From the NCBI GenBank assembly GCA_019057795.1, contig JAHLWS010000067.1, forward strand, positions 1-64,000: a stretch of DNA of 64,000 nucleotides, given 5' to 3'. Numbering within the stretch: the first letter of the stretch is position 1; the number at the start of each line of letters is the position of its first letter. The stretch comes from Promethearchaeota archaeon. Its GTDB lineage: Archaea; Asgardarchaeota; Lokiarchaeia; Sigyniarchaeales; SOKP01. This document shows, piece after piece, positions 1 through 64,000 of this stretch. Under the pieces are notes generated by a model that worked only from the letters and a program-made list of their open reading frames with translations, ran no database searches and was not told the origin of the DNA. The position numbers were made by a program, and so were the translations under genes.

Positions 1-164
1 GCTTAGCCCTCGGATCGCTGTTTTCACTCATATTCGTGGCGTTCATAGTAATAGGTTTAATTATTCGCATTGTATTTGAAGATAAAATGCTTCATGAAGA
101 ACTTGAAGGGTATAAAGAGTATGCTCAAAAAACTAAGAAGAAGTTAATACCCTTTATATGGTAA
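1..164 (+). CDS. 3' end of an isoprenylcysteine carboxyl methyltransferase (ICMT/PEMT)-family membrane protein, cut by the window edge
   Basis: Frame from nt 3 reads LALGSLFSLIFVAFIVIGLIIRIVFEDKMLHEELEGYKEYAQKTKKKLIPFIW*. RxxxE(D)xxL..L.GY.EY...LIPFIW is the typical family C-terminus. Not in the ORF track. Confidence 0.8.
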   Translation, partial: LALGSLFSLIFVAFIVIGLIIRIVFEDKMLHEELEGYKEYAQKTKKKLIPFIW

Positions 165-817
165 AAAGGGTCTATGACACTAAGCTTGAATTTTACGATT
201 TTTCTGGTAATTTTGGAGGGGCTTTAACGAGTACAACAGCCCATGACCTTGGAAATCCCAACGACGATGCTTGGGCCTTAGCTACAGAAGAATATTTGGA
301 TAATCCTGCTAATCCTGGAACAAATGTTATAATGTGGTCTTGGTGTAATATTGCGGGGCATAATATATCTAGATACATATCTCATATGGAATATTTGATT
401 TCTGCCTACTCTGCGGGTGGTTCAAAAGGAAGGACTTTAGAAAACGAGACTAAATTTGTATTTATGACGGGTCATGTAGATGGTCAAGGAATAGGTGGTA
501 CTAATAATCTACAAAATGAAATTATTCGGAATCATTGTATAACATATAATAGGATATTATTTGATTTTGCTGATATTGAAAGTTACGACCCAGACGATAA
601 TTACTTTTTAGATTTAAACGTTGATGACGATTGCAGTTATGATGGGGGGAATTGGGCATTAGAATGGCAATCTACTCATGATGGCGGTAATACCGAACCA
701 GATGGAGGAGAATGGTACTCGTGCAGTTCTGCCCACTCTCAACCTTTAAATGCAAATTTAAAAGCTTATGCTTCATGGTATTTATTTGCTAGGTTAGCCG
801 GTTGGAATGGAAATTAA
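158..817 (+). pseudogene. Probably 5'-truncated extracellular hypothetical protein (SGNH-like 'WSWC...MTGH...DFADIES...C.HS' family)
   Basis: Conserved-looking motifs NVIMWSWC, FVFMTGH, LFDFADIESYDPD, CSSAHSQPLN, LFARLAGW. No signal peptide or RBS, and the start overlaps the upstream ICMT stop. Confidence 0.5.
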
Positions 818-933
818 ATAATTTTAAAATTTCTTTTTAAAATATTAAAAAATTTTTCCTTGTTAAAATATAACTTTAAATATTTTTGAAGGGTTAATCT
901 TTATAATATTCAAATTATTAGGTGAGTAAATAA

Positions 934-1251
934 ATGACACCGTTTAAAATACCAAAAATAAAAACGCCTGAAATTCCTAAAGTTGAGGGTTTAGATCCTG
1001 AAGTTTTAGAAAAAATCAAAGAAATTTTAGAAACTGTTGCAGATTTAATTACTATAGAAACTAAAGCAGGAGAAATAGTTAAAGATGAAGTTAAAGGCCC
1101 AATTCATGATAAAGTGATGGAGCAGCTTGAACCGTCCTTAGATAATGATATTGCTAAAAAATTAGCGGATAAAGCAGTAGACAAAGCTATTGATAAAAGT
1201 TGGGACAAAATCAAGGAAAGATTAGTATTGAAATTCTCTAAAGAAGAATAA
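934..1251 (+). CDS. Hypothetical helical protein
   Basis: 105-aa ORF, GGTGA RBS upstream, poly-T tract downstream. Confidence 0.75.
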   Translation: MTPFKIPKIKTPEIPKVEGLDPEVLEKIKEILETVADLITIETKAGEIVKDEVKGPIHDKVMEQLEPSLDNDIAKKLADKAVDKAIDKSWDKIKERLVLKFSKEE

Positions 1252-1279
1252 AATAGTTTTTCATTTTTTTTTTTGAATG

Positions 1280-1795
1280 CTATTTCAGTTTATAACGTAA
1301 TTTTCCTCTATACAAGATTATTCCAAGCACAAGAATTAACGAGATAATTATGAAGCTAACGCTATATCCTGAAATATTTGGAAGGTAATATCGAGTTAAG
1401 GTGTCCAAATTACATTGTAAATAAAAGGTGTCGGGGCCGTTCTCGATTAAAACAAGTTGGATGTAATAAATTTTTGACTCTAACGAGGTGTAATAGATGT
1501 AAGGGTTATCGTCTTCACTATAATTTATCGCAACATCAAAAATTCTTGGGTTAAGGCTTTTATCAAGGTTTATAAATGATTCAGTGGGACGCTTATCAAA
1601 TAGAAATAGTGCAAAATTTCCATCCCCAGTGTGAGTTATGTTAATTTCAATAGTTTGACTATTGTTTAAATGAGTTAGGAAATATACAGAAATTCCATCG
1701 TTAATGTTATCTATGTGCTCGAATCCAGAAACATTAACGGGCGGTATTAAAATGAATAAAGTAAAAACTGTAAAAGTGAGAAATTTACGTTTCAT
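1280..1795 (-). CDS. Secreted, membrane-anchored protein with Loki-CTERM-like sorting signal
   Basis: N-terminal signal peptide (MKRKFLTFTVFTLFILIP). C-terminus PNISGY + transmembrane helix + basic tail (YRGKLRYKLK). Confidence 0.65.
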   Translation of the reverse strand: MKRKFLTFTVFTLFILIPPVNVSGFEHIDNINDGISVYFLTHLNNSQTIEINITHTGDGNFALFLFDKRPTESFINLDKSLNPRIFDVAINYSEDDNPYIYYTSLESKIYYIQLVLIENGPDTFYLQCNLDTLTRYYLPNISGYSVSFIIISLILVLGIILYRGKLRYKLK

Positions 1796-2008
1796 AATTC
1801 CGTATTCATAATAGTTTTAAGTTTGATATAACGTTTATATTAACTTAAGTTTTATTGAATTATAAATCTAAGTCGTATTGTCAATTGTTAATTTAAAACA
1901 TTGAAATATTATAAATTGCCAATACATTTTTCTTAATCGAAATTTTTTTCAATAAAGGTTTAATTAATTTATAAATATAGGTTCAAAATTTTAATTATAA
2001 TTGTATGT

Positions 2009-2899
2009 ATGGTCAAAATGGATAAAATATTTTTAGAAAACTTGGATTTTGAAAAGCAACATGGATTAGGGAACGACTATATTTTAATAAATAACCTCAA
2101 GTGGGGTATCCCTGATATTAAAAAGGCAGATTTGGCTAAAAAATTATGTAAACATCATTATTCAATCGGGGCTGATGGGATTTTATTTGTTTGTCATCCA
2201 AAAAACACGGAAGTACGGATAAAAATCTTTAACCCTGACGGTTCTCAAGCAGAAATGTGTGGCAATGGCGTTCGATGTTTTGCTAAATACATTTACGAGA
2301 ACGACATTTACAAAAAAGACGAAATTGAAATTGAAACGCTTAAAGGAATTGTAGTTGCAAAACTCAATGTAATTGATGATCAAGTTAAATCCGTAAAAAT
2401 CGATATGGGGGCCCCTATTTTAGATTGTGATCAAATCCCAGTTGATTTAAAAGATCCTGTAAAGCAATGCGTTAATGAATCTATAATAGCTTTAGATAAA
2501 ATCTTTAAATTCACAGCAGTTTCAATGGGCAATCCTCACGCTATTATATTTACAAGGGTGACATTAAGCGATGACGAGCTAAATAGATACGGAGCGTCTA
2601 TAGAATCAAACGTACTCTTTCCAAAAAAAACAAATGTAGAATTTGTAAAAGTTCTTTCTAGAGAGGAAGCGATTCTAAGAGTTTTTGAAAGGGGCGTTGG
2701 TATTACTAATTCATGCGGAACGGGTTCTTGCGCTGCTGTGGTAGCGGGAACTATTTTAGGATTATTTGACGAAGATATTCCAATTACGGTCCACAACGAT
2801 GGGGGCGATTTGATAATTACTTATAATGGAAAAACGGTTTTTATGGAAGGGCCAGCAGAAAAAGTTTTTGAAGGGATAATCGATAGAATTGAATTCTAG
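2009..2899 (+). CDS. dapF: Diaminopimelate epimerase
   Basis: KQHGLGND, GADG, NPDGSQAEMCGNGVRC, SMGNPH, NVEF, RVFERGVG.T..CGTG motifs. Confidence 0.97.
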   Translation: MVKMDKIFLENLDFEKQHGLGNDYILINNLKWGIPDIKKADLAKKLCKHHYSIGADGILFVCHPKNTEVRIKIFNPDGSQAEMCGNGVRCFAKYIYENDIYKKDEIEIETLKGIVVAKLNVIDDQVKSVKIDMGAPILDCDQIPVDLKDPVKQCVNESIIALDKIFKFTAVSMGNPHAIIFTRVTLSDDELNRYGASIESNVLFPKKTNVEFVKVLSREEAILRVFERGVGITNSCGTGSCAAVVAGTILGLFDEDIPITVHNDGGDLIITYNGKTVFMEGPAEKVFEGIIDRIEF

Positions 2900-2971
2900 C
2901 TAAAATAAACAATATTAAAAAGTTTTTTATTCAAAAAACATATCGTTAATTAAATTAGAGGTAATTCAAGG

Positions 2972-4285
2972 TTGAAATATGCTGATTGGTTAAATAAGAA
3001 GGGATTAGAATATCGCGACGATGTGTTGTATTTTGCTGGTATGAATATTTTAGATATTGTTGAAGATTACGGTACTCCTATTTATGTTATTAACGAACAA
3101 ATGATTCGCGAACGTTATAGAAGGTTAAAAAATGTAGTAAATTCCGAATACAAGAAAAATCAAATACACTTCGCTGTTAAGGCTAATTCTAATTTATCAA
3201 TTTTAAAGGTACTCAATTCAGAAGGAGCTTCTTTCGATTGTACATCACAAGGAGAGATATTTACGTGTTTCAAAGCAGGAATTAGTCCAGAAAAAATAAT
3301 ATACACCGGAAATATGTTTACGGACGATGATTTTGAATTCGCCGTTAAAAACGATGTTTTAGTCAATTTGGATAGTTTAAGTCAATTAAAACGGTTAGTG
3401 GATATTTATGACAAGCTTGGGAAGGAAAAATCAACGATTTCTTTTAGAATAAATCCCGAATTTGGAGCTGGGCATCACATTCATACCATTACTGCAGGGA
3501 AAGATATAAAATTTGGCATATTAGAAGAACAAGCAATTGAGGCGTACAGAAAAGCAAAAGAATTTGGCTTTGAGAATTTTGGCATCCACCAACATATTGG
3601 TTCTGGAATAATTAACGCTTACGATTACGAGAAACCAACTGAAAAATTCCTTAATATCGTTAAAAAATTAGCTAAAACTCTCGAAATTAAATTTGAATTC
3701 ATCGACTTTGGAGGAGGGTTGGGGATTCCTTATCAACCAGAAGAAGATCCGTTAGATTTGAATGTTTACAGCGAAATTGTTATAAAACCTTTTATAGAGT
3801 TATTAAAATCGGAGGAAATAGGCGAACCAGCGTTCAAAATTGAACCGGGACGATATTTATCTGCTGAGTCGAGTATTATTTTAACGCAAATAAATACAAT
3901 TAAAAACAATGGGTATAAACTATTTGCAGGAGTAGACGCGGGTTTTAACACGCTATTAAGACCAATTTTATATAATTCATATCACCATATTATACCCTGT
4001 AATAAAAAGGATAAAGAAAAAACGTTAACCTATGATGTTGCGGGACCGATATGCGAATCTGGAGATATCCTTGGTAAGAATAGGGAATTACCAGAATTGA
4101 ACGAGAAAGAGTTTCTTGCTATACTCGATGCAGGTGCCTATGGCTTTACTATGAGCAGTACTTATAATTCAAGACCAAGAGCTGCTGAGATTTTAATCAA
4201 AGATGGCAATATTCACAAAATTAGAGAGGCAGAAACATATGATGATTTATTAAAGAATCAAATTATCCCCGATATTTTGAAATAA
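2972..4285 (+). CDS. lysA: Diaminopimelate decarboxylase
   Basis: FAVKAN (PLP lysine), KFG, HIGS, DFGGG, EPGRY, GPICESGD, GAYG..MSS.YN.RPR. Confidence 0.97.
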   Translation: MKYADWLNKKGLEYRDDVLYFAGMNILDIVEDYGTPIYVINEQMIRERYRRLKNVVNSEYKKNQIHFAVKANSNLSILKVLNSEGASFDCTSQGEIFTCFKAGISPEKIIYTGNMFTDDDFEFAVKNDVLVNLDSLSQLKRLVDIYDKLGKEKSTISFRINPEFGAGHHIHTITAGKDIKFGILEEQAIEAYRKAKEFGFENFGIHQHIGSGIINAYDYEKPTEKFLNIVKKLAKTLEIKFEFIDFGGGLGIPYQPEEDPLDLNVYSEIVIKPFIELLKSEEIGEPAFKIEPGRYLSAESSIILTQINTIKNNGYKLFAGVDAGFNTLLRPILYNSYHHIIPCNKKDKEKTLTYDVAGPICESGDILGKNRELPELNEKEFLAILDAGAYGFTMSSTYNSRPRAAEILIKDGNIHKIREAETYDDLLKNQIIPDILK

Positions 4286-4415
4286 GAAATCGCAACAGTT
4301 TTATTTCATAAAAAAGAATAAAAATTTTAGTGATTTATATTATCACGAGATAGAATTATAAAAAAGGAACATTTAAGGACTGGATACCCTTTAGATGTTC
4401 TAAATGAAGAGTTGG

Positions 4416-4557
4416 CATTATGAAACCTGTGAATTCAGGTTAATGATAATACTGATCTGCTCTGAGAATTTTTATAATTTTATCTTACTTTTTAAGATGC
4501 TCTTGATGTATAAAAAAGATTTTAATTACAAGCCTAATACTTCGTTTGTAGTATATA
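4416..4557. repeat. 142-bp direct repeat, copy 1 (includes last 10 codons of an old dapB allele, YTTNEVLGL*, on the minus strand)
   Basis: Near-identical to 5875-6016 (CATTATGAAA.CTGTGAATTCAGG.TAATGATAATACTGATCTGCTCTGAG...AAGCCTAATACTTCGTTTGTAGTATATA). Confidence 0.95.
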
Positions 4558-4625
4558 ATGATTACAAATATAATTTTATCTCATTCCTGTGAAAAAGAGT
4601 AATTCTATTTATGAAATTATAAGCC

Positions 4626-5735
4626 CTATGCCTTAACGTTTTTAATTTGCTCTATTCTTGGAGGGGGAATAAATACATTTCTAGGTCCTGTTCTTTCGAG
4701 TTTAATTGCTTTTTCAGGGCAATGATAAGCGCATAAACCACATCCAATACACTTATTCTGATTTATAACCGATATCATCTCTATCAATTCCACTGCTTCT
4801 GTAGGGCATATATTAACACATGTACTACAGCCAATACAAATGTCTTTATCCACATTCGCAAGGTATGATGTTAGAGAAAATATTGGAGCCATTCCCCGAT
4901 AATAGGATTGGAAGGTTATACAACAACATTTACAACAGTTACAGAAAGTAGCTTCAACATTTTCAGGATTAAGATTTGCATGAATTGCTTTATGAACAAG
5001 CCCATGGTTTGCGGCCTCCTTTAAGATAAGCAATGCATCTTTCTTAGAAATTTGCTTAGCACCATGTTCCATTGCAAATTGAGCATTCCTACCTAAAAAA
5101 AAGCAGGTTAGCTTAGGAGCATTTCTCTTACATGGGTCATTTAGAAGTTCTTTTTGATGTCTGCAATAACATGTGCCGATACTAATTAAATCAAATGTTT
5201 CTATAAGTTTTTTCACATCCTCATATGGCAGTATATTTTCTTGCTCAATGTCAATCATTTCTTCAACAGGAACAATTCTATCGAAGGGTGGGAATTTTCT
5301 GTATTGATTTATGATGTTATCATAATTGTTTTGTGTAATCTCAGTAGTTTTAGCAAATAACTTTTCATATTTATGAGCTAGATTTATTTCTCTTTCCCCT
5401 GTAGTCCCTTTCATAAAAGTGGATTCAAGAATTCCAGGAATAAGCCCTATCAAGGTATATACCATTATTCCCGTCCTTCTGCTAGGAATACCGGTTATTA
5501 TTCCGTTATGTGTTAATTCATTTAGCATTGTAATTAATGACTTTTCGTCTAAGTCCGTTTTGGCTTTAAGTTGATCAATGTTTAGTTTAGGTTTTCTAAA
5601 AATTAAAATGAATTTAGCCTGTTCTTCAGTTAATAATGCCTGCATCAATTCAATATATGCGTCAGTTATAGGAAAAGGGAATCCACCAGCTTTTGCAAAA
5701 GTCCTTGCTACTTTATACCAAAATTTTTCCACCAT
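4626..5735 (-). CDS. 4Fe-4S dicluster protein with N-terminal HTH-like region
   Basis: CYCR, FCNCCKCCC, CIGCSTCVNICP, CIGCGLCAYHCP. Start moved to ATG 5735 because GGTGG RBS lies 6 nt upstream. Paralog of 48846-49964. Confidence 0.88.
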   Translation of the reverse strand: MVEKFWYKVARTFAKAGGFPFPITDAYIELMQALLTEEQAKFILIFRKPKLNIDQLKAKTDLDEKSLITMLNELTHNGIITGIPSRRTGIMVYTLIGLIPGILESTFMKGTTGEREINLAHKYEKLFAKTTEITQNNYDNIINQYRKFPPFDRIVPVEEMIDIEQENILPYEDVKKLIETFDLISIGTCYCRHQKELLNDPCKRNAPKLTCFFLGRNAQFAMEHGAKQISKKDALLILKEAANHGLVHKAIHANLNPENVEATFCNCCKCCCITFQSYYRGMAPIFSLTSYLANVDKDICIGCSTCVNICPTEAVELIEMISVINQNKCIGCGLCAYHCPEKAIKLERTGPRNVFIPPPRIEQIKNVKA

Positions 5736-5874
5736 TTTTTCCACCTATATGAATTACCGTCTTAGTACTTCTTTCTAATTTGGTTTTTTCACCATCTATA
5801 AGTTTATGGATAATTTAAGATATGATAAATAAATATTTAATACTTATCTACACTGATTACAAATATAATTCTAT

Positions 5875-6016
5875 CATTATGAAAACTGTGAATTCAGGAT
5901 AATGATAATACTGATCTGCTCTGAGAATTTTTATATTTTTATCTTATTTTTTAAGATGCTATTGACATATAAAAAAGATTTTAATTACAAGCCTAATACT
6001 TCGTTTGTAGTATATA
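5875..6016. repeat. 142-bp direct repeat, copy 2
   Basis: Near-identical to 4416-4557. Confidence 0.95.
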
Positions 6017-6068
6017 TTTTGTTTTCTTTAGCTTGTACAATAAACTTAATCGCTTTAATTGCACCTTC
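5985..6068 (-). pseudogene. dapB: Orphaned 3' end of dapB (displaced allele)
   Basis: Minus strand reads EGAIKAIKFIVQAKENKIYTTNEVLGL*, colinear with the DapB C-terminus TGAIRAIKYIAKQKESKIFEMKDVLNL* (14/27 identical). Confidence 0.85.
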
Positions 6069-8505
6069 CAAAAAATTTAGAGTTTAATTTAACATTTCTT
6101 AGAGATAATTTTTACAAGAACATTAAATTATAAGAGTGTTCCTATTAAAATAGTTATACTTATTACTTGTTAATTAGTAGTCTCTCAATTTAAATATATC
6201 AAATAAATTAAACTTAAATTACCACCATATTAAAATAATTTTATTAGAGATCTCTTATGATTAAAGGAGATAAATCAATTACATCAGTTGAAAAATATAA
6301 GCTAATTTGGGAATTCATTCATAAACATATCAAAAATAATAGCGAAAAATTGCTCAACCTCAAGGAAGGAAATGATAATAATGATTTTTTTGCATATTTA
6401 ACTGAGGTACTAATGGATAAATTATTGACCGAAACCAGATTGTTAAAAAATTTGCATCGAAATACCCTAAATGCACTACCAAAAGTTATTACTGCTATTT
6501 TTTTATTACATCTTCAAAAAATTAAGGCATTTAAAGGGGATGACCTAGAAAAAAAGTTTGGAATGGCAGGGCAATATAAAAAATTGAGAGCAATAGCAGA
6601 TCATCTTGGCTTGGAATTACCTTTCATTATGGGGGATGTAGTTGAGAGAATTCTTGAAGAAAAAAAGGAAGATATTTTTAAAGGTAAATTCTTTCCCTCT
6701 CAAGAAAATTTATGTAAGCTGGATAAGAGGCTTACTCATTCTAGAAAAATGGTTAAAACTATCTCTAGATGGATTCGGAAGAATTCTGATTATCATAATT
6801 TGACAGAAGTTAAACTAATAGTTTATGAGAAAAAAGATAAAAAATCAATAGAAGAAGAGAAGAGATTTGTATTACTAGATAGAAACAAATTTAAACATAG
6901 TGAAGAAGTTAGGAAAATTTGTGATGAGATTATTCAAAGAAATCCAGAAATAAATTCTTATGCAGATTTAAGAAGGAATATTGGAGTAGATGTTTCACAA
7001 TATTTTAGGACTGATCATCGTCGCTATATTAAGGTTTCGGAATTTTTGAAAATACAAAATTTGTATGGAAGACCTATACAACACAAAAAATATGTTAAAC
7101 GTTTCACTAATGATAAATGGATCTTTCTCTGGCAAGATTCTGAAGGAGAACCCATAGCTAAAGAGCAGGCTATTATTTTAGCTTCCAAGTATCTACTTAA
7201 AGATATTTTAAAAAATGACACCACTAAATATGATTTGGATTATATTAATAACATATTAGGTCGAAATGATTATACCACTGCTTTAGGTGTAAGAGGAATT
7301 AGATATAATGAAGCCTTAGTAAAATTAGGACTAGATTTACATTCAGAACCTGGAAAATGGGAAGATCTTGATTGGAGTTTGGATAAGCACTCGCGAACGT
7401 ATGATGAGGCTTTAGATAATGCAGCAAAGCATCTTAAAGAATTAATGGTAGATTATGATTATGAAGTCACCAAAATTCCTTCTCAACAATATATCGTAAA
7501 TCAGCACGAAGATTTTTATGGAGCTCTTAAAAGGTATAGCATTGATTTTTATGATGCATTAAGAAAAGCTGGCTTTCCAGAAGATAAATTCAGAAAAAAA
7601 TGGTGGCTCTTTGATAATGATGAGCAAGGTAACCTTCTTACATCTCAGGAACAAGGAAAAAAAATCTTCCAGTTTTTCAATGATAAAATTTTGCCAATAT
7701 ATATCGACAAAGGTTTAATTGGGGGGAATCTTGGACCAAGCTATGGTGATGCGATAGACTTTTTGAAGGATACCGAATTTCATGGTTTTGTAAGTGCAAT
7801 AAATGCGAGGGGAGTTGCACATGGAAATCTTCTATTATCGGTTGGACTATCACCACGGATTACACCAAATCAACAAGCAGGTAATGCTTTTCATTGGATT
7901 GCTGAAAACCTTTTTATGAAGCATACAAGAATAGATAATTGCTGTATATCTTATTATGAATCCAAAATTAACGACGAGAATTTTGTTAGATCGGATAATA
8001 CTATTATTGTGAATGAAGATTTTCGCAAGCTTTCAGAATTTACAAGGCGAATTCCAACAGAAATTAAATATATTCACATTGATTATTATTTGTTTCATTC
8101 AAATAAGAGATCACAATATAAATTTGATCGAGGTTATCAAAGCAAAGATTCAATTTTACTATTAGTTCCACTTAATATTAAAAAAAGTAGAAAAACACAA
8201 CTCAAAAATATCAAAATTCTTTCGGTTTACGATTTTTGTGATTTTTTTGGTTTTTCTGATGAAAGAAGAGAGATTACCATTCATTTTGCACGATTAGCAT
8301 TAGGTTCGGTTAGGGGGACAGCTGATAGCTTAGAAAAATTGTCGATATTAAAGCAGAAAGCTGATAAGTATAAAAATGAGCTACAAAATAATCCAAAGAT
8401 TAATTTTACTTTATAAAAAAATTAAAGATTAAGAACATCTTTCATTTCGAAGATTTTACTTTCTTTTTGTTTCGCAATATATTTTATTGCTCGTATTGCT
8501 CCAGT
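6069..8505. mobile_element. Nuclease element inserted in dapB carrying a replacement 3' end (right boundary uncertain, may extend to ~8780)
   Basis: Old dapB 3' end at 5985-6068, nuclease gene, then new dapB 3' end tail-to-tail 5 bp from the nuclease stop codon. Confidence 0.7.
6257..8416 (+). CDS. Putative site-specific endonuclease: helical DNA-binding repeats plus divergent C-terminal PD-(D/E)xK-like domain
   Basis: Three repeats resembling homing-endonuclease-associated repeats (RGIRYNEALVKLGL, RYSIDFYDALRKAGF, RGVAHGNLLLSVGL). C-terminus G..FH..AE...YYE...RSDNTI...IHIDY. Confidence 0.6.
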   Translation: MIKGDKSITSVEKYKLIWEFIHKHIKNNSEKLLNLKEGNDNNDFFAYLTEVLMDKLLTETRLLKNLHRNTLNALPKVITAIFLLHLQKIKAFKGDDLEKKFGMAGQYKKLRAIADHLGLELPFIMGDVVERILEEKKEDIFKGKFFPSQENLCKLDKRLTHSRKMVKTISRWIRKNSDYHNLTEVKLIVYEKKDKKSIEEEKRFVLLDRNKFKHSEEVRKICDEIIQRNPEINSYADLRRNIGVDVSQYFRTDHRRYIKVSEFLKIQNLYGRPIQHKKYVKRFTNDKWIFLWQDSEGEPIAKEQAIILASKYLLKDILKNDTTKYDLDYINNILGRNDYTTALGVRGIRYNEALVKLGLDLHSEPGKWEDLDWSLDKHSRTYDEALDNAAKHLKELMVDYDYEVTKIPSQQYIVNQHEDFYGALKRYSIDFYDALRKAGFPEDKFRKKWWLFDNDEQGNLLTSQEQGKKIFQFFNDKILPIYIDKGLIGGNLGPSYGDAIDFLKDTEFHGFVSAINARGVAHGNLLLSVGLSPRITPNQQAGNAFHWIAENLFMKHTRIDNCCISYYESKINDENFVRSDNTIIVNEDFRKLSEFTRRIPTEIKYIHIDYYLFHSNKRSQYKFDRGYQSKDSILLLVPLNIKKSRKTQLKNIKILSVYDFCDFFGFSDERREITIHFARLALGSVRGTADSLEKLSILKQKADKYKNELQNNPKINFTL

Positions 8506-9243
8506 AGCAAAACAATTTCTATTTATTGCAGTATGCTTTAGTTCGATATATTCTCCAGAACCAGCATATAATATTTTATGTTCTCCAACTATATCACCAG
8601 CACGTATACAATGAATCCCAATCTCATTTTTAGCTCCTTTTTCTCTTAATCCTTTACCCCTAGATCGGCCATATTTAGTTATATCCTCCTTTTTTACTTC
8701 TAGCACTTCACAAATGGTGTCAAGTATTTTAAGAGACGTCCCACTGAAGTTATCTTGTTTTCGATTATGATGGGTTTCAATAATCTCAATGTCCCAATCG
8801 TTTAAATATTCAGTTAAAATTGCTGCTATTTTGAATAAAATGTTTACGCCCGTTGCCATATTAGGCGAAATCACTGCTGGAGCCTTCTTTGTTTTTACAA
8901 GGTTTTCGAATTCATCGAGAAAATCTTGGGTCATTGCTGTTGTTCCAATTACGCATTTAATTCCGTTTTCAACGCAGATTTTGCAATTTTTTTCTGTTGC
9001 TTTTGCCACAGTAAAATCTACAGCGACATCTGGCTTAGTTTCGTCTATAACTTTTTGAAGATAATTAACATCACTGATTTTGATTTTATTCCTATCTTTT
9101 ACGGCTAAGAGCCCTCCTAATTCTTCGCCGATATTATTTACATCGCAAGCGGCAACTACTTCAATTTCTTCTTCCTTTAACGCTAATACACTAATAAGCT
9201 TCCCCATTATCCCCGTAGGGCCTAAGATTAGTAATTTTATCAT
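8422..9243 (-). CDS. dapB: 4-hydroxy-tetrahydrodipicolinate reductase
   Basis: GPTGIMG, VDFT, VIGTT, SPNMATGVN, EIIETHHNRK.D..SGT, IRAGDIVGEH. GGTGG RBS. Confidence 0.96.
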   Translation of the reverse strand: MIKLLILGPTGIMGKLISVLALKEEEIEVVAACDVNNIGEELGGLLAVKDRNKIKISDVNYLQKVIDETKPDVAVDFTVAKATEKNCKICVENGIKCVIGTTAMTQDFLDEFENLVKTKKAPAVISPNMATGVNILFKIAAILTEYLNDWDIEIIETHHNRKQDNFSGTSLKILDTICEVLEVKKEDITKYGRSRGKGLREKGAKNEIGIHCIRAGDIVGEHKILYAGSGEYIELKHTAINRNCFATGAIRAIKYIAKQKESKIFEMKDVLNL

Positions 9244-9268
9244 TATAATCCACCTTAAATCAAGCTTT

Positions 9269-10168
9269 CTAAATTAAATTTAAATTCTTTAATACGATTT
9301 TAACCTTTTCTTGATTGTCTACTAACGGAGGCGTTAGTGGCAACCTCATCCTTTTATTCATTATTCCCATTAATTCCGCAGCGTACTTTACTGGACCGGG
9401 ATTAGTTTCAATAAATAATACTTTAAAAAGATCGTATAGTTCGAACTGTTTTTCTTTAGCTTTTTCCCAATTTCCCTTAAGCATTGTGTTTGTGAATTCC
9501 ACAAGTTTAGCGGGTATAATATTTGCTGCTACACTTACGACGCCTTTACCACCCAGAGCCATTATGTGGAATGTCATTCCATCATCACCACTAAGAACTA
9601 TGAAATCTTCTGGTGTTGTTTTTACAATCTTGGTAATTTGATCTATATTTCCACTAGCACATTTAATCCCAACGATGTTATCATTTTTATAAGCTAACTT
9701 GGATACAGTTTCAGGTTCTAAATTTCGACCTGTGCGACTAGGTACGTTATATAATATTATCGGTAAAGATATTGAATCTGCTATTGCTGAGAAATGATCT
9801 ATTAAAGAATGTTGCACTGGTTTATTATAATATGGAACAACAACTAAACATCCATCAGCCCCTGCTTTTTCAGCGTATTGACTGAGTGATATTGACTCTT
9901 GAGTTGAATTACTTCCTGTCCCTGCTAATACAAAGGGGTCTTTTCCGCTTTTTTTTGCCTCATCAACCGTGATCTCTATTGCGTAATGGTGCTCCTTATG
10001 AGACAACGTTGCTGATTCGCCAGTAGTACCCATGGTTAAAGGCTGACAGCCGTTATCGATCTGAAATCTAATAAATTCACGATATTTTTCTTCGTCTATA
10101 GAAAAATCCTCATTAAAGGGCGTTATCATAGCAGTAATTACATTTTGCAATTTCTCGAGCTTTTTCAT
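9269..10168 (-). CDS. dapA: 4-hydroxy-tetrahydrodipicolinate synthase
   Basis: ITPF, GTTGES, GTGSNST, PYYNKP, LYNVPSRTG, GIK, LSGDD, ETNPGPVK. Confidence 0.97.
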   Translation of the reverse strand: MKKLEKLQNVITAMITPFNEDFSIDEEKYREFIRFQIDNGCQPLTMGTTGESATLSHKEHHYAIEITVDEAKKSGKDPFVLAGTGSNSTQESISLSQYAEKAGADGCLVVVPYYNKPVQHSLIDHFSAIADSISLPIILYNVPSRTGRNLEPETVSKLAYKNDNIVGIKCASGNIDQITKIVKTTPEDFIVLSGDDGMTFHIMALGGKGVVSVAANIIPAKLVEFTNTMLKGNWEKAKEKQFELYDLFKVLFIETNPGPVKYAAELMGIMNKRMRLPLTPPLVDNQEKVKIVLKNLNLI

Positions 10169-10421
10169 GATTAATCATATCAGTTTTTCTTTTTTTGTAG
10201 GATTTAACTGTTAAAACTATTTAAATAAAAAATAATAATTAAAATATAATTTGTTAAAATTCGCTTATAAGGATTATTGCTAAGCACATCATAAATAATC
10301 ATCTATATCACTATTGTGTTGTTACGTCTTTTAATATTAGTCAAGTAAGAAGTTTTAATATTTTAGAAAAAAATTAAATAGGAAGTTAATTATGATTTTG
10401 GTATAAAATTCTAAAGTAAAC

Positions 10422-11432
10422 ATGAAATTGGATTATTTAAATAAATTTAATGGAACTATATTAGGCGTAAGCATTGGAGATACTTTAGGTCACCCCTTTG
10501 AAGGAATGTTACGAGAGAGAATTTATTCTCATTTTAAAGATTTCAAAGAATTTATCAACAGCAACAAAAAACTATTTAATTCGTATACTGACGATACACA
10601 ATTAACACTACACACAGCAGAAGCACTTATTCAAGGATCTGGATTCAATATAAATAATTTTACTAGAGAATATATTAAATGGCTTGAAGATCCTCCAATA
10701 GGACCGGGATTTGGATGCATTTCCTCTATTCAAAAATTAAAATACGGAATTCCATGGGAAAAAGCGGCTTCGAATTCGGGAGGTAATGGTACCGCAATGC
10801 GAGTCTCTCCAATTGGATTGTTTTACTGTAAAGATATAAAAAGTTTAGAAAAATCCGCTTTAAAATCTAGTATTATCACTCATTCTCACCCAGCAGCTTC
10901 AGCAGGTGCTATAGTTATAGCAAGAGCAATAGCTTTTTTAATAGATAAAAAACCAGAGACTGTTTTTTCAATCGACGAGTTCTTTGAAACTATTATATTA
11001 TCAATTTCAAACTCTCATGAAAGAATATGGGGAGAATTTATCGAAATTTTAAACAAAGTAAAGCAAAATTTAAACATCTCAATCGAAGCAGGGTTAATAA
11101 AATTCTCCCAAGTTGGGGTTAAATCACCATATTTTATTGAAGAATACTTGGGTAAGGCTTTTGTTCACCCTTATACTCTCAGTACTGTTGCTTGCGCCAT
11201 ATTCGTTTTTTTAAAAAAATTAAACTCATTTGAAGATTGCATTTTTCAGTTAGCAACAGCAGGAGGAGATAGTGACACTGTTGGAGCTATCGGTGGAAGT
11301 TTAGCAGGTGCTTATTTTGGATTAAAAAATATTCCTAGCGATTTAATAATGATTGTAAAAAATCATAAAAATATCTTAAGAGTTAGTGAACGATTACATC
11401 TTAAATTCAAAGAGAAATACAAAATAATCTAA
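10422..11432 (+). CDS. ADP-ribosylglycohydrolase family protein
   Basis: GDTLG, YTDDTQ, GNGTAMR, ITHSHP, GGDSDTVGAIGG. Confidence 0.93.
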   Translation: MKLDYLNKFNGTILGVSIGDTLGHPFEGMLRERIYSHFKDFKEFINSNKKLFNSYTDDTQLTLHTAEALIQGSGFNINNFTREYIKWLEDPPIGPGFGCISSIQKLKYGIPWEKAASNSGGNGTAMRVSPIGLFYCKDIKSLEKSALKSSIITHSHPAASAGAIVIARAIAFLIDKKPETVFSIDEFFETIILSISNSHERIWGEFIEILNKVKQNLNISIEAGLIKFSQVGVKSPYFIEEYLGKAFVHPYTLSTVACAIFVFLKKLNSFEDCIFQLATAGGDSDTVGAIGGSLAGAYFGLKNIPSDLIMIVKNHKNILRVSERLHLKFKEKYKII

Positions 11433-11998
11433 TCAAAATCGTCTAGGAAATCATTCAATTTTTTCAAGCACGTTTCGCAATAATTTGGCGGTTTTTTATC
11501 CGTATCGTCTAAGGAATTTGAATATCGCATTACACATAGATTTTCACAGTGTTCTAACCCAAAAGTGTGTCCAAGCTCGTGAATTGCTTCCTTCAACACT
11601 CTTAACTCAAATTGAGCTACATTTTCAGATCTCCTATAAAATTTTTCCCTTAAACGAGTAACTGAAATTAAAGCGCTCCCAAAAGATTTGTTTTTAGGCA
11701 TGTCAGCAACGCCAAATACAAAGTTTAAAAATCTCGAAAAAATATCTACATCCATAACACCTAATATACGATAGTAATTTTTATTATTAACATGCTTGAT
11801 TAACCTTTTTTTAACCTTTAAAGCATCGTATTGTCTTTGATAAGGTCCATATTCAGATTCCAATAATGGAAGTTTCTCGGGAAGAATATTTATTTTAATG
11901 TTATTATTTTTAAAGAACCACTTCAAATTCTTTTGAAGAACAATTAAAATCCTAGGATCGATATCTCCAATTCTTTGTAGATGAATTATTTTCTTCAT
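11429..11998 (-). CDS. amzA: Archaemetzincin (peptidase M54)
   Basis: HELGHTFGLEHCENLCVM zinc motif, NFVFG, D.K...C..C. Confidence 0.92.
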   Translation of the reverse strand: MKKIIHLQRIGDIDPRILIVLQKNLKWFFKNNNIKINILPEKLPLLESEYGPYQRQYDALKVKKRLIKHVNNKNYYRILGVMDVDIFSRFLNFVFGVADMPKNKSFGSALISVTRLREKFYRRSENVAQFELRVLKEAIHELGHTFGLEHCENLCVMRYSNSLDDTDKKPPNYCETCLKKLNDFLDDFD

Positions 11999-12221
11999 TT
12001 TTAAACATATTAAAATAGATTAGATAAAATATCTTAGCTAAGAAAATATTATACGTTTTTATTTATTAGATTTAATATAATCTAATGGCATATCGATCGT
12101 TGGTGAATTGCAATAAAAAAATTAAAAATCGAAAGAATATTTTAATCTTTATTATTAACATATAATAATTAAATTTTTCATTATTAAGATATAAAAAATC
12201 GTTTTACCCCTCATATTTAAT

Positions 12222-12295
12222 GGGAGGGTGGTCTAGCTTGGTATGATTCCTGGTTTGGGACCAGGTGGCCGGGGGTTCGAATCCCCCCTCTCCCA
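12222..12295 (+). tRNA. tRNA-Pro (TGG), intronless
   Basis: Acceptor stem GGGAGGG/CTCTCCC+A, anticodon arm CCTGG-TT TGG GA-CCAGG, T-arm GGGGG TTCGAAT CCCCC, poly-T downstream. Confidence 0.96.
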
Positions 12296-12384
12296 TTTTT
12301 AAACTTATTCTTTGATGATTTATGTTAATTCAATTTTAAATTCCAAAAAAAAAAATAATAACTTGAACTTTAAAAGAAAAAGGA

Positions 12385-12687
12385 TTAAATTTTTGTGTAC
12401 TCTTCGATATCTATTGATTCCTCTGAATTAAAGTAAATTTCAGGAATTAAGTCCTGAATTGTTGAGAAAAATGATATCATTGTTGCCGGATTATCAGAAG
12501 TTATTTTGTAATATTTATGAAATCTCCAAATCTTTTTATAAGTGAGTTGGTCTTGAAAGAATTGAAAAATCTGCTCGATATCACCTATAAAATCTTCATG
12601 CCTTTGCACCCAAGCGTAAATTTCGTTTCTATTTCTTTTTTTATCCTGTCTAATTTTTAACTTTATTATCATCTTAATGCTTAACAA
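12385..12687 (-). CDS. Hypothetical protein
   Basis: 100-aa ORF lying just downstream of the displaced polyferredoxin 3' end. Confidence 0.65.
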   Translation of the reverse strand: MLSIKMIIKLKIRQDKKRNRNEIYAWVQRHEDFIGDIEQIFQFFQDQLTYKKIWRFHKYYKITSDNPATMISFFSTIQDLIPEIYFNSEESIDIEEYTKI

Positions 12688-12799
12688 CTTATTTCTGTTT
12701 TAAAACTGCTAAATATAACATATTTTTGATTTTATTTATTAAAACAAATAGAAATTTTTAAGGCGAAAATCCTTTAGAAATTAGAAAAGAATAATAAAA

Positions 12800-13036
12800 T
12801 TATCCTAAAACCTTTTTTAATTCTTTTGTAATCCTATCAACTTTTTTATCCTTCATCCAATAACGAATTTTGCTCGATTTTAGAAATTCTTGGACTATGT
12901 TATTCAATTCATTTAATTTCTTCTTATCTTCCTTGGTGAGCTGAGGTACTTGTTCTTTTATTTCCTTTTTTATTTTTTCGATATGTTCTTCAACAGTTAG
13001 TATTTGAACTTGCTCCTTACCTTCGACAATTGCCTT
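12800..13036 (-). pseudogene. Orphaned 3' end (78 codons + stop) of the polyferredoxin gene
   Basis: KAIVEGKEQVQILTVEEH...FLKSSKIRYWMKDKKVDRITKELKKVLG*, gap-free and 40/78 identical to the C-terminus of 15677-16753. No start codon; preceded by TGA. Confidence 0.92.
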
Positions 13037-13169
13037 TCAATTATTTAATTATTATTAATTTTATTATATTATTTTTAAATTAAAAGAAACATAATCCTTA
13101 TCACACTTAATATTTAAATAGTAATAATATTTTTTCGACATTAAGAAATTAATGAAGCCCACAATTTAG

Positions 13170-15578
13170 GTGTTAAATAAACTGAATGAAACAGAAGTTT
13201 ACAATCTATTTAAGACATACTTAATAAATAATGCGTTAGAATTTCTCGGAGATCGCTCAATTATAATAAATAATAATATTCCTGATTTTATTTATAAAAA
13301 ATCTAAATATTTTATTGCTATAGAAATCAAAGGTTCAGGACCAAAAACGGGCATTGAGAGGGGTTATACTCAATGTTGGAGTTATTTAAAAGAAGTTAAT
13401 AAATCTTTCATAGTTATACCTGACGATGATACAATCAAATTAATTAAAAAAAATCTTTTAAAGGATTTAGGAATTGGCTTAATAACTATTTCTCGTTCGG
13501 GTAATTTAAAGATATTATTTGATTTTTCTAATGAAAAGGATTTAAATAAAAATTGTTTGAGGGTAAGTAGAATATTCAATAATAGATCTAATGATGAAAG
13601 AAAAAAAAATTCTTTAACTACAACAGAAGTAAAAGAAAATATTATGAAAATCCTAAAACAGAATGGATATACTACAATAGATAAAATAGTAAATAATCTC
13701 AAATTGGACAAACCAACTATTAAAAGATTTTTAAATGAAAAGCTTAGACCTGAAGGAAAAGTTAATATATTAGGTTGGGAATATTTAGAAAAAGGGCAAA
13801 CTTTGAGGAATAAAAAAGGAAAAAAAATTTGGTGTTCTTCAGATTTTGATCTCTCTTGGAAAGATTTACCAGTAAAAGTAATACCATATCCCCATGGTTT
13901 TGATGGATTAATATTTTCTTTGGTTAACCAAGAAGCTTTGACAAATAGAGAAATTTTTGAAAAATTAGCAAATCAGGGGTACAATATTAAGCTTAATGAT
14001 ATAGAAAAACTAACATCAAAATCTTATCGTAATGGCTTTTTAATTACAATTCCATATATTACGAAAAATAAAAGAAGAGGATTTAGATACAGATATCATG
14101 ATCGAACAGATATGAATAAAAATAGATTTTGGAGAAACCCAGAATTTTCATTATTATTAGAAGAGAAAGGAGCGATGACTATTAGAGAGATAGCTACAAA
14201 TACGGGTTATACTGCTTCATATGTAAATACTCAAATTAAGAAATTAATAAAAAAGAAAGAAGTCATAGTGCTTGGTAAAAGACCAAGTGGAACAAGAATA
14301 TTTGGGAATTATAAATTCATAGAAAAAGCACCAATTGAATTTTTATCAAAGTTACAAGAAAAAATATTAATGAAGTTGAAAATTTTAAATAAATTTGAAG
14401 TATATGATAATATTGTAAAATTATTGCCTGAAAATAGAAAGAGAACAATTATTACAAATATTAGAAACTTAGTGAACAGTAGATTTGTAGAAAGAAAAAA
14501 ATATCAAACAACATTTAATGTGAAAATATCTTCTAAAGGCTTGGGTTATTTACAAACACTTGATGATTTAAATCTTAGCATTGATAGATGGAGAGAAAAT
14601 GAGGAAATAGTATTACTCTCACATTCTGAAAAGAGAATTATCAAATTGATTGATGAAAAGAAATATTGTACTCTAGAAATGATTATTAATTTGCTTGATG
14701 TATCCGAAACAGCCGCAAGACATTATATTCATAATTTAATAGATATATATAATTTAATTATAAGGGGAGGGAGAATATTTAATTCAGAAGCAAATGAAAA
14801 TTGTAGAAATTTTTATGGCAATGTTTTCTATTGTAGACCCGAAATTCTAGAAAAATTACCATTTAAGTATTTCCCTATATCAGGTTTTAAAGGATTAGTT
14901 GTTAAGATTGTTCTGGAAGAAGGTACGGTAATGAATTTTTATGATATCAAAAATATAGCAGAAAAAATATATAATATTGAATTTCCCTCAGATTGTATAA
15001 GAAATGCTTGTATGAATGCAGTAGAGAATGGAGAACTCAAAATAGTAGGAAATAAAAGAACTACCACTGGAAAAGCAGCCAATGCATATCTGCCAATCAG
15101 TTCAAATATTGAAGTTTTAACTCCAAAAGAGAATATTATGTTCTTATTTAAGAAAAATAGATTACTTACAGCTAAAAAAATTGCTGAAATATTAGATTAT
15201 GAAAGTATTAGTCAAATAAATAAATACTTAAATGAGTTAAAAAATGAAAACAAAATTTCGGAAAGTTCCACACGTGGTTTAACAAAATTTTATTCCTTAT
15301 CATCAATAGCACCAGAAATTTCTCCCAATCGTTTAACTGATTATCAAGAATGGTGTCTATACAATATTAAGAATTTTAAGAATGAATTTGAAAATAGAAA
15401 AACAAAAATGTTCAGAAAATATTTAGATGAAAAAAATAAAATAGAATGGAGTACTTTTAGAAAAGGTTTTAATGATCTTTTAAAAGATAATTATCTTGAT
15501 ATAATTGAAAAAAAATACATTTTGACTATTAAAGGTAAAAAATATATAAGAGGGATTTTTGGAACTGAATTTGATTAG
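13170..15578 (+). CDS. N-terminal PD-(D/E)xK nuclease fused to an array of winged-helix repeats
   Basis: IPDFIY...IAIEIKG...GYTQCWSY nuclease motifs. Repeated HTH units such as MTIREIATNTGYTASYVNTQIKKL and LTAKKIAEILDYESISQINKYLNEL. Confidence 0.75.
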   Translation: MLNKLNETEVYNLFKTYLINNALEFLGDRSIIINNNIPDFIYKKSKYFIAIEIKGSGPKTGIERGYTQCWSYLKEVNKSFIVIPDDDTIKLIKKNLLKDLGIGLITISRSGNLKILFDFSNEKDLNKNCLRVSRIFNNRSNDERKKNSLTTTEVKENIMKILKQNGYTTIDKIVNNLKLDKPTIKRFLNEKLRPEGKVNILGWEYLEKGQTLRNKKGKKIWCSSDFDLSWKDLPVKVIPYPHGFDGLIFSLVNQEALTNREIFEKLANQGYNIKLNDIEKLTSKSYRNGFLITIPYITKNKRRGFRYRYHDRTDMNKNRFWRNPEFSLLLEEKGAMTIREIATNTGYTASYVNTQIKKLIKKKEVIVLGKRPSGTRIFGNYKFIEKAPIEFLSKLQEKILMKLKILNKFEVYDNIVKLLPENRKRTIITNIRNLVNSRFVERKKYQTTFNVKISSKGLGYLQTLDDLNLSIDRWRENEEIVLLSHSEKRIIKLIDEKKYCTLEMIINLLDVSETAARHYIHNLIDIYNLIIRGGRIFNSEANENCRNFYGNVFYCRPEILEKLPFKYFPISGFKGLVVKIVLEEGTVMNFYDIKNIAEKIYNIEFPSDCIRNACMNAVENGELKIVGNKRTTTGKAANAYLPISSNIEVLTPKENIMFLFKKNRLLTAKKIAEILDYESISQINKYLNELKNENKISESSTRGLTKFYSLSSIAPEISPNRLTDYQEWCLYNIKNFKNEFENRKTKMFRKYLDEKNKIEWSTFRKGFNDLLKDNYLDIIEKKYILTIKGKKYIRGIFGTEFD

Positions 15579-15676
15579 TGCTTTCTATAAATTACTTAGA
15601 ATGAGATTTAGAAATTAATAATAAATCCTAAGGATTTAATACTCTTGTGAGTTAAAGTACTGCTTAATACAGATAT

Positions 15677-16753
15677 TTACAAATTTAGTTGCTTTTTTAA
15701 CTCTCTTGCGATTTTGGCAACTTTTTTATCTTTTATCCAATATCTAATTTTTGAGGATCGCAAAAAGGTTTGAATTTTCTCATTTAGCTGAAATAATTTT
15801 TCTCTTTCTTCTTTTGATAATTGAGGTATATCTTCTTCGATTTTTTCTTTTACTGCTTTAATTTCTTCTGCAATGATTGGGATTTCTATTTGTTGTTTAC
15901 CTTGAATTAATCTCTTCCTTAATATTTCTTTTATACCATTAATCCAGCCTTGTATCCAAGGATAAGCTCCTTGCTTTCTTGGATCTATTATTCGTATATT
16001 TTTCCGATTAACAACTATCAAATCGTCAGGGCAAGAATTCTCGCACGCTCCGCAATAAAAGCACTTGTCTTCGTTACAAGCAATCTTACCGTATTTTACG
16101 ACGTCTTCGGCGCTCTCAGGAATATAAAATGATTGTACGGGGCAGATATTGATGCATGCCTTGCAATTTTCAGGACTGCATTTATGTAACATATTTTTTT
16201 TAATAATAACTTCCCCTTGAATTGGTGAATCTATTTGAAAGCATTCAACAGGGCATTCCTTTTCAATTTTATAATACTCTTCAATAAAATTTCTTTCTCG
16301 GACATCTAAACATAATTTACAAATTTTAATGTTCCTATCTTCGATACATTTATCCATATCGATCTTATAAAATTTTCCTATAGTAGGGAATTCATTAAGG
16401 TCGATTTGCCCTTCAGGCTCAATATTTTCGTGGAATGCATCATTAGGACATACAATAGCACATAACATACAATAACAGCATTTTTCATGATCTATTAGAA
16501 TTTTAGGGTTACTTTTATCAATTTTTTCTTGAGCAATATCAGGAATGGGTCCTAACTCGATTGCATTAACGGGACAGACTAATTTACACAAACTACAACC
16601 AATACATTTATTAATGTCATAAGTTAGCTTTTTATTAACCTCTTTATATTTCCAATTTAAAATTAATTGATCTGGACCAAACTCTAGGTTTTTTTCTATT
16701 TGATCTTCTTTTTTATCTTCAATCAAGGATGAATTTGAAATCCTAAATAACAC
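15677..16753 (-). CDS. Polyferredoxin (multi-4Fe-4S protein, FwdF-like); intact, probably mosaic copy
   Basis: CIGCSLCKLVCP, CCYCMLCAIVCP, CKACINICP, CFYCGACENSCP. True start may be the ATT four codons downstream. Confidence 0.9.
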   Translation of the reverse strand: MLFRISNSSLIEDKKEDQIEKNLEFGPDQLILNWKYKEVNKKLTYDINKCIGCSLCKLVCPVNAIELGPIPDIAQEKIDKSNPKILIDHEKCCYCMLCAIVCPNDAFHENIEPEGQIDLNEFPTIGKFYKIDMDKCIEDRNIKICKLCLDVRERNFIEEYYKIEKECPVECFQIDSPIQGEVIIKKNMLHKCSPENCKACINICPVQSFYIPESAEDVVKYGKIACNEDKCFYCGACENSCPDDLIVVNRKNIRIIDPRKQGAYPWIQGWINGIKEILRKRLIQGKQQIEIPIIAEEIKAVKEKIEEDIPQLSKEEREKLFQLNEKIQTFLRSSKIRYWIKDKKVAKIARELKKQLNL

Positions 16754-16824
16754 CTACTTGAAACCTTATTATATTTAATATTATTGAATTATTTAAAAAA
16801 CTTTAATTATTATTATAAAAAAAG

Positions 16825-19215
16825 TTATTTTAATCTTTTGAGATCATTATAAAGATAAGTTCTTTTTGAATTTTTGGGGATTTTTCTACTCAATAAGTAT
16901 GAGTTTCTATTAGAATTTGTGATTTTAACAAATTCTAGAAGTTTAGGATATAGATCTTCAGGATTAAACGAATAGGCCATATCTTTACTAAACCCTATAC
17001 ATAATAAACTATTGTTAATGTGGACACCATAATCTTCTAATCTATCCTTTAATAAAATACCATAAGCAGTGAGTTGTGGTAATGATCTATATATTTCATT
17101 CTCATCTTGTTTATAGTCGGCAATTATTAAGAACCCATTTATGAAAAGAATTATGTCAATATGACCAATATTAAATAAGCTTGAATTTTCAATAGGCTTC
17201 CAAACTGGGGATTCAATTGCTATAGTATTATTATCATTTGTTATTATATAAGTCAAAATAGGTGGATGGTCTGGTTTTTTACCTATTCTATTTTTTTTAT
17301 AATGCTCAAAAACCTTTTGAACATATTTACACAAAAAAAAGGAAGAATCATATGCTTTTAATTCATCTTTAAAGAAATCTTCTATATATTCAAATTTTAA
17401 GTGCTCATCATAAGATCCATAAAATTTTAACATTGAGGCTCTGGGATTATCGTTAGACATGAATATATCACGAGGAAAGTTTTCTCTCCAAAGATCATTA
17501 AGAAAGTTATAAAGCCCTAGTTTTAATTGATTATTATTAATGATATTTAAGCATTCTTCTTTCCATCTAAAAGGATATGTAACGCTTTGATGTTTAAAAT
17601 CCCTTCGCTTTAATTCTTGTATATTATTAATCCAATCAATAAAGTATCTTTTATAATATTCTATATGATTTGCTCTTATAAATTCACGAATATTTTCAAA
17701 GGTATTAGGGTCACTGAATGATGTTTTATTTCGAATTACACGTAATACCCCGCTGGTTCCAGGTGTATTATGAATATATAATTTATCTCCAAATTCTTTT
17801 GGCTCCATATCTAAAGATTGATATAATTCAAGTAAAAATTGAGTCTCAATATGATAAAATTCTTTTAAGGATTTTCTCATCATTTTAATAAAAGTTTCTC
17901 TACTATATATCTGCCCTTTATATCTTCCTAGATAATCTGCTATATAATCATATAACCGATTGCCGCTTCGATCATTCACATGAGTAAAATCAAATTCAGA
18001 TCCAAAACATTGTTCTAATTTCATTGGCGTTGCCATATTCTCTAAGCCTTTCATCTTTTTAAATGTATAGTAAAGTAAAGAAAATGCAAAATTCTGTGGA
18101 AAATAATAATCTATTTCGTTGTTTTTATTTATATCCAAAATTGGAAAATCGTTTACAATCGCATAATCAAAAATAGCCATTGCTTTTTCAATTGAATCAT
18201 TAATATCAATTCTTAAATCAGAACTTAAATAAGATTCTAATATATTAATATATTGAGTTAAATAATTTTCTACCTTCTGTTGATATTTATCTTGGTCTAA
18301 AACAAAATATTCTAACATAATTTGATGTAAAACCTCAGTAAAATTAGTACGCGGTATATTAAAGTTTTCATTTTCAAGTAACAAATCAAGAAAGTCCGTC
18401 TTGCTCAATTTAATATTTTTTTCATATTTTAAGAAAATAAAACACATAACCGCTGCCAGTATTTTTGGCTTCTTTTTTTTCAAATCTGCAAAAAAATTCT
18501 GAAATTTATCAGCTCCTTCAATAGAATCAATAATGTCCCAAAGTGAATCAGAAATTTTTTCATAATCACCCTCCGAAAAGTTAATTTCATATAGATTTCT
18601 ACTATTCAGATAATTGATATATTTATCAATATATTTATTGGTTAATGCAAGATATTCATCTTCAGTTAACCTGTCTGCATTTATTAGCTCAAGAATGAAA
18701 TTATATTCAGGAATTCTTTTAAGATGGCTCGAAACTGTAGAACAAACTCGATTTAAACTTGATAAATTTAAATCCAATATATGTGCTAGCAATTTTCGCT
18801 CAATATTTTCACCTAATCTAGCAAAATTGAAGATAATTAAAGAAACGGCGACATAATTAGCGTTTTTAATATTACTGGGGCCAAAGCTCTGGTAGAAAAA
18901 AATAAATTTTTTATCTTCGTTGTCATATAAGATTGAATTTAAAATGTCGTCATACATTTGAATACATTCTTCTCGAAACACTTCATCTAAATTATATTTT
19001 AATTGTAAATTTAATGAACGCACATCTTTCGCAATAGAATCAAAAAGTTCATTTCTGTACTTCTGTGCATCGAGATTCTGGATTTTTTGTGTTAATTTAT
19101 CCTTTTGAATCAAAGTATTATCCCTATACAATTCAGAACCACATGAATTTATATTTTTACGACTAATTTTATTTCGATTTGGATTTTGACAAGGAAATTT
19201 ATCTTCTTTTCTCAT
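16825..19215 (-). CDS. TFIIB/cyclin-like helical repeats fused to a C-terminal RecB-type PD-(D/E)xK nuclease
   Basis: KKPKILAAVMCFIFLK..NIKLSKTDF and NANYVAVSLIIF..ARLGENIERKLLA resemble TFIIB repeats. C-terminus IAIESPVW..GHIDII..IIADYK..PQLTAYG. Confidence 0.7.
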   Translation of the reverse strand: MRKEDKFPCQNPNRNKISRKNINSCGSELYRDNTLIQKDKLTQKIQNLDAQKYRNELFDSIAKDVRSLNLQLKYNLDEVFREECIQMYDDILNSILYDNEDKKFIFFYQSFGPSNIKNANYVAVSLIIFNFARLGENIERKLLAHILDLNLSSLNRVCSTVSSHLKRIPEYNFILELINADRLTEDEYLALTNKYIDKYINYLNSRNLYEINFSEGDYEKISDSLWDIIDSIEGADKFQNFFADLKKKKPKILAAVMCFIFLKYEKNIKLSKTDFLDLLLENENFNIPRTNFTEVLHQIMLEYFVLDQDKYQQKVENYLTQYINILESYLSSDLRIDINDSIEKAMAIFDYAIVNDFPILDINKNNEIDYYFPQNFAFSLLYYTFKKMKGLENMATPMKLEQCFGSEFDFTHVNDRSGNRLYDYIADYLGRYKGQIYSRETFIKMMRKSLKEFYHIETQFLLELYQSLDMEPKEFGDKLYIHNTPGTSGVLRVIRNKTSFSDPNTFENIREFIRANHIEYYKRYFIDWINNIQELKRRDFKHQSVTYPFRWKEECLNIINNNQLKLGLYNFLNDLWRENFPRDIFMSNDNPRASMLKFYGSYDEHLKFEYIEDFFKDELKAYDSSFFLCKYVQKVFEHYKKNRIGKKPDHPPILTYIITNDNNTIAIESPVWKPIENSSLFNIGHIDIILFINGFLIIADYKQDENEIYRSLPQLTAYGILLKDRLEDYGVHINNSLLCIGFSKDMAYSFNPEDLYPKLLEFVKITNSNRNSYLLSRKIPKNSKRTYLYNDLKRLK

Positions 19216-19352
19216 GTTAATCTAACCCGTGTATATTAGGTATATCTAAATTAGAATGTATTAAGAACAAATCCTAATTCCTTACGAAATTTTTATTCCT
19301 ATTAATATTATTATCATGACCTTTTTAAATTTAAAGAAAGAATCTCAGAAAC

Positions 19353-19606
19353 TTATACTACTATAAACGATTACGATTTAATTTAAAATAATCTAACTAT
19401 TTTATCTCTAATAAATTATAATTGCTTTATCTTTATAAATGTTTGCGTTATCCTTTTCTTCGATTTTGTCTTTAAATACAACTCAAAAAATTTAGAGAAA
19501 ATCCAATTTTTACTAATATTCCGTAAAATAGGTAAATAGCTATAGCCAGAAAATACCTTATACTACTATAAACTATTTTAGCGTAAATATTTTATACTAC
19601 TATAAA
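19353..19606. promoter_or_regulatory. Three copies of TTATACTACTATAAA (19353-19367, 19558-19572, 19592-19606)
   Basis: Exact 15-bp repeats with quasi-palindromic core TTATA-CTAC-TATAA, upstream of the 796-aa nuclease gene. Confidence 0.6.
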
Positions 19607-19693
19607 GTATATTATATATTTTGAAAAATTATTTCAAATTAGAGATTTCAGAAAAGCTTTAAGGATTATAATATTGTTGTTTTCTTATAATTC

Positions 19694-20008
19694 TTATCTA
19701 TACATACCTTCAAATTTCTTTTTATCAAATTCTTTAAGCCACTTTTCAGTTAACTCATTAACTGCGTATTTTAAATTCGATGAAATTTGACCTAAACTGA
19801 ATCCATATAACATTGCATATCCTAGTAATTCAGGTAAGACAGTCTCGTGATTTTTTATTGAAAATTCCTTGAAATGATATATATATTTTGAAAAGAATTG
19901 GTTTAATTGTTCCTTGGCGTTTTGGGGGATTTTATCTCTTATCAAAAGAAGAATATTATTAATAAATTGATTTTTAAGGTTTTCAAAATCAATATTAAAT
20001 TCAGACAT
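19694..20008 (-). CDS. Hypothetical protein
   Basis: 104-aa ORF, no recognisable motif. Confidence 0.6.
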   Translation of the reverse strand: MSEFNIDFENLKNQFINNILLLIRDKIPQNAKEQLNQFFSKYIYHFKEFSIKNHETVLPELLGYAMLYGFSLGQISSNLKYAVNELTEKWLKEFDKKKFEGMYR

Positions 20009-20250
20009 ATTTATTAATTTCTATAGTAAATAGTTAAGTTCTTAGGGAGATATGATTTATCAAAAAAAAAAATTTTTTTAAATTAAATTTTTAAGATTAA
20101 ATGTTATATTTTTTGTAAAAGAAATTAAAATGGTAAAAATTAAACATCTCTCATAATGAAGATTAGGAATCTATCGAAAAGAAAAATAATATAAGAAAAT
20201 TTAGAAAAAAAGGTTATCTTTTTGGAGCATTCATCTATTCAAAAGGGGTT

Positions 20251-20739
20251 TCAAAAAGGTTTTTTTTCCAAGTCCAGGGCATCTGGGCTATCATGATTAT
20301 GCATCTCTATTCCCAACCCTATATAAAGTAAACCCATGCCAAATAAGATATAATCGAATAAACCCCCCGTTTCCACATCAAGGTAAGTTATGTTTCCCGA
20401 ATGGGTAGTAACTTGATGAAATCCCTCAATTAATTGTTGTGTAATTGGTGCTAGAAGCCCTCCTAAGAAAAATGTTGTTAAGATCAGTATTCCTGAGAGA
20501 ATGATCATTAGATCCGCTTTCACACATGTATGGTTTTGAAATTGATAGCGAAAAATGATTAATATTCCTGCGATAAAGGTAAGATATGTTGGTGCTTTAA
20601 GGAATCCCCATAAAGTGCCTACATGATTAGATGGAGGTTCAATCTTATAAAATCCCAATGGAAGAATGAGTGCCATACATTGAAACACACCCATTAGAGT
20701 CACAATTCTTTCTGGATTTCTTTTCCCTGTCAATTTCAT
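20251..20739 (-). CDS. Hypothetical membrane protein (about 4 TM)
   Basis: Four hydrophobic segments, GAGGG RBS. Confidence 0.7.
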   Translation of the reverse strand: MKLTGKRNPERIVTLMGVFQCMALILPLGFYKIEPPSNHVGTLWGFLKAPTYLTFIAGILIIFRYQFQNHTCVKADLMIILSGILILTTFFLGGLLAPITQQLIEGFHQVTTHSGNITYLDVETGGLFDYILFGMGLLYIGLGIEMHNHDSPDALDLEKKPF

Positions 20740-20999
20740 TTGTCCCTCATATAATTTATTTAATTCTAAATATCTTTGTAGTAAATATTATACCATCTCT
20801 ATAAATGAACTTTCAAAATCTGGCATGATACTTCATATTTTAAAACGATTTTAATGTTAAGATTTCCCGTAATAATAATATTTATTGAATTTATTTAATG
20901 TACAAATAACTTAACATTTAGTCATTTTTAATAAATAATCCTTTTTTTTTCTCATTAATCGCTTTCTCTCTCTGGTGTCCCACCTTGGTGCACTCCTAA

Positions 21000-21611
21000 T
21001 TAATTAGTGGATTTACTAAACTTAACTTTTTTTTCCTTAAATAGAATAACTGAATGGTCAGCTTTCCAAGAAACTGTATCAAACTCAACAATAATGATCT
21101 CTTCGCCCCCTTTCCCGTTCCAGTTGTTTATATCTTTCTTACGCTTATCTATGGATCTTTTGGTACCTAATATAACTTCAATACCATTAGAATATTTCAA
21201 ACGTGCATGAGTCTTAAACAATACTAGTTTTTTAAGATCTTCTTTTATATCATTCTTTGATCTGGTAGCTAACTTAAATTCAATAACAGCGAGATTATTA
21301 TCTGAATCTGGTGAGTGAATAATGAAATCTGGCGACTTCCCCTTCTTAAAATAATGTTGATATGTCTTATCCACTTCTGCTTGAATTATTGGTCCATCAA
21401 AATCCACATCACCATTTTGCATTAATTTTCGAAATTGTTGGTAAAACTCATAAGCGAAAGGTCTTTCTAAATGTTTGTCTTTAGATTTATCTTCAATAAT
21501 AGGTTTTCGTTTTTTTTTTTTATTATAATCTATTTGTGACAATCTACAAGTATTTTTATCCATATTATCAAGAGCTAATTTAATAGCTTCAACAACTTCT
21601 TTAATTACCAT
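21000..21611 (-). CDS. Small PD-(D/E)xK restriction-endonuclease-like protein
   Basis: ERPFAYEFY...AEVDK...SPDFIIH...LAVIEFK...DLKKL. Confidence 0.75.
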   Translation of the reverse strand: MVIKEVVEAIKLALDNMDKNTCRLSQIDYNKKKKRKPIIEDKSKDKHLERPFAYEFYQQFRKLMQNGDVDFDGPIIQAEVDKTYQHYFKKGKSPDFIIHSPDSDNNLAVIEFKLATRSKNDIKEDLKKLVLFKTHARLKYSNGIEVILGTKRSIDKRKKDINNWNGKGGEEIIIVEFDTVSWKADHSVILFKEKKVKFSKSTN

Positions 21612-22066
21612 TGGTTAACATCTCGAGTATATTTATAATGTATATTTTTGTCTTAATTTATAATAAACATAACAGAATATATCTTTTTCCCCCATTTTCT
21701 TCAATAATTGTTCTTTCGCTTCCCGTGTTACCCATCTAAATTACATATTCTTTATATCAGTTTATGTCTCATTTTATTATTAAAATTTAAAAACATTTCT
21801 AGAGTAGTTAAGTATATCTTAATATCAATTCTCTCCCCCGTGGTGCCCCCTCCTAAAAAATTAGGTTTAGAACGATCTCATTAATAAAGAATAGATTAAA
21901 ACATTAATAACCACTTTCGAATCTCTCAAGTATCGCTAAAACTATTAAATATATAATTCCTAATCTTGGACGGGATAAAGACAAGGAGAATATAGTTCAA
22001 TATAATCCTGAGGAAGATAATGATTCTGAACAAATCTTTTTATACAAAAAGATCTAAATAATATAT

Positions 22067-22603
22067 ATGCCAAAAATTGATTTGGACAAATATCCAAAAA
22101 TTGCTCAAATGCATGCATCAGCAGGTTGCATCCCCGTTAATATTGAAAATGCTCTGAAATATAATGGTGAAAAAGACTATGATGAGCTAAAATTATTATT
22201 TTTTTGCCAAACTAGAAATATACCATTAGGTTTTAAAGAATTTGGTCCCGAACTAGCTAAAATCTTGAAAGGATTTAAAATTATTTTCAAAAATATTGAC
22301 GATTTTAATCACTCGATTGAGAAAGTTGTGGAGTATATTAAATCAAATATAGATGAAAAAATACCTGTATTGGTTTCCTTCAAACAAGTAATAAAAGTTC
22401 CAATTATGGAGAAGAATAACCCTAAACCTATAGGATGGCAAGAAGCTGAAGTTGCTCATATCAGAACAGCAATCGAATATAATGATTCTGAGTTATTCTT
22501 TTTTGATCCAGGAGATTGTGAAACGAAAAAGTATAGCTATTTAACTGATGAGTTTTCCAACATTATTAAGGGAGATTATCACACCTTAGTTATCAAAAGA
22601 TAA
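22067..22603 (+). CDS. Peptidase C39-like (papain-fold) protein
   Basis: Q...AGCIP (Cys), IPVLV, AHIRTAIEY (His), FFDPG (Asp). Confidence 0.65.
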   Translation: MPKIDLDKYPKIAQMHASAGCIPVNIENALKYNGEKDYDELKLLFFCQTRNIPLGFKEFGPELAKILKGFKIIFKNIDDFNHSIEKVVEYIKSNIDEKIPVLVSFKQVIKVPIMEKNNPKPIGWQEAEVAHIRTAIEYNDSELFFFDPGDCETKKYSYLTDEFSNIIKGDYHTLVIKR

Positions 22604-23076
22604 GATGAATGAAAATTGTTTATTTAATATCTTTTTTTTTATTTAATACTGAAAATAGGTCTACAGTATTCTTTCATTTCTTTTAGGAGGTCTGATGAGG
22701 GAAAAAATTTGTCCGTATCATAAAGTATAATTAATGAATTGAGAACTACAATGAATTTGTGATTTAAGATTTTAAACTCATCTTGAATCCTTACAAGATT
22801 TATGTTATATCATTGTAAGATAATTAAGTTTGAAATCATAATTCAATGATAATTTTGTATTTATAATAAAAAAAAATGAATCTAGTAATCAATAAATAAG
22901 ATACATTATTAATTGAATATTTAGATTATTTAAGAGATATTAGCTATAAACTTCAACACCTAGATGCTAGAGTCAAGCAATCCGAAGCAGAAATGCTATT
23001 TCATAATACAATAAATATTATTAATATCCTTTATTTATAGACTACATTAATGATCATCTTCTTATCAAGATCTGCT

Positions 23077-26000
23077 TCATTTAATTTCTTTTAATGAATC
23101 TGGGATTGAACAATTTGGAGCTACCTTAATAATGTAAAATTTTGGATTTAATAAAGTTAAATAATCATCTAATGAAATCTCAATCTCCTTATCTGTATAG
23201 ATTCTTAAATCAACGTTATTTTCATTAAATTTTTTAAGATCTTCTGGTAAAATTCTTAATTCTGGAAGCTCAACCCATAAATGTGTTAAATTGGATAACT
23301 CATGGAGGAAATCTGGAAATTTGCAATTAGGTTTTACCTTAATCTTGAAAGTACAAATATCTTTTGGATTCCAAAAATCATTTGAAAATTCAATAAATTT
23401 ATCTGTTATGATCAATTGCTGTATTTGTTTGAAATGCATTAAATCTCTTGGTATTTGTTCAATAAACTCCATATTTACCTCAAGATAAATTAAATTTTTA
23501 CATTCCTTAACAAAATAGGGAAAAAAATTATTGTTATCAATTCTTACATATGTAATTTTATCGAAATTACTCTCTAATAAATCAAAAAATCTACTTATTC
23601 TTGAACCTGAAACCCTTAAATGAGTAATGTTTTGAGTATTTGAAAATTGTATAGGTTTTCTATGCAAGATCGAAATTTCCATACGATTATTTTTATTATC
23701 TTCCCAAAAATTTTCTTGGAAATCTTGAGAACCCCCGAATGAAATGTGTAGACACTTTACTTTTGGAAGATTTTTAATTAATTCTGGAATTTTATCTAAT
23801 GGAGGATTTATCCAACGTATGTATGATAAATTTTTAAGATTCTCCCATGATTTTGGTAAGTCTTTTGCTGCTATATCATTTATTTGAAGATGTGTTAAAT
23901 TTTCTAATTTATTAAGCGATTCACTTAATATGCATCTTTCATTTACTCTAAGTTCTAATCTAAATTTAGTTTCTTTGATTCCAAATTCTCCAGTTAATTT
24001 ACTTAATTCTTTAGATGTTATTAAAGTTTGATTAAATTGAGTCAAATTTCCAAGAAAATTTGGTAATTCTGTCAACTGAGAAAGAGAAATTCGAAGATGT
24101 GTTAACTTTTGCATGTAAATCTTATTTTTAGGGAATTTACAATCCTTTCTTACTCTTATCATAAAGTTCCCCTTATTATCATCATCAAGAAAATTTTCTA
24201 TAGGTGAAGGTAATTCTTTTTCTGTTATATATATCTTTTTAATATGAGATGAGGTAAATACCCATTCTTTTAAATCATTAATAGCAAGGTGATCTATTCT
24301 GAGGTTAATTAAATTTTTAAAATCATTTACTATATTCGGTAAAATAGTTTGGCCTCTTGAAAATCCGAATAAATATATTCCTTTCCCAGAAATCTTCCAA
24401 AAGTTTAATTTTTTAAAAAATTCTTTTGTAAGATTTTCTTGATTGGTGATTAGAAGCTTTTTTAATCTGCCATTAATTGATACATTTTTTGGGAATCTAG
24501 TAAGAACCTTAATCCATACTTTTTTAATATGAGAAGGAATAGTTAACTCATTTAATATGAATTGTGTATGGAGGTTAACTAGTACTCGAGAACTATCTAA
24601 TTGGTATTGATCCATATAATCATTGATATCTTCTAGATTTTGAGATATATTAATTAAAATGTTCTGAAACATTTCCCACTTAAATACAATATCCGGTAAG
24701 ATATTTGAGAATTGAGAATTGATGATTATCTCACTTAGTTTAGAGCAAGATTTTAAACTTTCAGGAAAATTAAATTTAAAGAAATTTTCTATATAAATTG
24801 ATTCAAGATTCTTTAATAAAGAAATTGATTCATGCAGATTCAGTACAAATTGATGACCTTTTACTAGAATATCAATTATTTTTAAATTTTTAATTGTAGA
24901 GTTTTTCCCAAATTTAATTAATTCTCCCTTAAGTTCTAAAGATTCTAATTCTTCTAAGGACCAAAATAGATCTTTAAATTCAAAATAGTTTTGCATTTCA
25001 AATATATTCAATAAACCCTTTGGTATTTTTAATGTTAAAGAACTAATATACTCATTAGAATTTGTAATCCCATAAGCAAATTCACCAGAATAATCTTTTA
25101 AATGATTTAAATAATCAATAACAACAGCATCCTTAATTTTTAAATTAATTTTTTCTAGTTTTGGTGTTAATTGTCCTTTAATTTCTATTCTATCATCTAC
25201 CATTAGTAAATTATCGTCAATATAATCAATAGATGGTAAAGTTTGCTTTTTTGGATGAAATGAAATATAAGTATTTTTCAATAAATTGACAAATTTAAGA
25301 TCCTTGAATTCATGCCACCATGAGTTAATTGATTTTATATTGTTGTTTTGAATATTCATTCTATATAATCTGTCTAATTTTGTTAATGTATCTGGAAGTT
25401 CTTTTAATTCATTATATCCTAAATTTAGAATTTCTAAATTTTTTAATCTACCAATATCTTTAGGTAGTTTTGGTAATTCATTATCTTGAAGATCTAATTT
25501 CTTTAAACCTATTAATTTATAAACCCCTTTGGGAATACTTTTTGTTTTCATATGATCTAAATATAATTCCGATACACGATCATTAATATCAATCACATAA
25601 CCTTGATGTCTCTTCAATTCTTCGAAATCTGAAAGATTTCTTAATCTATGATTTCCGATTTCAAATTCAATTTCTTCTAATGAATTTGCATCGGATTTAC
25701 AAATTTCAAATTCCTGAAATCTTTGTTTCAATTTAGAACTATAGTGTTCAATAAAACCTTGATATTCTTCTTGAAAGTAATACTTAAATTGAGTCTTTGT
25801 TTTATCTATTTTTATAATACCACTAGAATAAATTACATCCCAACTTCCTTTTCTGTCATGTTTAAATTTACTAAGCTCATTATCAAGAATGGGAGTATAA
25901 GGATCAGCAATAATACTAACTAAATCTTTGAAATCATTTTCTACAGTACCCACAATTCCCATTCTATTTAAAATAGTATTTTCATTTTGGCGACTTTCGA

Positions 26001-27957
26001 AAAGATTATACCACTCATCTTCAGTTGGATTGAATTTTTTTTCGACTATATATACATTACTTTCAAATATTATTCTAATTATAAAAGGTTTCATCAATAA
26101 TCTCTTTACAAGTTTATCCTTAACCTTTTCATAATTTATCCCATAATTTTCATTGATCTTTTTTAATCGTGCTAAATCTTTAATATCTGAAAGAATATAA
26201 CTTGTACCAGTAGGAATATCATTATCTTCAAAGTTATTGAATTTATCATTTTGAAAAATATACCGTTTATATTGTCTATAATTTCTGATTATTTCTTTAG
26301 TATTTATCCAATCTACTAATCTTGATGTTAATAATATAATTAGGTGCTCATAGTTCTTTTCTAAATCAATCAAATCACAGAGATTATTTAGGAAATCTCC
26401 TCTCTCATCTTCAGTTAATTCCTCAAAACCGTCAAAGATTAGAAAGAGATCTCTTTTTTTTCTCTCATTAAATGCAAGTAATTTAGGTATTTTGCAAGAA
26501 TCTTTATTAAATCCTCCTAATATATTTTCAAACCGATCTTCATATGAGCGAAGATGAAAATAAAAAGTTGGGATTTTCTTCTGCTTGATATATTCAAATG
26601 CGAGATATGATGCATTCCATGTTTTTCCCAATCCCATATGCCCTAATAATAAGAAAATTCTATTTTTTCCTTGGGGATTCTTAAGGGTTCTAAAAAAATT
26701 TTCAAAAATATTTTCAAGATCTGGGTCTTTTTCAAATAGATCTAGATTGAATCTAGTTTCGAACCTTGAAGCAAGATCTACTAATTCTAACTGTTGTAAA
26801 CAATAATTAAGTAAAACATCATCTTCAAATTCAATTATTTCATTATGATTTTTCGCTCTTAATCTCCATAAAGGTATCTTAAAATTTTCAATAGTAAAAT
26901 CAAGCTGACTCCTCCAATCTATGCTTTTTGTGTTTAAATTCCCTAATTTCGAAATCAGGCGTGAACTTATAACTTCAAAAAATGAAGGATTTTTTTCATA
27001 ATAGCCCTTAAGTAAACTTAATGTTTGAAATAATTTATCAAAAATTTTTTCTTTTTGAATAGTATTATCTTCATAAAAATTAACTATCTCTGCTATAATT
27101 TGCGATACAATTTCTCTTAGTTCAGTAAGGCGGACTTTTTTAATTATTTCTTTTCTATTTGAGTCTTTTATCTTAATTTGAAGGAACTTGTCTAAATATT
27201 TATATAAGTTATTAATAAAAAGTATTTTATTATCTAAATTCAATGTGACTATGAAAATTATTGCCCATTCTACAGTATCTCGTAAATTTTTATCAAATTC
27301 TTCAAGAAATACTTGTTCTAAATTTATATTAAGAAAATCTTCTAATCCATTCTCAATTGTATTTGAATCCTTACAAAATAACTGATAATCATCTTCACCT
27401 ATATTACTCTGTAATTTAATCTTTCTTATAGCACTTTTATATGCATTTTCAATTTTATTATTATTGCAAAAAACTTCATAAAAACCTTCTGAAAATGTGA
27501 TTGCGTGATTATCATAAATTTTCCGTTTGGTTCCCACCGAGCAAGGCAAAAATTCAGAGACTTTCTTGGCAATCTTTAAAGATTCACAAGAATTAAAAAT
27601 TACAATTTTAATATTATTTTTAAAATTTTTGAGGACATCAACAGTGTCTTCCAAAAGAAACTTAGAGTCATAAATTTCCTTAAAATGAACATCATCTTCA
27701 AAATAAAATCCACTGGATAATTCACCATGTCCAGCAAAATGGATCATTTGAGGTTGATATCGTGAGATATATTCAAAAAATTCATTTCTTTCGGTGGCAA
27801 AAGCAGGTTCAAGATGAATAAATTCACGAAATGGTGACTTTTCTATTATTTTCTTAATTATCTTGAATTCTTTATCAATTCGAGTCTTAATCGTACTTTC
27901 TTTGAAATTTGCCGAAAGAAATAAAATGGTAAATTTCTTCTTTCTTAATGCCAACAT
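23077..27957 (-). CDS. CHAT (caspase-like) protease - STAND/NACHT-like NTPase - leucine-rich repeat protein
   Basis: ILFLSAN, IHFAGHG and IFNSCES (His/Cys dyad). Walker A GHMGLGKT, Walker B LIFDGFEE, sensor LLTSR. LRRs such as LKKLDLQDNELPKLPKDIGRLKNLEILNLGYNELKELP. Confidence 0.88.
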   Translation of the reverse strand: MLALRKKKFTILFLSANFKESTIKTRIDKEFKIIKKIIEKSPFREFIHLEPAFATERNEFFEYISRYQPQMIHFAGHGELSSGFYFEDDVHFKEIYDSKFLLEDTVDVLKNFKNNIKIVIFNSCESLKIAKKVSEFLPCSVGTKRKIYDNHAITFSEGFYEVFCNNNKIENAYKSAIRKIKLQSNIGEDDYQLFCKDSNTIENGLEDFLNINLEQVFLEEFDKNLRDTVEWAIIFIVTLNLDNKILFINNLYKYLDKFLQIKIKDSNRKEIIKKVRLTELREIVSQIIAEIVNFYEDNTIQKEKIFDKLFQTLSLLKGYYEKNPSFFEVISSRLISKLGNLNTKSIDWRSQLDFTIENFKIPLWRLRAKNHNEIIEFEDDVLLNYCLQQLELVDLASRFETRFNLDLFEKDPDLENIFENFFRTLKNPQGKNRIFLLLGHMGLGKTWNASYLAFEYIKQKKIPTFYFHLRSYEDRFENILGGFNKDSCKIPKLLAFNERKKRDLFLIFDGFEELTEDERGDFLNNLCDLIDLEKNYEHLIILLTSRLVDWINTKEIIRNYRQYKRYIFQNDKFNNFEDNDIPTGTSYILSDIKDLARLKKINENYGINYEKVKDKLVKRLLMKPFIIRIIFESNVYIVEKKFNPTEDEWYNLFESRQNENTILNRMGIVGTVENDFKDLVSIIADPYTPILDNELSKFKHDRKGSWDVIYSSGIIKIDKTKTQFKYYFQEEYQGFIEHYSSKLKQRFQEFEICKSDANSLEEIEFEIGNHRLRNLSDFEELKRHQGYVIDINDRVSELYLDHMKTKSIPKGVYKLIGLKKLDLQDNELPKLPKDIGRLKNLEILNLGYNELKELPDTLTKLDRLYRMNIQNNNIKSINSWWHEFKDLKFVNLLKNTYISFHPKKQTLPSIDYIDDNLLMVDDRIEIKGQLTPKLEKINLKIKDAVVIDYLNHLKDYSGEFAYGITNSNEYISSLTLKIPKGLLNIFEMQNYFEFKDLFWSLEELESLELKGELIKFGKNSTIKNLKIIDILVKGHQFVLNLHESISLLKNLESIYIENFFKFNFPESLKSCSKLSEIIINSQFSNILPDIVFKWEMFQNILINISQNLEDINDYMDQYQLDSSRVLVNLHTQFILNELTIPSHIKKVWIKVLTRFPKNVSINGRLKKLLITNQENLTKEFFKKLNFWKISGKGIYLFGFSRGQTILPNIVNDFKNLINLRIDHLAINDLKEWVFTSSHIKKIYITEKELPSPIENFLDDDNKGNFMIRVRKDCKFPKNKIYMQKLTHLRISLSQLTELPNFLGNLTQFNQTLITSKELSKLTGEFGIKETKFRLELRVNERCILSESLNKLENLTHLQINDIAAKDLPKSWENLKNLSYIRWINPPLDKIPELIKNLPKVKCLHISFGGSQDFQENFWEDNKNNRMEISILHRKPIQFSNTQNITHLRVSGSRISRFFDLLESNFDKITYVRIDNNNFFPYFVKECKNLIYLEVNMEFIEQIPRDLMHFKQIQQLIITDKFIEFSNDFWNPKDICTFKIKVKPNCKFPDFLHELSNLTHLWVELPELRILPEDLKKFNENNVDLRIYTDKEIEISLDDYLTLLNPKFYIIKVAPNCSIPDSLKEIK

Positions 27958-28326
27958 TTTAATGATTTTTACATAAATAATTGAATGTAATCGACATTAA
28001 TAAAATTCTAATAAATGTTTCTTATGTCTTTTGATTTTGAATTTCATTTATTAAAAATAATAATGACAATTTGCTTTATTATATTAAATGATAATCTAAC
28101 CTTATATATATTTAATTTTTAGAGGGAATTCATAGTTAATTTTTCTCTTTAATCGTTTTTAATAACGAACACATTATTCCTTTTTCAATTTTTCCTCAAT
28201 AAATTTTAATCTAGGACAATGATGAACATCAGAAGCATAATCGCATTTTGGAAAAGAAATTTTTTCCGAGTCCTCAATTATTATCATGGGATTAAAACAA
28301 ATATATGTATGGATAGAAGTAGGTCT

Positions 28327-29655
28327 TTATACATCTAATTCTACTTTCTTTGAAAGGAATAACTCCCCAGTTCTTAATTTTACAAATGCTTGTATTTTAT
28401 ATGGAGGTTTTACTTCTTCTGCATCTAAAAAATGAGTAAGTTGCATTTTATTAATCCTATGAAAAAATGATTTGGTGGGTTTTAAAAAATCATTTAGATT
28501 TTCATCAAGTTTAATATCAGAATTTATGTATATTCCAAATCTCCCCACTTCAAAAGGATAATTTCCAGTATTTTTAAATGCCAATTCTAAAAAATCCAAC
28601 AGTGATAAATGCATAGGTTCTAAAAAAGGAGAGGTTTTCAACATTTGTCTATATCCTTTTAGAGTTATCTCACAAAAAGGAATCTCTCTTGGAATTTTTA
28701 GCTCATAACCATAAATAGAGAGGATATAATCTTTTAATTCCGTTAAAATTTCTACTATATGGCTGAAATTAGAATATAACAGTTTTTTACCTTCTTTTTG
28801 AATTTGGATTCTCGTACCTTCCATATATGAACTTGTCATGATAATATATTTTTCTCCAATGATGTCAATTTTATTAGAAAATCCTTTTCTTTTTTGAAAA
28901 ATTTCTATACCAAAATAGATTTTCTCTTCAGAAAATCGCAAATCTTGTAATATTTGTTTTATCTCATCCACAGAGAGTCGATTTTTTGAAAGCTTGGATA
29001 AAAAGATTGCGAAACGATTGAAATAAGCTTGTAATTTAACATGTTGAGCTTCTGAAATAGAATCTCTAGGGTACGAAGAGCTTGTATCCTCTTTCCATTT
29101 GAGCTTGACTTGATTCAAGATTTCTTCGGCATAAGAGTAATTCTCAATCCATCGTATCTTTCTCTTGCCTTCTTTCTTAAGATGTTGTAGTCGTTCTATG
29201 AACTCATATAGTCCCATTTGAGCTTTATATCCTAAATTAGAAAAATTTTCCTCTAAATAACCCTCATCATGTTTTCTGTGTTTATGATACATTCCTGCTT
29301 GTGTAAAGGTATTCCGGTAAATGAATATCAAGATAGGTATATTTTCACGATGAGCTGTCATGAATTCTTCTTCGGTTATTGAATATTTATAGGAACCATC
29401 AGGATATGTCTCGGAAGTATTATAAGGAATGCCATATCTCTCTTTCAAAACTAATATAAATCTATCGCATTTCTTTACATTTTCCAAGCATGTATCAAAT
29501 GTATCCTCGTTTTCAACATCAAATCGTTTATGAAACCAAATAGGTTCATACTCTAATTCTGGTAATCGGCTTTCTAGGTGTTCTAATACATCCTTTACAT
29601 CATCAGTACCTGCAAGAAAAACACATTCTTTTCTTTTTCTAGAATCATTCATCAT
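28327..29655 (-). CDS. DUF4062 (TIR-like) domain protein with unknown C-terminal half
   Basis: VFLAGT, CLENVKKCDRFILVLKERYG, SITEEEFMTA...IPILIF. Confidence 0.82.
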   Translation of the reverse strand: MMNDSRKRKECVFLAGTDDVKDVLEHLESRLPELEYEPIWFHKRFDVENEDTFDTCLENVKKCDRFILVLKERYGIPYNTSETYPDGSYKYSITEEEFMTAHRENIPILIFIYRNTFTQAGMYHKHRKHDEGYLEENFSNLGYKAQMGLYEFIERLQHLKKEGKRKIRWIENYSYAEEILNQVKLKWKEDTSSSYPRDSISEAQHVKLQAYFNRFAIFLSKLSKNRLSVDEIKQILQDLRFSEEKIYFGIEIFQKRKGFSNKIDIIGEKYIIMTSSYMEGTRIQIQKEGKKLLYSNFSHIVEILTELKDYILSIYGYELKIPREIPFCEITLKGYRQMLKTSPFLEPMHLSLLDFLELAFKNTGNYPFEVGRFGIYINSDIKLDENLNDFLKPTKSFFHRINKMQLTHFLDAEEVKPPYKIQAFVKLRTGELFLSKKVELDV

Positions 29656-29966
29656 TAGAACATAGAATTCTTGAATTTAACTTATCTTTAAATTGCATAT
29701 AAAATAAATTAGGAATATATAAACACTAATATATATCTATTGAAGTATTTTTTTTTTTAATCTTTATAAATTAGTAGGTATTTCAATGCTTCACACTACT
29801 ATGAAGTTATATTTTTAATTATTTTTAAGGGTATTAATATTGGTTTCAACTTAATATTCTGGAAATGAAAATTAGTTTAATCAACAATTCTCTCTAAAAA
29901 TATCGATTATCCCATTTATATTCTTAGTTATTTCCCTGATATTTTTAGAAACTGCATAGATTAATG

Positions 29967-30300
29967 TTATTCCAGTGATGACCATTCCAATTCCATATAA
30001 AAATTTTGAAGAATCGATTTGAGGTAATCGATTCCAAGTCGATTTTCAGGAAAACGAGGAATGATATCCTTTATATTATTAAACAGATAAGAATATCTTG
30101 GTTGTTTTTGTGCTTTTCCTGCTTTTTCTCTTTGGTTTTTTTTATAAATAGTTAAATTTTCTTTAAATTTCTTCGCATGACCATCTGTAGCAAGTACAAT
30201 AATCCAGTTGTCTCCTTCTTTTTCTAAGATTTCGATGCCACTATTTTTTAAAGAATCCTCATTTACTTCAAATAGATCATTACCTTTTAACTCTTGTTCA
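29967..30300 (-). pseudogene. Foreign gene fragment fused in frame to the polyferredoxin 5' remnant; possibly N-terminal region of an IetS-like S8 peptidase
   Basis: LKNSGIEIL...IIVLATD...FKENLTIY...PRYSYLFNNIKDI...PENRLG resembles, from memory, defence-associated S8 protease N-termini. No catalytic domain follows. Confidence 0.35.
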
Positions 30301-30770
30301 ATAATATGATTCCTATCTCTAACGGTCAAACATAATTGACAAATTTCATGATCTTTATCCTCGGTACACTTATTAAAATCAATTGTATAGAATTTGTCTA
30401 TGGCAGGGAATTCTTCTAAGGAAATCTGTCCTTCAGGTTCGATATTCTCGTGAAATGCGTTGGTAGGGCAAACCACGACACATAGCATGCAATAACAGCA
30501 TTTATCGTGATCAATAAAGAGTTTAGGGTTAGAATCGTCTAAGATATTTTGGGCAATCTCCGGAATTGGTCCTAGCTCTATAGCATCAACGGGGCAGACG
30601 AGTTTACATAAACTACATCCAATACATTTTTTAATGTCATAAGTTAAAACTTTCTTAACATCCTTATATTTCCAATTTAGAACTAATTGATCTATAGCAA
30701 TATCTAAGGTTTTCTCGATTTCCTCTTCTTTATCCTCGTCTAGTTTTTCTTTTGCTGAAGATTCAGTAAT
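30300..30770 (-). pseudogene. Orphaned 5' half of the polyferredoxin gene (ATT start)
   Basis: Open frame ITESSAKEKLDEDKEEEIEKTL..DQLVLNWKYKDVKKVLTYDIKKCIGCSLCKLVCPVDAIELGPIP..CCYCMLC..VRDRNHI, colinear with the first ~157 aa of 15677-16753; homology then stops abruptly. Confidence 0.92.
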
Positions 30771-30866
30771 TTTAATTCTCCCGAGAACTTTGTTAATATT
30801 ATTCTAATTATCTTAAATCGTGTTAATTAATTAATTTTAGCTCTTAAAAAATTCAAAAAAAAGGAG

Positions 30867-31367
30867 TTATGAATAATAAGACTGGCTTTCTCTATCAAAA
30901 CCATATACATATTCAATAGGCATGCCATCGGGTTGTTGTTCGGGTGGAACATACACAATTCTTAAATTAGGAATAAATGTGCCAATTCCATTTTTTGCGA
31001 GGATAATTACGGGATGGTCGGCTTCCCTAAAAATTTGTTCACTGATACTAAGAGTAATTGCTCTACATTGCCGCTCATCAATAACTCCTAACGAATGAAT
31101 GTATTCGTGAAGTAAGATGTGATAAGTGTATGCCCAGACGATTTCATAAGGTTGAGAATCCAAAATGATTTTTAAGGGAGATTTATTAATAACGATTTCC
31201 GTTCCAGGATGAAAATGCATCCCACCTATAAAACCTCCACGGATCATTCCCATTTCGACCAATCCTAAGCTTAATCCAGCTCGATGTCGCCCTAATATTT
31301 TTCTTACGTCCTTCTTAACGCTCTCAAATATTTCGGGCATTTTTTTCTTTAATTCGCTTAGGTTCAA
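30867..31367 (-). CDS. Conserved archaeal HExxH zinc-metallopeptidase-like protein
   Basis: RAGLSLGL, HILLHEYIHSLG..DE. GGTGG RBS with TTG start. Confidence 0.8.
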   Translation of the reverse strand: MNLSELKKKMPEIFESVKKDVRKILGRHRAGLSLGLVEMGMIRGGFIGGMHFHPGTEIVINKSPLKIILDSQPYEIVWAYTYHILLHEYIHSLGVIDERQCRAITLSISEQIFREADHPVIILAKNGIGTFIPNLRIVYVPPEQQPDGMPIEYVYGFDRESQSYYS

Positions 31368-31435
31368 TATACCACCTTATTAATTTCCTAATTTAAATTC
31401 TATGAATTGTAAAAAAAATCATAAAATGAATGATT

Positions 31436-32230
31436 TTAAAAGTCAAAAAACCAATCGTCGTCATCTTCCCATAGAAAATCCATGAATGACGATAAGTCCC
31501 TTAATAGATTTGTTACGTCTAATTTATGTGTTGCGCGTTTGAAAGGGTCTAAGTCTGAAAAAAATAGATCTTTCATGAGGTTATCAATATTAATCCTTTG
31601 ACGGAATTGAGCAGGATTATAAAATAATGTATAAAAAATTTCTCTTTCTAAATTTTCTAATTCAGGTCGCTTTTTTAAAAAGTCCTTTTGATAAGTATCG
31701 TTAATAATATTTTTTAATTCCACAATATAACATTCTTTATTTTGCAGTAATTTCCTTCTTTCTACTTCGAATTCCCTAATTTTATGTTCAATATCCTTGA
31801 TCTGTTCGCCTAAAAATCTGATTTTTTTATTTGGAGATTTAATGTTCTCAAATTTAGTAGCACATCCGATATCTTTTAGGTTAATAGATTTGGCATCTTC
31901 TTTAATCTCAGCCATACTATACTTGATATTGTAATAATCTGGAGAAATATTAATTCTGATTGAGAGATTGCTTTTTATTCGATATTTGCCACCGCGTTTT
32001 TCTTCACCGAACCTTTCAACTAGATTGTTAGTGCTTAAGAGATCTAACTGGCTATGTACTGCTTGCCTTGAGATACCTAAAATTTTAGCTAATTCTGATG
32101 GGGAGTGGGGAACTTTTGCCAGTTTTGATAATATAATTCTTCTAGTGGGATTTCCTAGAATTACTAATAGGCTATCTAAACTAATGAATTGTTTGGTCTG
32201 ACTCTCTTTTTCCACTTCCATTTTTATCAT
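31436..32230 (-). CDS. ArsR-family HTH regulator with coiled coil (HSR1/Phr-like heat-shock repressor candidate)
   Basis: LGNPTRRIIL..L...P.SPSELAK.LGISRQAVHSQL; co-oriented with cdc48 and hsp20. Confidence 0.85.
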   Translation of the reverse strand: MIKMEVEKESQTKQFISLDSLLVILGNPTRRIILSKLAKVPHSPSELAKILGISRQAVHSQLDLLSTNNLVERFGEEKRGGKYRIKSNLSIRINISPDYYNIKYSMAEIKEDAKSINLKDIGCATKFENIKSPNKKIRFLGEQIKDIEHKIREFEVERRKLLQNKECYIVELKNIINDTYQKDFLKKRPELENLEREIFYTLFYNPAQFRQRINIDNLMKDLFFSDLDPFKRATHKLDVTNLLRDLSSFMDFLWEDDDDWFFDF

Positions 32231-32255
32231 CTTTTTAATCTATTAATTTAAATTT

Positions 32256-34571
32256 TTATTTATACAGTTCTTCAGGTGCTTTTGAATATTGATCGTGAAT
32301 TTTTTTGGCTCTATCTGCTCCTTTAAGGATTTTTTCAAGTGCCTCATCGAAATCTGCTTTTGATATTACTACTTCATTAACTAATTGAGACCGAATGTGT
32401 TTAATTTTCTCTTCTAATTCTTTTATGTCTTTATTACTAGCTTTTTCTGATTGTAATTGTCCTAGTTGAATATTATAATCCTCTATTTCTTTCCTCTTTT
32501 CGTTAAAGGCTGGAATAGCTCTTCTGATTGTCAATAATGTCGCTTCTTCACAAAGGGCTTGGATATCTGCACCAGTATAGCACTCAAAAGCTTCAACTAA
32601 GCTCTCAATATTAACATTGCTTGCCAGTGGTTTATTTTCAAGGTGAATTTTTAATATAGCTTTACGTGATTCTAAATCTGGCATAGAAACCTCAATATGT
32701 CTTCCAAATCTTCCAGAACGCAATAATGCGGGATCAAGCATATCAGGTCGATTTGTCGCAGCGAGTAAAATAACATTTTTTAAATCTTCTAAACCGTCCA
32801 TTTCGGTTAATAGTTGGGAAAGGACTTGATCAGTCACTTCTGAACCTGCAGACCGCCCTCTCACCCCTGCAATTGCATCGATCTCGTCAAAAAATATAAT
32901 GCACGGAGCTGCTGATCTCGCTTTTCTAAATGTTTCTCTTACTGCCTTTGAACTTTCACCAACCCATTTAGATAGAAATTCTGGACCTTTCACTGAGATA
33001 AAATTGATTTCGGTTTCATGAGCTAAAGCTCTTGCTAATAGAGTTTTTCCAGTACCGGGGGGTCCAAATAATAAAATTCCACTTGGCGGTTTTGAAGATA
33101 AATGTTTATATAATTCAGGATACTTCAATGGCCATTCAATAATTTCTCTTAATTGTAATTTGGCATCTTCTAGTCCTCCAACATCTTCCCAAGTTTCTGT
33201 GGGTTGGGAAATAATTACTTCTCTTAAGGCCGAAGGTTCGATGTTATTTAACGCCAAAGTAAAATTTTCCATTTCTATTTTTATTGAATTTAAAATTTCA
33301 AAAGGAATTGGCTTGTCTAAATCTATTTTTGGAAGGATTTCTCTAATAGATAGCATCGCCGCTTCTTTAGCTAATGCTTCAATATCTGCACCTACAAAAC
33401 CATGAGTTTTTTCTGCAATAGTTCTAAGATCCACATCATCATCTAACGGCATACCACGCGTGTGAATTTGTAATATTTCATATCGACCGTGCGTATCAGG
33501 TACGCCAATCTCAATTTCTTTGTCAAATCTACCAGGCCTTCTTAGTGCAATATCAATATCGTTTACTCGGTTTGTTGCTCCAATGACGATAATTTCGCCT
33601 CTTCCTTCTAAACCATCGAGTAAAGAGAGTAACTGAGCAACTACCCTTCTTTCAACCTCTCCAGTGACTTCCCCTCTTTTTGGGGCTATCGAATCTAATT
33701 CATCGATAAATATTATTGAAGGAGCGTTATTCTTAGCGTCGTCAAAAATATTCCTAAGGTTTTGTTCACTTTGTCCATAAAACTTACTCATAATTTCAGG
33801 ACCGCTAATTGTAATAAAATGAGCGTCAGTCTCGAAAGCTACCGCCCTTGCTAATAAAGTTTTACCCGTTCCTGGAGGACCATAAAGCAAGACTCCCTTA
33901 GGAGGATCTATTCCTATTCTTTTGAACAATTCAGGATGTCTCATTGGTAATTCGATCATTTCACGAATTCTCTGAATTTCATCTTCTAATCCACCAATAT
34001 CCTCATAGCTTACTCTTGATTTTTCTCTTTCTACAAGTTCTTTATGTGTTTTTTCGCTTAATCTAATTTTTGTTCCAAGATGAATTCTGACCGCAATAGC
34101 CTTTGGTTCAAAATCTACGATTATTAAGTCGTATTTTTTACGATAATTCCAAAAGCTTATAACATCATCTTTAGTTATTACTCTATTTTCTAGTAACCTA
34201 TTTAGTTGTCTAGGGCTAATTATAACTGGCTCTGTTAAACTTGCGAATACTACTTTGTCAGCCAAAATCGCTTCAATTTTACGAATCTCTACGTAATCAT
34301 CAATCGTTACTTGTATATTCCTTCTTAAAGAAGAATCGAGCCTTAAGACACCAGTCCCTTTGTCTTCGGGTTTACCGGGATATAATAATGCGGCTGTCCT
34401 TGACTTAGTTAAGGGGGCATATATCTCAATCGCATCACCATTCTTTAAGTTTAACTTGCGGGTTATATCAGGGTCAATTCTTACTCTACCTTTGCCAGAA
34501 TCTTCTTTGAATGCGTCTTTTACTCTTAACCTATTTTCTTTTCCTTCATAACCACTTGAAATCCCACTCAT
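32256..34571 (-). CDS. cdc48: Cdc48/VAT AAA+ ATPase
   Basis: N-domain plus two AAA modules (GPPGTGKT twice, FIDELD/FFDEID, RRPGRFD/LRSGRF). C-terminal LYK fits HbYX. Confidence 0.96.
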
Positions 34572-34575
34572 CTTT

Positions 34576-35214
34576 TTATACCTGTTTGTTTATTTTTCGC
34601 ATAATAATAGATACAATTCCGTTGTTGATCTCTACAACATGGTCCTTCATAGTGGATTCAAACGGTAATTGTAGTTCCTTTTCAAAATTTTGGAAATTAC
34701 TTTCAGTCATTATTTTCAGTTTTCTTCCATCCTCGCTTAAACTTAAAATAATATGGCCTTTTTCTATTCCTGGAAGTTCTATGACAATTTCAGCGTAATC
34801 ATCATACACATTTAATTCGTTATAAGGTTCTTTTTCCATGGAGTCTTCTCGCTCAAAATCCGGTTTTAAGGAAAGCGTACCTACATCCATTACCTGTTTT
34901 TTTCCCGATTTTCTTAACATTTTAAATTGCGGGTATGATGAAAGGTTCAATTTCTTAAAATATTCTTGAAGTTTTTTCTCGTCAAAATCGCCTTCGATCT
35001 TTATCTCTGGTTTTTCCATTCCAGATTCAAAATGATATGTGACCTTAAATCCTTCTACTTTTTTATTTTGGAGATTTAAGTTTGGATCGAAATTTGATTC
35101 AGGCAAAAATAAAAAATCCACATTAAAAGTACCTTTATCTATTTTAAAGAATTCTTTAATCCGTTCTAAAAAATCATAATAATCGTCATCAAACTCGTCT
35201 GACAAAAAGATCAC
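34576..35214 (-). CDS. Small heat-shock protein (Hsp20/alpha-crystallin)
   Basis: EP...[10 protein letters not shown]...FEKELQLP...INNGIVSI alpha-crystallin pattern. Confidence 0.85.
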
Positions 35215-35227
35215 CTTCTAGAAAATT

Positions 35228-35248
35228 ATGTCAACTTCTAATTGACAT
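35228..35248. promoter_or_regulatory. Inverted repeat ATGTCAA-N7-TTGACAT, candidate operator of the heat-shock operon
   Basis: Perfect 7-bp arms immediately upstream of the hsp20 start. Confidence 0.6.
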
Positions 35249-35352
35249 TAGGTGCTTTACCTATTTTAATGTATCGATTTTTTAAAATAAGAGGTTAACA
35301 CTTAAAAAAAAAAGATTTCTTACTTAAGCAATTTAAGAAAAAGAAGGAATAT

Positions 35353-35946
35353 CTATTCCATTAGAGAAATTAATTGCGATTTGTGTATTTTTTTAAATAT
35401 TAAACCAATTAAATCTTCAAAAGACTCTACAACACCTACTCCTTGTATTGCGATAGTTTTTTTGATTTTAAAGTTCTTATGTTTAAAATAATTAATATTT
35501 TCTAAAAACTCAGAGGTATCAAATGTATCCGGTAAATCTTGTTTGTTAAACGCGAGGATTTTGGGCATTTTAATGAGATAGTCTCCGAAATAATTACATA
35601 ATTCGTTCCAAGAAGTTAAATTTCTGTAGTAAACACTTTGCTGTGAGTCCGCTACAAAAATAATTCCATCGATAGCTTGTAGTGTAATTGGTCTTGTAAT
35701 TATATAGAAATCTTGACCCGTTGTAGAATAAAGGTGTATTTTAAGGAGCCATTGTTGGTTTTTGAACGAAATGGTTCCGTAATCAAAGAATAACGTTCTA
35801 CCTACGCTACTCTCAATACTTAACACTTTATCCTTCTTTCCAAAATGATTAAAGAGCGATTTCATAGTGGTGGTTTTCCCTGAAAGTGCGGGACCAAAAT
35901 AACAAATTTTTAATTGAATAGTTTGATTTAAATGATCTATTATCAT
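35353..35946 (-). CDS. MglA-like small GTPase
   Basis: GPALSGKTT, RTLFFD, TTGQ, DGIIFVADS, NKQD, AIQG.GV. Confidence 0.9.
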   Translation of the reverse strand: MIIDHLNQTIQLKICYFGPALSGKTTTMKSLFNHFGKKDKVLSIESSVGRTLFFDYGTISFKNQQWLLKIHLYSTTGQDFYIITRPITLQAIDGIIFVADSQQSVYYRNLTSWNELCNYFGDYLIKMPKILAFNKQDLPDTFDTSEFLENINYFKHKNFKIKKTIAIQGVGVVESFEDLIGLIFKKIHKSQLISLME

Positions 35947-36059
35947 TTTCTACTTTTTTTAAATTGGTTTTTGTCTTATATTTTGATTAGAAGTATATTA
36001 ATTTCTATTTTTTTTTTTCCAAAATAAATGTAATATTAATAGGAGATAAACGCAAGGAA

Positions 36060-37121
36060 TTAAGCATAACTTAGTCTTACTTCCTTAATGACTTGATAAG
36101 TTCTTCGCAATAATTCATATGCAACTTGTGGAGGATTCCATCCTTTAAGTCCACAATCGGGTCCTACAAATTTAAGTCGGTCTTCATAATGTTTAATAGC
36201 AAAAAGTAAATTCTTCTTGATGAATTCTTTTGAATCTATTAAGTTCATAGTTCCTTCAAATGTTTTAAGTCCATCAAGTGAGGCCCCTGCATCCAATTTT
36301 TCAGCCATTATACTATTAATATTCGTTCTCGTGATACCGACACGTATGAACTTATCATACTTTTCTAAGTCATTTTTTGGAATGATATTAGAATGATCAG
36401 AGGCATATTCACAAGTGAGTACATCTATATTTTTTGCCTGAATAGGAATTGAGTATTTTTTTAAAGTGTGAAGGTGGATTTGGATAATACCATCTATTCC
36501 TTCCACAGTTTTATCAAATGCTTTAATTAACGCATCTTCTTCAATGTTAAACATATCAACATACCCAAATGAAGGTTCATCTATCGAGATGATGGAATTT
36601 TGAAGATATTTAGTGTTTTTTATTGATTGTTTCAATATGGTATTAAGGGACTTAGCAAAATTGAACGCTAAATCAGAATATATCGTAAAACCATGCTTTT
36701 TTATGTATAATTCTATGGGTCCGGTAATACATACTTTTATTTTAAGCGCATTTCCAGTTCTCTCATAATAATCTTTCGCAAATCGTTCTAAAATGAAAAG
36801 TTCGGGAATAATAGCTTTTTTAGAATCAATCAAAGATGGCTCCAATTCATAATCTTCAATAGGTTTTAAAAATTGGGTATACATATCCATATGTTGGGGA
36901 TAATTTATTATTTCTACCCCGGCGTTTAATTTTAGCTGAAACGATTGGAGAAAGGGATGGATGAAAAAATTATAAATTCCTCTATTTTCAAATATATCTG
37001 CGTTATTTACAATTCCCTTGTATCCTGTCCAATAAAATTGCTTGAACTTCTCATAATCAATGTAATCTGGTAATGGAAAACTACCAACATCGTCAAATTG
37101 GGGAAATTCAAATTCATCCAT
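36060..37121 (-). CDS. Cobalamin-independent methionine synthase catalytic-domain family (archaeal core MetE-like)
   Basis: DVGSFP, CITGP, IDEPS, IHLH, GPDCGL zinc motifs. Confidence 0.78.
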   Translation of the reverse strand: MDEFEFPQFDDVGSFPLPDYIDYEKFKQFYWTGYKGIVNNADIFENRGIYNFFIHPFLQSFQLKLNAGVEIINYPQHMDMYTQFLKPIEDYELEPSLIDSKKAIIPELFILERFAKDYYERTGNALKIKVCITGPIELYIKKHGFTIYSDLAFNFAKSLNTILKQSIKNTKYLQNSIISIDEPSFGYVDMFNIEEDALIKAFDKTVEGIDGIIQIHLHTLKKYSIPIQAKNIDVLTCEYASDHSNIIPKNDLEKYDKFIRVGITRTNINSIMAEKLDAGASLDGLKTFEGTMNLIDSKEFIKKNLLFAIKHYEDRLKFVGPDCGLKGWNPPQVAYELLRRTYQVIKEVRLSYA

Positions 37122-37181
37122 TAATCAAACACAAACTCTAATATCGTTAATCATAAATAATCTGTTATAACAGATATATTT

Positions 37182-38240
37182 ATGGAACAAGAGTTAATTA
37201 GTAAACAAATAAAAAGAAAGAAAAATCAGCAAATTGCTGAATTAGCGCTAGCTGCTAAAACTGCTAAGGAGAGAAATGGAAAGCCATTTATATTTCACTT
37301 TCTTACAACTTTAAAATGTAATTGCGATTGTGAAACTTGTCTTTGGAAAGATAATACGAAAAAAGATGAACTAACACTTGAGGAAATCAAGCGCATATAT
37401 TTGGAAGCAAAGGAAGCAGGATTTTTAGTTACTATTCTCTGGGGTGGAGAACCTCTCCTTAGAAAAGATATTACTGAAATTATTAAATTTGTTAAAAGGG
37501 AGTTAAAGTTTACAATTGTTGGAATAGTTACGAATGGCTGGTTCCTTCCAGATAAAATCAAAGAATTTGGAGATGATATAGATTTTATTCTTATATCTCT
37601 GGACTCCCCTAGACCTGAAGAACATGATCAGATTAGAGGGTTGCCTGGATTGTATGATAAAATAATGGATTCTGTTACTATTGTTAAAGAAAGCTATCCA
37701 TTGATTTCACTACAATTTAGCTTTTCAATTAGTAAATATAATATAAATCGTGTTGAGGAAATGATAATTTTATCTGATAAAATGGGAATTCCCGTAGCTT
37801 TTAATGTAATAAATACTGTTCGCCATTATTCACATGGTGATGTAGATGAGAAAGGCATACTTTCTGCGAATGATAACGATATTAGTAAAGCATTTGAAAG
37901 AATTTTAGACGCTAAGAAGAACGGTTCGAAAATATTAAATTCAGAAATGTATCTAAACCATTTTATTGGTGGTAAAAAGCAATACCGATGCCACGCAAAA
38001 AAGGTTTTCATGTTTGTAAACTACAACGGAGACATTGAAAATTGTCTTCAGATTGATAAACCTATAGCTAATTTACGACAAACATCTGTTAGTGAAGTGT
38101 TACAACTTCCTCAATTTGTTAAATTCATTAAAGAGAGCGAGAAATGTTATAGCTGTAATTCTCCCACAATGATCGACACAAGTTATTTATGGGATGATCT
38201 GAGATTGTTAACAAAATCAGGAGGTATTTCATTTGGTTAG
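37182..38240 (+). CDS. Radical SAM protein with Twitch/SPASM-like extension
   Basis: CNCDCETC (CxxxCxxC), GGEPLL, TNG, SLD, C-terminal C...C...CYSC. Confidence 0.9.
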   Translation: MEQELISKQIKRKKNQQIAELALAAKTAKERNGKPFIFHFLTTLKCNCDCETCLWKDNTKKDELTLEEIKRIYLEAKEAGFLVTILWGGEPLLRKDITEIIKFVKRELKFTIVGIVTNGWFLPDKIKEFGDDIDFILISLDSPRPEEHDQIRGLPGLYDKIMDSVTIVKESYPLISLQFSFSISKYNINRVEEMIILSDKMGIPVAFNVINTVRHYSHGDVDEKGILSANDNDISKAFERILDAKKNGSKILNSEMYLNHFIGGKKQYRCHAKKVFMFVNYNGDIENCLQIDKPIANLRQTSVSEVLQLPQFVKFIKESEKCYSCNSPTMIDTSYLWDDLRLLTKSGGISFG

Positions 38241-38256
38241 ATTTTTATTATCTCAT

Positions 38257-40236
38257 CTAATAGTATTTCTCTATTAAAAGATCTATTTCTTTCTCTTCCA
38301 AACCAAATAATTCAAAAAGGAGTCTATCAATAATTTCTTGAACTGATTGTTGATTATTTTGTTCTATGAATTTGAATATTTCATTTAATAGCTTCCTATT
38401 CCTGTCGTTAGAAAAAAGTTCTAATTCAAGAATTTTTTCCTTGATTTCTTTTAATTTCTGAGGTTTCTTGATATTGGTGAACTTAATCATCCATATAGCT
38501 AAGAGTTTTATTAAGGATATTTTAGAACCTTCTTCGTCAGATTGAAACATTTGTGAATTTGGAATATATAATTGGTCTTCTAATTTCGTCTTACTTCTTT
38601 TGATTGAAATGTTATTCGCTTTAAATAAGAAATTAACTAATTTTGAATTTAAATAAGCAATAAGAAATAAAAAATCTACTCTCGTCTCGTCATCTTTCGG
38701 CCATAAGAAGTAGGTGTCGGAAGTCGCGTAATAAGTCTCTTCAGAATAGCCAAATATGTTCTCATTTGAGATGTATTTGAAGAAAATCTTTTGGTTTTTG
38801 TCATATAAGGGCTCAAGGTCTGTTATAATCCGCTTGGTGTCAATCCCATTCCTAATAATAAAACTGCCCCTTCGAGGAAAATATAAATCTTTTACGTTTT
38901 CTTTTGCGTTTGTTAATATTTTTTCCAGTTCCTCTTTGTATTGATGTAGATAAGATGTTAGTGTGGGGTATTTTTTTTTTAAAAGCTCATTCCTTTTGTT
39001 CTTATCTCGATTTTTAAATTCTTCTTTATTGAAGTATACGATATATCCATGAAAATCTTCCATTTTATAACCATAAGACCTAATGGATCTACTTTTATAA
39101 ATTTTTTTTAGTCTTTTCTTTTCTTCCTCGTTTAATTTAACAAATTCACCGTTGATTTTGACGAATACTTCGTTATCTCTAAGTTTTAGATTTTCATTAA
39201 GATTTAAAATAAAAATCTCGTCTTTAATTAATATCAGTCCATTTCTAATAATAAAGTAATCTTTTAAGAAAGTTGTTTTACCTTTAATTATACAAAAGGA
39301 CTTAATTTGATCAACAATTTTTTTTACTTCAATTGGATACAAAAGATTCCAGCTGCCTTTACTATTTAGCTCTCTGTTAGTTAAGGCTGATTGATATCGC
39401 GTAACAAAATTGTGATTTAAGGAGTGTTCCAAGGAACGGTTCAAAGCATCAAAAATAACATTATTGGCGTTGTCATTAAATTGATTTTGGGGTTTAGAAC
39501 TTGAAATTTGTACTACTTCTATTTTCCTATTTGTTTTTTTTAGCTTATCGTTTTCTGTCTTCTTTTGAAGTGAAAAAATACAGTTATGCTGTCCTTGGGC
39601 ATCTCTAAATACTCTTATCCTCGATAAATCAATATATTGAATTAAAAAACACTCGTCTAATATGTGTGGTTTCAATAATTTAATGCCTGTTTTCTTGGAT
39701 TTGGTAATCCAATAATTTGTTGTGATATAAGAAAGAATTCCACCGGGTTTCAACTTAGCTATTCCAAGGTGGATAAAAAAATAAAACAAGTCCATATTGC
39801 CAACGAAGTATTCGCGACAAAAGGGATATTTCTTTATCAAGTTCTGAAAAACTTTTGCGTTATAATTTTGACCTAAGTAAGGAGGGTTTCCAATTATAAC
39901 ATCGAATTTTTCGTTAATATCTGAACCTAAAAAATTTTCAAAACGAAATTGAACGTTAGGATAATTTTTAACCAATTGCGATTTTAAACGATTATCAATT
40001 TCATACGCAGTTATGTTTGTGAGATTATATTCCAAGAGATATTTTAAAAAAACGCCTTCCCCTGTTGTAGGATCAAGAACCTTTAAATCGTTAATTTTAA
40101 TATTAAATTTATCTTCATAGTTTAAAGTTTTAAGTAGCTCGAGAACATTTGAAACCATAAACTTAGCGATATAGTTAGGTGTAAAAATTTGTCCAATAAC
40201 AGCGTTTTGTTCTTTTATATCCTTTTTTGTATCCAT
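38257..40236 (-). CDS. Gamma-class N6-adenine DNA methyltransferase (Eco57I/TaqI-like), apparently orphan
   Basis: GQIFTP, VLDPTTGEGVF, IGNPPY, YLNSKL. No adjacent endonuclease. Confidence 0.88.
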   Translation of the reverse strand: MDTKKDIKEQNAVIGQIFTPNYIAKFMVSNVLELLKTLNYEDKFNIKINDLKVLDPTTGEGVFLKYLLEYNLTNITAYEIDNRLKSQLVKNYPNVQFRFENFLGSDINEKFDVIIGNPPYLGQNYNAKVFQNLIKKYPFCREYFVGNMDLFYFFIHLGIAKLKPGGILSYITTNYWITKSKKTGIKLLKPHILDECFLIQYIDLSRIRVFRDAQGQHNCIFSLQKKTENDKLKKTNRKIEVVQISSSKPQNQFNDNANNVIFDALNRSLEHSLNHNFVTRYQSALTNRELNSKGSWNLLYPIEVKKIVDQIKSFCIIKGKTTFLKDYFIIRNGLILIKDEIFILNLNENLKLRDNEVFVKINGEFVKLNEEEKKRLKKIYKSRSIRSYGYKMEDFHGYIVYFNKEEFKNRDKNKRNELLKKKYPTLTSYLHQYKEELEKILTNAKENVKDLYFPRRGSFIIRNGIDTKRIITDLEPLYDKNQKIFFKYISNENIFGYSEETYYATSDTYFLWPKDDETRVDFLFLIAYLNSKLVNFLFKANNISIKRSKTKLEDQLYIPNSQMFQSDEEGSKISLIKLLAIWMIKFTNIKKPQKLKEIKEKILELELFSNDRNRKLLNEIFKFIEQNNQQSVQEIIDRLLFELFGLEEKEIDLLIEKYY

Positions 40237-40324
40237 CTAATCTTAATATTAGTTTATAACCTCTAAAAAGGTGATGTTTTTCTAAAAAGAAAGGAAAAAA
40301 AAGATAAAGTTTTATTTATTACTG

Positions 40325-41851
40325 TTAATGGTCGTGATTATGACCGTGGTGCTCCATTTTTATGTTAACTGGTTTTAGAGAGCCGATAGCCCAGCCAGTG
40401 ACTTCGTTTAATGAAGGATGAATAACCATGGATCTGTAAATAGGCATAAAAGATCCTCCTTCTGGACACGCGCGAGATAATTTAGGGATATCTTCCTCCC
40501 CAGAAGATTCTGGTAAGACACATGTAAACCCAGAGTTCATTAAATAGACGAAAGGTTGCACCAAGATCGCTGCGTGTGGTCCAACAACATGAGCGCCTAA
40601 AATTCTATAGGATTTGTCGACAACTAATTTGACGAATCCATCGTCGTCATCGTTATTACTGAAGCCCATAGCGTAACCCTTTGCTACCGTGGAATATTGT
40701 TTTATAGCAACGTAAATTTCATAACCTTTCTCAATAGCTTCTTTTTCCGTCATCCCTACGTGACCAATTTGAGGATAAGTAAAAATTGCCCAGGGGACTG
40801 CCGAATAATCTACAGATTTTCTATGTTCTTTTGGAGAAAAAATATTATTATTACATATCTCTGCTTCGTAATTCGCTTTATGTCTAAACTGATAACGCCC
40901 ATTAGCATCACCAATACACCAAATATTCTTTTTATTCGTTTCTAAATATTGATTGGTTGTTATCCATCCGCGTTTATCAGTCTGAACGCCAGTTTTTTCG
41001 ACATTCAGGATGTCTGCGTTTGAGCGTCTCCCCGTAGCTATGAAAATTTCCTCGCCTTTAACTTCTTTCGTCTCACCTGTTTTAGCATTTTCTAGAACAA
41101 CAACTTTTAAATTACCATCTTTTCTGACTTTAACTGCCTTGTGATTTACTAAAACGGTCATATGTTTTCCAAAGCTCATTTCGAGAAGCGCACTAATTTC
41201 TGGTTCTTCGGTTGCTACTAATCGTGGTAGCATTTCTACTATAGTAACATCAGTCCCCATAGCTGAGAAAATATGGGCGAATTCAGCAGCAATTACACCC
41301 CCTCCGATAATTATGAGACTGTTCCAAGGCTTTGCTGGGAATTTTTCGCCAAAAAAGCTTCTATTGGTTACATATCCTATTTCTTCTAAATCATCTATTG
41401 GAGGGATAAAAGACCGACTACCGGAAGCGATAACGAATCTTTCTCCTTTAAATTTTCCAAAGCTCTCCTTTCCATCAATCGATTTTACTTCCATTTTGTA
41501 ATCTCCAAAAAATTCGCCAACTCCACGATACAACTTAAGATTTGGAACATGTGACAATCCTTGCTCCATTTCCTTACTCTCGTCGATTTGCGTCCACATT
41601 CTTTTAGCTATTAAATCCCAATCTATTCTTTCTACTCTAAATTCTACCCCAACTTTGCTAGCATGTTGGGCTTCACGAATTAAATCAGCTGGATGGACTA
41701 AAACCTTTGAGGGAATACAACCGCGCGTTAAACAAGTACCACCTAGTTTGGTATCTTCTATTAAAGCACATTTTAGCCCCATTTGCAGACCCGTGTTTAA
41801 GACGTTTAAACCGGCTCCTGACCCAATAACAACTAAATCATAATTCTCCAT
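40325..41851 (-). CDS. Dihydrolipoamide dehydrogenase/mycothione-reductase-like flavoprotein disulfide reductase
   Basis: GSGAG, GGTCLTRGCIPSK, GGGVIAAE, GDANG, IHPSLNE. Confidence 0.9.
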   Translation of the reverse strand: MENYDLVVIGSGAGLNVLNTGLQMGLKCALIEDTKLGGTCLTRGCIPSKVLVHPADLIREAQHASKVGVEFRVERIDWDLIAKRMWTQIDESKEMEQGLSHVPNLKLYRGVGEFFGDYKMEVKSIDGKESFGKFKGERFVIASGSRSFIPPIDDLEEIGYVTNRSFFGEKFPAKPWNSLIIIGGGVIAAEFAHIFSAMGTDVTIVEMLPRLVATEEPEISALLEMSFGKHMTVLVNHKAVKVRKDGNLKVVVLENAKTGETKEVKGEEIFIATGRRSNADILNVEKTGVQTDKRGWITTNQYLETNKKNIWCIGDANGRYQFRHKANYEAEICNNNIFSPKEHRKSVDYSAVPWAIFTYPQIGHVGMTEKEAIEKGYEIYVAIKQYSTVAKGYAMGFSNNDDDDGFVKLVVDKSYRILGAHVVGPHAAILVQPFVYLMNSGFTCVLPESSGEEDIPKLSRACPEGGSFMPIYRSMVIHPSLNEVTGWAIGSLKPVNIKMEHHGHNHDH

Positions 41852-41983
41852 AAATTCAATTTTACCTATATCACTTTTAAAGTTTTTACTAATTTTTTAT
41901 TGATTACTCGAAAAATGAGACTTATTAGGACATCTTACTCCTATTTGAATAATTTTAAAATGGTAATAAAAGAAGATTATAAT

Positions 41984-43174
41984 TTACCTTCGCATTTTAA
42001 TAAAACCGCCAGATTTCATTAACGCGCAAGGTTTAAGGTATTTTTTACCGCTTATTTTTACAAACTCTTCTAACATTTTAGACCATTTTTCGTAATTTCT
42101 TTTTCCAGGACCAAAAGGTCCGGGGATGCTCGTTCCAGTCAACATTACATCATCAATAATTTTGTATCCAGACACAATACTCTCTTCTAAAAGCTTGCAA
42201 CCTTCATTTAACATTATGGCCATTGACATTTCAGGACTATAGATGCCGGCTTTTCTATTTAAATTTATTTTTGGTTTCCCACTCGTCCAATTGTAAAAAC
42301 CTCTTCCTGTTTTTCTTCCCAAATTTCCCTCCATTACGAGATTTGTTAGAACTTTACCAGGGCTAAAATCGGGAGAAAAAATTTTTTCATAACTTTTCAA
42401 GACATTATAAGTAGTATCTACGCCAAGATAGTCGGTTAACTCACATGGCCCCATTGGAACTAATTTTCTTGCCTCAGCATCGGCATCAATTTGTTCCCAT
42501 GGAATACCTTTCTCGAAAGCTTGATCAAGCACCCAATTAAAATAAATAATTGGTGGAGTGAGTAATCTATTTGCAATAAATCCGGGGCTCTCTTTCTGAA
42601 TTCGAACGGAAAGCCGTTTCCCTTTGAGACAAGGTAGCATTTTACCAATTAGTACTCCAATATCCAAAGCTTCTTCAGTTGTTTTTTCGCCTCTCATCAC
42701 TTCAACGCAGCATTGAAGGATAACCGGGAGGAAAAAATGCATTCCAATAACTTTTTCTGGTCTATTTGAATCTTCGGCGATCTCTGTTATTCTAAATGTA
42801 GAAGTATTTGAGGCCAAAATACAGTGAGGAGGCGAGTTTTCCATAATAATTTTACAAACATTTTTTTTAATTTCTATTTTTTCAACGACCGCTTCAAATA
42901 CGAAATCAACCCCTTTAACCGCAGATGTTAAATCTATTGATTTCTTGCATCTTGCCATGATATTCGAAACGGATGCTCCTTCTACTAATTTGCCTTTTGC
43001 TTCAACTTTTTTTAAACCTTCTTCAATTTTAGCTAAGCCATTGTTAACAATATCGTCTTTAATATCAACTAAAGTTACATTATATCCAGCCATTAAAGCA
43101 ACTTGGGCAATGCCATAACCCATAACACCCGCTCCAACAACAGCAATGTTTTTTATATTACTTATATCCACCAT
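41984..43174 (-). CDS. 3-hydroxyacyl-CoA dehydrogenase
   Basis: GAGVMGYGIA, EAVVE...K, SNTST, GMHFF, PGFIANR, GRKTGRGFY. Confidence 0.92.
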   Translation of the reverse strand: MVDISNIKNIAVVGAGVMGYGIAQVALMAGYNVTLVDIKDDIVNNGLAKIEEGLKKVEAKGKLVEGASVSNIMARCKKSIDLTSAVKGVDFVFEAVVEKIEIKKNVCKIIMENSPPHCILASNTSTFRITEIAEDSNRPEKVIGMHFFLPVILQCCVEVMRGEKTTEEALDIGVLIGKMLPCLKGKRLSVRIQKESPGFIANRLLTPPIIYFNWVLDQAFEKGIPWEQIDADAEARKLVPMGPCELTDYLGVDTTYNVLKSYEKIFSPDFSPGKVLTNLVMEGNLGRKTGRGFYNWTSGKPKINLNRKAGIYSPEMSMAIMLNEGCKLLEESIVSGYKIIDDVMLTGTSIPGPFGPGKRNYEKWSKMLEEFVKISGKKYLKPCALMKSGGFIKMRR

Positions 43175-43434
43175 TTTTTTTGCTAACTCCTAAAAATGAG
43201 ATGTCTATTTTAAATATACTCATTAATATTAAACATTTATGTTAACGAACTAAATCTGGGAAAGTTCTCTTTGAAAAATAGATTAATGTTTATTTCCTCT
43301 TTTTTTTGAGAGAAAGTACACATATCTCAACATTAGTATTACCATTATGTCTTATAGAAAAATGCTGTTATATAATGATGAAAATTAAAAAAAAGAATGA
43401 ATAAGAGAAAAAAATAAGAGAAAATTATTAAATT

Positions 43435-44364
43435 TTATCTTCCAATAATATCCATTAGTTTAGGGAATATTCGAGGGTAATGTACAGCCATACAATGGAT
43501 TCCGTCAATAAGGCTTTTCTTTCTAAGCTCACCAATGAATGGTTTGAAAAGTTCATAATTATATTGGTCGTACAACTCCTTTTGCTGTTTTTTGTCAGTG
43601 ATGTCCTTCTTTACGCTCTTCCACTTAGCCAGGATCTCCTTAGGGACGCTAACACCTGGAACAAAAGTGTCGAAACCTTTAGCAATTCCATATGACTTCA
43701 TTGGAAAGATTCCGAGCAGGATAGGTACTTTATACTTCCTGATTCCTGTTAGAAATTCTATCGTACGATCAAGATCGTATACTACTTGAGTTTGTATAAA
43801 TTCACAACCTGCTTCTGCTTTTCTACCAATCTTCAAGACTTCTGGCTCCATTGGATCAGAATTAGGGTTTGCTGCACCCCCCACGTGTAGTTTTGGAGGA
43901 TCTTCAATCTCGTAGCCGTTGATAGAACCTTTATCAACCATTTCTCGCACAAGTTTAATTAAAGTTGCTGAATCAAGATCGAAAACGGGTTTAGATTCGG
44001 GCATGTCACCCATTGCCGTGTGATCTCCAGTGAGAGAGAGTATATTGTGAATCCCTAGAGCTTGCGCACCCATGATCATGCCGGCAATACCTAGTTTATT
44101 AACGTCTCTCACGGTCATCTGCCAGACGCATTCCAAGCCAGTAGCTTTTTGAATTAAATGCGTGGCTGCCATAGAATTTATTGTTACTATACCCAAAGGA
44201 CTATCTGTTACATTTGCGGCAATAACATACGGAGCCATCTGTTTCGCTTCTTCGATCGTATGGGAAAGATCACAGGTTTTTTCTGGTTCAAGTTCGCCAG
44301 TTAATATAAACTCGCCCTTTGCAAGGGCTTCCCCTAATTTTGAATATGATTTTGCTTCTGTCAT
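43435..44364 (-). CDS. metF: Methylenetetrahydrofolate reductase, copy 1
   Basis: TGELEP, NVTD, RDVN, LTGDH, VFDLDS, FIQTQ. Start set at MTEAK (GGAGG RBS). Confidence 0.9.
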   Translation of the reverse strand: MTEAKSYSKLGEALAKGEFILTGELEPEKTCDLSHTIEEAKQMAPYVIAANVTDSPLGIVTINSMAATHLIQKATGLECVWQMTVRDVNKLGIAGMIMGAQALGIHNILSLTGDHTAMGDMPESKPVFDLDSATLIKLVREMVDKGSINGYEIEDPPKLHVGGAANPNSDPMEPEVLKIGRKAEAGCEFIQTQVVYDLDRTIEFLTGIRKYKVPILLGIFPMKSYGIAKGFDTFVPGVSVPKEILAKWKSVKKDITDKKQQKELYDQYNYELFKPFIGELRKKSLIDGIHCMAVHYPRIFPKLMDIIGR

Positions 44365-44372
44365 TTTCACAT

Positions 44373-45038
44373 CTACCTCCATACTACTTCTCGTTGATGA
44401 CCAGATTCGCTCCAATCTACTGGGTCTCTCAATTTAGAGAATTTGTCTAATTGTCCTAACTCTTTTAAACGGTTGTAAATTAATACCCAACCACAATCTT
44501 TCTCGTAATTGCCAACTTCACATTTACCATCAACCATTCCTCCACATGGACCGTTCATGAGTGCCTTTGCGCAAGTGGTTATAGGACATATCCCTCCAGT
44601 TTCGTTCAACATACAATCACCGCACCCCCGACAGCGCATAAAGAAACGACCGATACGCTCCGTCATTCCCATGAACTCAGTATTATTAGAGATAAAGACA
44701 GGGATGTGAGGATACTTGTCGTGTAAGACTTTATTAATGCTTGCAACTCCTAAACCACAACTTAACGTCAAAATTGCGTCGATTTCGCCTAATTCTGCGT
44801 CGATTTTTCTCAATTCTTTCTTCATTACTCTATTATCGCAGGTTTCTTCAGGAACTATTATTGTTTTGATTTGAAAACCTTCTTTTTCCAATTTTTCTGC
44901 CATTTCTTGGGCTCCTTCTTCACCACCGGTCTGACACATTGCGGCACATGAACCACAAGAAACGATCCCTATTTTCTGAACACCTTTTAAAGCGATAAGA
45001 ACTTCTTCAAATGGTTTTTTAGTAGTAATTATTGTAAT
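44373..45038 (-). CDS. metV: MetV (MTHFR C-terminal Fe-S/Zn subunit), copy 1, ATT start
   Basis: Frame extends upstream of the ORF-track Met: ITIITTKKPFEEV...SCGSCAAMCQTGG. Also CRGCGDC..TGGICP...C.K...NGPCGG. Confidence 0.88.
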   Translation of the reverse strand: MTIITTKKPFEEVLIALKGVQKIGIVSCGSCAAMCQTGGEEGAQEMAEKLEKEGFQIKTIIVPEETCDNRVMKKELRKIDAELGEIDAILTLSCGLGVASINKVLHDKYPHIPVFISNNTEFMGMTERIGRFFMRCRGCGDCMLNETGGICPITTCAKALMNGPCGGMVDGKCEVGNYEKDCGWVLIYNRLKELGQLDKFSKLRDPVDWSESGHQREVVWR

Positions 45039-45128
45039 TTATTATCCACCTTTTTTGCTTTTATAAAATTTAATACTTGTGATAAATAAATTAATGAAAT
45101 TATTAAAATTTAATTTTTTTAGATCAAA

Positions 45129-45209
45129 GGTAAACATTTACCATGACTAAATTTATTGTCATAATGATAATTATTATATTTTTAATGACGATTTTCTAAA
45201 TAATCGTCA
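45129..45209. promoter_or_regulatory. Cluster of palindromes upstream of metV1
   Basis: GGTAAA-CA-TTTACC (45129-45142), ATGAC-N10-GTCAT (45143-45162), TGACGATT-N8-AATCGTCA (45186-45209). Confidence 0.45.
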
Positions 45210-45383
45210 AAAATATCAACATAATGATCAGATTTAAAAATTACTAATATTAAAATGGATGAATTTAAGAAAATAGACATTTGTAATGAAACAATGTAAA
45301 GTGTTATTAAAAAAATTTTGAAAGATAAAATAAGTAAAAAAAAAATTTTCTATTGTTAATTTAAACCCAAATAAAAAAGTCCG

Positions 45384-46874
45384 TTAACCCATCATGGATG
45401 GTAATATTTTTGCTAACGGAACCGCTAAACCACCAAGTAAAGAACCGATAGAGGTCAGTTTTTTCAAATAGGTTTTCATATCTTTAGTAACTTTTATTGT
45501 CCTTGTTTTTCCTTCGATAATCGTGCCGTCAGAAGACATTAAGAATATTTGAATCGTTTGTTCTCCCGTTTGTCTTGGCTCTAAAGTTAACCAAGTTGAG
45601 TCTCCGTTTTCTATCATGTTTGATAATACCCCTACGATATCAGTACCTTCAGAAGAGATTAAAGGAATGGGTTTCTCTGGGATTAAAAAGCTCCCTCTTC
45701 CTTCAACCTTGATAGCTAAATTTAATTCGCTAGGTTCAAAACCTGGAGCGACTACTTTTATACTGTATTTTTTATCTTCTGGGGTATTGTTATAGAGAAA
45801 GATCATAATATTTAGTTCCGCATTCAAAAATACCACTTCTTGGGCTGAGGAATCCATATATATCGGATCCTTTGAAATGCGTTCTATATTATCGGCTAGT
45901 TCTAATTGAAGTCTATCGACGATTTTGAAGAAGCCAGGGTTGAATTTTTTGATGTAAGCAAATATTTTAAAGACATCGGCAGTAGAAAAATACCACGATG
46001 AATTCTCAATTAGTAGTCCCTTTTCAACATCAAAATCTTGTGAGTCAATGTTAACAATTTCTGCCAGTTCTCGTGTAAATTGTTCATCCGTTAAAACGCC
46101 TTGATATTTTAAATAATACAAAAACAAAAGAGATTCAATTGCAAAGGTTATTGGTAGCTCATCTTCTTCTTGCTCTTTGATTTTTTGTATAAAGGAGGGT
46201 GTCAAAATTTTGTTAATTCCTGCTAAATATTCGTCCCATTTGAGGAATGTAACAGGATCTAAATGATCGGAAAATACTTCCCCAAAGAAGTTGTCCAAAA
46301 ATATCTGATGCGTGGTAGGCTTGTAAAAGTCTTGTAGGCCGTTTACATCGTGGATATTAAGGTTTAAACTACGAATAATAATTGCTAAGCCTAACCCAAT
46401 TAGTGCAAGTCCTGCTGCTGCGAATCCTAAGTTCATATCTCCAAGTAATAACATTATCAAGAACAAAATAAGTGCTATAAAACATATTAAGGCAATAATC
46501 TTTAGCAAGTTAACAACGCTCTTTACGCTACTAAATAGTAAGTCAAACCCATCTAATGAATCAATTGGTCTCCCTCTCTTTCTTTCAACCTCTAATCGTA
46601 ATTTTAGAGAAGAACTCGTACTACTCGCTCCGAGAAACAACATTATTGAATTGAAGGCATATATTCCTAAGATTACGAAGAATACGATTTTTAACGTGAA
46701 GTCCAATACTGAAATAAAAGCTAGAATGGTAACTATTAATAGAAGAATAGGAAGTACGAATAATAGAATTTTACCAACTCTGGAGACATATTTAACCATT
46801 TTGCCTTGAAACCGTTCCTTTTTAATAATTTTTGACAAGTCTTTTTCTAATTCTCTTTCCATTTTATAATTCAT
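45384..46874 (-). CDS. Hypothetical membrane protein (4 N-terminal TM, soluble domain, C-terminal beta-rich domain)
   Basis: Long ORF with hydrophobic N-terminal helices. Confidence 0.8.
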   Translation of the reverse strand: MNYKMERELEKDLSKIIKKERFQGKMVKYVSRVGKILLFVLPILLLIVTILAFISVLDFTLKIVFFVILGIYAFNSIMLFLGASSTSSSLKLRLEVERKRGRPIDSLDGFDLLFSSVKSVVNLLKIIALICFIALILFLIMLLLGDMNLGFAAAGLALIGLGLAIIIRSLNLNIHDVNGLQDFYKPTTHQIFLDNFFGEVFSDHLDPVTFLKWDEYLAGINKILTPSFIQKIKEQEEDELPITFAIESLLFLYYLKYQGVLTDEQFTRELAEIVNIDSQDFDVEKGLLIENSSWYFSTADVFKIFAYIKKFNPGFFKIVDRLQLELADNIERISKDPIYMDSSAQEVVFLNAELNIMIFLYNNTPEDKKYSIKVVAPGFEPSELNLAIKVEGRGSFLIPEKPIPLISSEGTDIVGVLSNMIENGDSTWLTLEPRQTGEQTIQIFLMSSDGTIIEGKTRTIKVTKDMKTYLKKLTSIGSLLGGLAVPLAKILPSMMG

Positions 46875-47110
46875 CTGTTCAGGTTTTGTAAAATATATAT
46901 ATTTAAAATAATAGAAATTGTGATTTAAAATTTTAATGAAAATATTTCGTTTGATTTCTTACAATATTATTTATTAAGGTATTGATCAAAAAAGTAAAAA
47001 AAGAAAAAGTCTCAATATAAAATCTATATTTACAATTATACTAGAATTATTTAGTATTTGTTTCTGTATCAACTTTATAGGAATTATCTATCAAAAACAA
47101 CAGCTAATTA

Positions 47111-48598
47111 CTATGCGCTCTTAATTTGTTTTTTTGCCTTTTTATTTCTTGAAATATTTCGTCTATGTCTATAGCGGAATATAACTACGACTGAAATAGT
47201 CCCTATTATAAGTACTATTACAATGATAACTACTAATTCTATTGGAAATGGTAGAGTGGTAAGTCCATAAGCATAATATATGTCCATCTCAGCATTTCTT
47301 CCGTCCGACCAAACAACATGAGGTATATCATACTGATCGAGTTGAATACTCATGTATTCTCCAGGTCTCGTAAAGACGCTCGATGTGTCTTCATTCGCTA
47401 TAACTATTTCATCAGATAAAACAGGGTTGCTTTTCCCAGTCCCTGCAAAATTGATTGTTCGATAATATGGTCTGTAATTATCTCCTATTTCACTGTAATA
47501 GACAATATGGAGTCTTCCAGTTGGATCAATTACCATGTCAGGATTCCATTGGTTTCCCGCTGTTTGTGGGTTCACTCGTAATCGTTCGCTCCAAATCGAA
47601 CCATGATTATCAGAATATCGCAAGTATACATCAAAGGTGTCTGTAGCTTGATCATATTTGTCTGCCCATAAAATATAGAGACGATTGTCTTTATCAAATT
47701 TTATTACGGGTAAGGTAGCTTTACCAACTGAACCACCTGCTGGTTCGAAGGCTGAAAAGTTTCCGTCATTGTTAATTATCTGTGGAATATCAAATGTGAT
47801 TCCCTTATTTAGACTTTTAGATAAATATAGATTCCCGCCACCATCAGGTACCCAACTCCAAGCAACAAAAGGATCTCCAGAACCATTTAAGGTAATATAG
47901 GGTCCTACATAGAATTCATCTTCACCTATCACCGAAATTTCTTGATAGGAGTCGCCTCCATCAGTAGAGCGAGTCACACGAATAGTTGCATTTCCATTAG
48001 GGTCTTCTACATCGACATCATCATAAACGAGATATACAGTGTTATTTTCACCAACGACAATAGTTTCTTTATCAGCAAAATGAATACCATTTGAAGCTTG
48101 CACAGGAGTCCATGTTACTCCATAGTCGATGCTCTTTGCGATTGTAATTTGTGTCAGATAACCTCCACTAGGATCATTAAAGTAATCAGGTTCGAACTCA
48201 AGATAAGCATAATAAACAGTTCCATTGTACCAGTATAGCCAAGGATCAGATTGCCGTGTAAAGGAGTCACCAAACATTGGCATATCGTAAGGTTGAGTCC
48301 ATGATTTACCGAGATCGAGAGACCTTACAATGCTCACGCGTGCCCCACCTCCGTTATGAGTTTCGGAATTCTTCCAGCCGACGAAGATTGCTCCATTATC
48401 ACTTATTGCCATAGAAACTTCCACATGGTGGGCATAGTTGTTATCGTCTGTTGATAAAAGTTTATTACTTGAAAATCCTAAAATGACTTCATCTGTCTCT
48501 TGAGAATTAGCTAAAATAAAAGTAGAAGGAGGGAGTAAAAATGCTAAAAAGAGCATAATTGATGTCATGAAGAGATACGATTTTCTAATTCTATTCAT
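47111..48598 (-). CDS. Secreted, membrane-anchored BNR/Asp-box (sialidase-like) beta-propeller protein
   Basis: Signal peptide; Asp boxes SLDLGKSW, SIDYGVTW, STDGGDSY, SLNKGITF, SDNHGSIW; C-terminal TM and basic tail. Confidence 0.88.
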   Translation of the reverse strand: MNRIRKSYLFMTSIMLFLAFLLPPSTFILANSQETDEVILGFSSNKLLSTDDNNYAHHVEVSMAISDNGAIFVGWKNSETHNGGGARVSIVRSLDLGKSWTQPYDMPMFGDSFTRQSDPWLYWYNGTVYYAYLEFEPDYFNDPSGGYLTQITIAKSIDYGVTWTPVQASNGIHFADKETIVVGENNTVYLVYDDVDVEDPNGNATIRVTRSTDGGDSYQEISVIGEDEFYVGPYITLNGSGDPFVAWSWVPDGGGNLYLSKSLNKGITFDIPQIINNDGNFSAFEPAGGSVGKATLPVIKFDKDNRLYILWADKYDQATDTFDVYLRYSDNHGSIWSERLRVNPQTAGNQWNPDMVIDPTGRLHIVYYSEIGDNYRPYYRTINFAGTGKSNPVLSDEIVIANEDTSSVFTRPGEYMSIQLDQYDIPHVVWSDGRNAEMDIYYAYGLTTLPFPIELVVIIVIVLIIGTISVVVIFRYRHRRNISRNKKAKKQIKSA

Positions 48599-48845
48599 TT
48601 ACTGCCTCCAGTTTAAAATCATTTTGGTAAATTATATCTTCATAATTAATGTTTCATTTATACAAGTCAACTAATAAACATTGTTACCCAATTTGTTTTA
48701 ATCCACATAATATTTTCTTTTCGAATATTTTCTTGAAAATTGAAGTGATTTAAAACATTGAAATTAACAATACACAATAAGAATATCAATATTATTATTA
48801 TTATTAAAAAATAAATATTTATTCAAGAAATCCTTTAAATAACTC

Positions 48846-49964
48846 ATGTCGGAAATTGATTATTATGAAATAGTTAGACAAAAGCTGATTCTCGGACCAT
48901 TGTATGCGCCAAAGCATAAAAAAGTCTATGAATTGATGAAAATCTTATGGAGTAAAGAAGAAGTTAAGATTCTTTCCTATTTTGAAAATGCCGATAAATA
49001 TAATACTTTAAGGGAATTAGAAAAAAAATCAGGAATTCCAAAAAAAGAAATTAAATCCGTTTTGGAGCGATTATGCTCAAAAGGTACTATCGCTAAAAGG
49101 GTAACAAAATATAGTCTTATTCCACTTCTTCCCGGTATATTTGAAAGATATTTCATTTATCGCAATGATACTGAAGAAAATTTGAAAAAAGTAGCAGAGC
49201 TTTATCGATGGTTTTTTAAAAATTTTTTACCTCCATTTTTAGTAGAGAGTAAATTAAAACTTTTTCGACCTCGATTACCTTTTGATGCTAAGGAAAAATT
49301 AATTGAAATTGATGAATCTCTTGATGTTGAATCTCAAATCCTTCCTTTAGAATTAGTATCTCAATTAATCGATAATTATGATATGTTTACATATATTCCA
49401 TGTCAATGTCGTTTAATAGCAGAATACACAGGAGAACCATGTGAGGTAGCTCCAGCAGAAATGGGGTGCTTTTTAGCGGGAGAAGGGGCGAGATCTGCAA
49501 TAGAAGGAGGGTATCCGAATCTTAATAAAGAAGAAGCTATAGAATACTTAAGAAAAACTGAAAAAGCGGGATTAATCCATAGTTGTGTAGCAGATAGCAG
49601 TATTGAATCTACTTTATTCATATGTAATTGTTGTAGTTGCCATTGTGGGGCGTTAGTAGCAGCAAAAGAACATAAATACTACGCAACATTAGCATCTAAT
49701 TACATACCGAAAATAAACAATGAACTCTGTACTAAATGTGAAATTTGTCTAAATAAATGCCCAATGGGCGTTATTTATCATAAACTTCCTAATGAACCAG
49801 ATTCTTCTGATGAACGTATGTTTATAAATGAAGAATATTGCTTAGGATGTGGAGTTTGTGCGACTAATTGTCCAAACAATGCTATTAAACTAGTAAAAGT
49901 CAGAGATAATATTCCTACAGAAAAATATAAAATTGGTACAAAAACATTTACAGAACTAGTGTAA
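48846..49964 (+). CDS. 4Fe-4S dicluster protein, paralog of 4626-5735
   Basis: CQCR, ICNCCSCHC, CTKCEICLNKCP, CLGCGVCATNCP. Confidence 0.9.
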   Translation: MSEIDYYEIVRQKLILGPLYAPKHKKVYELMKILWSKEEVKILSYFENADKYNTLRELEKKSGIPKKEIKSVLERLCSKGTIAKRVTKYSLIPLLPGIFERYFIYRNDTEENLKKVAELYRWFFKNFLPPFLVESKLKLFRPRLPFDAKEKLIEIDESLDVESQILPLELVSQLIDNYDMFTYIPCQCRLIAEYTGEPCEVAPAEMGCFLAGEGARSAIEGGYPNLNKEEAIEYLRKTEKAGLIHSCVADSSIESTLFICNCCSCHCGALVAAKEHKYYATLASNYIPKINNELCTKCEICLNKCPMGVIYHKLPNEPDSSDERMFINEEYCLGCGVCATNCPNNAIKLVKVRDNIPTEKYKIGTKTFTELV

Positions 49965-50526
49965 GTTAAAATACTGCATTTTTACTTTTTATATTTTTTA
50001 ATTCTTAAAAATTGAAACTTCTTAATTAATTAAAAAGAATTGAAGAGATTTAAGTATAAATTTAAAAGAATTAAAGGATTAAATCACTTTCTTTGATATA
50101 AACTAATCTTATAAGTTAATTTGATCAAAAAAGAAAAATTAAAAAAAAGAATTAGTAAATAAGCTATAAAAAAACTTTAAGTTGTGAGTTTTTGATCATT
50201 TTTTACTAACATTTTTTGGTATTTTTATAACCTTTTCCTTACAATTATTTAACAATAGTGCGGAAAAAATCGTAAGAAATCTCGAAAATGTCAATTTTCA
50301 ATCGTTTTTAAATCCTCAAAGTTAATAAAAGGGATTTTTTTCCCCCAAAAAGTAAGGATTCCTTTTTCATTCGTTATATGTTCAAAAAAAGTCAGATTTT
50401 CAAGGATTCACCCGATCTCGTAAAATGGGTTAAGGAAAATTTCCCATTATATTTATATAGTAAATTATTCTTAAAGTAATTAATAATAAAAAAATAAAAA
50501 TAAAACAAACTCGGAGTGAAAAAAAT

Positions 50527-50865
50527 ATGGAAATAATAAACCTTCAAGAAAAAGTTTTAGACCTTTCTGACGAACAGCTAAAAAGTATTTATTTAGCAGC
50601 TAGTAGAATAAGTCAAGATAGTATTGAGGAATTAACTCCTGTCCTGTTAAGAGTATGCTTAAACTGCGAAACAGGAGTTTTAAAAGACGAGCTCGGGCGA
50701 GTTATCTTTCATTTACAGAAGACAGAGAGATTAGATACTCGAATTGGTCTTGAAAAGCTTTTACATGGAGCTTTAAAAGTGAACGCGAAGGAAGTATTTA
50801 AACTTCTTGAATCTGGTGCGCCAGATGCTAAAGATTTATCTGAAAAAATAAAATCAATTTTATAA
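50527..50865 (+). CDS. Hypothetical protein
   Basis: 112-aa ORF with GGAGTG RBS and poly-T tract downstream. Confidence 0.75.
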   Translation: MEIINLQEKVLDLSDEQLKSIYLAASRISQDSIEELTPVLLRVCLNCETGVLKDELGRVIFHLQKTERLDTRIGLEKLLHGALKVNAKEVFKLLESGAPDAKDLSEKIKSIL

Positions 50866-50906
50866 TGAAAAAACTTTTTTTTTACTAATCTTATTTTATT
50901 TTAATT

Positions 50907-51188
50907 ATGTCTAATAATGATAATCAATCTGATTTAGATAAAGCTTGGGAGCATTACGAGAAAATACGAGACGCTCTTATGGGTTTATACGAAATCTTGG
51001 ATTTGAATTTGGAAAAGGATAATATTTTTTACCAATGTGCGATCGACAACTTAGAAAATTTAAAAGACACAATTATCGATTTATTAAAAAAGGATTACAA
51101 TCCCTCCGAAATCACGCTAAAATTGAGAGATCTAGAATTTTCTATGAAAAAAGAGCTTTTTTTTGAAAAAAAAGAAAAACAAAAATAA
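50907..51188 (+). CDS. Hypothetical helical protein
   Basis: 93-aa ORF. Confidence 0.7.
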   Translation: MSNNDNQSDLDKAWEHYEKIRDALMGLYEILDLNLEKDNIFYQCAIDNLENLKDTIIDLLKKDYNPSEITLKLRDLEFSMKKELFFEKKEKQK

Positions 51189-51377
51189 ATCGTTATAGAG
51201 AAAGAGTATTTTTATTTATCTCAGGTTTATTTTTGACAATTTTGTATTATATTTTAATAGTGCAATATATCAGATTCAATTTTATTTATAAAGGCGGTTG
51301 AGCTAGTTTATATTAATATTTTTAAAATTTTATTATATGAAAATTAAAAAATTAAATTTTAATGAAGTGAATATGAA

Positions 51378-52082
51378 ATGCTTATTCTAGAAGGATGGAT
51401 CGATGGGATTACAGCCTCGGGTGTCGTTATTTTTGGCATTATTTTTGGCATATTCTTTTTATATAAATCGCGAAAATCTGGTGCTAAGATTTTAACAATT
51501 TTGGGGGTAGTAAATATTTTAGCGGGACTTATGTATTTAGGGGTTTTTACGGATTTTTTGGTGGTTCTTATGACGCAAAACAATTTGGATAACACCTACG
51601 GTTTGGTGGGAATATTGAGTTACATCTGGTTCGCCCCCATAATCATACTCGCGATTTATATCGGTGCTGAACTCTTAGTACCTAAGAAAAAGTGGTACTT
51701 AATGATATTAATTATTATCTTAAGCGCTATATTTGAAGTTCTTTTCATCTTAGATCCACTGGGCACTTTTAATTTCGTTGATCCAGTAAATCCAGGAGAG
51801 ATATTAATTGATTATAATGTTAACATGTTTACACCAGCAGGTCTTATTATGGCTGTTTTATTATTAACCGTTTTAATAATTCTTGGTTTTGGGTTTTTAA
51901 TAAAAAGTTTTCAGTCTACCGGCATTTTAAAAAAGAAGTTTTTTCTCTTATCAATGGGATCTATATGCTTCTGTATATTCGGATTATTGGAAGGGTTAAC
52001 TGCTCCAGGATTGATGGTAATTTTCGTTAGAATCGGATATTTAACTAGTTTTTGGCTAATGTATTTCGGGCTAAAAACTTAA
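51378..52082 (+). CDS. 7-TM membrane protein (HisKA_7TM-like sensor module without kinase)
   Basis: Seven hydrophobic segments, no soluble output domain. Confidence 0.7.
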   Translation: MLILEGWIDGITASGVVIFGIIFGIFFLYKSRKSGAKILTILGVVNILAGLMYLGVFTDFLVVLMTQNNLDNTYGLVGILSYIWFAPIIILAIYIGAELLVPKKKWYLMILIIILSAIFEVLFILDPLGTFNFVDPVNPGEILIDYNVNMFTPAGLIMAVLLLTVLIILGFGFLIKSFQSTGILKKKFFLLSMGSICFCIFGLLEGLTAPGLMVIFVRIGYLTSFWLMYFGLKT

Positions 52083-52191
52083 ATTTACATTAAAAATATA
52101 ACTATCAATTTTTTTTTCTTTTAACTATTTTAAAAGGCAAATTAAAAATTGCTTTCTTAATTTTTTCAAACAAGGATTAATTATCGATTAC

Positions 52192-53226
52192 TTGGTACTA
52201 ATTTTGTACAAATTTAAATCTGAAGTCAATAAAATTGATGATGTCTATCGAATTAAAATTGACGTTCCATTTGCCGTAAAGTTCGTTAGTCTTTACCTTT
52301 TTAAATTAGATGATCAATACATTCTAATAGATGCTGGTTTAAATATGGGAAATTGGAGTAAACTTCTTTTTTCAGCGCTTAACGATTTAAATATAACAAT
52401 TGGAGATATTGATTATTGTTTTATAACACATATTCATTTGGATCACATCGGGTTAGTAAAAACTCTTAAACGCAAAAACCCAAATCTGAAAGTAGTGATG
52501 AACGATATAACCCATAAAATTCTGCGATGGGAAACAAACGATTCAACTATGGAAGAGTTAAAATCCGAAGCTAAAAAAGTTGCAAATCTGATGATAAAAT
52601 GTGGAATTAACAAAGAACAAGGGAAAAGAGTGGTTCAATTTTTCACTTTTTGGCCGAGACTTCTGCGCTACCAAAAACCAGATGTAATTGTGCGCGATAA
52701 CGATAGATTTTTGGACGATTTAGAAATAATTTGGACTCCAGGTCACAGTTTTGGTCACACTTGTATCTTTAATGTTAAAAAGAAATATCTTTTTTCTGGA
52801 GATCACATCCTTTCGAGAATTACTCCACATATCGGGAATTTCTTGATTCCTAATACTCTTAAGGACGAATACGAGAAGTACGATTTTGATAACATTTTAG
52901 AACATTATCTAAACTCGCTGGATCGAATTGAGAAATTAAATTCAAAAATAATTTTTCCTGCTCATCAAGATATCATATATAATTCACACGAGCGTATTTT
53001 AGAGATAAAGAAACATCACGAGAAAAGGTTATCTGAAATTTCGAGTTTAATTAAAAACAAGCCTATGACGCCATTCAAAGTTTCTCAGGTTCATTTTGGA
53101 ACTGATTTAGATGAAATGAATTCATTTATGGCTTTAAGTGAAGTATTAGGGCATCTTTTTTATCTGGAAAAGCAAGGAACTGTGCATAAATTTGAAAAAA
53201 GCGGAAAAATTTATTACAAAAGTTAA
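52192..53226 (+). CDS. MBL-fold metallo-hydrolase
   Basis: IDAG, THIHLDHIG, TPGHSFGH, FSGDH, PAH. Confidence 0.9.
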   Translation: MVLILYKFKSEVNKIDDVYRIKIDVPFAVKFVSLYLFKLDDQYILIDAGLNMGNWSKLLFSALNDLNITIGDIDYCFITHIHLDHIGLVKTLKRKNPNLKVVMNDITHKILRWETNDSTMEELKSEAKKVANLMIKCGINKEQGKRVVQFFTFWPRLLRYQKPDVIVRDNDRFLDDLEIIWTPGHSFGHTCIFNVKKKYLFSGDHILSRITPHIGNFLIPNTLKDEYEKYDFDNILEHYLNSLDRIEKLNSKIIFPAHQDIIYNSHERILEIKKHHEKRLSEISSLIKNKPMTPFKVSQVHFGTDLDEMNSFMALSEVLGHLFYLEKQGTVHKFEKSGKIYYKS

Positions 53227-53266
53227 ACGCTTAGTCAAAAAAGTAATTTGATGTAAAAAAATCTCT

Positions 53267-53728
53267 TTATATTGGCAACCTTGCATCTTGAGATTTTGTT
53301 TTTATCGGTTTCAAAACCACACAAATTCTTTCTACGCTCTTTACATCGTTACGCCCTCGAAAATTTTCAACAAGCGCATCTAATTCGCTAATTTCTGGGA
53401 CATTTACTTTTATTAAAACGCCACATTGGCCTGCGAGAAAATAAACTTCCTCACACTGAGGGATAATCTGCGTTTCTCTTATCAATTCTTTAATTTCTGA
53501 TTCGTTATTGGGAATTACCGTAAGAAAAGCTATAATACATCTTTCATCCTCTCTACATATTTTAATCGTAAATTTTTCGATAACTTTTTCATTTTGTAAT
53601 TTAATAACGCGCTTTCTTACCGTTGATTCGGATAGGCCAACCTCTTCGGCAATTTCTCGATAAGGACGCCGTGAATCTTCGATAAGCATTTCTAAAATAC
53701 GTTTATCCTTCTCATCTAGGTTTTTCAT
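53267..53728 (-). CDS. Lrp/AsnC transcriptional regulator
   Basis: LDEKDKRIL..L..DSRRPYREIAEEVGLSESTVRKRV. Confidence 0.93.
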   Translation of the reverse strand: MKNLDEKDKRILEMLIEDSRRPYREIAEEVGLSESTVRKRVIKLQNEKVIEKFTIKICREDERCIIAFLTVIPNNESEIKELIRETQIIPQCEEVYFLAGQCGVLIKVNVPEISELDALVENFRGRNDVKSVERICVVLKPIKTKSQDARLPI

Positions 53729-53822
53729 TTTAATTCTTTCCTATGGGTTTTTATGTTTACAAATGTATAAAAAAATTTTAATTAAAATTTTAAAAAAATT
53801 ATATTATTAGTTTTACATTGAA

Positions 53823-54776
53823 TTATTCTACGTATTCTGGGTATTCTCCGAGTAACGGTGCGAAAAGTCTTTCGTACTCAACTGCCATACAATGAATACC
53901 TGCTGCTTTAGTAGATTTCTTGATCTCTGCAATGAAAGGCTTGAAAAAGTCAATATTTATCTTGTCAATAGCTGCATATTTGCCAGGCTTATTTCCTTTA
54001 TTTTCCTTTTCTGCTTTTTTAAGAGCTTTCAATAGATCTTTTGGAACGCTAACTCCAGGGATATAGTTATCAAAATACCAAGCTATTCCGTGACTTTTTA
54101 ATGGAAAGAGCCCAAGAAGCACTGGAACATTGTATTGTTCTAGTTCTTTTAGGAAGTCTTTTGCGTCGTCAATATCAAACGCTGTTTGAGTTTGGATAAA
54201 ATCAATACCACGATCTACCTTACGACCAACCTTTAGGATTTCGGGTTCGCGAGGGTTACTGTTAGGGTTAGCAACGCAACCAAAATTCATTTCTATTTTG
54301 CCTCCCTTTAACTCGTTTCCTTCGTAGTCAGTTCCCTCATCAATCATAATAGAAAGCATTTCACAGAACTGTGTGCTATCAATGTCATAAACTGCACGGG
54401 CTTTTTTATGATCTCCAAGAGCTGTATGGTCTCCTGTGAGAGTTAGAATGTTCTTCAACCCCAAAACTGCACCAGCTACTACATCCCCAAAAAGTGCTAC
54501 TCGATTTCGATCCCTAACTGTGACTTGCCATACTGCTTCAATTCCCGCTTCTTCTTGGATTTTGTAGCTTGGGACCAATGATGCCATGTAGGCATCGCCT
54601 TGTGGACCATCCGTTACATTTGCTGCTACGATTCTTTTAGTCTTTTTCATCTCCTTTGCGGAATGGATAATCTCGCTAAGATCCAGAATTTTCTTTGGCT
54701 CTAGCTCACCAGTGAAAACAAAATGGCCCGCTTCGATCGCTTTGCATAATTGGCTATACGCCTTTCTTTTTGCCAT
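53823..54776 (-). CDS. metF: Methylenetetrahydrofolate reductase, copy 2
   Basis: TGELEP, NVTDG, RDRNR, LTGDH, FIQTQ. Confidence 0.9.
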   Translation of the reverse strand: MAKRKAYSQLCKAIEAGHFVFTGELEPKKILDLSEIIHSAKEMKKTKRIVAANVTDGPQGDAYMASLVPSYKIQEEAGIEAVWQVTVRDRNRVALFGDVVAGAVLGLKNILTLTGDHTALGDHKKARAVYDIDSTQFCEMLSIMIDEGTDYEGNELKGGKIEMNFGCVANPNSNPREPEILKVGRKVDRGIDFIQTQTAFDIDDAKDFLKELEQYNVPVLLGLFPLKSHGIAWYFDNYIPGVSVPKDLLKALKKAEKENKGNKPGKYAAIDKINIDFFKPFIAEIKKSTKAAGIHCMAVEYERLFAPLLGEYPEYVE

Positions 54777-55481
54777 TTAATTTTCCGCCTCCGTTTTTTC
54801 TTCTTCATTAGTATATTCCTTATTGATAACTAAGTATCCAGGACTGGTAGACGTGCGAAAGTCCCTTGGGGGTCTGTATTTTTTAAAGAGATCGAGTCTA
54901 TTAAATTCTTTTAACCTCGTCCAAATGCGTACCCACGCGCAAGGAAGCGTATAACCACCTACTTCACACATCCCATCTACCATTCCTCCACAGGGTCCGT
55001 TACTTAAGTGTTTAGCACATCCTGCTCGGGGACATAATCCCCCAGTCTCTCCAATTATACAATCTCCGCACTCCTCACAATATTCAATGAAATTATTCTC
55101 ACCACTGTCTTGTACGCCTCCAAACATGCTATCTTGGGCGGGGAAAGTTAACTTACTGGGAAGCACTTTATTCAGCATTACGACACCAAGCCCACAAGCA
55201 AGAGAAACTATAGCTTCGCAGTCGTCGATGTAAGGTCGCACTGTTGTTGCTGCAACTCTATCGTCACACTGTCTTAATACCGTTATTGCTTTCCACGTTA
55301 ACTTCTTACCTTCAGTTCGGGCTTTTAATTCTAAAAGTTGTCCAAGAACTTTTGCTTCATTTATGGAGCGTGGTGGTTGACAGCAACCATCGCATCCAGC
55401 TATTAATATCTTGTTATAGCTCTTAACCATTTCATAAATTTCGTTTATGTCTTTTTGTTGTGTAATTATCATATCATACAC
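54777..55481 (-). CDS. metV: MetV, copy 2
   Basis: MIITQQK, GCDGCC, RQCD, ACGLGV, CEECGDC..TGGLCP...NGPCGG. Confidence 0.9.
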   Translation of the reverse strand: MYDMIITQQKDINEIYEMVKSYNKILIAGCDGCCQPPRSINEAKVLGQLLELKARTEGKKLTWKAITVLRQCDDRVAATTVRPYIDDCEAIVSLACGLGVVMLNKVLPSKLTFPAQDSMFGGVQDSGENNFIEYCEECGDCIIGETGGLCPRAGCAKHLSNGPCGGMVDGMCEVGGYTLPCAWVRIWTRLKEFNRLDLFKKYRPPRDFRTSTSPGYLVINKEYTNEEEKTEAEN

Positions 55482-55555
55482 GCTTTTTATTCTTGATTTT
55501 TCAGATTTTATTAGATTTTTATTATTTGCTTAAATCGTAAAAAAAGTTTTTTTTA

Positions 55556-56440
55556 TTATATTTTTAATTTTTCCATTAATTTCGTTGGTTTTACACTTCG
55601 TTGCTTTAAAGCTAGCTTTGTTGTATCGACTCCCAAAGCGATTGCCATTAATTCTGCTAGATATAGAACTGGAATATCAAGTTCTTTCTCACTTTTTCTG
55701 GAGATCAATTTTTCTTTTCTATCGTATTGGGTAGCACAAGCGGGACAAACGGCAACCATTCCATCTACTTCTTTGTGGAAATTTTTTAAGTCTGTCATTT
55801 TTTCTTCGACTAAATTCATTCCTATTTCATCTTGTAATCTAGCGCAGTACCCACAGCATTCAAGTTTAGTAGCAAATTCTACGGGCGAAGCTCCTATAGC
55901 TTTTAGTATTTTATCCATGCTCTCAGGCCGTTCGGGATGATCAAATTGCATTATTTTTGAAGGTCTTATAAGATGACAACCATAATGCGAAGCAATATTT
56001 AAACTATCTAACGGTTTAACAACTTTGCTTTTAATCTTTTCAAGCATCTCATCTTGGCTAAACAATTCCGCAAAATGAATAACTTTTGAAGTCCCTTTAT
56101 ATTCGATGCCAAGCTTTCCTAGAACGGCATTTACTCTATCAAATGCTGCCTTATCTTCTTTTAATAAAACATGGACCGTTTTTAAGGTCTCATAACATCC
56201 AGAACACACGGTCATGATGTCTAATCCAAGTTTTTCGGCAATAGATAGATTTCTCGCTCCTAATGTTAACCAAGTATCAATATTGAGCGATTGAGTTGCA
56301 ACAGGATCGGGACAACATCCCGCACCCTCCATCTCCTTATACTTTATTCCTAAGATTTTAGAGATTTCTCGAAAGGCTTTTTCAAAATGTGGCATTTTCA
56401 AAGGGATTGTACACCCTAAATACAACGCATATTCCATCAT
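55556..56440 (-). CDS. hdrB: Heterodisulfide reductase subunit B
   Basis: Two complete CCG domains: GC...GCCP...CSGC and YGCH...ECCG...CPAC. Confidence 0.93.
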   Translation of the reverse strand: MMEYALYLGCTIPLKMPHFEKAFREISKILGIKYKEMEGAGCCPDPVATQSLNIDTWLTLGARNLSIAEKLGLDIMTVCSGCYETLKTVHVLLKEDKAAFDRVNAVLGKLGIEYKGTSKVIHFAELFSQDEMLEKIKSKVVKPLDSLNIASHYGCHLIRPSKIMQFDHPERPESMDKILKAIGASPVEFATKLECCGYCARLQDEIGMNLVEEKMTDLKNFHKEVDGMVAVCPACATQYDRKEKLISRKSEKELDIPVLYLAELMAIALGVDTTKLALKQRSVKPTKLMEKLKI

Positions 56441-56973
56441 TTTTCATCATCCTCTTCTTTTTTTATTAAATTCCCTAGTCCGGTCTCTTTTATTATGAAT
56501 TGAATCTCATCTAAGTTAGGACCTACGATATTTGGTAAGTCCATTTTGTTTCTCCTTCTGTCTATAGTAGTTTTCATACCACCTGTATATGGTATTACAA
56601 AACCATTAGTATAAATCGTATTTATCGTAACAGAATATTCTATCGGCACATTTCCTTCTTTCACTGCCATGTTTCTTAGAAGCGCTAAGATAAACGAATA
56701 ATCTACATTCTTTGGACATCTTTCTGTGCACCGATGGCATAGTGAGCACGTCCATATAGCGTTGCTCGATAAAACTTCTTCTCTCAATCCTAAAAGGCAT
56801 GAAGCAACAACTCTATGAGGTTGTAAATCGACATATTCCGTTACTGTGCAACCAGAGCTACATACTCCGCATTGAATACACTTTAATAAAGATTTTGCCC
56901 CCACTTTTTCGCTAATTTCGTACCTAAAATTGTTATCTAAATCTTTAGCTTGTTTTACAACATTATCAGACAT
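56437..56973 (-). CDS. hdrC: Heterodisulfide reductase subunit C
   Basis: CIQCGVCSSGC and WTCSLCHRCTERCP. Confidence 0.93.
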   Translation of the reverse strand: MSDNVVKQAKDLDNNFRYEISEKVGAKSLLKCIQCGVCSSGCTVTEYVDLQPHRVVASCLLGLREEVLSSNAIWTCSLCHRCTERCPKNVDYSFILALLRNMAVKEGNVPIEYSVTINTIYTNGFVIPYTGGMKTTIDRRRNKMDLPNIVGPNLDEIQFIIKETGLGNLIKKEEDDEK

Positions 56974-56976
56974 TTT

Positions 56977-59900
56977 TTAAGCACCCTCCTTAGCTTTTTC
57001 TTTTTTTTCAATTTTATCACCTGTTTTACTTAGTGGTCCAAGTTCTTTTACTTTATTAACGAATTCGGTAATGACTTGAGAGAAACGTTTACCTTCGCTA
57101 GCTGATATCCATTCAAGTCGGTAACGTTCAGGATTAATTCCTACACTTTCTAATGTTTCTTGAATCTCATTGTAACGCCTTAACATGTCGTAATTGCCTT
57201 CTATATAGTGACAATCTCCAATGTGGCATCCGCCAATTAACACTCCGTCGGCACCTTCCAAAAATGCTTGTAATATGAAACTTTTAGGAATTCTTCCAGT
57301 ACACATAACTCTAATAGGTCTAATATTAGGGGGATATTGAAATCTACTTACACCACAAGTATCTGCTCCCGCATAGCTACACCAATTGCATAAGAAAGCT
57401 ACAATCCTAGGTCTTTCGTCTATAAAATCTCCTTTAACTGCTTCTGTAATCATTGGGTATATTTGATCGTCAGCAAAATGTTGCATAGTAATTGCCCCTG
57501 CAGGACACGCTGCCGAACAATCTCCACACCCTTTACACAATAAAGGGTTAGACTCTGAAACCAACACTTCGTTATCGAAATTGACTCCAATAGCTCCGAA
57601 GTTACATACCTCCTCGCATTTTTGACAGGCTATACATAATGCCGGGTTAACAATTGAAACCAGTGGTTCGTTTTCTACCTCTCCAGAAATCAACGGGATT
57701 AGCGCATGAGCAGCAGCAGCTCGTCCTTGAGATATTGAATCAGCAATACCTTTTGGACCGTGAGCAGTACCAGCTAAATAAATTCCATCAGTCGCAAAAT
57801 CAACGGGTCTTAATTTTACATGAGCTTCTAAAAAGAACCCTTTTTGGTCTCTGGCGCACTTTATGAATTCTCCAAGTTTTTTAGTATCATAGGGTACTAA
57901 AGGCGTTGACAGGACTACCTTGTCGGCTTCGATGTTAAGAGTTATTTGAGTTAAAATATCGTTAACCTTGACATTAATTTTTCCATTAACGAGATCAACT
58001 TCGGGGTAATCGTTAAATCGAATGTAGTTGATATTTTCACGAGCTTTCCAGTAATATTGTTCTTCATCAGTTCCTACGCGTATATCTCTATAGAGAACGT
58101 AGATTTGCGAATTAGGGTAATTTTCTTTTATGTATAAAGCGTGTCTTATAGATTCAGAGCAACATATTAAGGAACAGTAAGTAACTCCATTACCGCCTTC
58201 AGGTTGTCGCGAAGCAACGCAGTGAATAAAGACGAAAGTCTCGCCATCCTTTAGTTCATCGTCTCTTAACTTTTGAGATAGTTCTAGTTGAGTCATTATT
58301 CTCTCATCTTCCCCGTAATGGTACCAACCTTTTGGTTTATATTCGTAAGCGCCAGTAGCTGCGATTATAACTCCAACATTTAAATCTGTGCTATTCTCAT
58401 CAGTTAAATTTTTAACTTTGATGTTAAAATCTCCTATTGAACCCTTAACCTCTACAACTTCGGAATTTAAGTAAGCCGTGAGATTTTTTAACCCGTTAAA
58501 TTCTTTAAGCCTCTCTTCTAAAAACTGTTTTGAGTCAATTCTATCGAAATTAAGCTTATAAATAAGGTTTAATTGCCCACCTAATTTGTCGTCTTTCTCT
58601 ATAAGGTGTACTTTGAAGCCTTTTTTGGCAATTTCCATAGCAGCAGACATTCCAGCGATACCTCCACCGATTATTAACGCCTCTGGGACAACATCTCCCT
58701 TAATTCTAATTTCTGATTTTTGAAATCGTACACGCGCTACGCCCATTCTTATTAGATCTTTTGCTTTATCTGTCGCCTTTTCATATTCCTTCATATGAAC
58801 CCAAGAATCTAATTCCCGAATACTTACGAAATTAAATAAATATTCGTTTAGTCCTGCTTCTCGAATAGTTTTTTGAAATAATGGTTCGTGAGTTCTTGGT
58901 GTGCACGCAGCAACTATTACCCGGTTTAAGTCTAATTCCACAATCTTTTCCTTAATAATGTCTTGTGTGAGACTTGAACAACTATATTTGTTGTCCATCG
59001 AGAAAACTACATTTGGAAGCGTTTTGGAATACTCAACAAGCGCCGGAATATCCATATAACCCCCTATATTTACTCCACACTTACAAACAAATACTCCTAT
59101 TCTTGGTTCGTCTCTGGGATTTACTACTTTTAAGGGAGGCAAAATAACCTCTAATTCTTCAGGACTTAAAGGAACGGCATGCACAGCGCCTAAAGCCGCT
59201 GCCCCTCCAGCTTTTGCTACTGAATTAGCTATGTCGTCAGGGGATTGACAAGAACCAGATACATAAATCCCATCCCGAGTAGACCGTAGATCTTCGGTCG
59301 AATTTTTTGTTTTAAAAAACCCTAATTCGTTTGTTTCAATCCCTAACATTTCGGCAAGCTTTTCGGTTCCCTTACGGGGGATCACTGCGTTTGCCAACAC
59401 AACCAAATCAAATTCACTAGTTTCAACGTCTCCCGTATCTAGGTTCGCGTGTTTTACAAAAAGGTTATGATTCTCGGGATTTTCTCGAATATCACCGGGA
59501 ATGCCGCGATAATAAATTAATTTGTATTCATCTTTTGCTCTTTCAATGAATTCTTCTTGATTTTTTCCGATTACACGAGTATCGTTGAAAAATATCGTCA
59601 CATTTGTGTCTGGAGCGTGTTCTCGAGTGACAACCCCTTCTTTGGCCATATACATACAACAGAATTTCGAACAATAAGCACATAAATCCTCATTTCGAGA
59701 ACCAACGCACCCAATAAAACCAATTTCGTGGGCGTGTTTTTTATCTGAGGGTCTAAGCAATTGTCCTTCAGTAGGACCAGATGCGCTTAATAAACGTTCA
59801 TATTGCATTGCTGTAATAACATTAGGATACTCTCCGTAATGGTATCTATCTATTGGTGTTGGATCTAATAGGTCTATTCCTGTAGCAACAATAATTGATG

Positions 59901-60462
59901 CCACATTATACTCAACTACTTCGTCTTTCATATCCCAAGTAATAGCTTCAGCTTCACACTCTTTTTCGCATAATAGGCACGCATCTTTCGTTAGATATAG
60001 ACATTTTTCAGCATCAATGATTGCCTTTCTTGGTACGGCTTGTGGAAAAGGGATATATATTGCTGTGCGGTTTCCCATTCCTTCTTCGAACTCGCTCGAA
60101 ATCTTTTTCATGGGGCACTTTTCCATACAAGCGCCGCAACCTGTACATTTATCCCAATCAACATATCGTGCTTTTTTAACGATCTTTACTTTAAAATTAC
60201 CTGCTTCGCCAGATACTTCTTGAACTTCCGAATACATGAGAAGTTCTACATTAGGATGTCTAGCTACTTCCACCATTTTTGGTGCTAAAATACAAATCGA
60301 ACAATCTAAGGTTGGAAATGTTTTATCAAGTTGAGCCATACGTCCACCAACCGAGGATGTTTTTTCGACTAGAATTACTTTATAACCTTGCTCACCCAAA
60401 GTAAGGCTGGCTTCAATTCCCGAAATTCCTGCTCCTATTACCATTATATTACTATTTGGCAT
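56977..60462 (-). CDS. hdrA: HdrA (two FAD modules) fused to MvhD
   Basis: GAGISG and GGGIAG FAD motifs, KTFPTLDCSICI, internal RIGVFVCKCG, C-terminal MvhD (FLCNWCSY..RVMCTGR..GCHIGDCHY..WISASEG). Confidence 0.94.
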   Translation of the reverse strand: MPNSNIMVIGAGISGIEASLTLGEQGYKVILVEKTSSVGGRMAQLDKTFPTLDCSICILAPKMVEVARHPNVELLMYSEVQEVSGEAGNFKVKIVKKARYVDWDKCTGCGACMEKCPMKKISSEFEEGMGNRTAIYIPFPQAVPRKAIIDAEKCLYLTKDACLLCEKECEAEAITWDMKDEVVEYNVASIIVATGIDLLDPTPIDRYHYGEYPNVITAMQYERLLSASGPTEGQLLRPSDKKHAHEIGFIGCVGSRNEDLCAYCSKFCCMYMAKEGVVTREHAPDTNVTIFFNDTRVIGKNQEEFIERAKDEYKLIYYRGIPGDIRENPENHNLFVKHANLDTGDVETSEFDLVVLANAVIPRKGTEKLAEMLGIETNELGFFKTKNSTEDLRSTRDGIYVSGSCQSPDDIANSVAKAGGAAALGAVHAVPLSPEELEVILPPLKVVNPRDEPRIGVFVCKCGVNIGGYMDIPALVEYSKTLPNVVFSMDNKYSCSSLTQDIIKEKIVELDLNRVIVAACTPRTHEPLFQKTIREAGLNEYLFNFVSIRELDSWVHMKEYEKATDKAKDLIRMGVARVRFQKSEIRIKGDVVPEALIIGGGIAGMSAAMEIAKKGFKVHLIEKDDKLGGQLNLIYKLNFDRIDSKQFLEERLKEFNGLKNLTAYLNSEVVEVKGSIGDFNIKVKNLTDENSTDLNVGVIIAATGAYEYKPKGWYHYGEDERIMTQLELSQKLRDDELKDGETFVFIHCVASRQPEGGNGVTYCSLICCSESIRHALYIKENYPNSQIYVLYRDIRVGTDEEQYYWKARENINYIRFNDYPEVDLVNGKINVKVNDILTQITLNIEADKVVLSTPLVPYDTKKLGEFIKCARDQKGFFLEAHVKLRPVDFATDGIYLAGTAHGPKGIADSISQGRAAAAHALIPLISGEVENEPLVSIVNPALCIACQKCEEVCNFGAIGVNFDNEVLVSESNPLLCKGCGDCSAACPAGAITMQHFADDQIYPMITEAVKGDFIDERPRIVAFLCNWCSYAGADTCGVSRFQYPPNIRPIRVMCTGRIPKSFILQAFLEGADGVLIGGCHIGDCHYIEGNYDMLRRYNEIQETLESVGINPERYRLEWISASEGKRFSQVITEFVNKVKELGPLSKTGDKIEKKEKAKEGA

Positions 60463-61043
60463 AATTTTTTCTTCAGTTTTTGATTATTTTTTTAATATTT
60501 TTTTATTAATTTTCGTTGCTTATCTAAAATTAATTGTCCTTTTTGAAAATAATTGTTTATATTATAAACTTATATTTTTATAATTTACTTAATAGGTTAA
60601 GAATATATATAAATATTTCTCTGTTTGACGAAAATGACAAGTTTTTTGTTGAAGATTTACAAAAAAAAAGCTTTATTGATCAAAATTCTGAACAATTCTT
60701 TCTTATTTTAATAAATTTTTGCTCAAAAAGTGTCAATTTGGCAATAGAGCGTTTCTTCTCTAAGAAAATTGATGACATTTTCGTTAATTTTACGATTATT
60801 AAGATTTCAGATACCTAAATAGTTAAAAAAAATAATAAATAATAACAAGTTGATAGCGCTTATCAAAATGTTATAAAAATTAATAGAAGATAGTAGAAAT
60901 CGATTTAATTTTTTCTAAAAGTATAAAGTCATGTTATATAGATATTAATCAATATAATAAAATAAAACAAGTTAATAATCAAATAATAAACAATTAATAC
61001 AATAAGAATCCGACAAAAGCTTTATTGGTACCTGTAGGATTCT

Positions 61044-61742
61044 ATGAATGTGCTGAAAATCATGAAAATAGTTGTGTCTGGCCCTCTCCATTGCGGAAAG
61101 TCAAGTTTTATCAAATTTTTAGATGAAAAAGCCTTAAATGTCGAAGCAAAAGCTAGGGATAATAAGTTTTATACGGTTGGAATGGACTTAGGTGTGATTA
61201 GATTAAATGGGTTTGATGTCTTTTTATTTGGAACACCTGGTTTATTAAGATTCAAAGTTATGAGAGATGTAATCATTCAAGGGGCTGATGGGATTATTTT
61301 CATTTTTGATGCGGCTCATCCTGAAAAAGATGAAGATGCATTAATCATATTAAATGCCCTTAGAAAAACAATAGGAGTTGGTACGCCAATAGTTTATTTA
61401 GCAAACAAGCAAGATATTGCTGGTGCGAGACACTCTGAGATAGTAAGATCACAGAATTACTTACACGACGACGCTATGATTTTTTCGACAAGCACAAGGA
61501 CAGGAGAAAATTTAAAAGAATCTTTGAAATATCTTGTAAATCTGATATACGATAATTATTCTTCCCTCCTCACAGTACTTCGTTCATATGAAACAAATAT
61601 TGAAGGATTGGCTGAAAAGTTAGAAAAAAATCCTGTTGAGATGAGAGATTTGTTAAACAACCTTGAAATAAAGAGGTTTATTGAGGTTGACAGGCTCAGA
61701 AGAACTTACAAAGTAAAACAAGGGTTAAAACTCTTGTTGTAA
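61044..61742 (+). CDS. Small GTPase (MglA/ATP_bind_1-like) with C-terminal winged-helix-like extension
   Basis: GPLHCGKSS, TVGMD, GTPG, NKQD, STRTG; tail IEGLAEKL...MRDLLNNLEIKRFIEV...YKV. Confidence 0.85.
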   Translation: MNVLKIMKIVVSGPLHCGKSSFIKFLDEKALNVEAKARDNKFYTVGMDLGVIRLNGFDVFLFGTPGLLRFKVMRDVIIQGADGIIFIFDAAHPEKDEDALIILNALRKTIGVGTPIVYLANKQDIAGARHSEIVRSQNYLHDDAMIFSTSTRTGENLKESLKYLVNLIYDNYSSLLTVLRSYETNIEGLAEKLEKNPVEMRDLLNNLEIKRFIEVDRLRRTYKVKQGLKLLL

Positions 61743-61797
61743 AGTTTGGAGTTTATTTTTTAGCCATATAATCTGTTTTTTGATAATTAATTTACTT

Positions 61798-63690
61798 TTA
61801 CGCCAAATCAGAAGGCAAGATATCATCTTTACCGTATTTTTTCCATAATTTATTTAATTCTGATCTTTGTTTAGTATGAACTTCCCAGAAAAATCTTGGA
61901 ATATCTTTTTCTGCCTTATACATTTCTTCCATGCGATCCAATTTATCAAGCAATTTTTTGATTTTTAACTTAAATTGCTCTGTGTAATCTTCTTGAGAAT
62001 AATCTTTATCTAATTCTAATTTAAACAATGCTTTCAGATCTTTATATTTCGGAAGATATCCAATCGGTGTTTCAATCGCACCGAAGTCTCCTTGAGTACG
62101 GCCTTCCGCCCAAATAACCCATACTTTCTTATCCAACATGCCATTTAGATACTTACTTTCTTTATTTTTAAGAAAATAATTAGTAGAGAATACTTTTGGA
62201 CAATGTTTTAATTTCTTGCCAAATTTTTGGTGATTTTTTAAGTACTTTCCCAATGGCACAACTAGAAAATCTAAATTTGCCATTGGACTAGCTTTTCTAA
62301 CGCCTACCGCACCAAGAGTAGCTGAAGTTGTTTCAGATTCAATAGTTGCCCCCATAAAAATTCCATATTCCCAACTTAAGCTTTCAACAACAGGAGGCAT
62401 TGTATCCGAATCTCTACCACCATAGAGGATGCCGTGAATGGGTACGCCATTAGGGTCTTCTAATTTGGGATCGCAATTAGATAGGTCAGTAAGATTTATT
62501 GTATACCTGGCATTTGGATGGGCGAGAAGGATATTATTCCCATTTTCGTCAGTTTTTCCTTCAAACCAACTGCCAGAATAATTAAAGCCTTCTTTAGGGT
62601 GATCTTTTCCCATCCCAAGCCAATATGGTTTTCCGTCCTTTATGAGAACATTAGAATAAATTAATTCTCTTGGCGTTATAAGAGCTTCGTAAATTACGGG
62701 ATCGTCTTTAGGATTTACATCTTTTATAATTCCAAATATTCCCTTTTCTATATTAACAGCATGTGTATAACCATCTTCCCAGCTACGAAGGTATGCAATA
62801 TCGTCTCCAACAATTAGTTGTCCCGGAAGCATAGCTGTTGAAGTTTTTCCACAAGCACTTGGATAAGCCCCAGAAAAATAAGTAGTGCGATTTTTTCCTG
62901 TAGGACGAACCCCCAATATGAAATAATGTTCTGTAAGCCAATCTTCATTATTTGCCTTATTTATTGCTAATCGTAGAGCTAATTTCTTTAATCCTAAAGA
63001 GTTGCCTGCGTATTGATTGTTTACGGACAAAACCCGATCTTCTTGTAAATCTACATATATGCGACGTTTATTGAAATTTTTAGTAACTGGAGGATCTCCA
63101 TCGAGTTCACCGGCAGAATGGATGAAGTAAAAGAAGTCATCAGAACCATTAAGATCTTTGAATTCTTCGTAGCCGACACGATACAAAAGGTCTTCTGAAT
63201 GTGCGACATAAAACGAATCCGTGAGTTGTAGAGCTCCGATTGTAAATTTAGAATTTAGAGGACCAAGGCAGAAAAATCTTACAAGACATTCTTTTCCTTT
63301 CATACATCCATCCATAATTTCTAATACTTCTTTGAGTCCTTCATCCCTATCCATTGTATTTATCCAGGGACTCCTATATTCGCCTTTAGGAATTAGCACT
63401 TTAGTGTTTTCTTTATCTCTTGCTTGATCGTAAAAGCTATCGTAATGAATTGTATGTCCATTTATCTGAAGTTTAGTTTCTTCGTTGATGACGATGGCTT
63501 TTTGTCTCACATATTTGATATCTTCTTTAGAATCAGAAATTACTGTAACCTTACTAGGTTTACATAAGTCAACAAATTGCTTTATAATCTTTAACACGTG
63601 TTCATTCTTCAAATTAAACAATTTTTCGACGTCATCTTGAGATATTAAATCTCTGTCCGCAAAATTTACAAAATCTTTTGTAATGTCCAT
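61798..63690 (-). CDS. pckG: Phosphoenolpyruvate carboxykinase (GTP)
   Basis: YAGNSLGLKK, WLTEH, YPSACGKTS, VGDDIA, HPNARY, YGGRD, TPIG. Confidence 0.95.
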   Translation of the reverse strand: MDITKDFVNFADRDLISQDDVEKLFNLKNEHVLKIIKQFVDLCKPSKVTVISDSKEDIKYVRQKAIVINEETKLQINGHTIHYDSFYDQARDKENTKVLIPKGEYRSPWINTMDRDEGLKEVLEIMDGCMKGKECLVRFFCLGPLNSKFTIGALQLTDSFYVAHSEDLLYRVGYEEFKDLNGSDDFFYFIHSAGELDGDPPVTKNFNKRRIYVDLQEDRVLSVNNQYAGNSLGLKKLALRLAINKANNEDWLTEHYFILGVRPTGKNRTTYFSGAYPSACGKTSTAMLPGQLIVGDDIAYLRSWEDGYTHAVNIEKGIFGIIKDVNPKDDPVIYEALITPRELIYSNVLIKDGKPYWLGMGKDHPKEGFNYSGSWFEGKTDENGNNILLAHPNARYTINLTDLSNCDPKLEDPNGVPIHGILYGGRDSDTMPPVVESLSWEYGIFMGATIESETTSATLGAVGVRKASPMANLDFLVVPLGKYLKNHQKFGKKLKHCPKVFSTNYFLKNKESKYLNGMLDKKVWVIWAEGRTQGDFGAIETPIGYLPKYKDLKALFKLELDKDYSQEDYTEQFKLKIKKLLDKLDRMEEMYKAEKDIPRFFWEVHTKQRSELNKLWKKYGKDDILPSDLA

Positions 63691-63851
63691 CTTAATTCAT
63701 TTAAAAAATATTTTTAGTTTATGGATAAAAAAGTGAAATTTTTATTAAAAATCTTTTTGAAGTTAGTGAAAAATTGAAAAATTTTTAAATAATATTCTAA
63801 AATAAACGAAAAGAAGAAAAAAATTAAGAAAAAAATGAAGTAATTTACATT

Positions 63852-64000
63852 TTATAATCCAGGAAGTTTAGAGCCTTTAGCGCTGATAATTCTATCTACT
63901 CTTAAAATTAAATTTGCTAATTCACTTCCCGCTTTGATTACATGACTAATAAGAGCAGCGGGTTCAACTATCCCTTTTTCAAAATTATCTTCGATCTTAT
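63852..64000 (-). CDS. 3' end of a group II chaperonin (thermosome) subunit, cut by the window edge
   Basis: Minus strand KIEDNFEKGIVEPAALISHVIKAGSELANLILRVDRIISAKGSKLPGL* matches the GIVEP...E...ILRID pattern. Confidence 0.82.
   Translation of the reverse strand, partial: KIEDNFEKGIVEPAALISHVIKAGSELANLILRVDRIISAKGSKLPGL

Follow-up and report, generated by a model that had tools for sequence, protein, structure and literature searches.

In a window of 64,000 nucleotides, the whole stretch of DNA from a Loki-type Asgard archaeon that was analysed, the conserved genes dapB and pfd (polyferredoxin) carry working ends that are foreign, while their native ends survive nearby as orphaned stumps. 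Between stump and working gene lies in each case a large gene with nuclease features. The best explanation, which we judge to stand at an even chance, is that the loci hold homing-like selfish elements of mORF type, consisting of a mobile endonuclease ORF and a replacement gene terminus, here in an archaeal chromosome. The layout resembles that of the mORF elements of fungal mitochondria; since many insertions of this genome that carry no nuclease leave stumps of the same kind, the nucleases may or may not drive the swap.

On this reading an element consists of a gene for a large, site-specific nuclease and, linked to it, a divergent version of the neighbouring end of a conserved single-copy gene. 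The 3' end of dapB would go with n719 and that of pfd with n802, and n796, with its defence-type cargo, would go with the 5' side of pfd. The nuclease would cut a naive allele inside the gene, and repair from the element-bearing copy would follow with one crossover in the gene body and the other in the stump. The stump would provide the other arm of homology; when the element was first founded, that end would have been joined illegitimately. In the recipient the order would then be a working gene whose end is foreign, the nuclease gene and the recipient's own gene end, now orphaned; the nuclease gene could later decay. What the sequences show is the arrangement itself, stumps of native origin with foreign working ends, fidelity to one site among assemblies, alleles that are empty or decayed, and motifs or a fold of nuclease type; that the nuclease cuts the naive allele, that the swapped end resists it and that the element has any transmission advantage is inferred.

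Native stumps and foreign gene ends

Both host genes are single-copy housekeeping genes. The initial annotation had reported a remnant of the dapB 3' end and remnants of both pfd ends, and these proved real in tblastn searches within the window and in blastn against the closest relative, G005. Residues 245-273 of dapB (intact copy 8422-9243, minus strand) recur at 6074..5988 (15/29 identical), residues 280-357 of pfd (intact copy 15677-16753, minus strand) recur at 13036..12803 (40/78 identical), and a second copy of pfd residues 22-159 is found at 30710..30297 (71% identity). The native tracts found with blastn are 5875-6066, 12803-13057 and 30304-30844, and the breakpoints between native and foreign sequence are sharp. 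Amino acid identity to G005 is 93% for the dapB 3' stump and 59% for the working dapB end, 96% for the pfd 3' stump and 56% for the working pfd 3' end, and 95% (94.6% at the nucleotide level) for the pfd 5' stump and 67% for the working pfd 5' part. On these identities, the three stumps represent the native allele, and the working ends are foreign. Empty sites occur in relatives, whose gene ends resemble the stumps (93-96% in G005) rather than the working ends (56-67%), as had been predicted.

At dapB, the native 3' stump and downstream spacer occupy 5875..6066 (minus strand; coding part 5988-6066, 26 codons), with 93% nucleotide identity to G005 and collinearity with G148 up to 6065. An element-specific spacer (6067..6256, plus strand) lies upstream of n719 and is not conserved in other n719 loci, to which similarity starts only at 6277-6289. 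The n719 gene itself (6257..8416, plus strand; 719 aa) is convergent with dapB and 5 nt from it. The description of dapB as a 5'/3' mosaic held up: nucleotide identity to G148 and G005 falls from 89-99% to 50-68% at about nucleotide 450 of the gene, between a native 5' part (8776..9243, minus strand) and a foreign 3' part (codons ~150-273; 8422..8775, minus strand) that was co-inherited with n719. The final ~190 nt of working dapB are 89-96% identical to n719-linked alleles. Synonymous codon differences are low in dapB codons 206-273 and in n719 (12-15% and 18-21%) and reach 32-37% of codons in dapB codons 1-150. Codons 206-273 and n719 thus form one co-inherited tract, which counts for homing.

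A true empty allele is present in G148, which lacks n719 and is 96% identical over both flanks. Homologs of n719 (54-85% identical) are convergent with dapB at 6/6 loci (the window, L032, L035, L036, L037 and L038), with two other genes intervening in L036. Decay has occurred at the same site: G020 retains the foreign dapB with n719 reduced to its last 44 codons, L035 holds two older dapB stumps and a 98-nt piece of an earlier n719, and L036 has a degenerate stump. Such decayed copies are expected of a cycle of invasion and decay. The initial list of dapB-end remnants in the window was incomplete, as it had missed the oldest copy of the dapB-downstream spacer with the last 28 nt of dapB, at 4416..4557 (minus strand; blastn to G005). 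It forms the left-hand copy of D2, a direct repeat of 142 nt (95% identical) on either side of fer372 (4626..5744, minus strand). This gene encodes a 372-aa Fe-S protein (Pfam Fer4 families) and came in as cargo when an earlier insertion took place behind dapB. By synteny, fer372 is present at the dapB site in G148, G020 and G002 and absent in G005; its insertion includes no nuclease, which counts against homing.

On the 3' side of pfd, blastn and amino acid identity to G005 delimit a native stump of 85 codons (12803..13057, minus strand). The stump had been correctly recognised, but in an alignment with the ancestral junction of L041 and L033 ~300 bp have been lost, and the spacer upstream of n802 (13058..13169, plus strand) is shorter by that amount than the junction conserved in these two. 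The n802 gene (13170..15578, plus strand; 802 aa) is convergent with the working pfd (15677..16753, minus strand), which by blastn to G005 is a foreign allele along its entire length. Its nucleotide identity to G005 is 75.5%, against 90-95% for the flanks, and it is 98-100% identical in amino acids to the pfd end adjoining the n802 homolog in L041/L042. Homologs of n802 adjoin pfd 3' pieces at 4/4 loci (L033 with two copies, L041 and L042). The junction nucleotide is common to L033 and L041 despite different stump alleles, and L033 contains a 4220-nt tandem unit. In L039, it is an S8 peptidase gene and a 137-aa ORF, and no nuclease, behind which a pfd 3' stump is found; this counts against homing.

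On the 5' side, n796 (16825..19215, minus strand; 796 aa) is encoded on the strand of pfd, immediately upstream of that gene. Its cargo block (19216..30296, minus strand) consists of small ORFs and, by Pfam and PADLOC, genes for a C39-like peptidase (22067-22603, plus strand), a 1626-aa CHAT-STAND-LRR protein (23077-27957) and a 442-aa DUF4062 protein (28327-29655). At 30297..30844 (minus strand) follow the native 5' stump of pfd, which covers codons 1 to ~158 and extends to ~30770, and the native upstream region. The same STAND gene accompanies n796 in G099 and L040, and the cargo differs in L039. Homologs of n796 lie upstream of pfd at 5/5 loci examined, with two extra genes between them in L040, and the 5' stump was seen in all three n796 loci checkable on that side (the window, L039 and G099). 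Compared with L034, pfd beside n796 is 64-83% identical and the 3' two-thirds of n796 89-98%, with no co-conversion gradient in pfd. As pfd is the less conserved of the two, this side gives no clear sign of co-conversion, which counts against homing.

Nuclease features and their distribution

PD-(D/E)xK-type nuclease features had been claimed for all three ORFs and appear in each, though the evidence is uneven: motifs and a winged-helix array in n802, RecB/Cas4 motifs in n796, and a predicted fold with a fold search in n719. At the N-terminus of n802, a putative minimal motif (PD39, E52-x-K54, Q68xxxY72) is followed by an array of winged-helix domains, with Pfam matches to HTH_24, HTH_DeoR, MarR and related families and a weak match to HSDR_N_2; it has only 4 close homologs. 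The n796 protein has an N-terminal part and a putative C-terminal RecB/Cas4-like PD-(D/E)xK domain, with residues E668, D687, D700-Y-K702, Q714 and Y718 invariant in 9 homologs. Its profile matches are to PDDEXK_1 (E 0.0034) and PADLOC Cas4 (E 0.005), both below threshold. The nuclease domains of n802 and n796 are both assigned from motifs and sub-threshold profile matches, which counts against homing. In n719, a helical N-terminal part with HTH-like modules precedes a predicted PD-(D/E)xK-fold domain (residues ~535-665), modelled with a pLDDT of 90, and a fold search with this domain returned mostly restriction-type nucleases (Z 5-7). Thirty homologs of n719 were found, and its conserved residues are H546, E550, E568, D580, D609, Y627 and Q628. 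The canonical (D/E)xK lysine is absent from its usual place, which counts against the homing reading.

The three proteins have no detectable relationship to each other. The architecture described as occurring three times is therefore repeated as a layout but not as homology. In agreement with the initial annotation, no methyltransferase, integrase or transposase family turned up when the ORFs between 4626 and 32230 were scanned with Pfam; one 104-aa ORF has a weak PADLOC match (E 8e-4) to a type IIG enzyme. The spread of the elements is patchy: n719 is found in 1/42 and n796 in 2/42 species genomes of the genus, and n802 in 1/151 genomes of the order. A ~245-aa protein related to n796 occurs in 38/41 genomes of the genus. 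Elsewhere in this genome and in its relatives, further proteins of the n719 and n796 domain families are found with no stumps, which counts against homing.

Other stumps in the genome and rival explanations

The genome-wide search that had been proposed yielded a further nuclease case as well as many stump-flanked insertions with no nuclease. The fourth, independent case is a 797-aa HNH_3 and HTH ORF (G000:C78:159171-161564) adjoining a conserved 210-aa gene, whose working 3' half is 60-64% identical to close relatives and whose stump is 85-87% identical. Relatives have empty sites at this gene, alongside decayed HNH copies in G014 and G012. At least 25 further gene-end stumps lie mostly beside ordinary cargo, including an MNT-HEPN pair (toxin-antitoxin), GNAT acetyltransferases, an MFS transporter, GH4, an M28 peptidase and a Ras-like GTPase; a nuclease was found in 1/20 of the intervening ORFs tested. 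For at least two non-nuclease insertions, relatives offer a clean empty site, and duplications of 145-165 nt are present. The stump architecture is not specific to nucleases. Since stumps arise beside non-nuclease cargo, their formation needs no adjacent nuclease, and the many insertions of this kind mean that the cut cannot be attributed to the adjacent nuclease from layout alone. The original nuclease-element reading was thus upheld in its predictions on stumps, mosaic and nuclease features, but its layout is not proof of nuclease cutting.

Passive cassette turnover by recombination is the main rival and a serious possibility, though we place it short of even. Accessory genes would often be gained beside conserved genes that act as homology anchors, and the nucleases would be cargo (e.g., defence or restriction-like) that cut nothing in dapB or pfd. 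Entry might occur through one homologous and one illegitimate end, or through single-crossover integration of a circle with a gene fragment; the insertion allele would then spread through ordinary double crossovers in which the stump forms one arm. Most stump-flanked insertions in the genome lack a nuclease, as do the bracketed fer372 insertion and the L039 3' stump, and the n796 block carries defence-type cargo (the STAND-LRR and DUF4062 proteins). Ordinary genes (kinases, an oxidoreductase) occupy the same sites in relatives, and the 4.2-kb tandem unit of L033, with one junction across different host alleles, fits circle integration by homologous recombination. Sequential displacement in the T6SS effector-immunity arrays of Vibrio cholerae reportedly leaves gene remnants with no homing nucleases. 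Site fidelity is also expected from cassettes moving by homologous recombination through flanking genes, and so counts against homing.

Passive turnover accounts less readily for the large nuclease-plus-HTH genes that stand directly against the working gene in at least four of ~30 stump-flanked insertions; four may be too many for random cargo. Three unrelated nuclease families lie inside 25 kb, and each family keeps to one gene end across a range of protein divergence (54-85%), yet is patchy within the genus. Decay has been repeated at the same site, and the ordinary-gene insertions at the dapB and pfd sites in relatives left no stumps.

It is improbable that the nucleases act as recombinases of their own cassettes. 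Under this explanation, a circular or excised cassette with a gene fragment would be inserted in an integrase-like manner, with the nuclease cutting both element and target or resolving an intermediate, rather than homing by repair. The identical n802 junction in L033 and L041 and the L033 tandem unit would fit, as would the absence of integrase and transposase families from the Pfam scans of the region and the polarity of inserted ORFs, which read towards the working copy in 13/16 3' cases and ~7/8 5' cases (genome-wide stump table plus the window's elements). Terminal repeats and conserved element ends are lacking, however, the n719 and n796 junctions vary between loci, and no circular form was seen. 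Native sequence is also missing between crossover and stump (163-275 nt at dapB, depending on the relative compared, and 346 nt at pfd), which fits a double crossover better than site-specific insertion. An assembly artefact, in which the contig joins reads of two strains into false duplicated gene ends, is hardly credible even for a MAG with 7.5% estimated contamination, because stump-nuclease-gene layouts recur in independent assemblies of other samples, drawn from NCBI, ENA, JGI and Logan (L041, L042, L033, L035, L036, L039 and G099), and the stumps are cut at defined junctions and adjoin unique sequence.

Comparison with known systems

The initial annotation had proposed a candidate class of element. 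It is not a wholly new class, as the design is that already known from the mORFs of fungal mitochondria, such as those of Allomyces macrogynus atp6 and Glomus atp6, atp9, cox2 and nad3 (PMC3630166). There too, a working gene with a foreign C-terminal part, an endonuclease ORF and an orphaned native C-terminal part are found together. Native stumps are 91-98% identical to the closest relative or sister species in mORFs and 93-96% here, and the inserted end is divergent in both (64-81% in mORFs, ~50-68% at the nucleotide level here). The mORF enzymes are LAGLIDADG or GIY-YIG and are fused in phase with the host gene, whereas the predicted PD-(D/E)xK proteins here are large (719-802 aa), have HTH-type modules and are convergent with the host gene in the 3' cases. 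Unlike in mORFs, the host is an archaeal chromosome, and the 5'-end version brings in 11 kb of cargo together with a complete replacement gene. In Allomyces, the endonuclease has been shown biochemically to mobilise the element, as reported by PMC3630166, whereas here cleavage is proposed.

In the intronless homing of SegF, SegG and MobE in phage T4 (cited in PMC5867893 and PMC2790892), the nuclease gene is similarly free-standing and adjoins its target, its presence at a fixed site is polymorphic, and flanking markers undergo co-conversion. Phage homing normally involves no duplicated gene end, uses GIY-YIG or HNH enzymes (here only the fourth case is HNH) and takes place in co-infection rather than in a cellular chromosome.

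No sequence relationship was detected between the window nucleases and I-Ssp6803I. The latter is small, tetrameric and intron-encoded, whereas the proteins here have long DNA-binding-type extensions. The PD-(D/E)xK catalytic fold, predicted here, is used for homing in I-Ssp6803I, whose type is one of six homing endonuclease families (PMC6083498). HomeR and cleave-and-rescue drives (PMC7968924) are alike in logic, with a nuclease against an important gene and a linked uncuttable recoded copy or end; these are engineered Cas9 systems in diploid insects, whereas layout alone suggests the parallel here. In homology-facilitated illegitimate recombination (HFIR, PMC3240628) and, reportedly, the Vibrio cholerae arrays (PMC5361080), modules likewise enter beside a conserved anchor gene, and sequential displacement leaves rows of earlier-module remnants comparable to the stacked dapB stumps in L035 and the window. 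Such displacement needs no nuclease gene and has none linked to it, whereas here a nuclease gene stands against the working gene in four cases.

Window layout and the replaced gene ends

The region studied here sits within a syntenic block that is kept across the genus. The order of this block is HTH regulator, 166-aa gene, polyferredoxin gene (pfd), 100-aa gene, M54 peptidase, ADP-ribosylglycohydrolase, dapA, dapB and a diaminopimelate decarboxylase-type gene. In the window, the block is broken by three large ORFs for candidate nucleases, named by their length in amino acids. The first, n719 (6257-8416, + strand), lies 5 nt from the dapB stop and is convergent with dapB. The second, n802 (13170-15578, + strand), lies 98 nt from the pfd stop and is convergent with pfd. 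The third, n796 (16825-19215, - strand), lies 71 nt upstream of the pfd start and is accompanied by cargo of about 11 kb, in which a 1626-aa CHAT-STAND-LRR protein and a DUF4062 protein are encoded. The initial annotation had reported a duplicated gene end for each of the three insertions, and tblastn confirmed all of them in position: dapB residues 245-273 are repeated at 6074..5988 (52% identity), pfd residues 280-357 at 13036..12803 (51%) and pfd residues 22-159 at 30710..30297 (71%). These orphaned copies are referred to as stumps, and the intact genes as the working copies.

The stumps were shown to be native and the working ends foreign. The nearest relatives are the genomes G148 (about 96% nucleotide identity) and G005 (about 91%). 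Against G005, the pfd 5' stump is 95% identical and the working end 67%, the pfd 3' stump 96% and the working end 56%, and the dapB 3' stump 93% and the working end 59%; the expectation that the gene ends of relatives would resemble the stumps was thus borne out. By blastn, window positions 5875-6066, 8666-13057 and 30304-30844 are collinear with G005, and 163 nt of dapB and 346 nt of pfd are the native sequence absent relative to that genome. The expected empty alleles also exist. For n719, the empty allele of G148 is a clean one. It shows 96% identity to window 4200-6065 and 8777-9664, and 275 nt of its native dapB (890-1165 of its locus, L044) have been swapped for window 6066-8776, which contains n719 and a foreign dapB tail. 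The working dapB is a mosaic, since its identity to G148 and G005 falls from 89-99% over nt 1-450 to 50-68% over nt 451-822. The working pfd is foreign along its whole length (75.5% nucleotide identity to G005). Both genes are intact with the reading frame kept (dapB 273 aa, pfd 358 aa). Campbell integration, a simple single crossover, was ruled out for the dapB event because native dapB from about nt 450 to nt 745 is absent; founding events may still have been of this kind.

Conventional mobility features were searched for as well. Among the ORFs scanned (4626-32230), no Pfam family of tyrosine or serine recombinases, DDE transposases or Cas1 was matched, in agreement with the initial annotation as to integrases and transposases. 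There are no terminal inverted or att-like repeats except the duplicated gene ends, and C-rich cassette-junction repeats were rejected as junction sites since none occurs at these junctions. A tRNA-type attachment site was also rejected: the sole tRNA, a tRNA-Pro (TGG) at 12221-12296, is away from every junction. Its neighbors are the M54 peptidase gene on one side and, on the other, the 100-aa gene that follows the pfd stump.

Behind dapB lies another insertion, a gene for a 372-aa Fe-S protein (4626-5744). It is flanked by a 142-nt direct repeat (4416-4557 and 5875-6016, 95% identical) composed of the spacer downstream of dapB and the last 28 nt of dapB, and a second repeat of 27 nt surrounds it at 4554-4580 and 5849-5875. 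The insertion is common to G148, G020 and G002 and is absent from G005. Paralogs of this gene occur across the genus (e.g., C10:10091-11200 of the same genome as the window, G000); many are full-length but carry a single in-frame TAA (some TGA), and tRNA-type mini-introns may be present inside them.

Three families of candidate nucleases

No homology among n719, n802 and n796 was detected by tblastn or profile-profile comparison, and they are treated as three separate families. The N-terminus of n802 carries a minimal PD-(D/E)xK motif set, read by eye (PD39, E52-x-K54, Q68xxxY72), followed by several winged-helix domains in Pfam; its nuclease profile match is a weak one to HSDR_N_2. A winged-helix array on a putative minimal PD-(D/E)xK core looks like a natural modular DNA reader. 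In n796, the C-terminus is a putative RecB/Cas4-type domain in which E668, D687, D700-Y-K702, Q714 and Y718 do not vary among nine homologs, and which matches the PDDEXK_1 and Cas4 profiles, both below threshold. Sequence searches of the PDB with the n796 and n802 nuclease domains returned nothing useful.

No Pfam match was found for n719. Structure prediction for its C-terminal 220 residues, run with 32 diverse relatives, gave a confident model (pLDDT 90), whose best structural matches were nearly all restriction-type nucleases at Z 5-7, among them R.BspD6I, MspJI, the R2 endonuclease domain, Can2, Bax1 and AF1548. Conserved residues are H546, E550, E568, D580, D609, Y627 and Q628, with the lysine not at the canonical +2 position. 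The model predicts a PD-(D/E)xK fold for this domain. HTH-like structural matches were also obtained for n719 (Z of about 5). The full-length model was uninformative, as Foldseek and VIA searches with it returned helical-repeat noise; only the separate C-terminal domain was informative. The initial annotation had credited each protein with a nuclease domain and a DNA-binding extension. This description fits n802 well and n719 reasonably, and may fit n796. LAGLIDADG and GIY-YIG domains were not matched in any of the three in Pfam.

Within the genus, 38 of 41 genomes encode a stand-alone protein of about 245 aa, PD-(D/E)xK-like and related to n796 (e.g., L069 3680-4414 and L070 3516-4241), which may be the housekeeping source of the n796 nuclease domain. 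A 764-aa ORF in another genome (L064 7934-10228, G011:C147) combines a LAGLIDADG_3 match (E 2.5e-8) with a C-terminal domain related to that of n796.

Homing-like insertion or passive turnover

On the sequence evidence, the chance that the nucleases drive these insertions as homing-like elements is put at about even. A lesser but substantial likelihood is given to passive turnover, in which the nucleases would be cargo like any other. The behavior of the elements in other assemblies bears on both. Homologs of the nucleases carry the public labels Lokiarchaeota or Promethearchaeota. For n719 there are 30 homolog clusters (54-85% identity), and in 6/6 loci (the window and all five other contigs examined) the ORF is at the dapB 3' end and convergent. 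One of these loci, L035, has 98 nt of an older n719 and two older dapB stumps; the dapB stump of L036 is degenerate, and G020 has kept the foreign dapB with n719 reduced to its last 44 codons. Homologs of n796 lie upstream of pfd in G099 (L034), L039 and L040, the last with two genes intervening, and a pfd 5' stump is present at every checkable n796 locus (extending to about codon 158 in the window, to 189 in L039 and to 196 in G099). Within the genus all three are patchily distributed; n719 is in 1/42 species genomes, and n796 is in 2/42, at pfd each time. n802 is rare (0/150 genomes of the order; 4 database clusters), and its homologs in L041/L042 and L033 are bordered by pfd pieces. L033 and L041 share one junction nucleotide (pfd codon ~206) and one upstream spacer of about 215 nt, and their stump alleles differ; in the window, the upstream n802 junction has undergone a secondary deletion of about 300 bp. 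In L033 (389-5541), the unit of pfd stump, spacer and n802-type nuclease occurs twice in tandem, at a period of 4220 nt and with 96% similarity between the two; a circular intermediate, repeated invasion or unequal crossing-over could be behind this.

This site fidelity is also what passive turnover would produce, as homologous recombination through the flanking genes would likewise keep a cassette at its site. It would further account for the cargo associated with n796, which differs among the window, G099, L039 and L040 between conserved flanks, and for the other genes that occupy the dapB and pfd sites in relatives. Against it, those insertions of ordinary genes at dapB and pfd have left no detectable stumps. 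Where distant paralogs of n719 and n796 occur, in this genome or in relatives, a search for adjacent stumps found none. In G005 (L026), two histidine-kinase genes form a 3.5-kb insertion upstream of pfd, and overlapping blastn matches to the window suggest that a repeat of about 49 nt (10536-10584 and 14063-14111) flanks this insertion on both sides.

A genome-wide scan of G000 for partial terminal gene copies, in line with a search that had been proposed, uncovered a fourth gene-end-swapping case at C78:158416-161971 (locus L093, 4417-7972). Here the nuclease is an HNH protein of 797 aa (C78:159171-161564) with two HNH_3 matches and HTH domains. Its convergent partner is a conserved 210-aa GTPase-like gene, and the native 3' stump lies past the ORF, 2.6 kb away. 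Compared with G148, G106 and G100, which are empty sites for this ORF, the working 3' half of the 210-aa gene is 60-64% identical and the stump 85-87%. Decayed HNH homologs adjoin the same gene in G014 and G012.

Co-conversion of the gene end with the nuclease would be expected to leave a tract of shared history. Such a tract is clear in two cases, n719/dapB and the HNH protein; two short contigs provide the evidence for n802/pfd, and for n796/pfd no tract was seen, which counts against the homing-like reading on that side. Between loci, the share of codons that differ synonymously is 12-15% in dapB codons 206-273, 18-21% in n719 and 32-37% in dapB codons 1-150. Because divergence is low in both, n719 and the dapB tail travel together through different host backgrounds. 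A functional DNA element was considered for the 'conservation island' in the dapB tail and set aside, as co-inheritance with n719 and purifying selection on dapB explain it more simply.

The same scan supplied support for passive turnover. At least 25 other gene-end stumps lie a few kb from an intact gene in G000, mostly around non-nuclease cargo (e.g., C60:25347-28064, C62:14111-16933, C80:56059-58848, C82:80147-87921 and C63:31388-34414). Among 20 intervening ORFs tested, the HNH protein is the only nuclease; the others include an NTP transferase, an alpha/beta hydrolase, an MNT-HEPN toxin-antitoxin pair, an MFS transporter, a GH4 glycosidase, an M28 peptidase, a Ras-like GTPase, GNAT proteins and an octopine dehydrogenase-like enzyme. 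A GNAT-like ORF and the MNT-HEPN pair are clean insertions relative to relatives, with the gene end duplicated over 145 nt and 165 nt, respectively. For the C30 insertion, the region has no counterpart in relatives. In L039, a pfd 3' stump sits behind a peptidase gene. Stump formation is a general feature of insertions in G000, since nuclease-free cassettes leave identical scars. These insertions have a polarity: by a hand count of the scan table and the window's elements, inserted ORFs read towards the working copy in 13/16 3' cases and about 7/8 5' cases. For 5' insertions, this could arise because the working gene must be transcribed from the promoter left at the stump. Another arrangement, in G005 (L065 7062-7849, G005:C197), has the stump in between: directly after a 186-aa gene comes a copy of its last 85 codons, 55% identical, and next a large ORF of 753 aa in convergent orientation.

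Two other explanations fare worse. A recombinase-like role for the nucleases is improbable, and an assembly artefact has a negligible share.

Implications and comparison with known elements

Beyond the homing-like reading of individual insertions, it is tentatively suggested that Loki-type Asgard archaea carry diverse natural 'home-and-rescue' elements, which would cut conserved genes and rescue them with a resistant end or a whole copy, much of the gene-end scarring of the genome being theirs; this extended proposal is less likely than not. Its enzymes may be large modular nucleases with a PD-(D/E)xK or HNH core and HTH-type arrays, and defence islands and other cassettes may be dragged along. 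If the nucleases do cut naive alleles, at least three new long-site nuclease designs would be added, there would be a mechanism that places defence islands next to housekeeping genes in the prokaryotes most closely related to eukaryotes, and the logic of engineered gene drives, 'cut an important gene and carry its rescue', would have a precedent in nature. Even with the nucleases as passengers, the orphaned gene ends of consistent polarity in G000, at least 25 in number, remain. They point to an insertion process in Asgard genomes, and no description of this process, or of such elements in archaea, was found in the literature searched.

The closest known systems are the mORFs, mobile endonuclease ORFs of fungal mitochondria that bring a replacement gene terminus (PMC3630166). 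In both, an ORF with endonuclease features (here n719, n802 and n796) lies at the end of a conserved gene, the working gene (here dapB and pfd) has a foreign terminal part with its frame intact, and the orphaned native terminus lies past the ORF and is closest to the nearest relative (here G005, with G148 collinear). The presence or absence of n719 at a fixed site, empty in G148 and decayed in G020, also resembles free-standing homing endonuclease genes. The differences are several. The mORF endonucleases are LAGLIDADG or GIY-YIG proteins, in phase or co-directional with the gene, whereas the fold and motifs predicted for the window's proteins are of PD-(D/E)xK type, with n719 and n802 convergent. 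The setting here is an archaeal chromosome, the putative enzymes are large PD-(D/E)xK or HNH proteins with HTH arrays, and the 5'-end form brings along a complete replacement gene as well as kilobases of cargo of defence type. If the nucleases cut naive alleles, the mitochondrial mORFs would have in these elements an archaeal counterpart located on a chromosome. In layout, in native stumps and foreign ends, in alleles both empty and decayed, in site fidelity and in nuclease features, the elements agree with the mORF paradigm point for point (PMC3630166), and this set of features recurs with four unrelated nuclease families.

What the first reader, a model, noticed from the sequence alone, without database searches (positions are those of the whole stretch)
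23077..27957. NLR-like immune protein: caspase-like CHAT + STAND NTPase + LRR sensor in one polypeptide
Seen: intact CHAT dyad (HFAGHG, FNSCES), a helical linker, an NTPase with Walker A GHMGLGKT, Walker B LIFDGFEE and LLTSR, then roughly 800 aa of LRRs. Established: effector-NTPase-LRR is the layout of animal and plant NLRs. Prokaryotic STAND defence proteins (Avs, bacterial NACHTs) mostly use TPR, WD40 or other sensors, and animal inflammasomes recruit caspases in trans. Inference: a self-contained inflammasome-like antiviral receptor in a probable Asgard archaeon, relevant to the origin of eukaryotic innate immunity.
Basis: partly seen in the sequence, partly recalled or inferred. Interest (0 to 1): 0.88.

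Follow-up and report, generated by a model that had tools for sequence, protein, structure and literature searches.

The report
Asgard caspase-NACHT-LRR immune-type sensor
One intact 1626-residue gene of a Lokiarchaeon-like (Asgard) archaeon joins a caspase-type protease, an NLR-type ATP switch and about 30 leucine-rich repeats; it sits on a mobile DNA island and is most likely a single-gene anti-invader sensor, an archaeal variant of bacterial NLR-related proteins and not a shown ancestor of animal inflammasomes.

Summary
Window 23077-27957 (-) is one intact ORF. Residues 1-205 are a CHAT caspase-like protease: His77 and Cys124 are kept in all 13 homologs that have the domain, and the fold matches SAVED-CHAT at Z 23.5. 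Residues 206-372 are a helical domain. Residues 373-768 are a divergent NACHT-like STAND NTPase (Z 16.3 to NLRC4; 98.9% profile match to NACHT-positive proteins). Residues 769-1626 are a leucine-rich-repeat (LRR) solenoid with a 23-residue period.

Sister proteins on the same NTPase-LRR chassis carry a Cap4 nuclease or a greasy N-terminal helix in place of CHAT. The gene lies on a 13.5-kb AT-rich island inserted in a polyferredoxin gene, and sister species have the empty site. No neighbouring gene is conserved. Homolog loci hold restriction-modification, HEPN, Schlafen, SIR2 and reverse-transcriptase genes. The LRR part has recombined between alleles.

Best reading (about 0.68): a self-contained NLR-like defence sensor with a protease output. 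An antiviral role is inferred, not shown.

A link to the origin of eukaryotic immunity is not supported. There is no detectable sequence affinity to eukaryotic NLRs. Bacterial CHAT-NACHT and NACHT-LRR proteins are already described.

This scan met the same island and family before on other DNA (e1-4772872, e1-2537089, e1-5444821).

Verdict: new variant of a known kind.

The parts
23077..27957 (-). Whole gene, 1626 aa: CHAT, helical domain, NACHT-like STAND NTPase, LRR array
   Evidence: pairwise dN/dS is 0.10-0.92 by domain and pair, 0.6 or less except in one helical-domain pair with almost no substitutions
27343..27957 (-). CHAT caspase-like protease domain, residues 1-205; catalytic His77 (27727-27729) and Cys124 (27586-27588)
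   Evidence: Family profile against PDB finds 8tl0_A 'CHAT domain-containing protein' at E 3.7e-16 with His and Cys aligned. VIA-align Z 23.5, rmsd 2.6, 194 residues to SAVED-CHAT; Z 13-14.6 to legumain, caspase-7 and MALT1. The dyad is kept in 13 of 13 homologs.
26842..27342 (-). Helical domain, residues 206-372. It belongs to the NTPase chassis and is present in relatives that lack CHAT.
   Evidence: AF2 model is all helices with pLDDT mostly 80-93. Profile positions 183-380 match CHAT-less relatives. The homologous N-terminal stretch is a basic plus Gly/Ala-rich hydrophobic segment in those relatives.
25654..26841 (-). STAND NTPase module (NBD-HD1-WHD), residues 373-768; Walker A 26620-26643, Walker B 26419-26445, sensor-1 LLTSR 26320-26334
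   Evidence: VIA-align Z 16.3 to NLRC4 (317 residues), 15.1 to CED-4, 14.9 to NRC4. Pfam NPHP3_N 27.2 bits, over its cut-off. hhalign to NACHT-positive proteins gives probability 98.9%, E 2.2e-17.
23077..25653 (-). LRR solenoid, residues 769-1626 plus stop; about 30 units of about 23 residues
25003..25272 (-). Conserved non-LRR insert in the repeat array, residues about 896-985 (beta strands plus one long helix)
   Evidence: Secondary structure. Invariant K/D/Y/L columns in the family alignment. No 23-residue periodicity here.
16754..30296 (.). 13.5-kb AT-rich island that carries the gene, inserted at the 5' end of a polyferredoxin gene
   Evidence: GC is 0.25-0.29 inside and 0.30-0.36 in the flanks. 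Empty site in G057 and G121; variant islands at the same site in G311 and L016.
16283..16582 (.). Left copy of the 300-nt diverged direct repeat, inside the intact polyferredoxin gene (15677-16753)
   Evidence: 71% identical to the right copy
30303..30602 (.). Right copy of the direct repeat, inside the orphan 5' remnant of the polyferredoxin gene (30297-30746)

Best explanation
The gene encodes a single-chain NLR-type switch that most likely works in conflict with viruses or other mobile elements. Shown in silico: an N-terminal CHAT protease with an intact His77/Cys124 dyad, a NACHT-like STAND NTPase with intact Walker A, Walker B and sensor-1 motifs, and a long LRR solenoid. Inferred by analogy with NLRs, Avs and bNACHT proteins: in the resting state the LRR arm and the ADP-bound NTPase hold the protein closed. 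Binding of an unknown ligand, probably invader-derived, to the LRR arm allows nucleotide exchange and oligomerisation of the NTPase modules. This brings the CHAT domains together and switches them on, as filament assembly does for SAVED-CHAT and proximity does for caspases. The active protease then cleaves cellular or invader proteins that are still unknown, which stops growth or kills the infected cell. No partner gene is needed. The gene travels as cargo of a 13.5-kb island that inserts in a polyferredoxin gene, and its sensor end is reshuffled by recombination between alleles.
For: Domains. Catalytic and NTP-binding residues are conserved across the family. All domains are under purifying selection, with pairwise dN/dS of 0.10-0.17 in the NTPase and 0.15-0.6 elsewhere, apart from one helical-domain pair with almost no substitutions. 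Effector swapping on one chassis: P0019 has a Cap4 dsDNA nuclease (45.4 bits, cut-off 26.2) where CHAT sits; P0017, P0018 and P0021 have only a hydrophobic N-terminus. In the quick tree these all fall in one LRR-bearing clade (SH-aLRT 100) with a single CHAT gain. Sensor swapping in the wider NTPase clade: of 39 members, LRR families match 12-15, TPR 4, HEAT 3 and WD40 1. Mobility and sporadic spread: no other of 300 same-phylum genomes matched the full-length CHAT-plus-NTPase profile at E<=1e-20. Two sister species have the empty site, and G311 has the gene at 84% identity in an island with otherwise different cargo. Defence-type neighbours of homologs: Hypoth_Ymh, HEPN, SLFN_AlbA_2 and RT+RNase_T; SIR2_2-TPR; a type IIG restriction-modification gene; weak AbiTii. 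In the window itself the next gene has DUF4062, which 2026 preprints report as a TIR-like NADase used in anti-phage defence. Intragenic mosaicism, G000 against L016: dS 0.01-0.03 in the first 400 codons and 0.46 in the last 326. That last part is closer to G311, a pattern of recombination at the sensor end. No conserved neighbour.
Against: There are no experimental data of any kind for this family. PADLOC models give no hit, so it belongs to no validated defence family as modelled. Most neighbours in the window's own island have no recognisable function. No domain shows dN/dS above 1, so diversifying selection on the sensor is not shown, only recombination. The NTPase is so divergent that no solved STAND protein is found by sequence. 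The one Pfam model that passes, NPHP3_N, is unspecific: it rings in 11 of 14 control genomes. Trigger, substrate and oligomeric state are unknown.
Confidence: 0.68

Rival explanations
1. Same molecular switch but not anti-viral: a regulated-proteolysis signalling protein used for self/non-self recognition, programmed death or interaction with syntrophic partners. The LRR arm would sense a cellular or partner-derived ligand.
For: Asgard genomes hold many LRR proteins of unknown function (10.64898/2026.10.28.762692). Caspase-STAND proteins in bacteria are linked to multicellular habit and regulated death (PMC7159879; 10.1101/2020.01.06.895854). No known trigger or virus link was found here.
Against: The gene is cargo of a mobile island that sister species lack. 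It is swapped with a Cap4 nuclease effector and sits beside restriction, HEPN, SIR2 and RT genes in other loci. This pattern is typical of defence genes, not of a lineage's own developmental circuitry.
Confidence: 0.15
2. A selfish module of the island: the protein serves the mobile element, for example by excluding competing elements or by post-segregational killing, and not the host.
For: It is the most constant cargo of the polyferredoxin-site islands, together with a 796-aa PD-(D/E)xK protein. Island genes are more similar between G000 and G311 (84% and 80%) than the flanking polyferredoxin is (72%). In another sample a contig joins the polyferredoxin edge directly to the 3' end of this gene.
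Against: More distant homologs (36-65% identity) lie in other contexts without that island or the 796-aa gene. No antitoxin-like partner is conserved. Element-borne defence and host defence are not mutually exclusive.
Confidence: 0.1
3. The CHAT domain is not the output. It is inactive, or acts only on its own chain, and the protein works as a scaffold or is decaying.
For: The single-sequence Pfam CHAT score is below the cut-off (19.9 against 24). The domain is short, about 200 aa against a 289-position model. P0016, nested among CHAT-bearing proteins, has lost the domain.
Against: The dyad is kept in 13 of 13 homologs. Pairwise dN/dS of the domain is 0.15-0.58. The fold matches an active CHAT protease at Z 23.5. 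The ORF is intact in four alleles.
Confidence: 0.04

Closest known systems
Bacterial NLR-related NACHT proteins (bNACHT; Kibby et al., Cell 2023, read here as preprint 10.1101/2022.07.19.500537), e.g. bNACHT16 with C-terminal LRRs
   Same: Tripartite layout of N-terminal effector, central NACHT and C-terminal repeat sensor. Peptidases including caspase-like ones are listed among their effectors, and LRR, TPR and HEAT among their sensors. They are single-gene systems that act by abortive infection.
   Different: No PADLOC model matches. The NTPase clade is very divergent, and the only members that carry a source name are from Promethearchaeota. It has a 170-residue helical domain ahead of the NTPase. 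I did not find the CHAT + NACHT + LRR combination in one chain described in the papers I read.
CHAT-NACHT proteins of bacteria and of Ca. Lokiarchaeum ossiferum (WP_371804803.1 = P0080); an ESM Atlas cluster of 106 mostly cyanobacterial proteins with NACHT 93% and CHAT 89%
   Same: A short N-terminal CHAT of the same subtype, followed by a NACHT-type NTPase.
   Different: Their NACHT modules are a separate lineage: they form long-branched outgroups in the tree and pass Pfam NACHT, which this protein does not (15.2 bits). Pfam finds no LRR in the seven scanned. CHAT therefore seems to have been joined to NACHT-type modules more than once.
SAVED-CHAT protease of type III CRISPR signalling (PDB 8tl0)
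   Same: Best match of the N-terminal domain by sequence profile (E 3.7e-16) and by fold (Z 23.5, 22% identity), with the His and Cys aligned. The entry's title calls it an activated filament; from my own knowledge, that protease is switched on by assembly into the filament.
   Different: The switch there is a SAVED domain that binds a cyclic oligoadenylate. It has no NTPase and no LRR.
Gasdermin-associated CHAT/C14 proteases fused to NACHT, LRR, TPR or WD40 (Johnson et al., preprint 10.1101/2021.06.07.447441)
   Same: A caspase-like protease fused directly to recognition modules, proposed to couple ligand sensing with cleavage.
   Different: Pfam finds no gasdermin among the neighbours, and no neighbour is conserved across loci.
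Animal inflammasomes and apoptosomes (NLRC4, NLRP3, Apaf-1/CED-4)
   Same: The NBD-HD1-WHD fold (Z 16.3 to NLRC4, 15.1 to CED-4) and the logic of sensor, then oligomerisation, then caspase-type protease.
   Different: In animals the caspase is recruited in trans through CARD/PYD adaptors; here it is in cis, and no death-fold domain was found. Animal NLR LRRs have 28-29-residue units (established knowledge), against 23 here. There is no significant sequence similarity and no evidence of direct descent.
Avs (antiviral STAND) proteins
   Same: STAND NTPases with swappable N-terminal effectors that sense invader proteins.
   Different: No PADLOC Avs model matches. Avs sensors are mostly TPR-like. 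The Walker B here is of the NACHT type, D-G-x-[DE]-E.

Membership tests
NLR architecture (effector, NOD, LRR) | Central STAND nucleotide-binding oligomerisation module of NACHT or NB-ARC type | tested here: met
   Fold Z 16.3 to NLRC4 and 15.1 to CED-4 over about 300 residues; hhalign probability 98.9% to NACHT-positive proteins.
NLR architecture (effector, NOD, LRR) | C-terminal leucine-rich repeats | tested here: met
   Pfam LRR_14 at 58.1 bits and LRR_8 at 33.9 bits; AF2 solenoid whose top matches are FLS2, SHOC2 and TLR8; lag-23 periodicity z 6.6.
NLR architecture (effector, NOD, LRR) | N-terminal effector or adaptor domain | tested here: met
   CHAT protease domain, replaced by a Cap4 nuclease in sister protein P0019.
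NACHT clade of STAND NTPases | Walker A GxxGxGK[ST]; Walker B hhhhD followed by a tiny residue, with acidic residues two and three positions on (D-G-x-D/E-E); sensor-1 Arg (TSR) | tested here: met
   GHMGLGKT, FDGFEE and LLTSR are present and invariant in the family. The motif definition comes from Koonin and Aravind 2000 and Leipe et al. 2004, recalled from my own knowledge.
NACHT clade of STAND NTPases | Passes the curated Pfam NACHT model (PF05729) | tested here: not met
   15.2 bits against a cut-off of 26.7. The related NPHP3_N model passes (27.2 against 24.8) but is unspecific. In the wider clade, 13 of 39 members match NACHT at E<=1e-3 and 24 of 39 match NPHP3_N.
NACHT clade of STAND NTPases | Phylogenetic placement inside NACHT rather than NB-ARC, SWACOS, MalT or the nSTAND clades | tested here: inconclusive
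   Only a comparison with NACHT-positive CHAT-NACHT proteins was possible. No reference set of the other clades was at hand. The structural Z-scores of NLRC4, CED-4, NRC4 and ORC-type ATPases lie within about 2 of each other.
CHAT / clan CD caspase-like peptidases | Caspase-hemoglobinase fold with a His-Gly ... Cys catalytic dyad after strands 3 and 4 | tested here: met
   Z 23.5 to SAVED-CHAT and 13-14.6 to legumain, caspase-7 and MALT1. His77 and Cys124 align to the His and Cys of 8tl0 and are kept in 13 of 13 homologs.
CHAT / clan CD caspase-like peptidases | Passes Pfam CHAT (PF12770) | tested here: inconclusive
   19.9 bits against a cut-off of 24 for the protein alone; 25.4 bits 'with its neighbours in the frame' in the genome search. 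The close CHAT relatives pass clearly.
CHAT / clan CD caspase-like peptidases | Peptidase activity | not testable with these tools
   Needs biochemistry.
Known defence families as modelled (Avs1-5, bNACHT and others in PADLOC 2.0) | Match to a family model | tested here: not met
   No PADLOC family matches even at E<=1.
Roco proteins (LRR-Roc-COR) | Ras-like Roc GTPase followed by a COR domain, with the LRRs on the N-terminal side | tested here: not met
   No Roc or Ras Pfam hit in the protein. The NTPase matches STAND and AAA+ folds. The order here is NTPase then LRR.
Inflammasome in the strict sense | Caspase recruited through death-fold (CARD/PYD) adaptors; gasdermin or cytokine substrates | tested here: not met
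   No death-fold domain and no gasdermin were found in the protein or its neighbours by Pfam. The protease is fused in cis.
Anti-phage or anti-virus defence system | Protection phenotype | not testable with these tools
   Only contextual evidence is available.

The most novel reading that the evidence does not exclude
The CHAT protease was grafted onto a chassis whose ancestral N-terminal output is a basic stretch plus glycine-zipper hydrophobic helix and helical bundle. That module may attack membranes, as CC, HeLo and Bell domains do. In the CHAT-bearing proteins the protease may act on its own chain after oligomerisation, releasing or unmasking this module. Sensor, caspase-like activator and executioner would then all lie in one polypeptide.
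Probability: 0.07. Interest if true: 0.8.

Novelty: new variant of a known kind. Interest (0 to 1): 0.45.

Why it matters
Asgard archaea hold unusually many LRR proteins, and a 2026 structural survey calls their function unresolved. This family places some of those repeats in a concrete role, as the sensor arm of an NLR-type switch with a protease output. It shows that the layout of effector, NACHT and LRR was assembled by domain shuffling inside Asgard archaea. Protease, nuclease and greasy-helix heads are exchanged on one chassis.

That bears on the debate over whether NLR architectures are inherited or convergent, and here the evidence favours convergence. The family also gives a testable single-gene candidate defence system for a lineage with almost no experimentally known immunity. 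In addition, a CHAT-NACHT protein with a closely related CHAT domain but a separate NACHT lineage exists in the cultured Ca. Lokiarchaeum ossiferum.

It does not make the origin of eukaryotic innate immunity directly testable.

Tried and rejected
- PADLOC scan of the protein: no family even at E<=1.
- NCBIfam: only LRR-driven partial hits to Xop effectors, far below their cut-offs. These say nothing about function.
- Profile of the NTPase clade against all PDB sequences: no significant STAND hit. Classification therefore rests on fold, motifs and profile-profile comparison.
- CHAT-domain homodimer with complex prediction: 'no answer' (score 0.35, mark 0.42, one control at 0.38). This is no evidence either way.
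- Search for a conserved partner. The DUF4062 neighbour is absent from G311, L016 and the more distant loci. It does not resemble the upstream gene of P0015.
- The small ORFs downstream of homologs are unrelated to each other, and none of 30 aa or more exists in the window.
- Pfam found no gasdermin in the neighbours.
- PHROGs scan of island genes: nothing, so the island is not recognisably viral.
- RNA evidence: one 1392-nt contig of a metatranscriptome library covers 25789-27177 at about 95% identity. This shows presence in an RNA library, not transcription.
- ESM Atlas feature search: only weak STAND-type leads with scores 0.90-0.93.
- Roco reading: rejected.
- Expanded NLR repertoire in this genome: not seen. 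The own genome gave only two CHAT and two NPHP3_N matches.
Full report
OBSERVATION

The window has one ORF of 1626 codons on the minus strand at 23077-27957. Its start agrees with that of its homologs.
- HFAGHG at residues 73-78
- FNSCES at 121-126
- GHMGLGKT at 439-446
- FLIFDGFEE at 505-513
- LLTSR at 542-546

N-TERMINAL DOMAIN (residues 1-205)

The single-sequence Pfam CHAT score is below threshold (19.9 bits against 24). A profile of 17 homologs, however, finds exactly one solved protein. This is the SAVED-CHAT protease 8tl0, at E 3.7e-16, with the His of GHG and the Cys of N-x-C aligned.

An AlphaFold2 model of residues 1-780 has mean pLDDT 84.8. It superposes on SAVED-CHAT at Z 23.5 (rmsd 2.6 A, 194 residues, 22% identity). 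It then matches legumains, caspase-7 and MALT1 at Z 13-14.6. His77 and Cys124 are kept in all 13 homologs that have the domain. This is a CHAT-type caspase-fold peptidase with an intact dyad.

NTPase (residues 373-768)

The model aligns over about 300 residues with:
- human NLRC4, Z 16.3
- CED-4, Z 15.1
- plant NRC4, Z 14.9
- Dark, Z 14.8
- archaeal Walker-type ATPases and ORC, Z 14.5-14.7

The fold is therefore NBD-HD1-WHD, but structure alone does not pick a STAND clade.

By sequence the module is very divergent. Pfam NPHP3_N passes (27.2 against 24.8), while NACHT (15.2) and nSTAND3/5 do not. The NPHP3_N model is unspecific, since it rings in 11 of 14 control genomes. A profile of a 39-member clade finds no solved STAND protein (NLRC4 E 0.085).

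Three results still tie it to NACHT:
- The Walker B is D-G-F-E-E, with a tiny residue after the Asp and acidic residues two and three positions on. Sensor 1 is T-S-R. Both are NACHT signatures, taken from established knowledge.
- 24 of 39 clade members match NPHP3_N, 14 match nSTAND_NTPase5 and 13 match NACHT. NB-ARC is not among the 25 most frequent families.
- hhalign against the NTPase regions of seven CHAT-NACHT proteins, six of which pass Pfam NACHT, gives probability 98.9% and E 2.2e-17 over 238 columns. These columns cover Walker A, Walker B, sensor 1 and the P-L/F helix of HD1.

C-TERMINUS (residues 769-1626)

Pfam sees LRRs only at 794-873. A model built on 17 homologs (pLDDT 82.8) is a run of strand-plus-short-helix units about 23 residues apart. 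All 50 best Foldseek matches are long LRR proteins such as FLS2, RGFR1, SHOC2, TLR8 and Leptospira LRR proteins (E 2e-11 and weaker). Hydrophobic residues recur at lag 23 with z 6.6 against shuffles.

A segment of about 90 residues (about 896-985) is not LRR-like but is among the best conserved parts of the C-terminal half. Its role is unknown.

FAMILY AND EVOLUTION

A word-indexed search found 18 homologs with the same layout. An exhaustive profile search found thousands of proteins that share only the CHAT domain, and a few dozen that share only the helical domain plus NTPase.

The NTPase relatives carry different sensors. Of 39 members, LRR families match 12-15, TPR 4, HEAT 3 and WD40 1. 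They also carry different heads. P0019 has a Cap4 dsDNA endonuclease domain (45.4 bits) exactly where CHAT sits. Many others begin with a basic stretch and a Gly/Ala/Pro-rich hydrophobic segment (Kyte-Doolittle 1.6-2.2), followed by the helical domain.

I built a quick maximum-likelihood tree of the NTPase module, with SH-aLRT support only and a midpoint root. Four fragments or near-duplicates were left out. The tree puts all long-LRR proteins in one clade (support 100) and needs a single gain of CHAT (support 93). P0016 is nested inside and has lost it. The NACHT modules of other CHAT-NACHT proteins are long-branched outgroups. CHAT was therefore added to an existing helical-NTPase-LRR chassis, and CHAT has probably been joined to NACHT-type modules more than once.

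The only family or clade members that carry a source name are from Promethearchaeota (P0015, P0024, P0031), and some members come from the Loki's Castle sediment metagenome. Core genes of the window cluster at 90% or more with Promethearchaeota/Lokiarchaeota Loki_b31 proteins. The window also encodes an Arf/Ras-type small GTPase and Cdc48. The host is a Lokiarchaeon-like Asgard archaeon.

GENOMIC CONTEXT

A lead from earlier notes of this scan led me to test whether the gene lies on an insertion. It does.
- A 300-nt direct repeat (16283-16582 and 30303-30602, 71% identical) marks an intact polyferredoxin gene and an orphan copy of its 5' part.
- GC falls to 0.25-0.29 between the repeats.
- In two species of the same genus (G057, G121) the polyferredoxin gene directly follows the 166-aa, HTH and Cdc48 genes, with nothing in between.
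- A third species (G311) has an island at the same site. It carries this gene at 84% identity and a 789-aa PD-(D/E)xK protein at 80%, but otherwise different cargo, including a Metallophos-TPR protein. Its polyferredoxin is only 72% identical.
- A metagenome contig (L016) holds a further rearranged version. A cold-seep contig joins the polyferredoxin edge straight to the 3' end of this gene.

Among 300 other genomes of the phylum, none matched the full-length CHAT-plus-NTPase profile at E<=1e-20. This is a sample, not proof of absence.

More distant homologs lie beside defence-type genes:
- Hypoth_Ymh, HEPN, Schlafen-AlbA and RT-RNase_T genes
- a SIR2-TPR gene
- a type IIG restriction-modification gene

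In the window the next gene upstream has a DUF4062 domain. Three 2026 preprints report this domain as a TIR-like NADase of anti-phage systems. No neighbour is conserved across loci, so the protein appears to work alone.

SELECTION AND RECOMBINATION

I ran pairwise Nei-Gojobori estimates on four alleles. Nearly all values show purifying selection: dN/dS is 0.10-0.17 in the NTPase and 0.15-0.58 in CHAT, the helical domain and the LRR. The one exception is 0.92 in the helical domain of the G000-L016 pair, where there are almost no substitutions. No domain exceeds 1.

Between G000 and L016, dS is 0.01-0.03 in the first 400 codons but 0.46 in the last 326. That last segment of G000 is closer to G311. 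The gene is therefore a recombinant mosaic, with exchange at the sensor end.

MECHANISM

Shown in silico: three intact modules in the order effector, switch, sensor, with conserved catalytic and nucleotide-binding residues. The family also exchanges effectors and sensors, and the gene is mobile and sporadic.

Inferred by analogy with NLRs, Avs, bNACHT and SAVED-CHAT: a ligand binds the LRR arm, the NTPase modules oligomerise in a nucleotide-dependent way, and the CHAT domains are activated by proximity. Proteolysis then arrests or kills the cell.

The trigger, the substrate and the protection phenotype are all unknown. A homodimer prediction for the CHAT domain gave no verdict.

COMPARISON WITH WHAT IS KNOWN

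Kibby et al. describe bacterial NACHT proteins with LRR, TPR or HEAT sensors, and with peptidase effectors that include caspase-like ones. bNACHT16 is a NACHT-LRR protein (restated in PMC12169576). Johnson et al. report CHAT and C14 proteases fused to NACHT, LRR, TPR or WD40 next to bacterial gasdermins. Leao et al. list NLR hits in Asgard genomes without describing their architecture.

CHAT-NACHT proteins are common in cyanobacteria, and one is present in Ca. Lokiarchaeum ossiferum. An older statement that prokaryotic NLRs 'do not display LRR repeats' is therefore outdated.

What is new here:
- an Asgard clade that PADLOC does not detect
- the triple combination of CHAT, NACHT and LRR in one chain
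- the helical N-terminal extension of the NTPase
- carriage on a polyferredoxin-site island

This scan has already met the same island type and related Asgard NLR-like families on other DNA. My results agree with those notes but were obtained independently.

VERDICT

The gene is a new variant of a known kind, the prokaryotic NLR-related single-gene sensors. It is of moderate interest for Asgard biology and for the convergent assembly of NLR layouts. I found no evidence that it is ancestral to eukaryotic NLRs or inflammasomes.

Noticed in passing
window 16754-30296; repeats 16283-16582 and 30303-30602; L028, L029, L030: A 13.5-kb AT-rich island is inserted at the 5' end of a conserved polyferredoxin gene and leaves an orphan 5' remnant. 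Two sister species have the empty site, and G311 and a metagenome contig (L016) have variant islands at the same site. No integrase was recognised.
   Followed up: yes
window 16825-19215 (-); L029 2756-5125; L016 13405-15771: A 796-aa protein with a weak PD-(D/E)xK/Cas4-like C-terminus is the other constant gene of the three related islands (80-88% identity). It may be the island's mobility protein. It has no Pfam hit over cut-off and no PHROG hit.
   Followed up: partly
window 28327-29655 (-): A 442-aa protein with an N-terminal DUF4062 domain (47.7 bits) lies 369 bp upstream on the same strand. 2026 preprints describe DUF4062 as a TIR-like NADase of anti-phage systems. It is not conserved next to homologs of the main gene.
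   Followed up: partly
proteins P0017, P0018, P0021, P0045, P0057, P0065, P0069, P0073, P0079, P0091, P0096, P0099; homologous to residues ~215-250 of the window protein: Relatives without CHAT begin with a Lys-rich stretch and a Gly/Ala/Pro-rich hydrophobic segment (Kyte-Doolittle up to 2.2) ahead of the helical domain. This may be a membrane-acting head. The stretch is degenerate in the window protein (1.37).
   Followed up: partly
window 23077-27957, compared with L016 3911-8782 and L029 9682-14562: The gene is a recombinant mosaic. Against L016, dS is 0.01-0.03 in the first 400 codons but 0.46 in the last 326, and that last part is closer to the G311 allele.
   Followed up: yes
window 25003-25272 (-), residues ~896-985: A conserved non-LRR insert (beta strands plus a long helix, with invariant K-D and Y-L positions) interrupts the repeat array. 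Its function is unknown.
   Followed up: partly
L029 5789-8605 (-): The G311 island carries a 938-aa calcineurin-like phosphoesterase fused to about 12 TPRs, another conflict-type architecture, in place of the window's small unknown genes.
   Followed up: partly
window 35353-35946 (-): A 197-aa small GTPase of the Arf/Ras/Roc type, a eukaryotic-signature-type protein consistent with an Asgard host.
   Followed up: no
window 13170-15578 (+): An 802-aa protein with several winged-helix HTH domains lies just outside the island, next to tRNA-Pro (12221-12296).
   Followed up: no
window 22067-22603 (+): A 178-aa protein with a near-threshold Peptidase_C39_2 match (23.3 bits against 24) converges on the 3' end of the main gene. 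It is absent from the related islands.
   Followed up: no
G000 contigs C65:148165-148644, C66:11464-11838, C13:14812-14934: The genome holds one further CHAT match (865-aa frame) and two NPHP3_N-type NTPase matches (2027-aa and 886-aa frames). I did not examine them.
   Followed up: no
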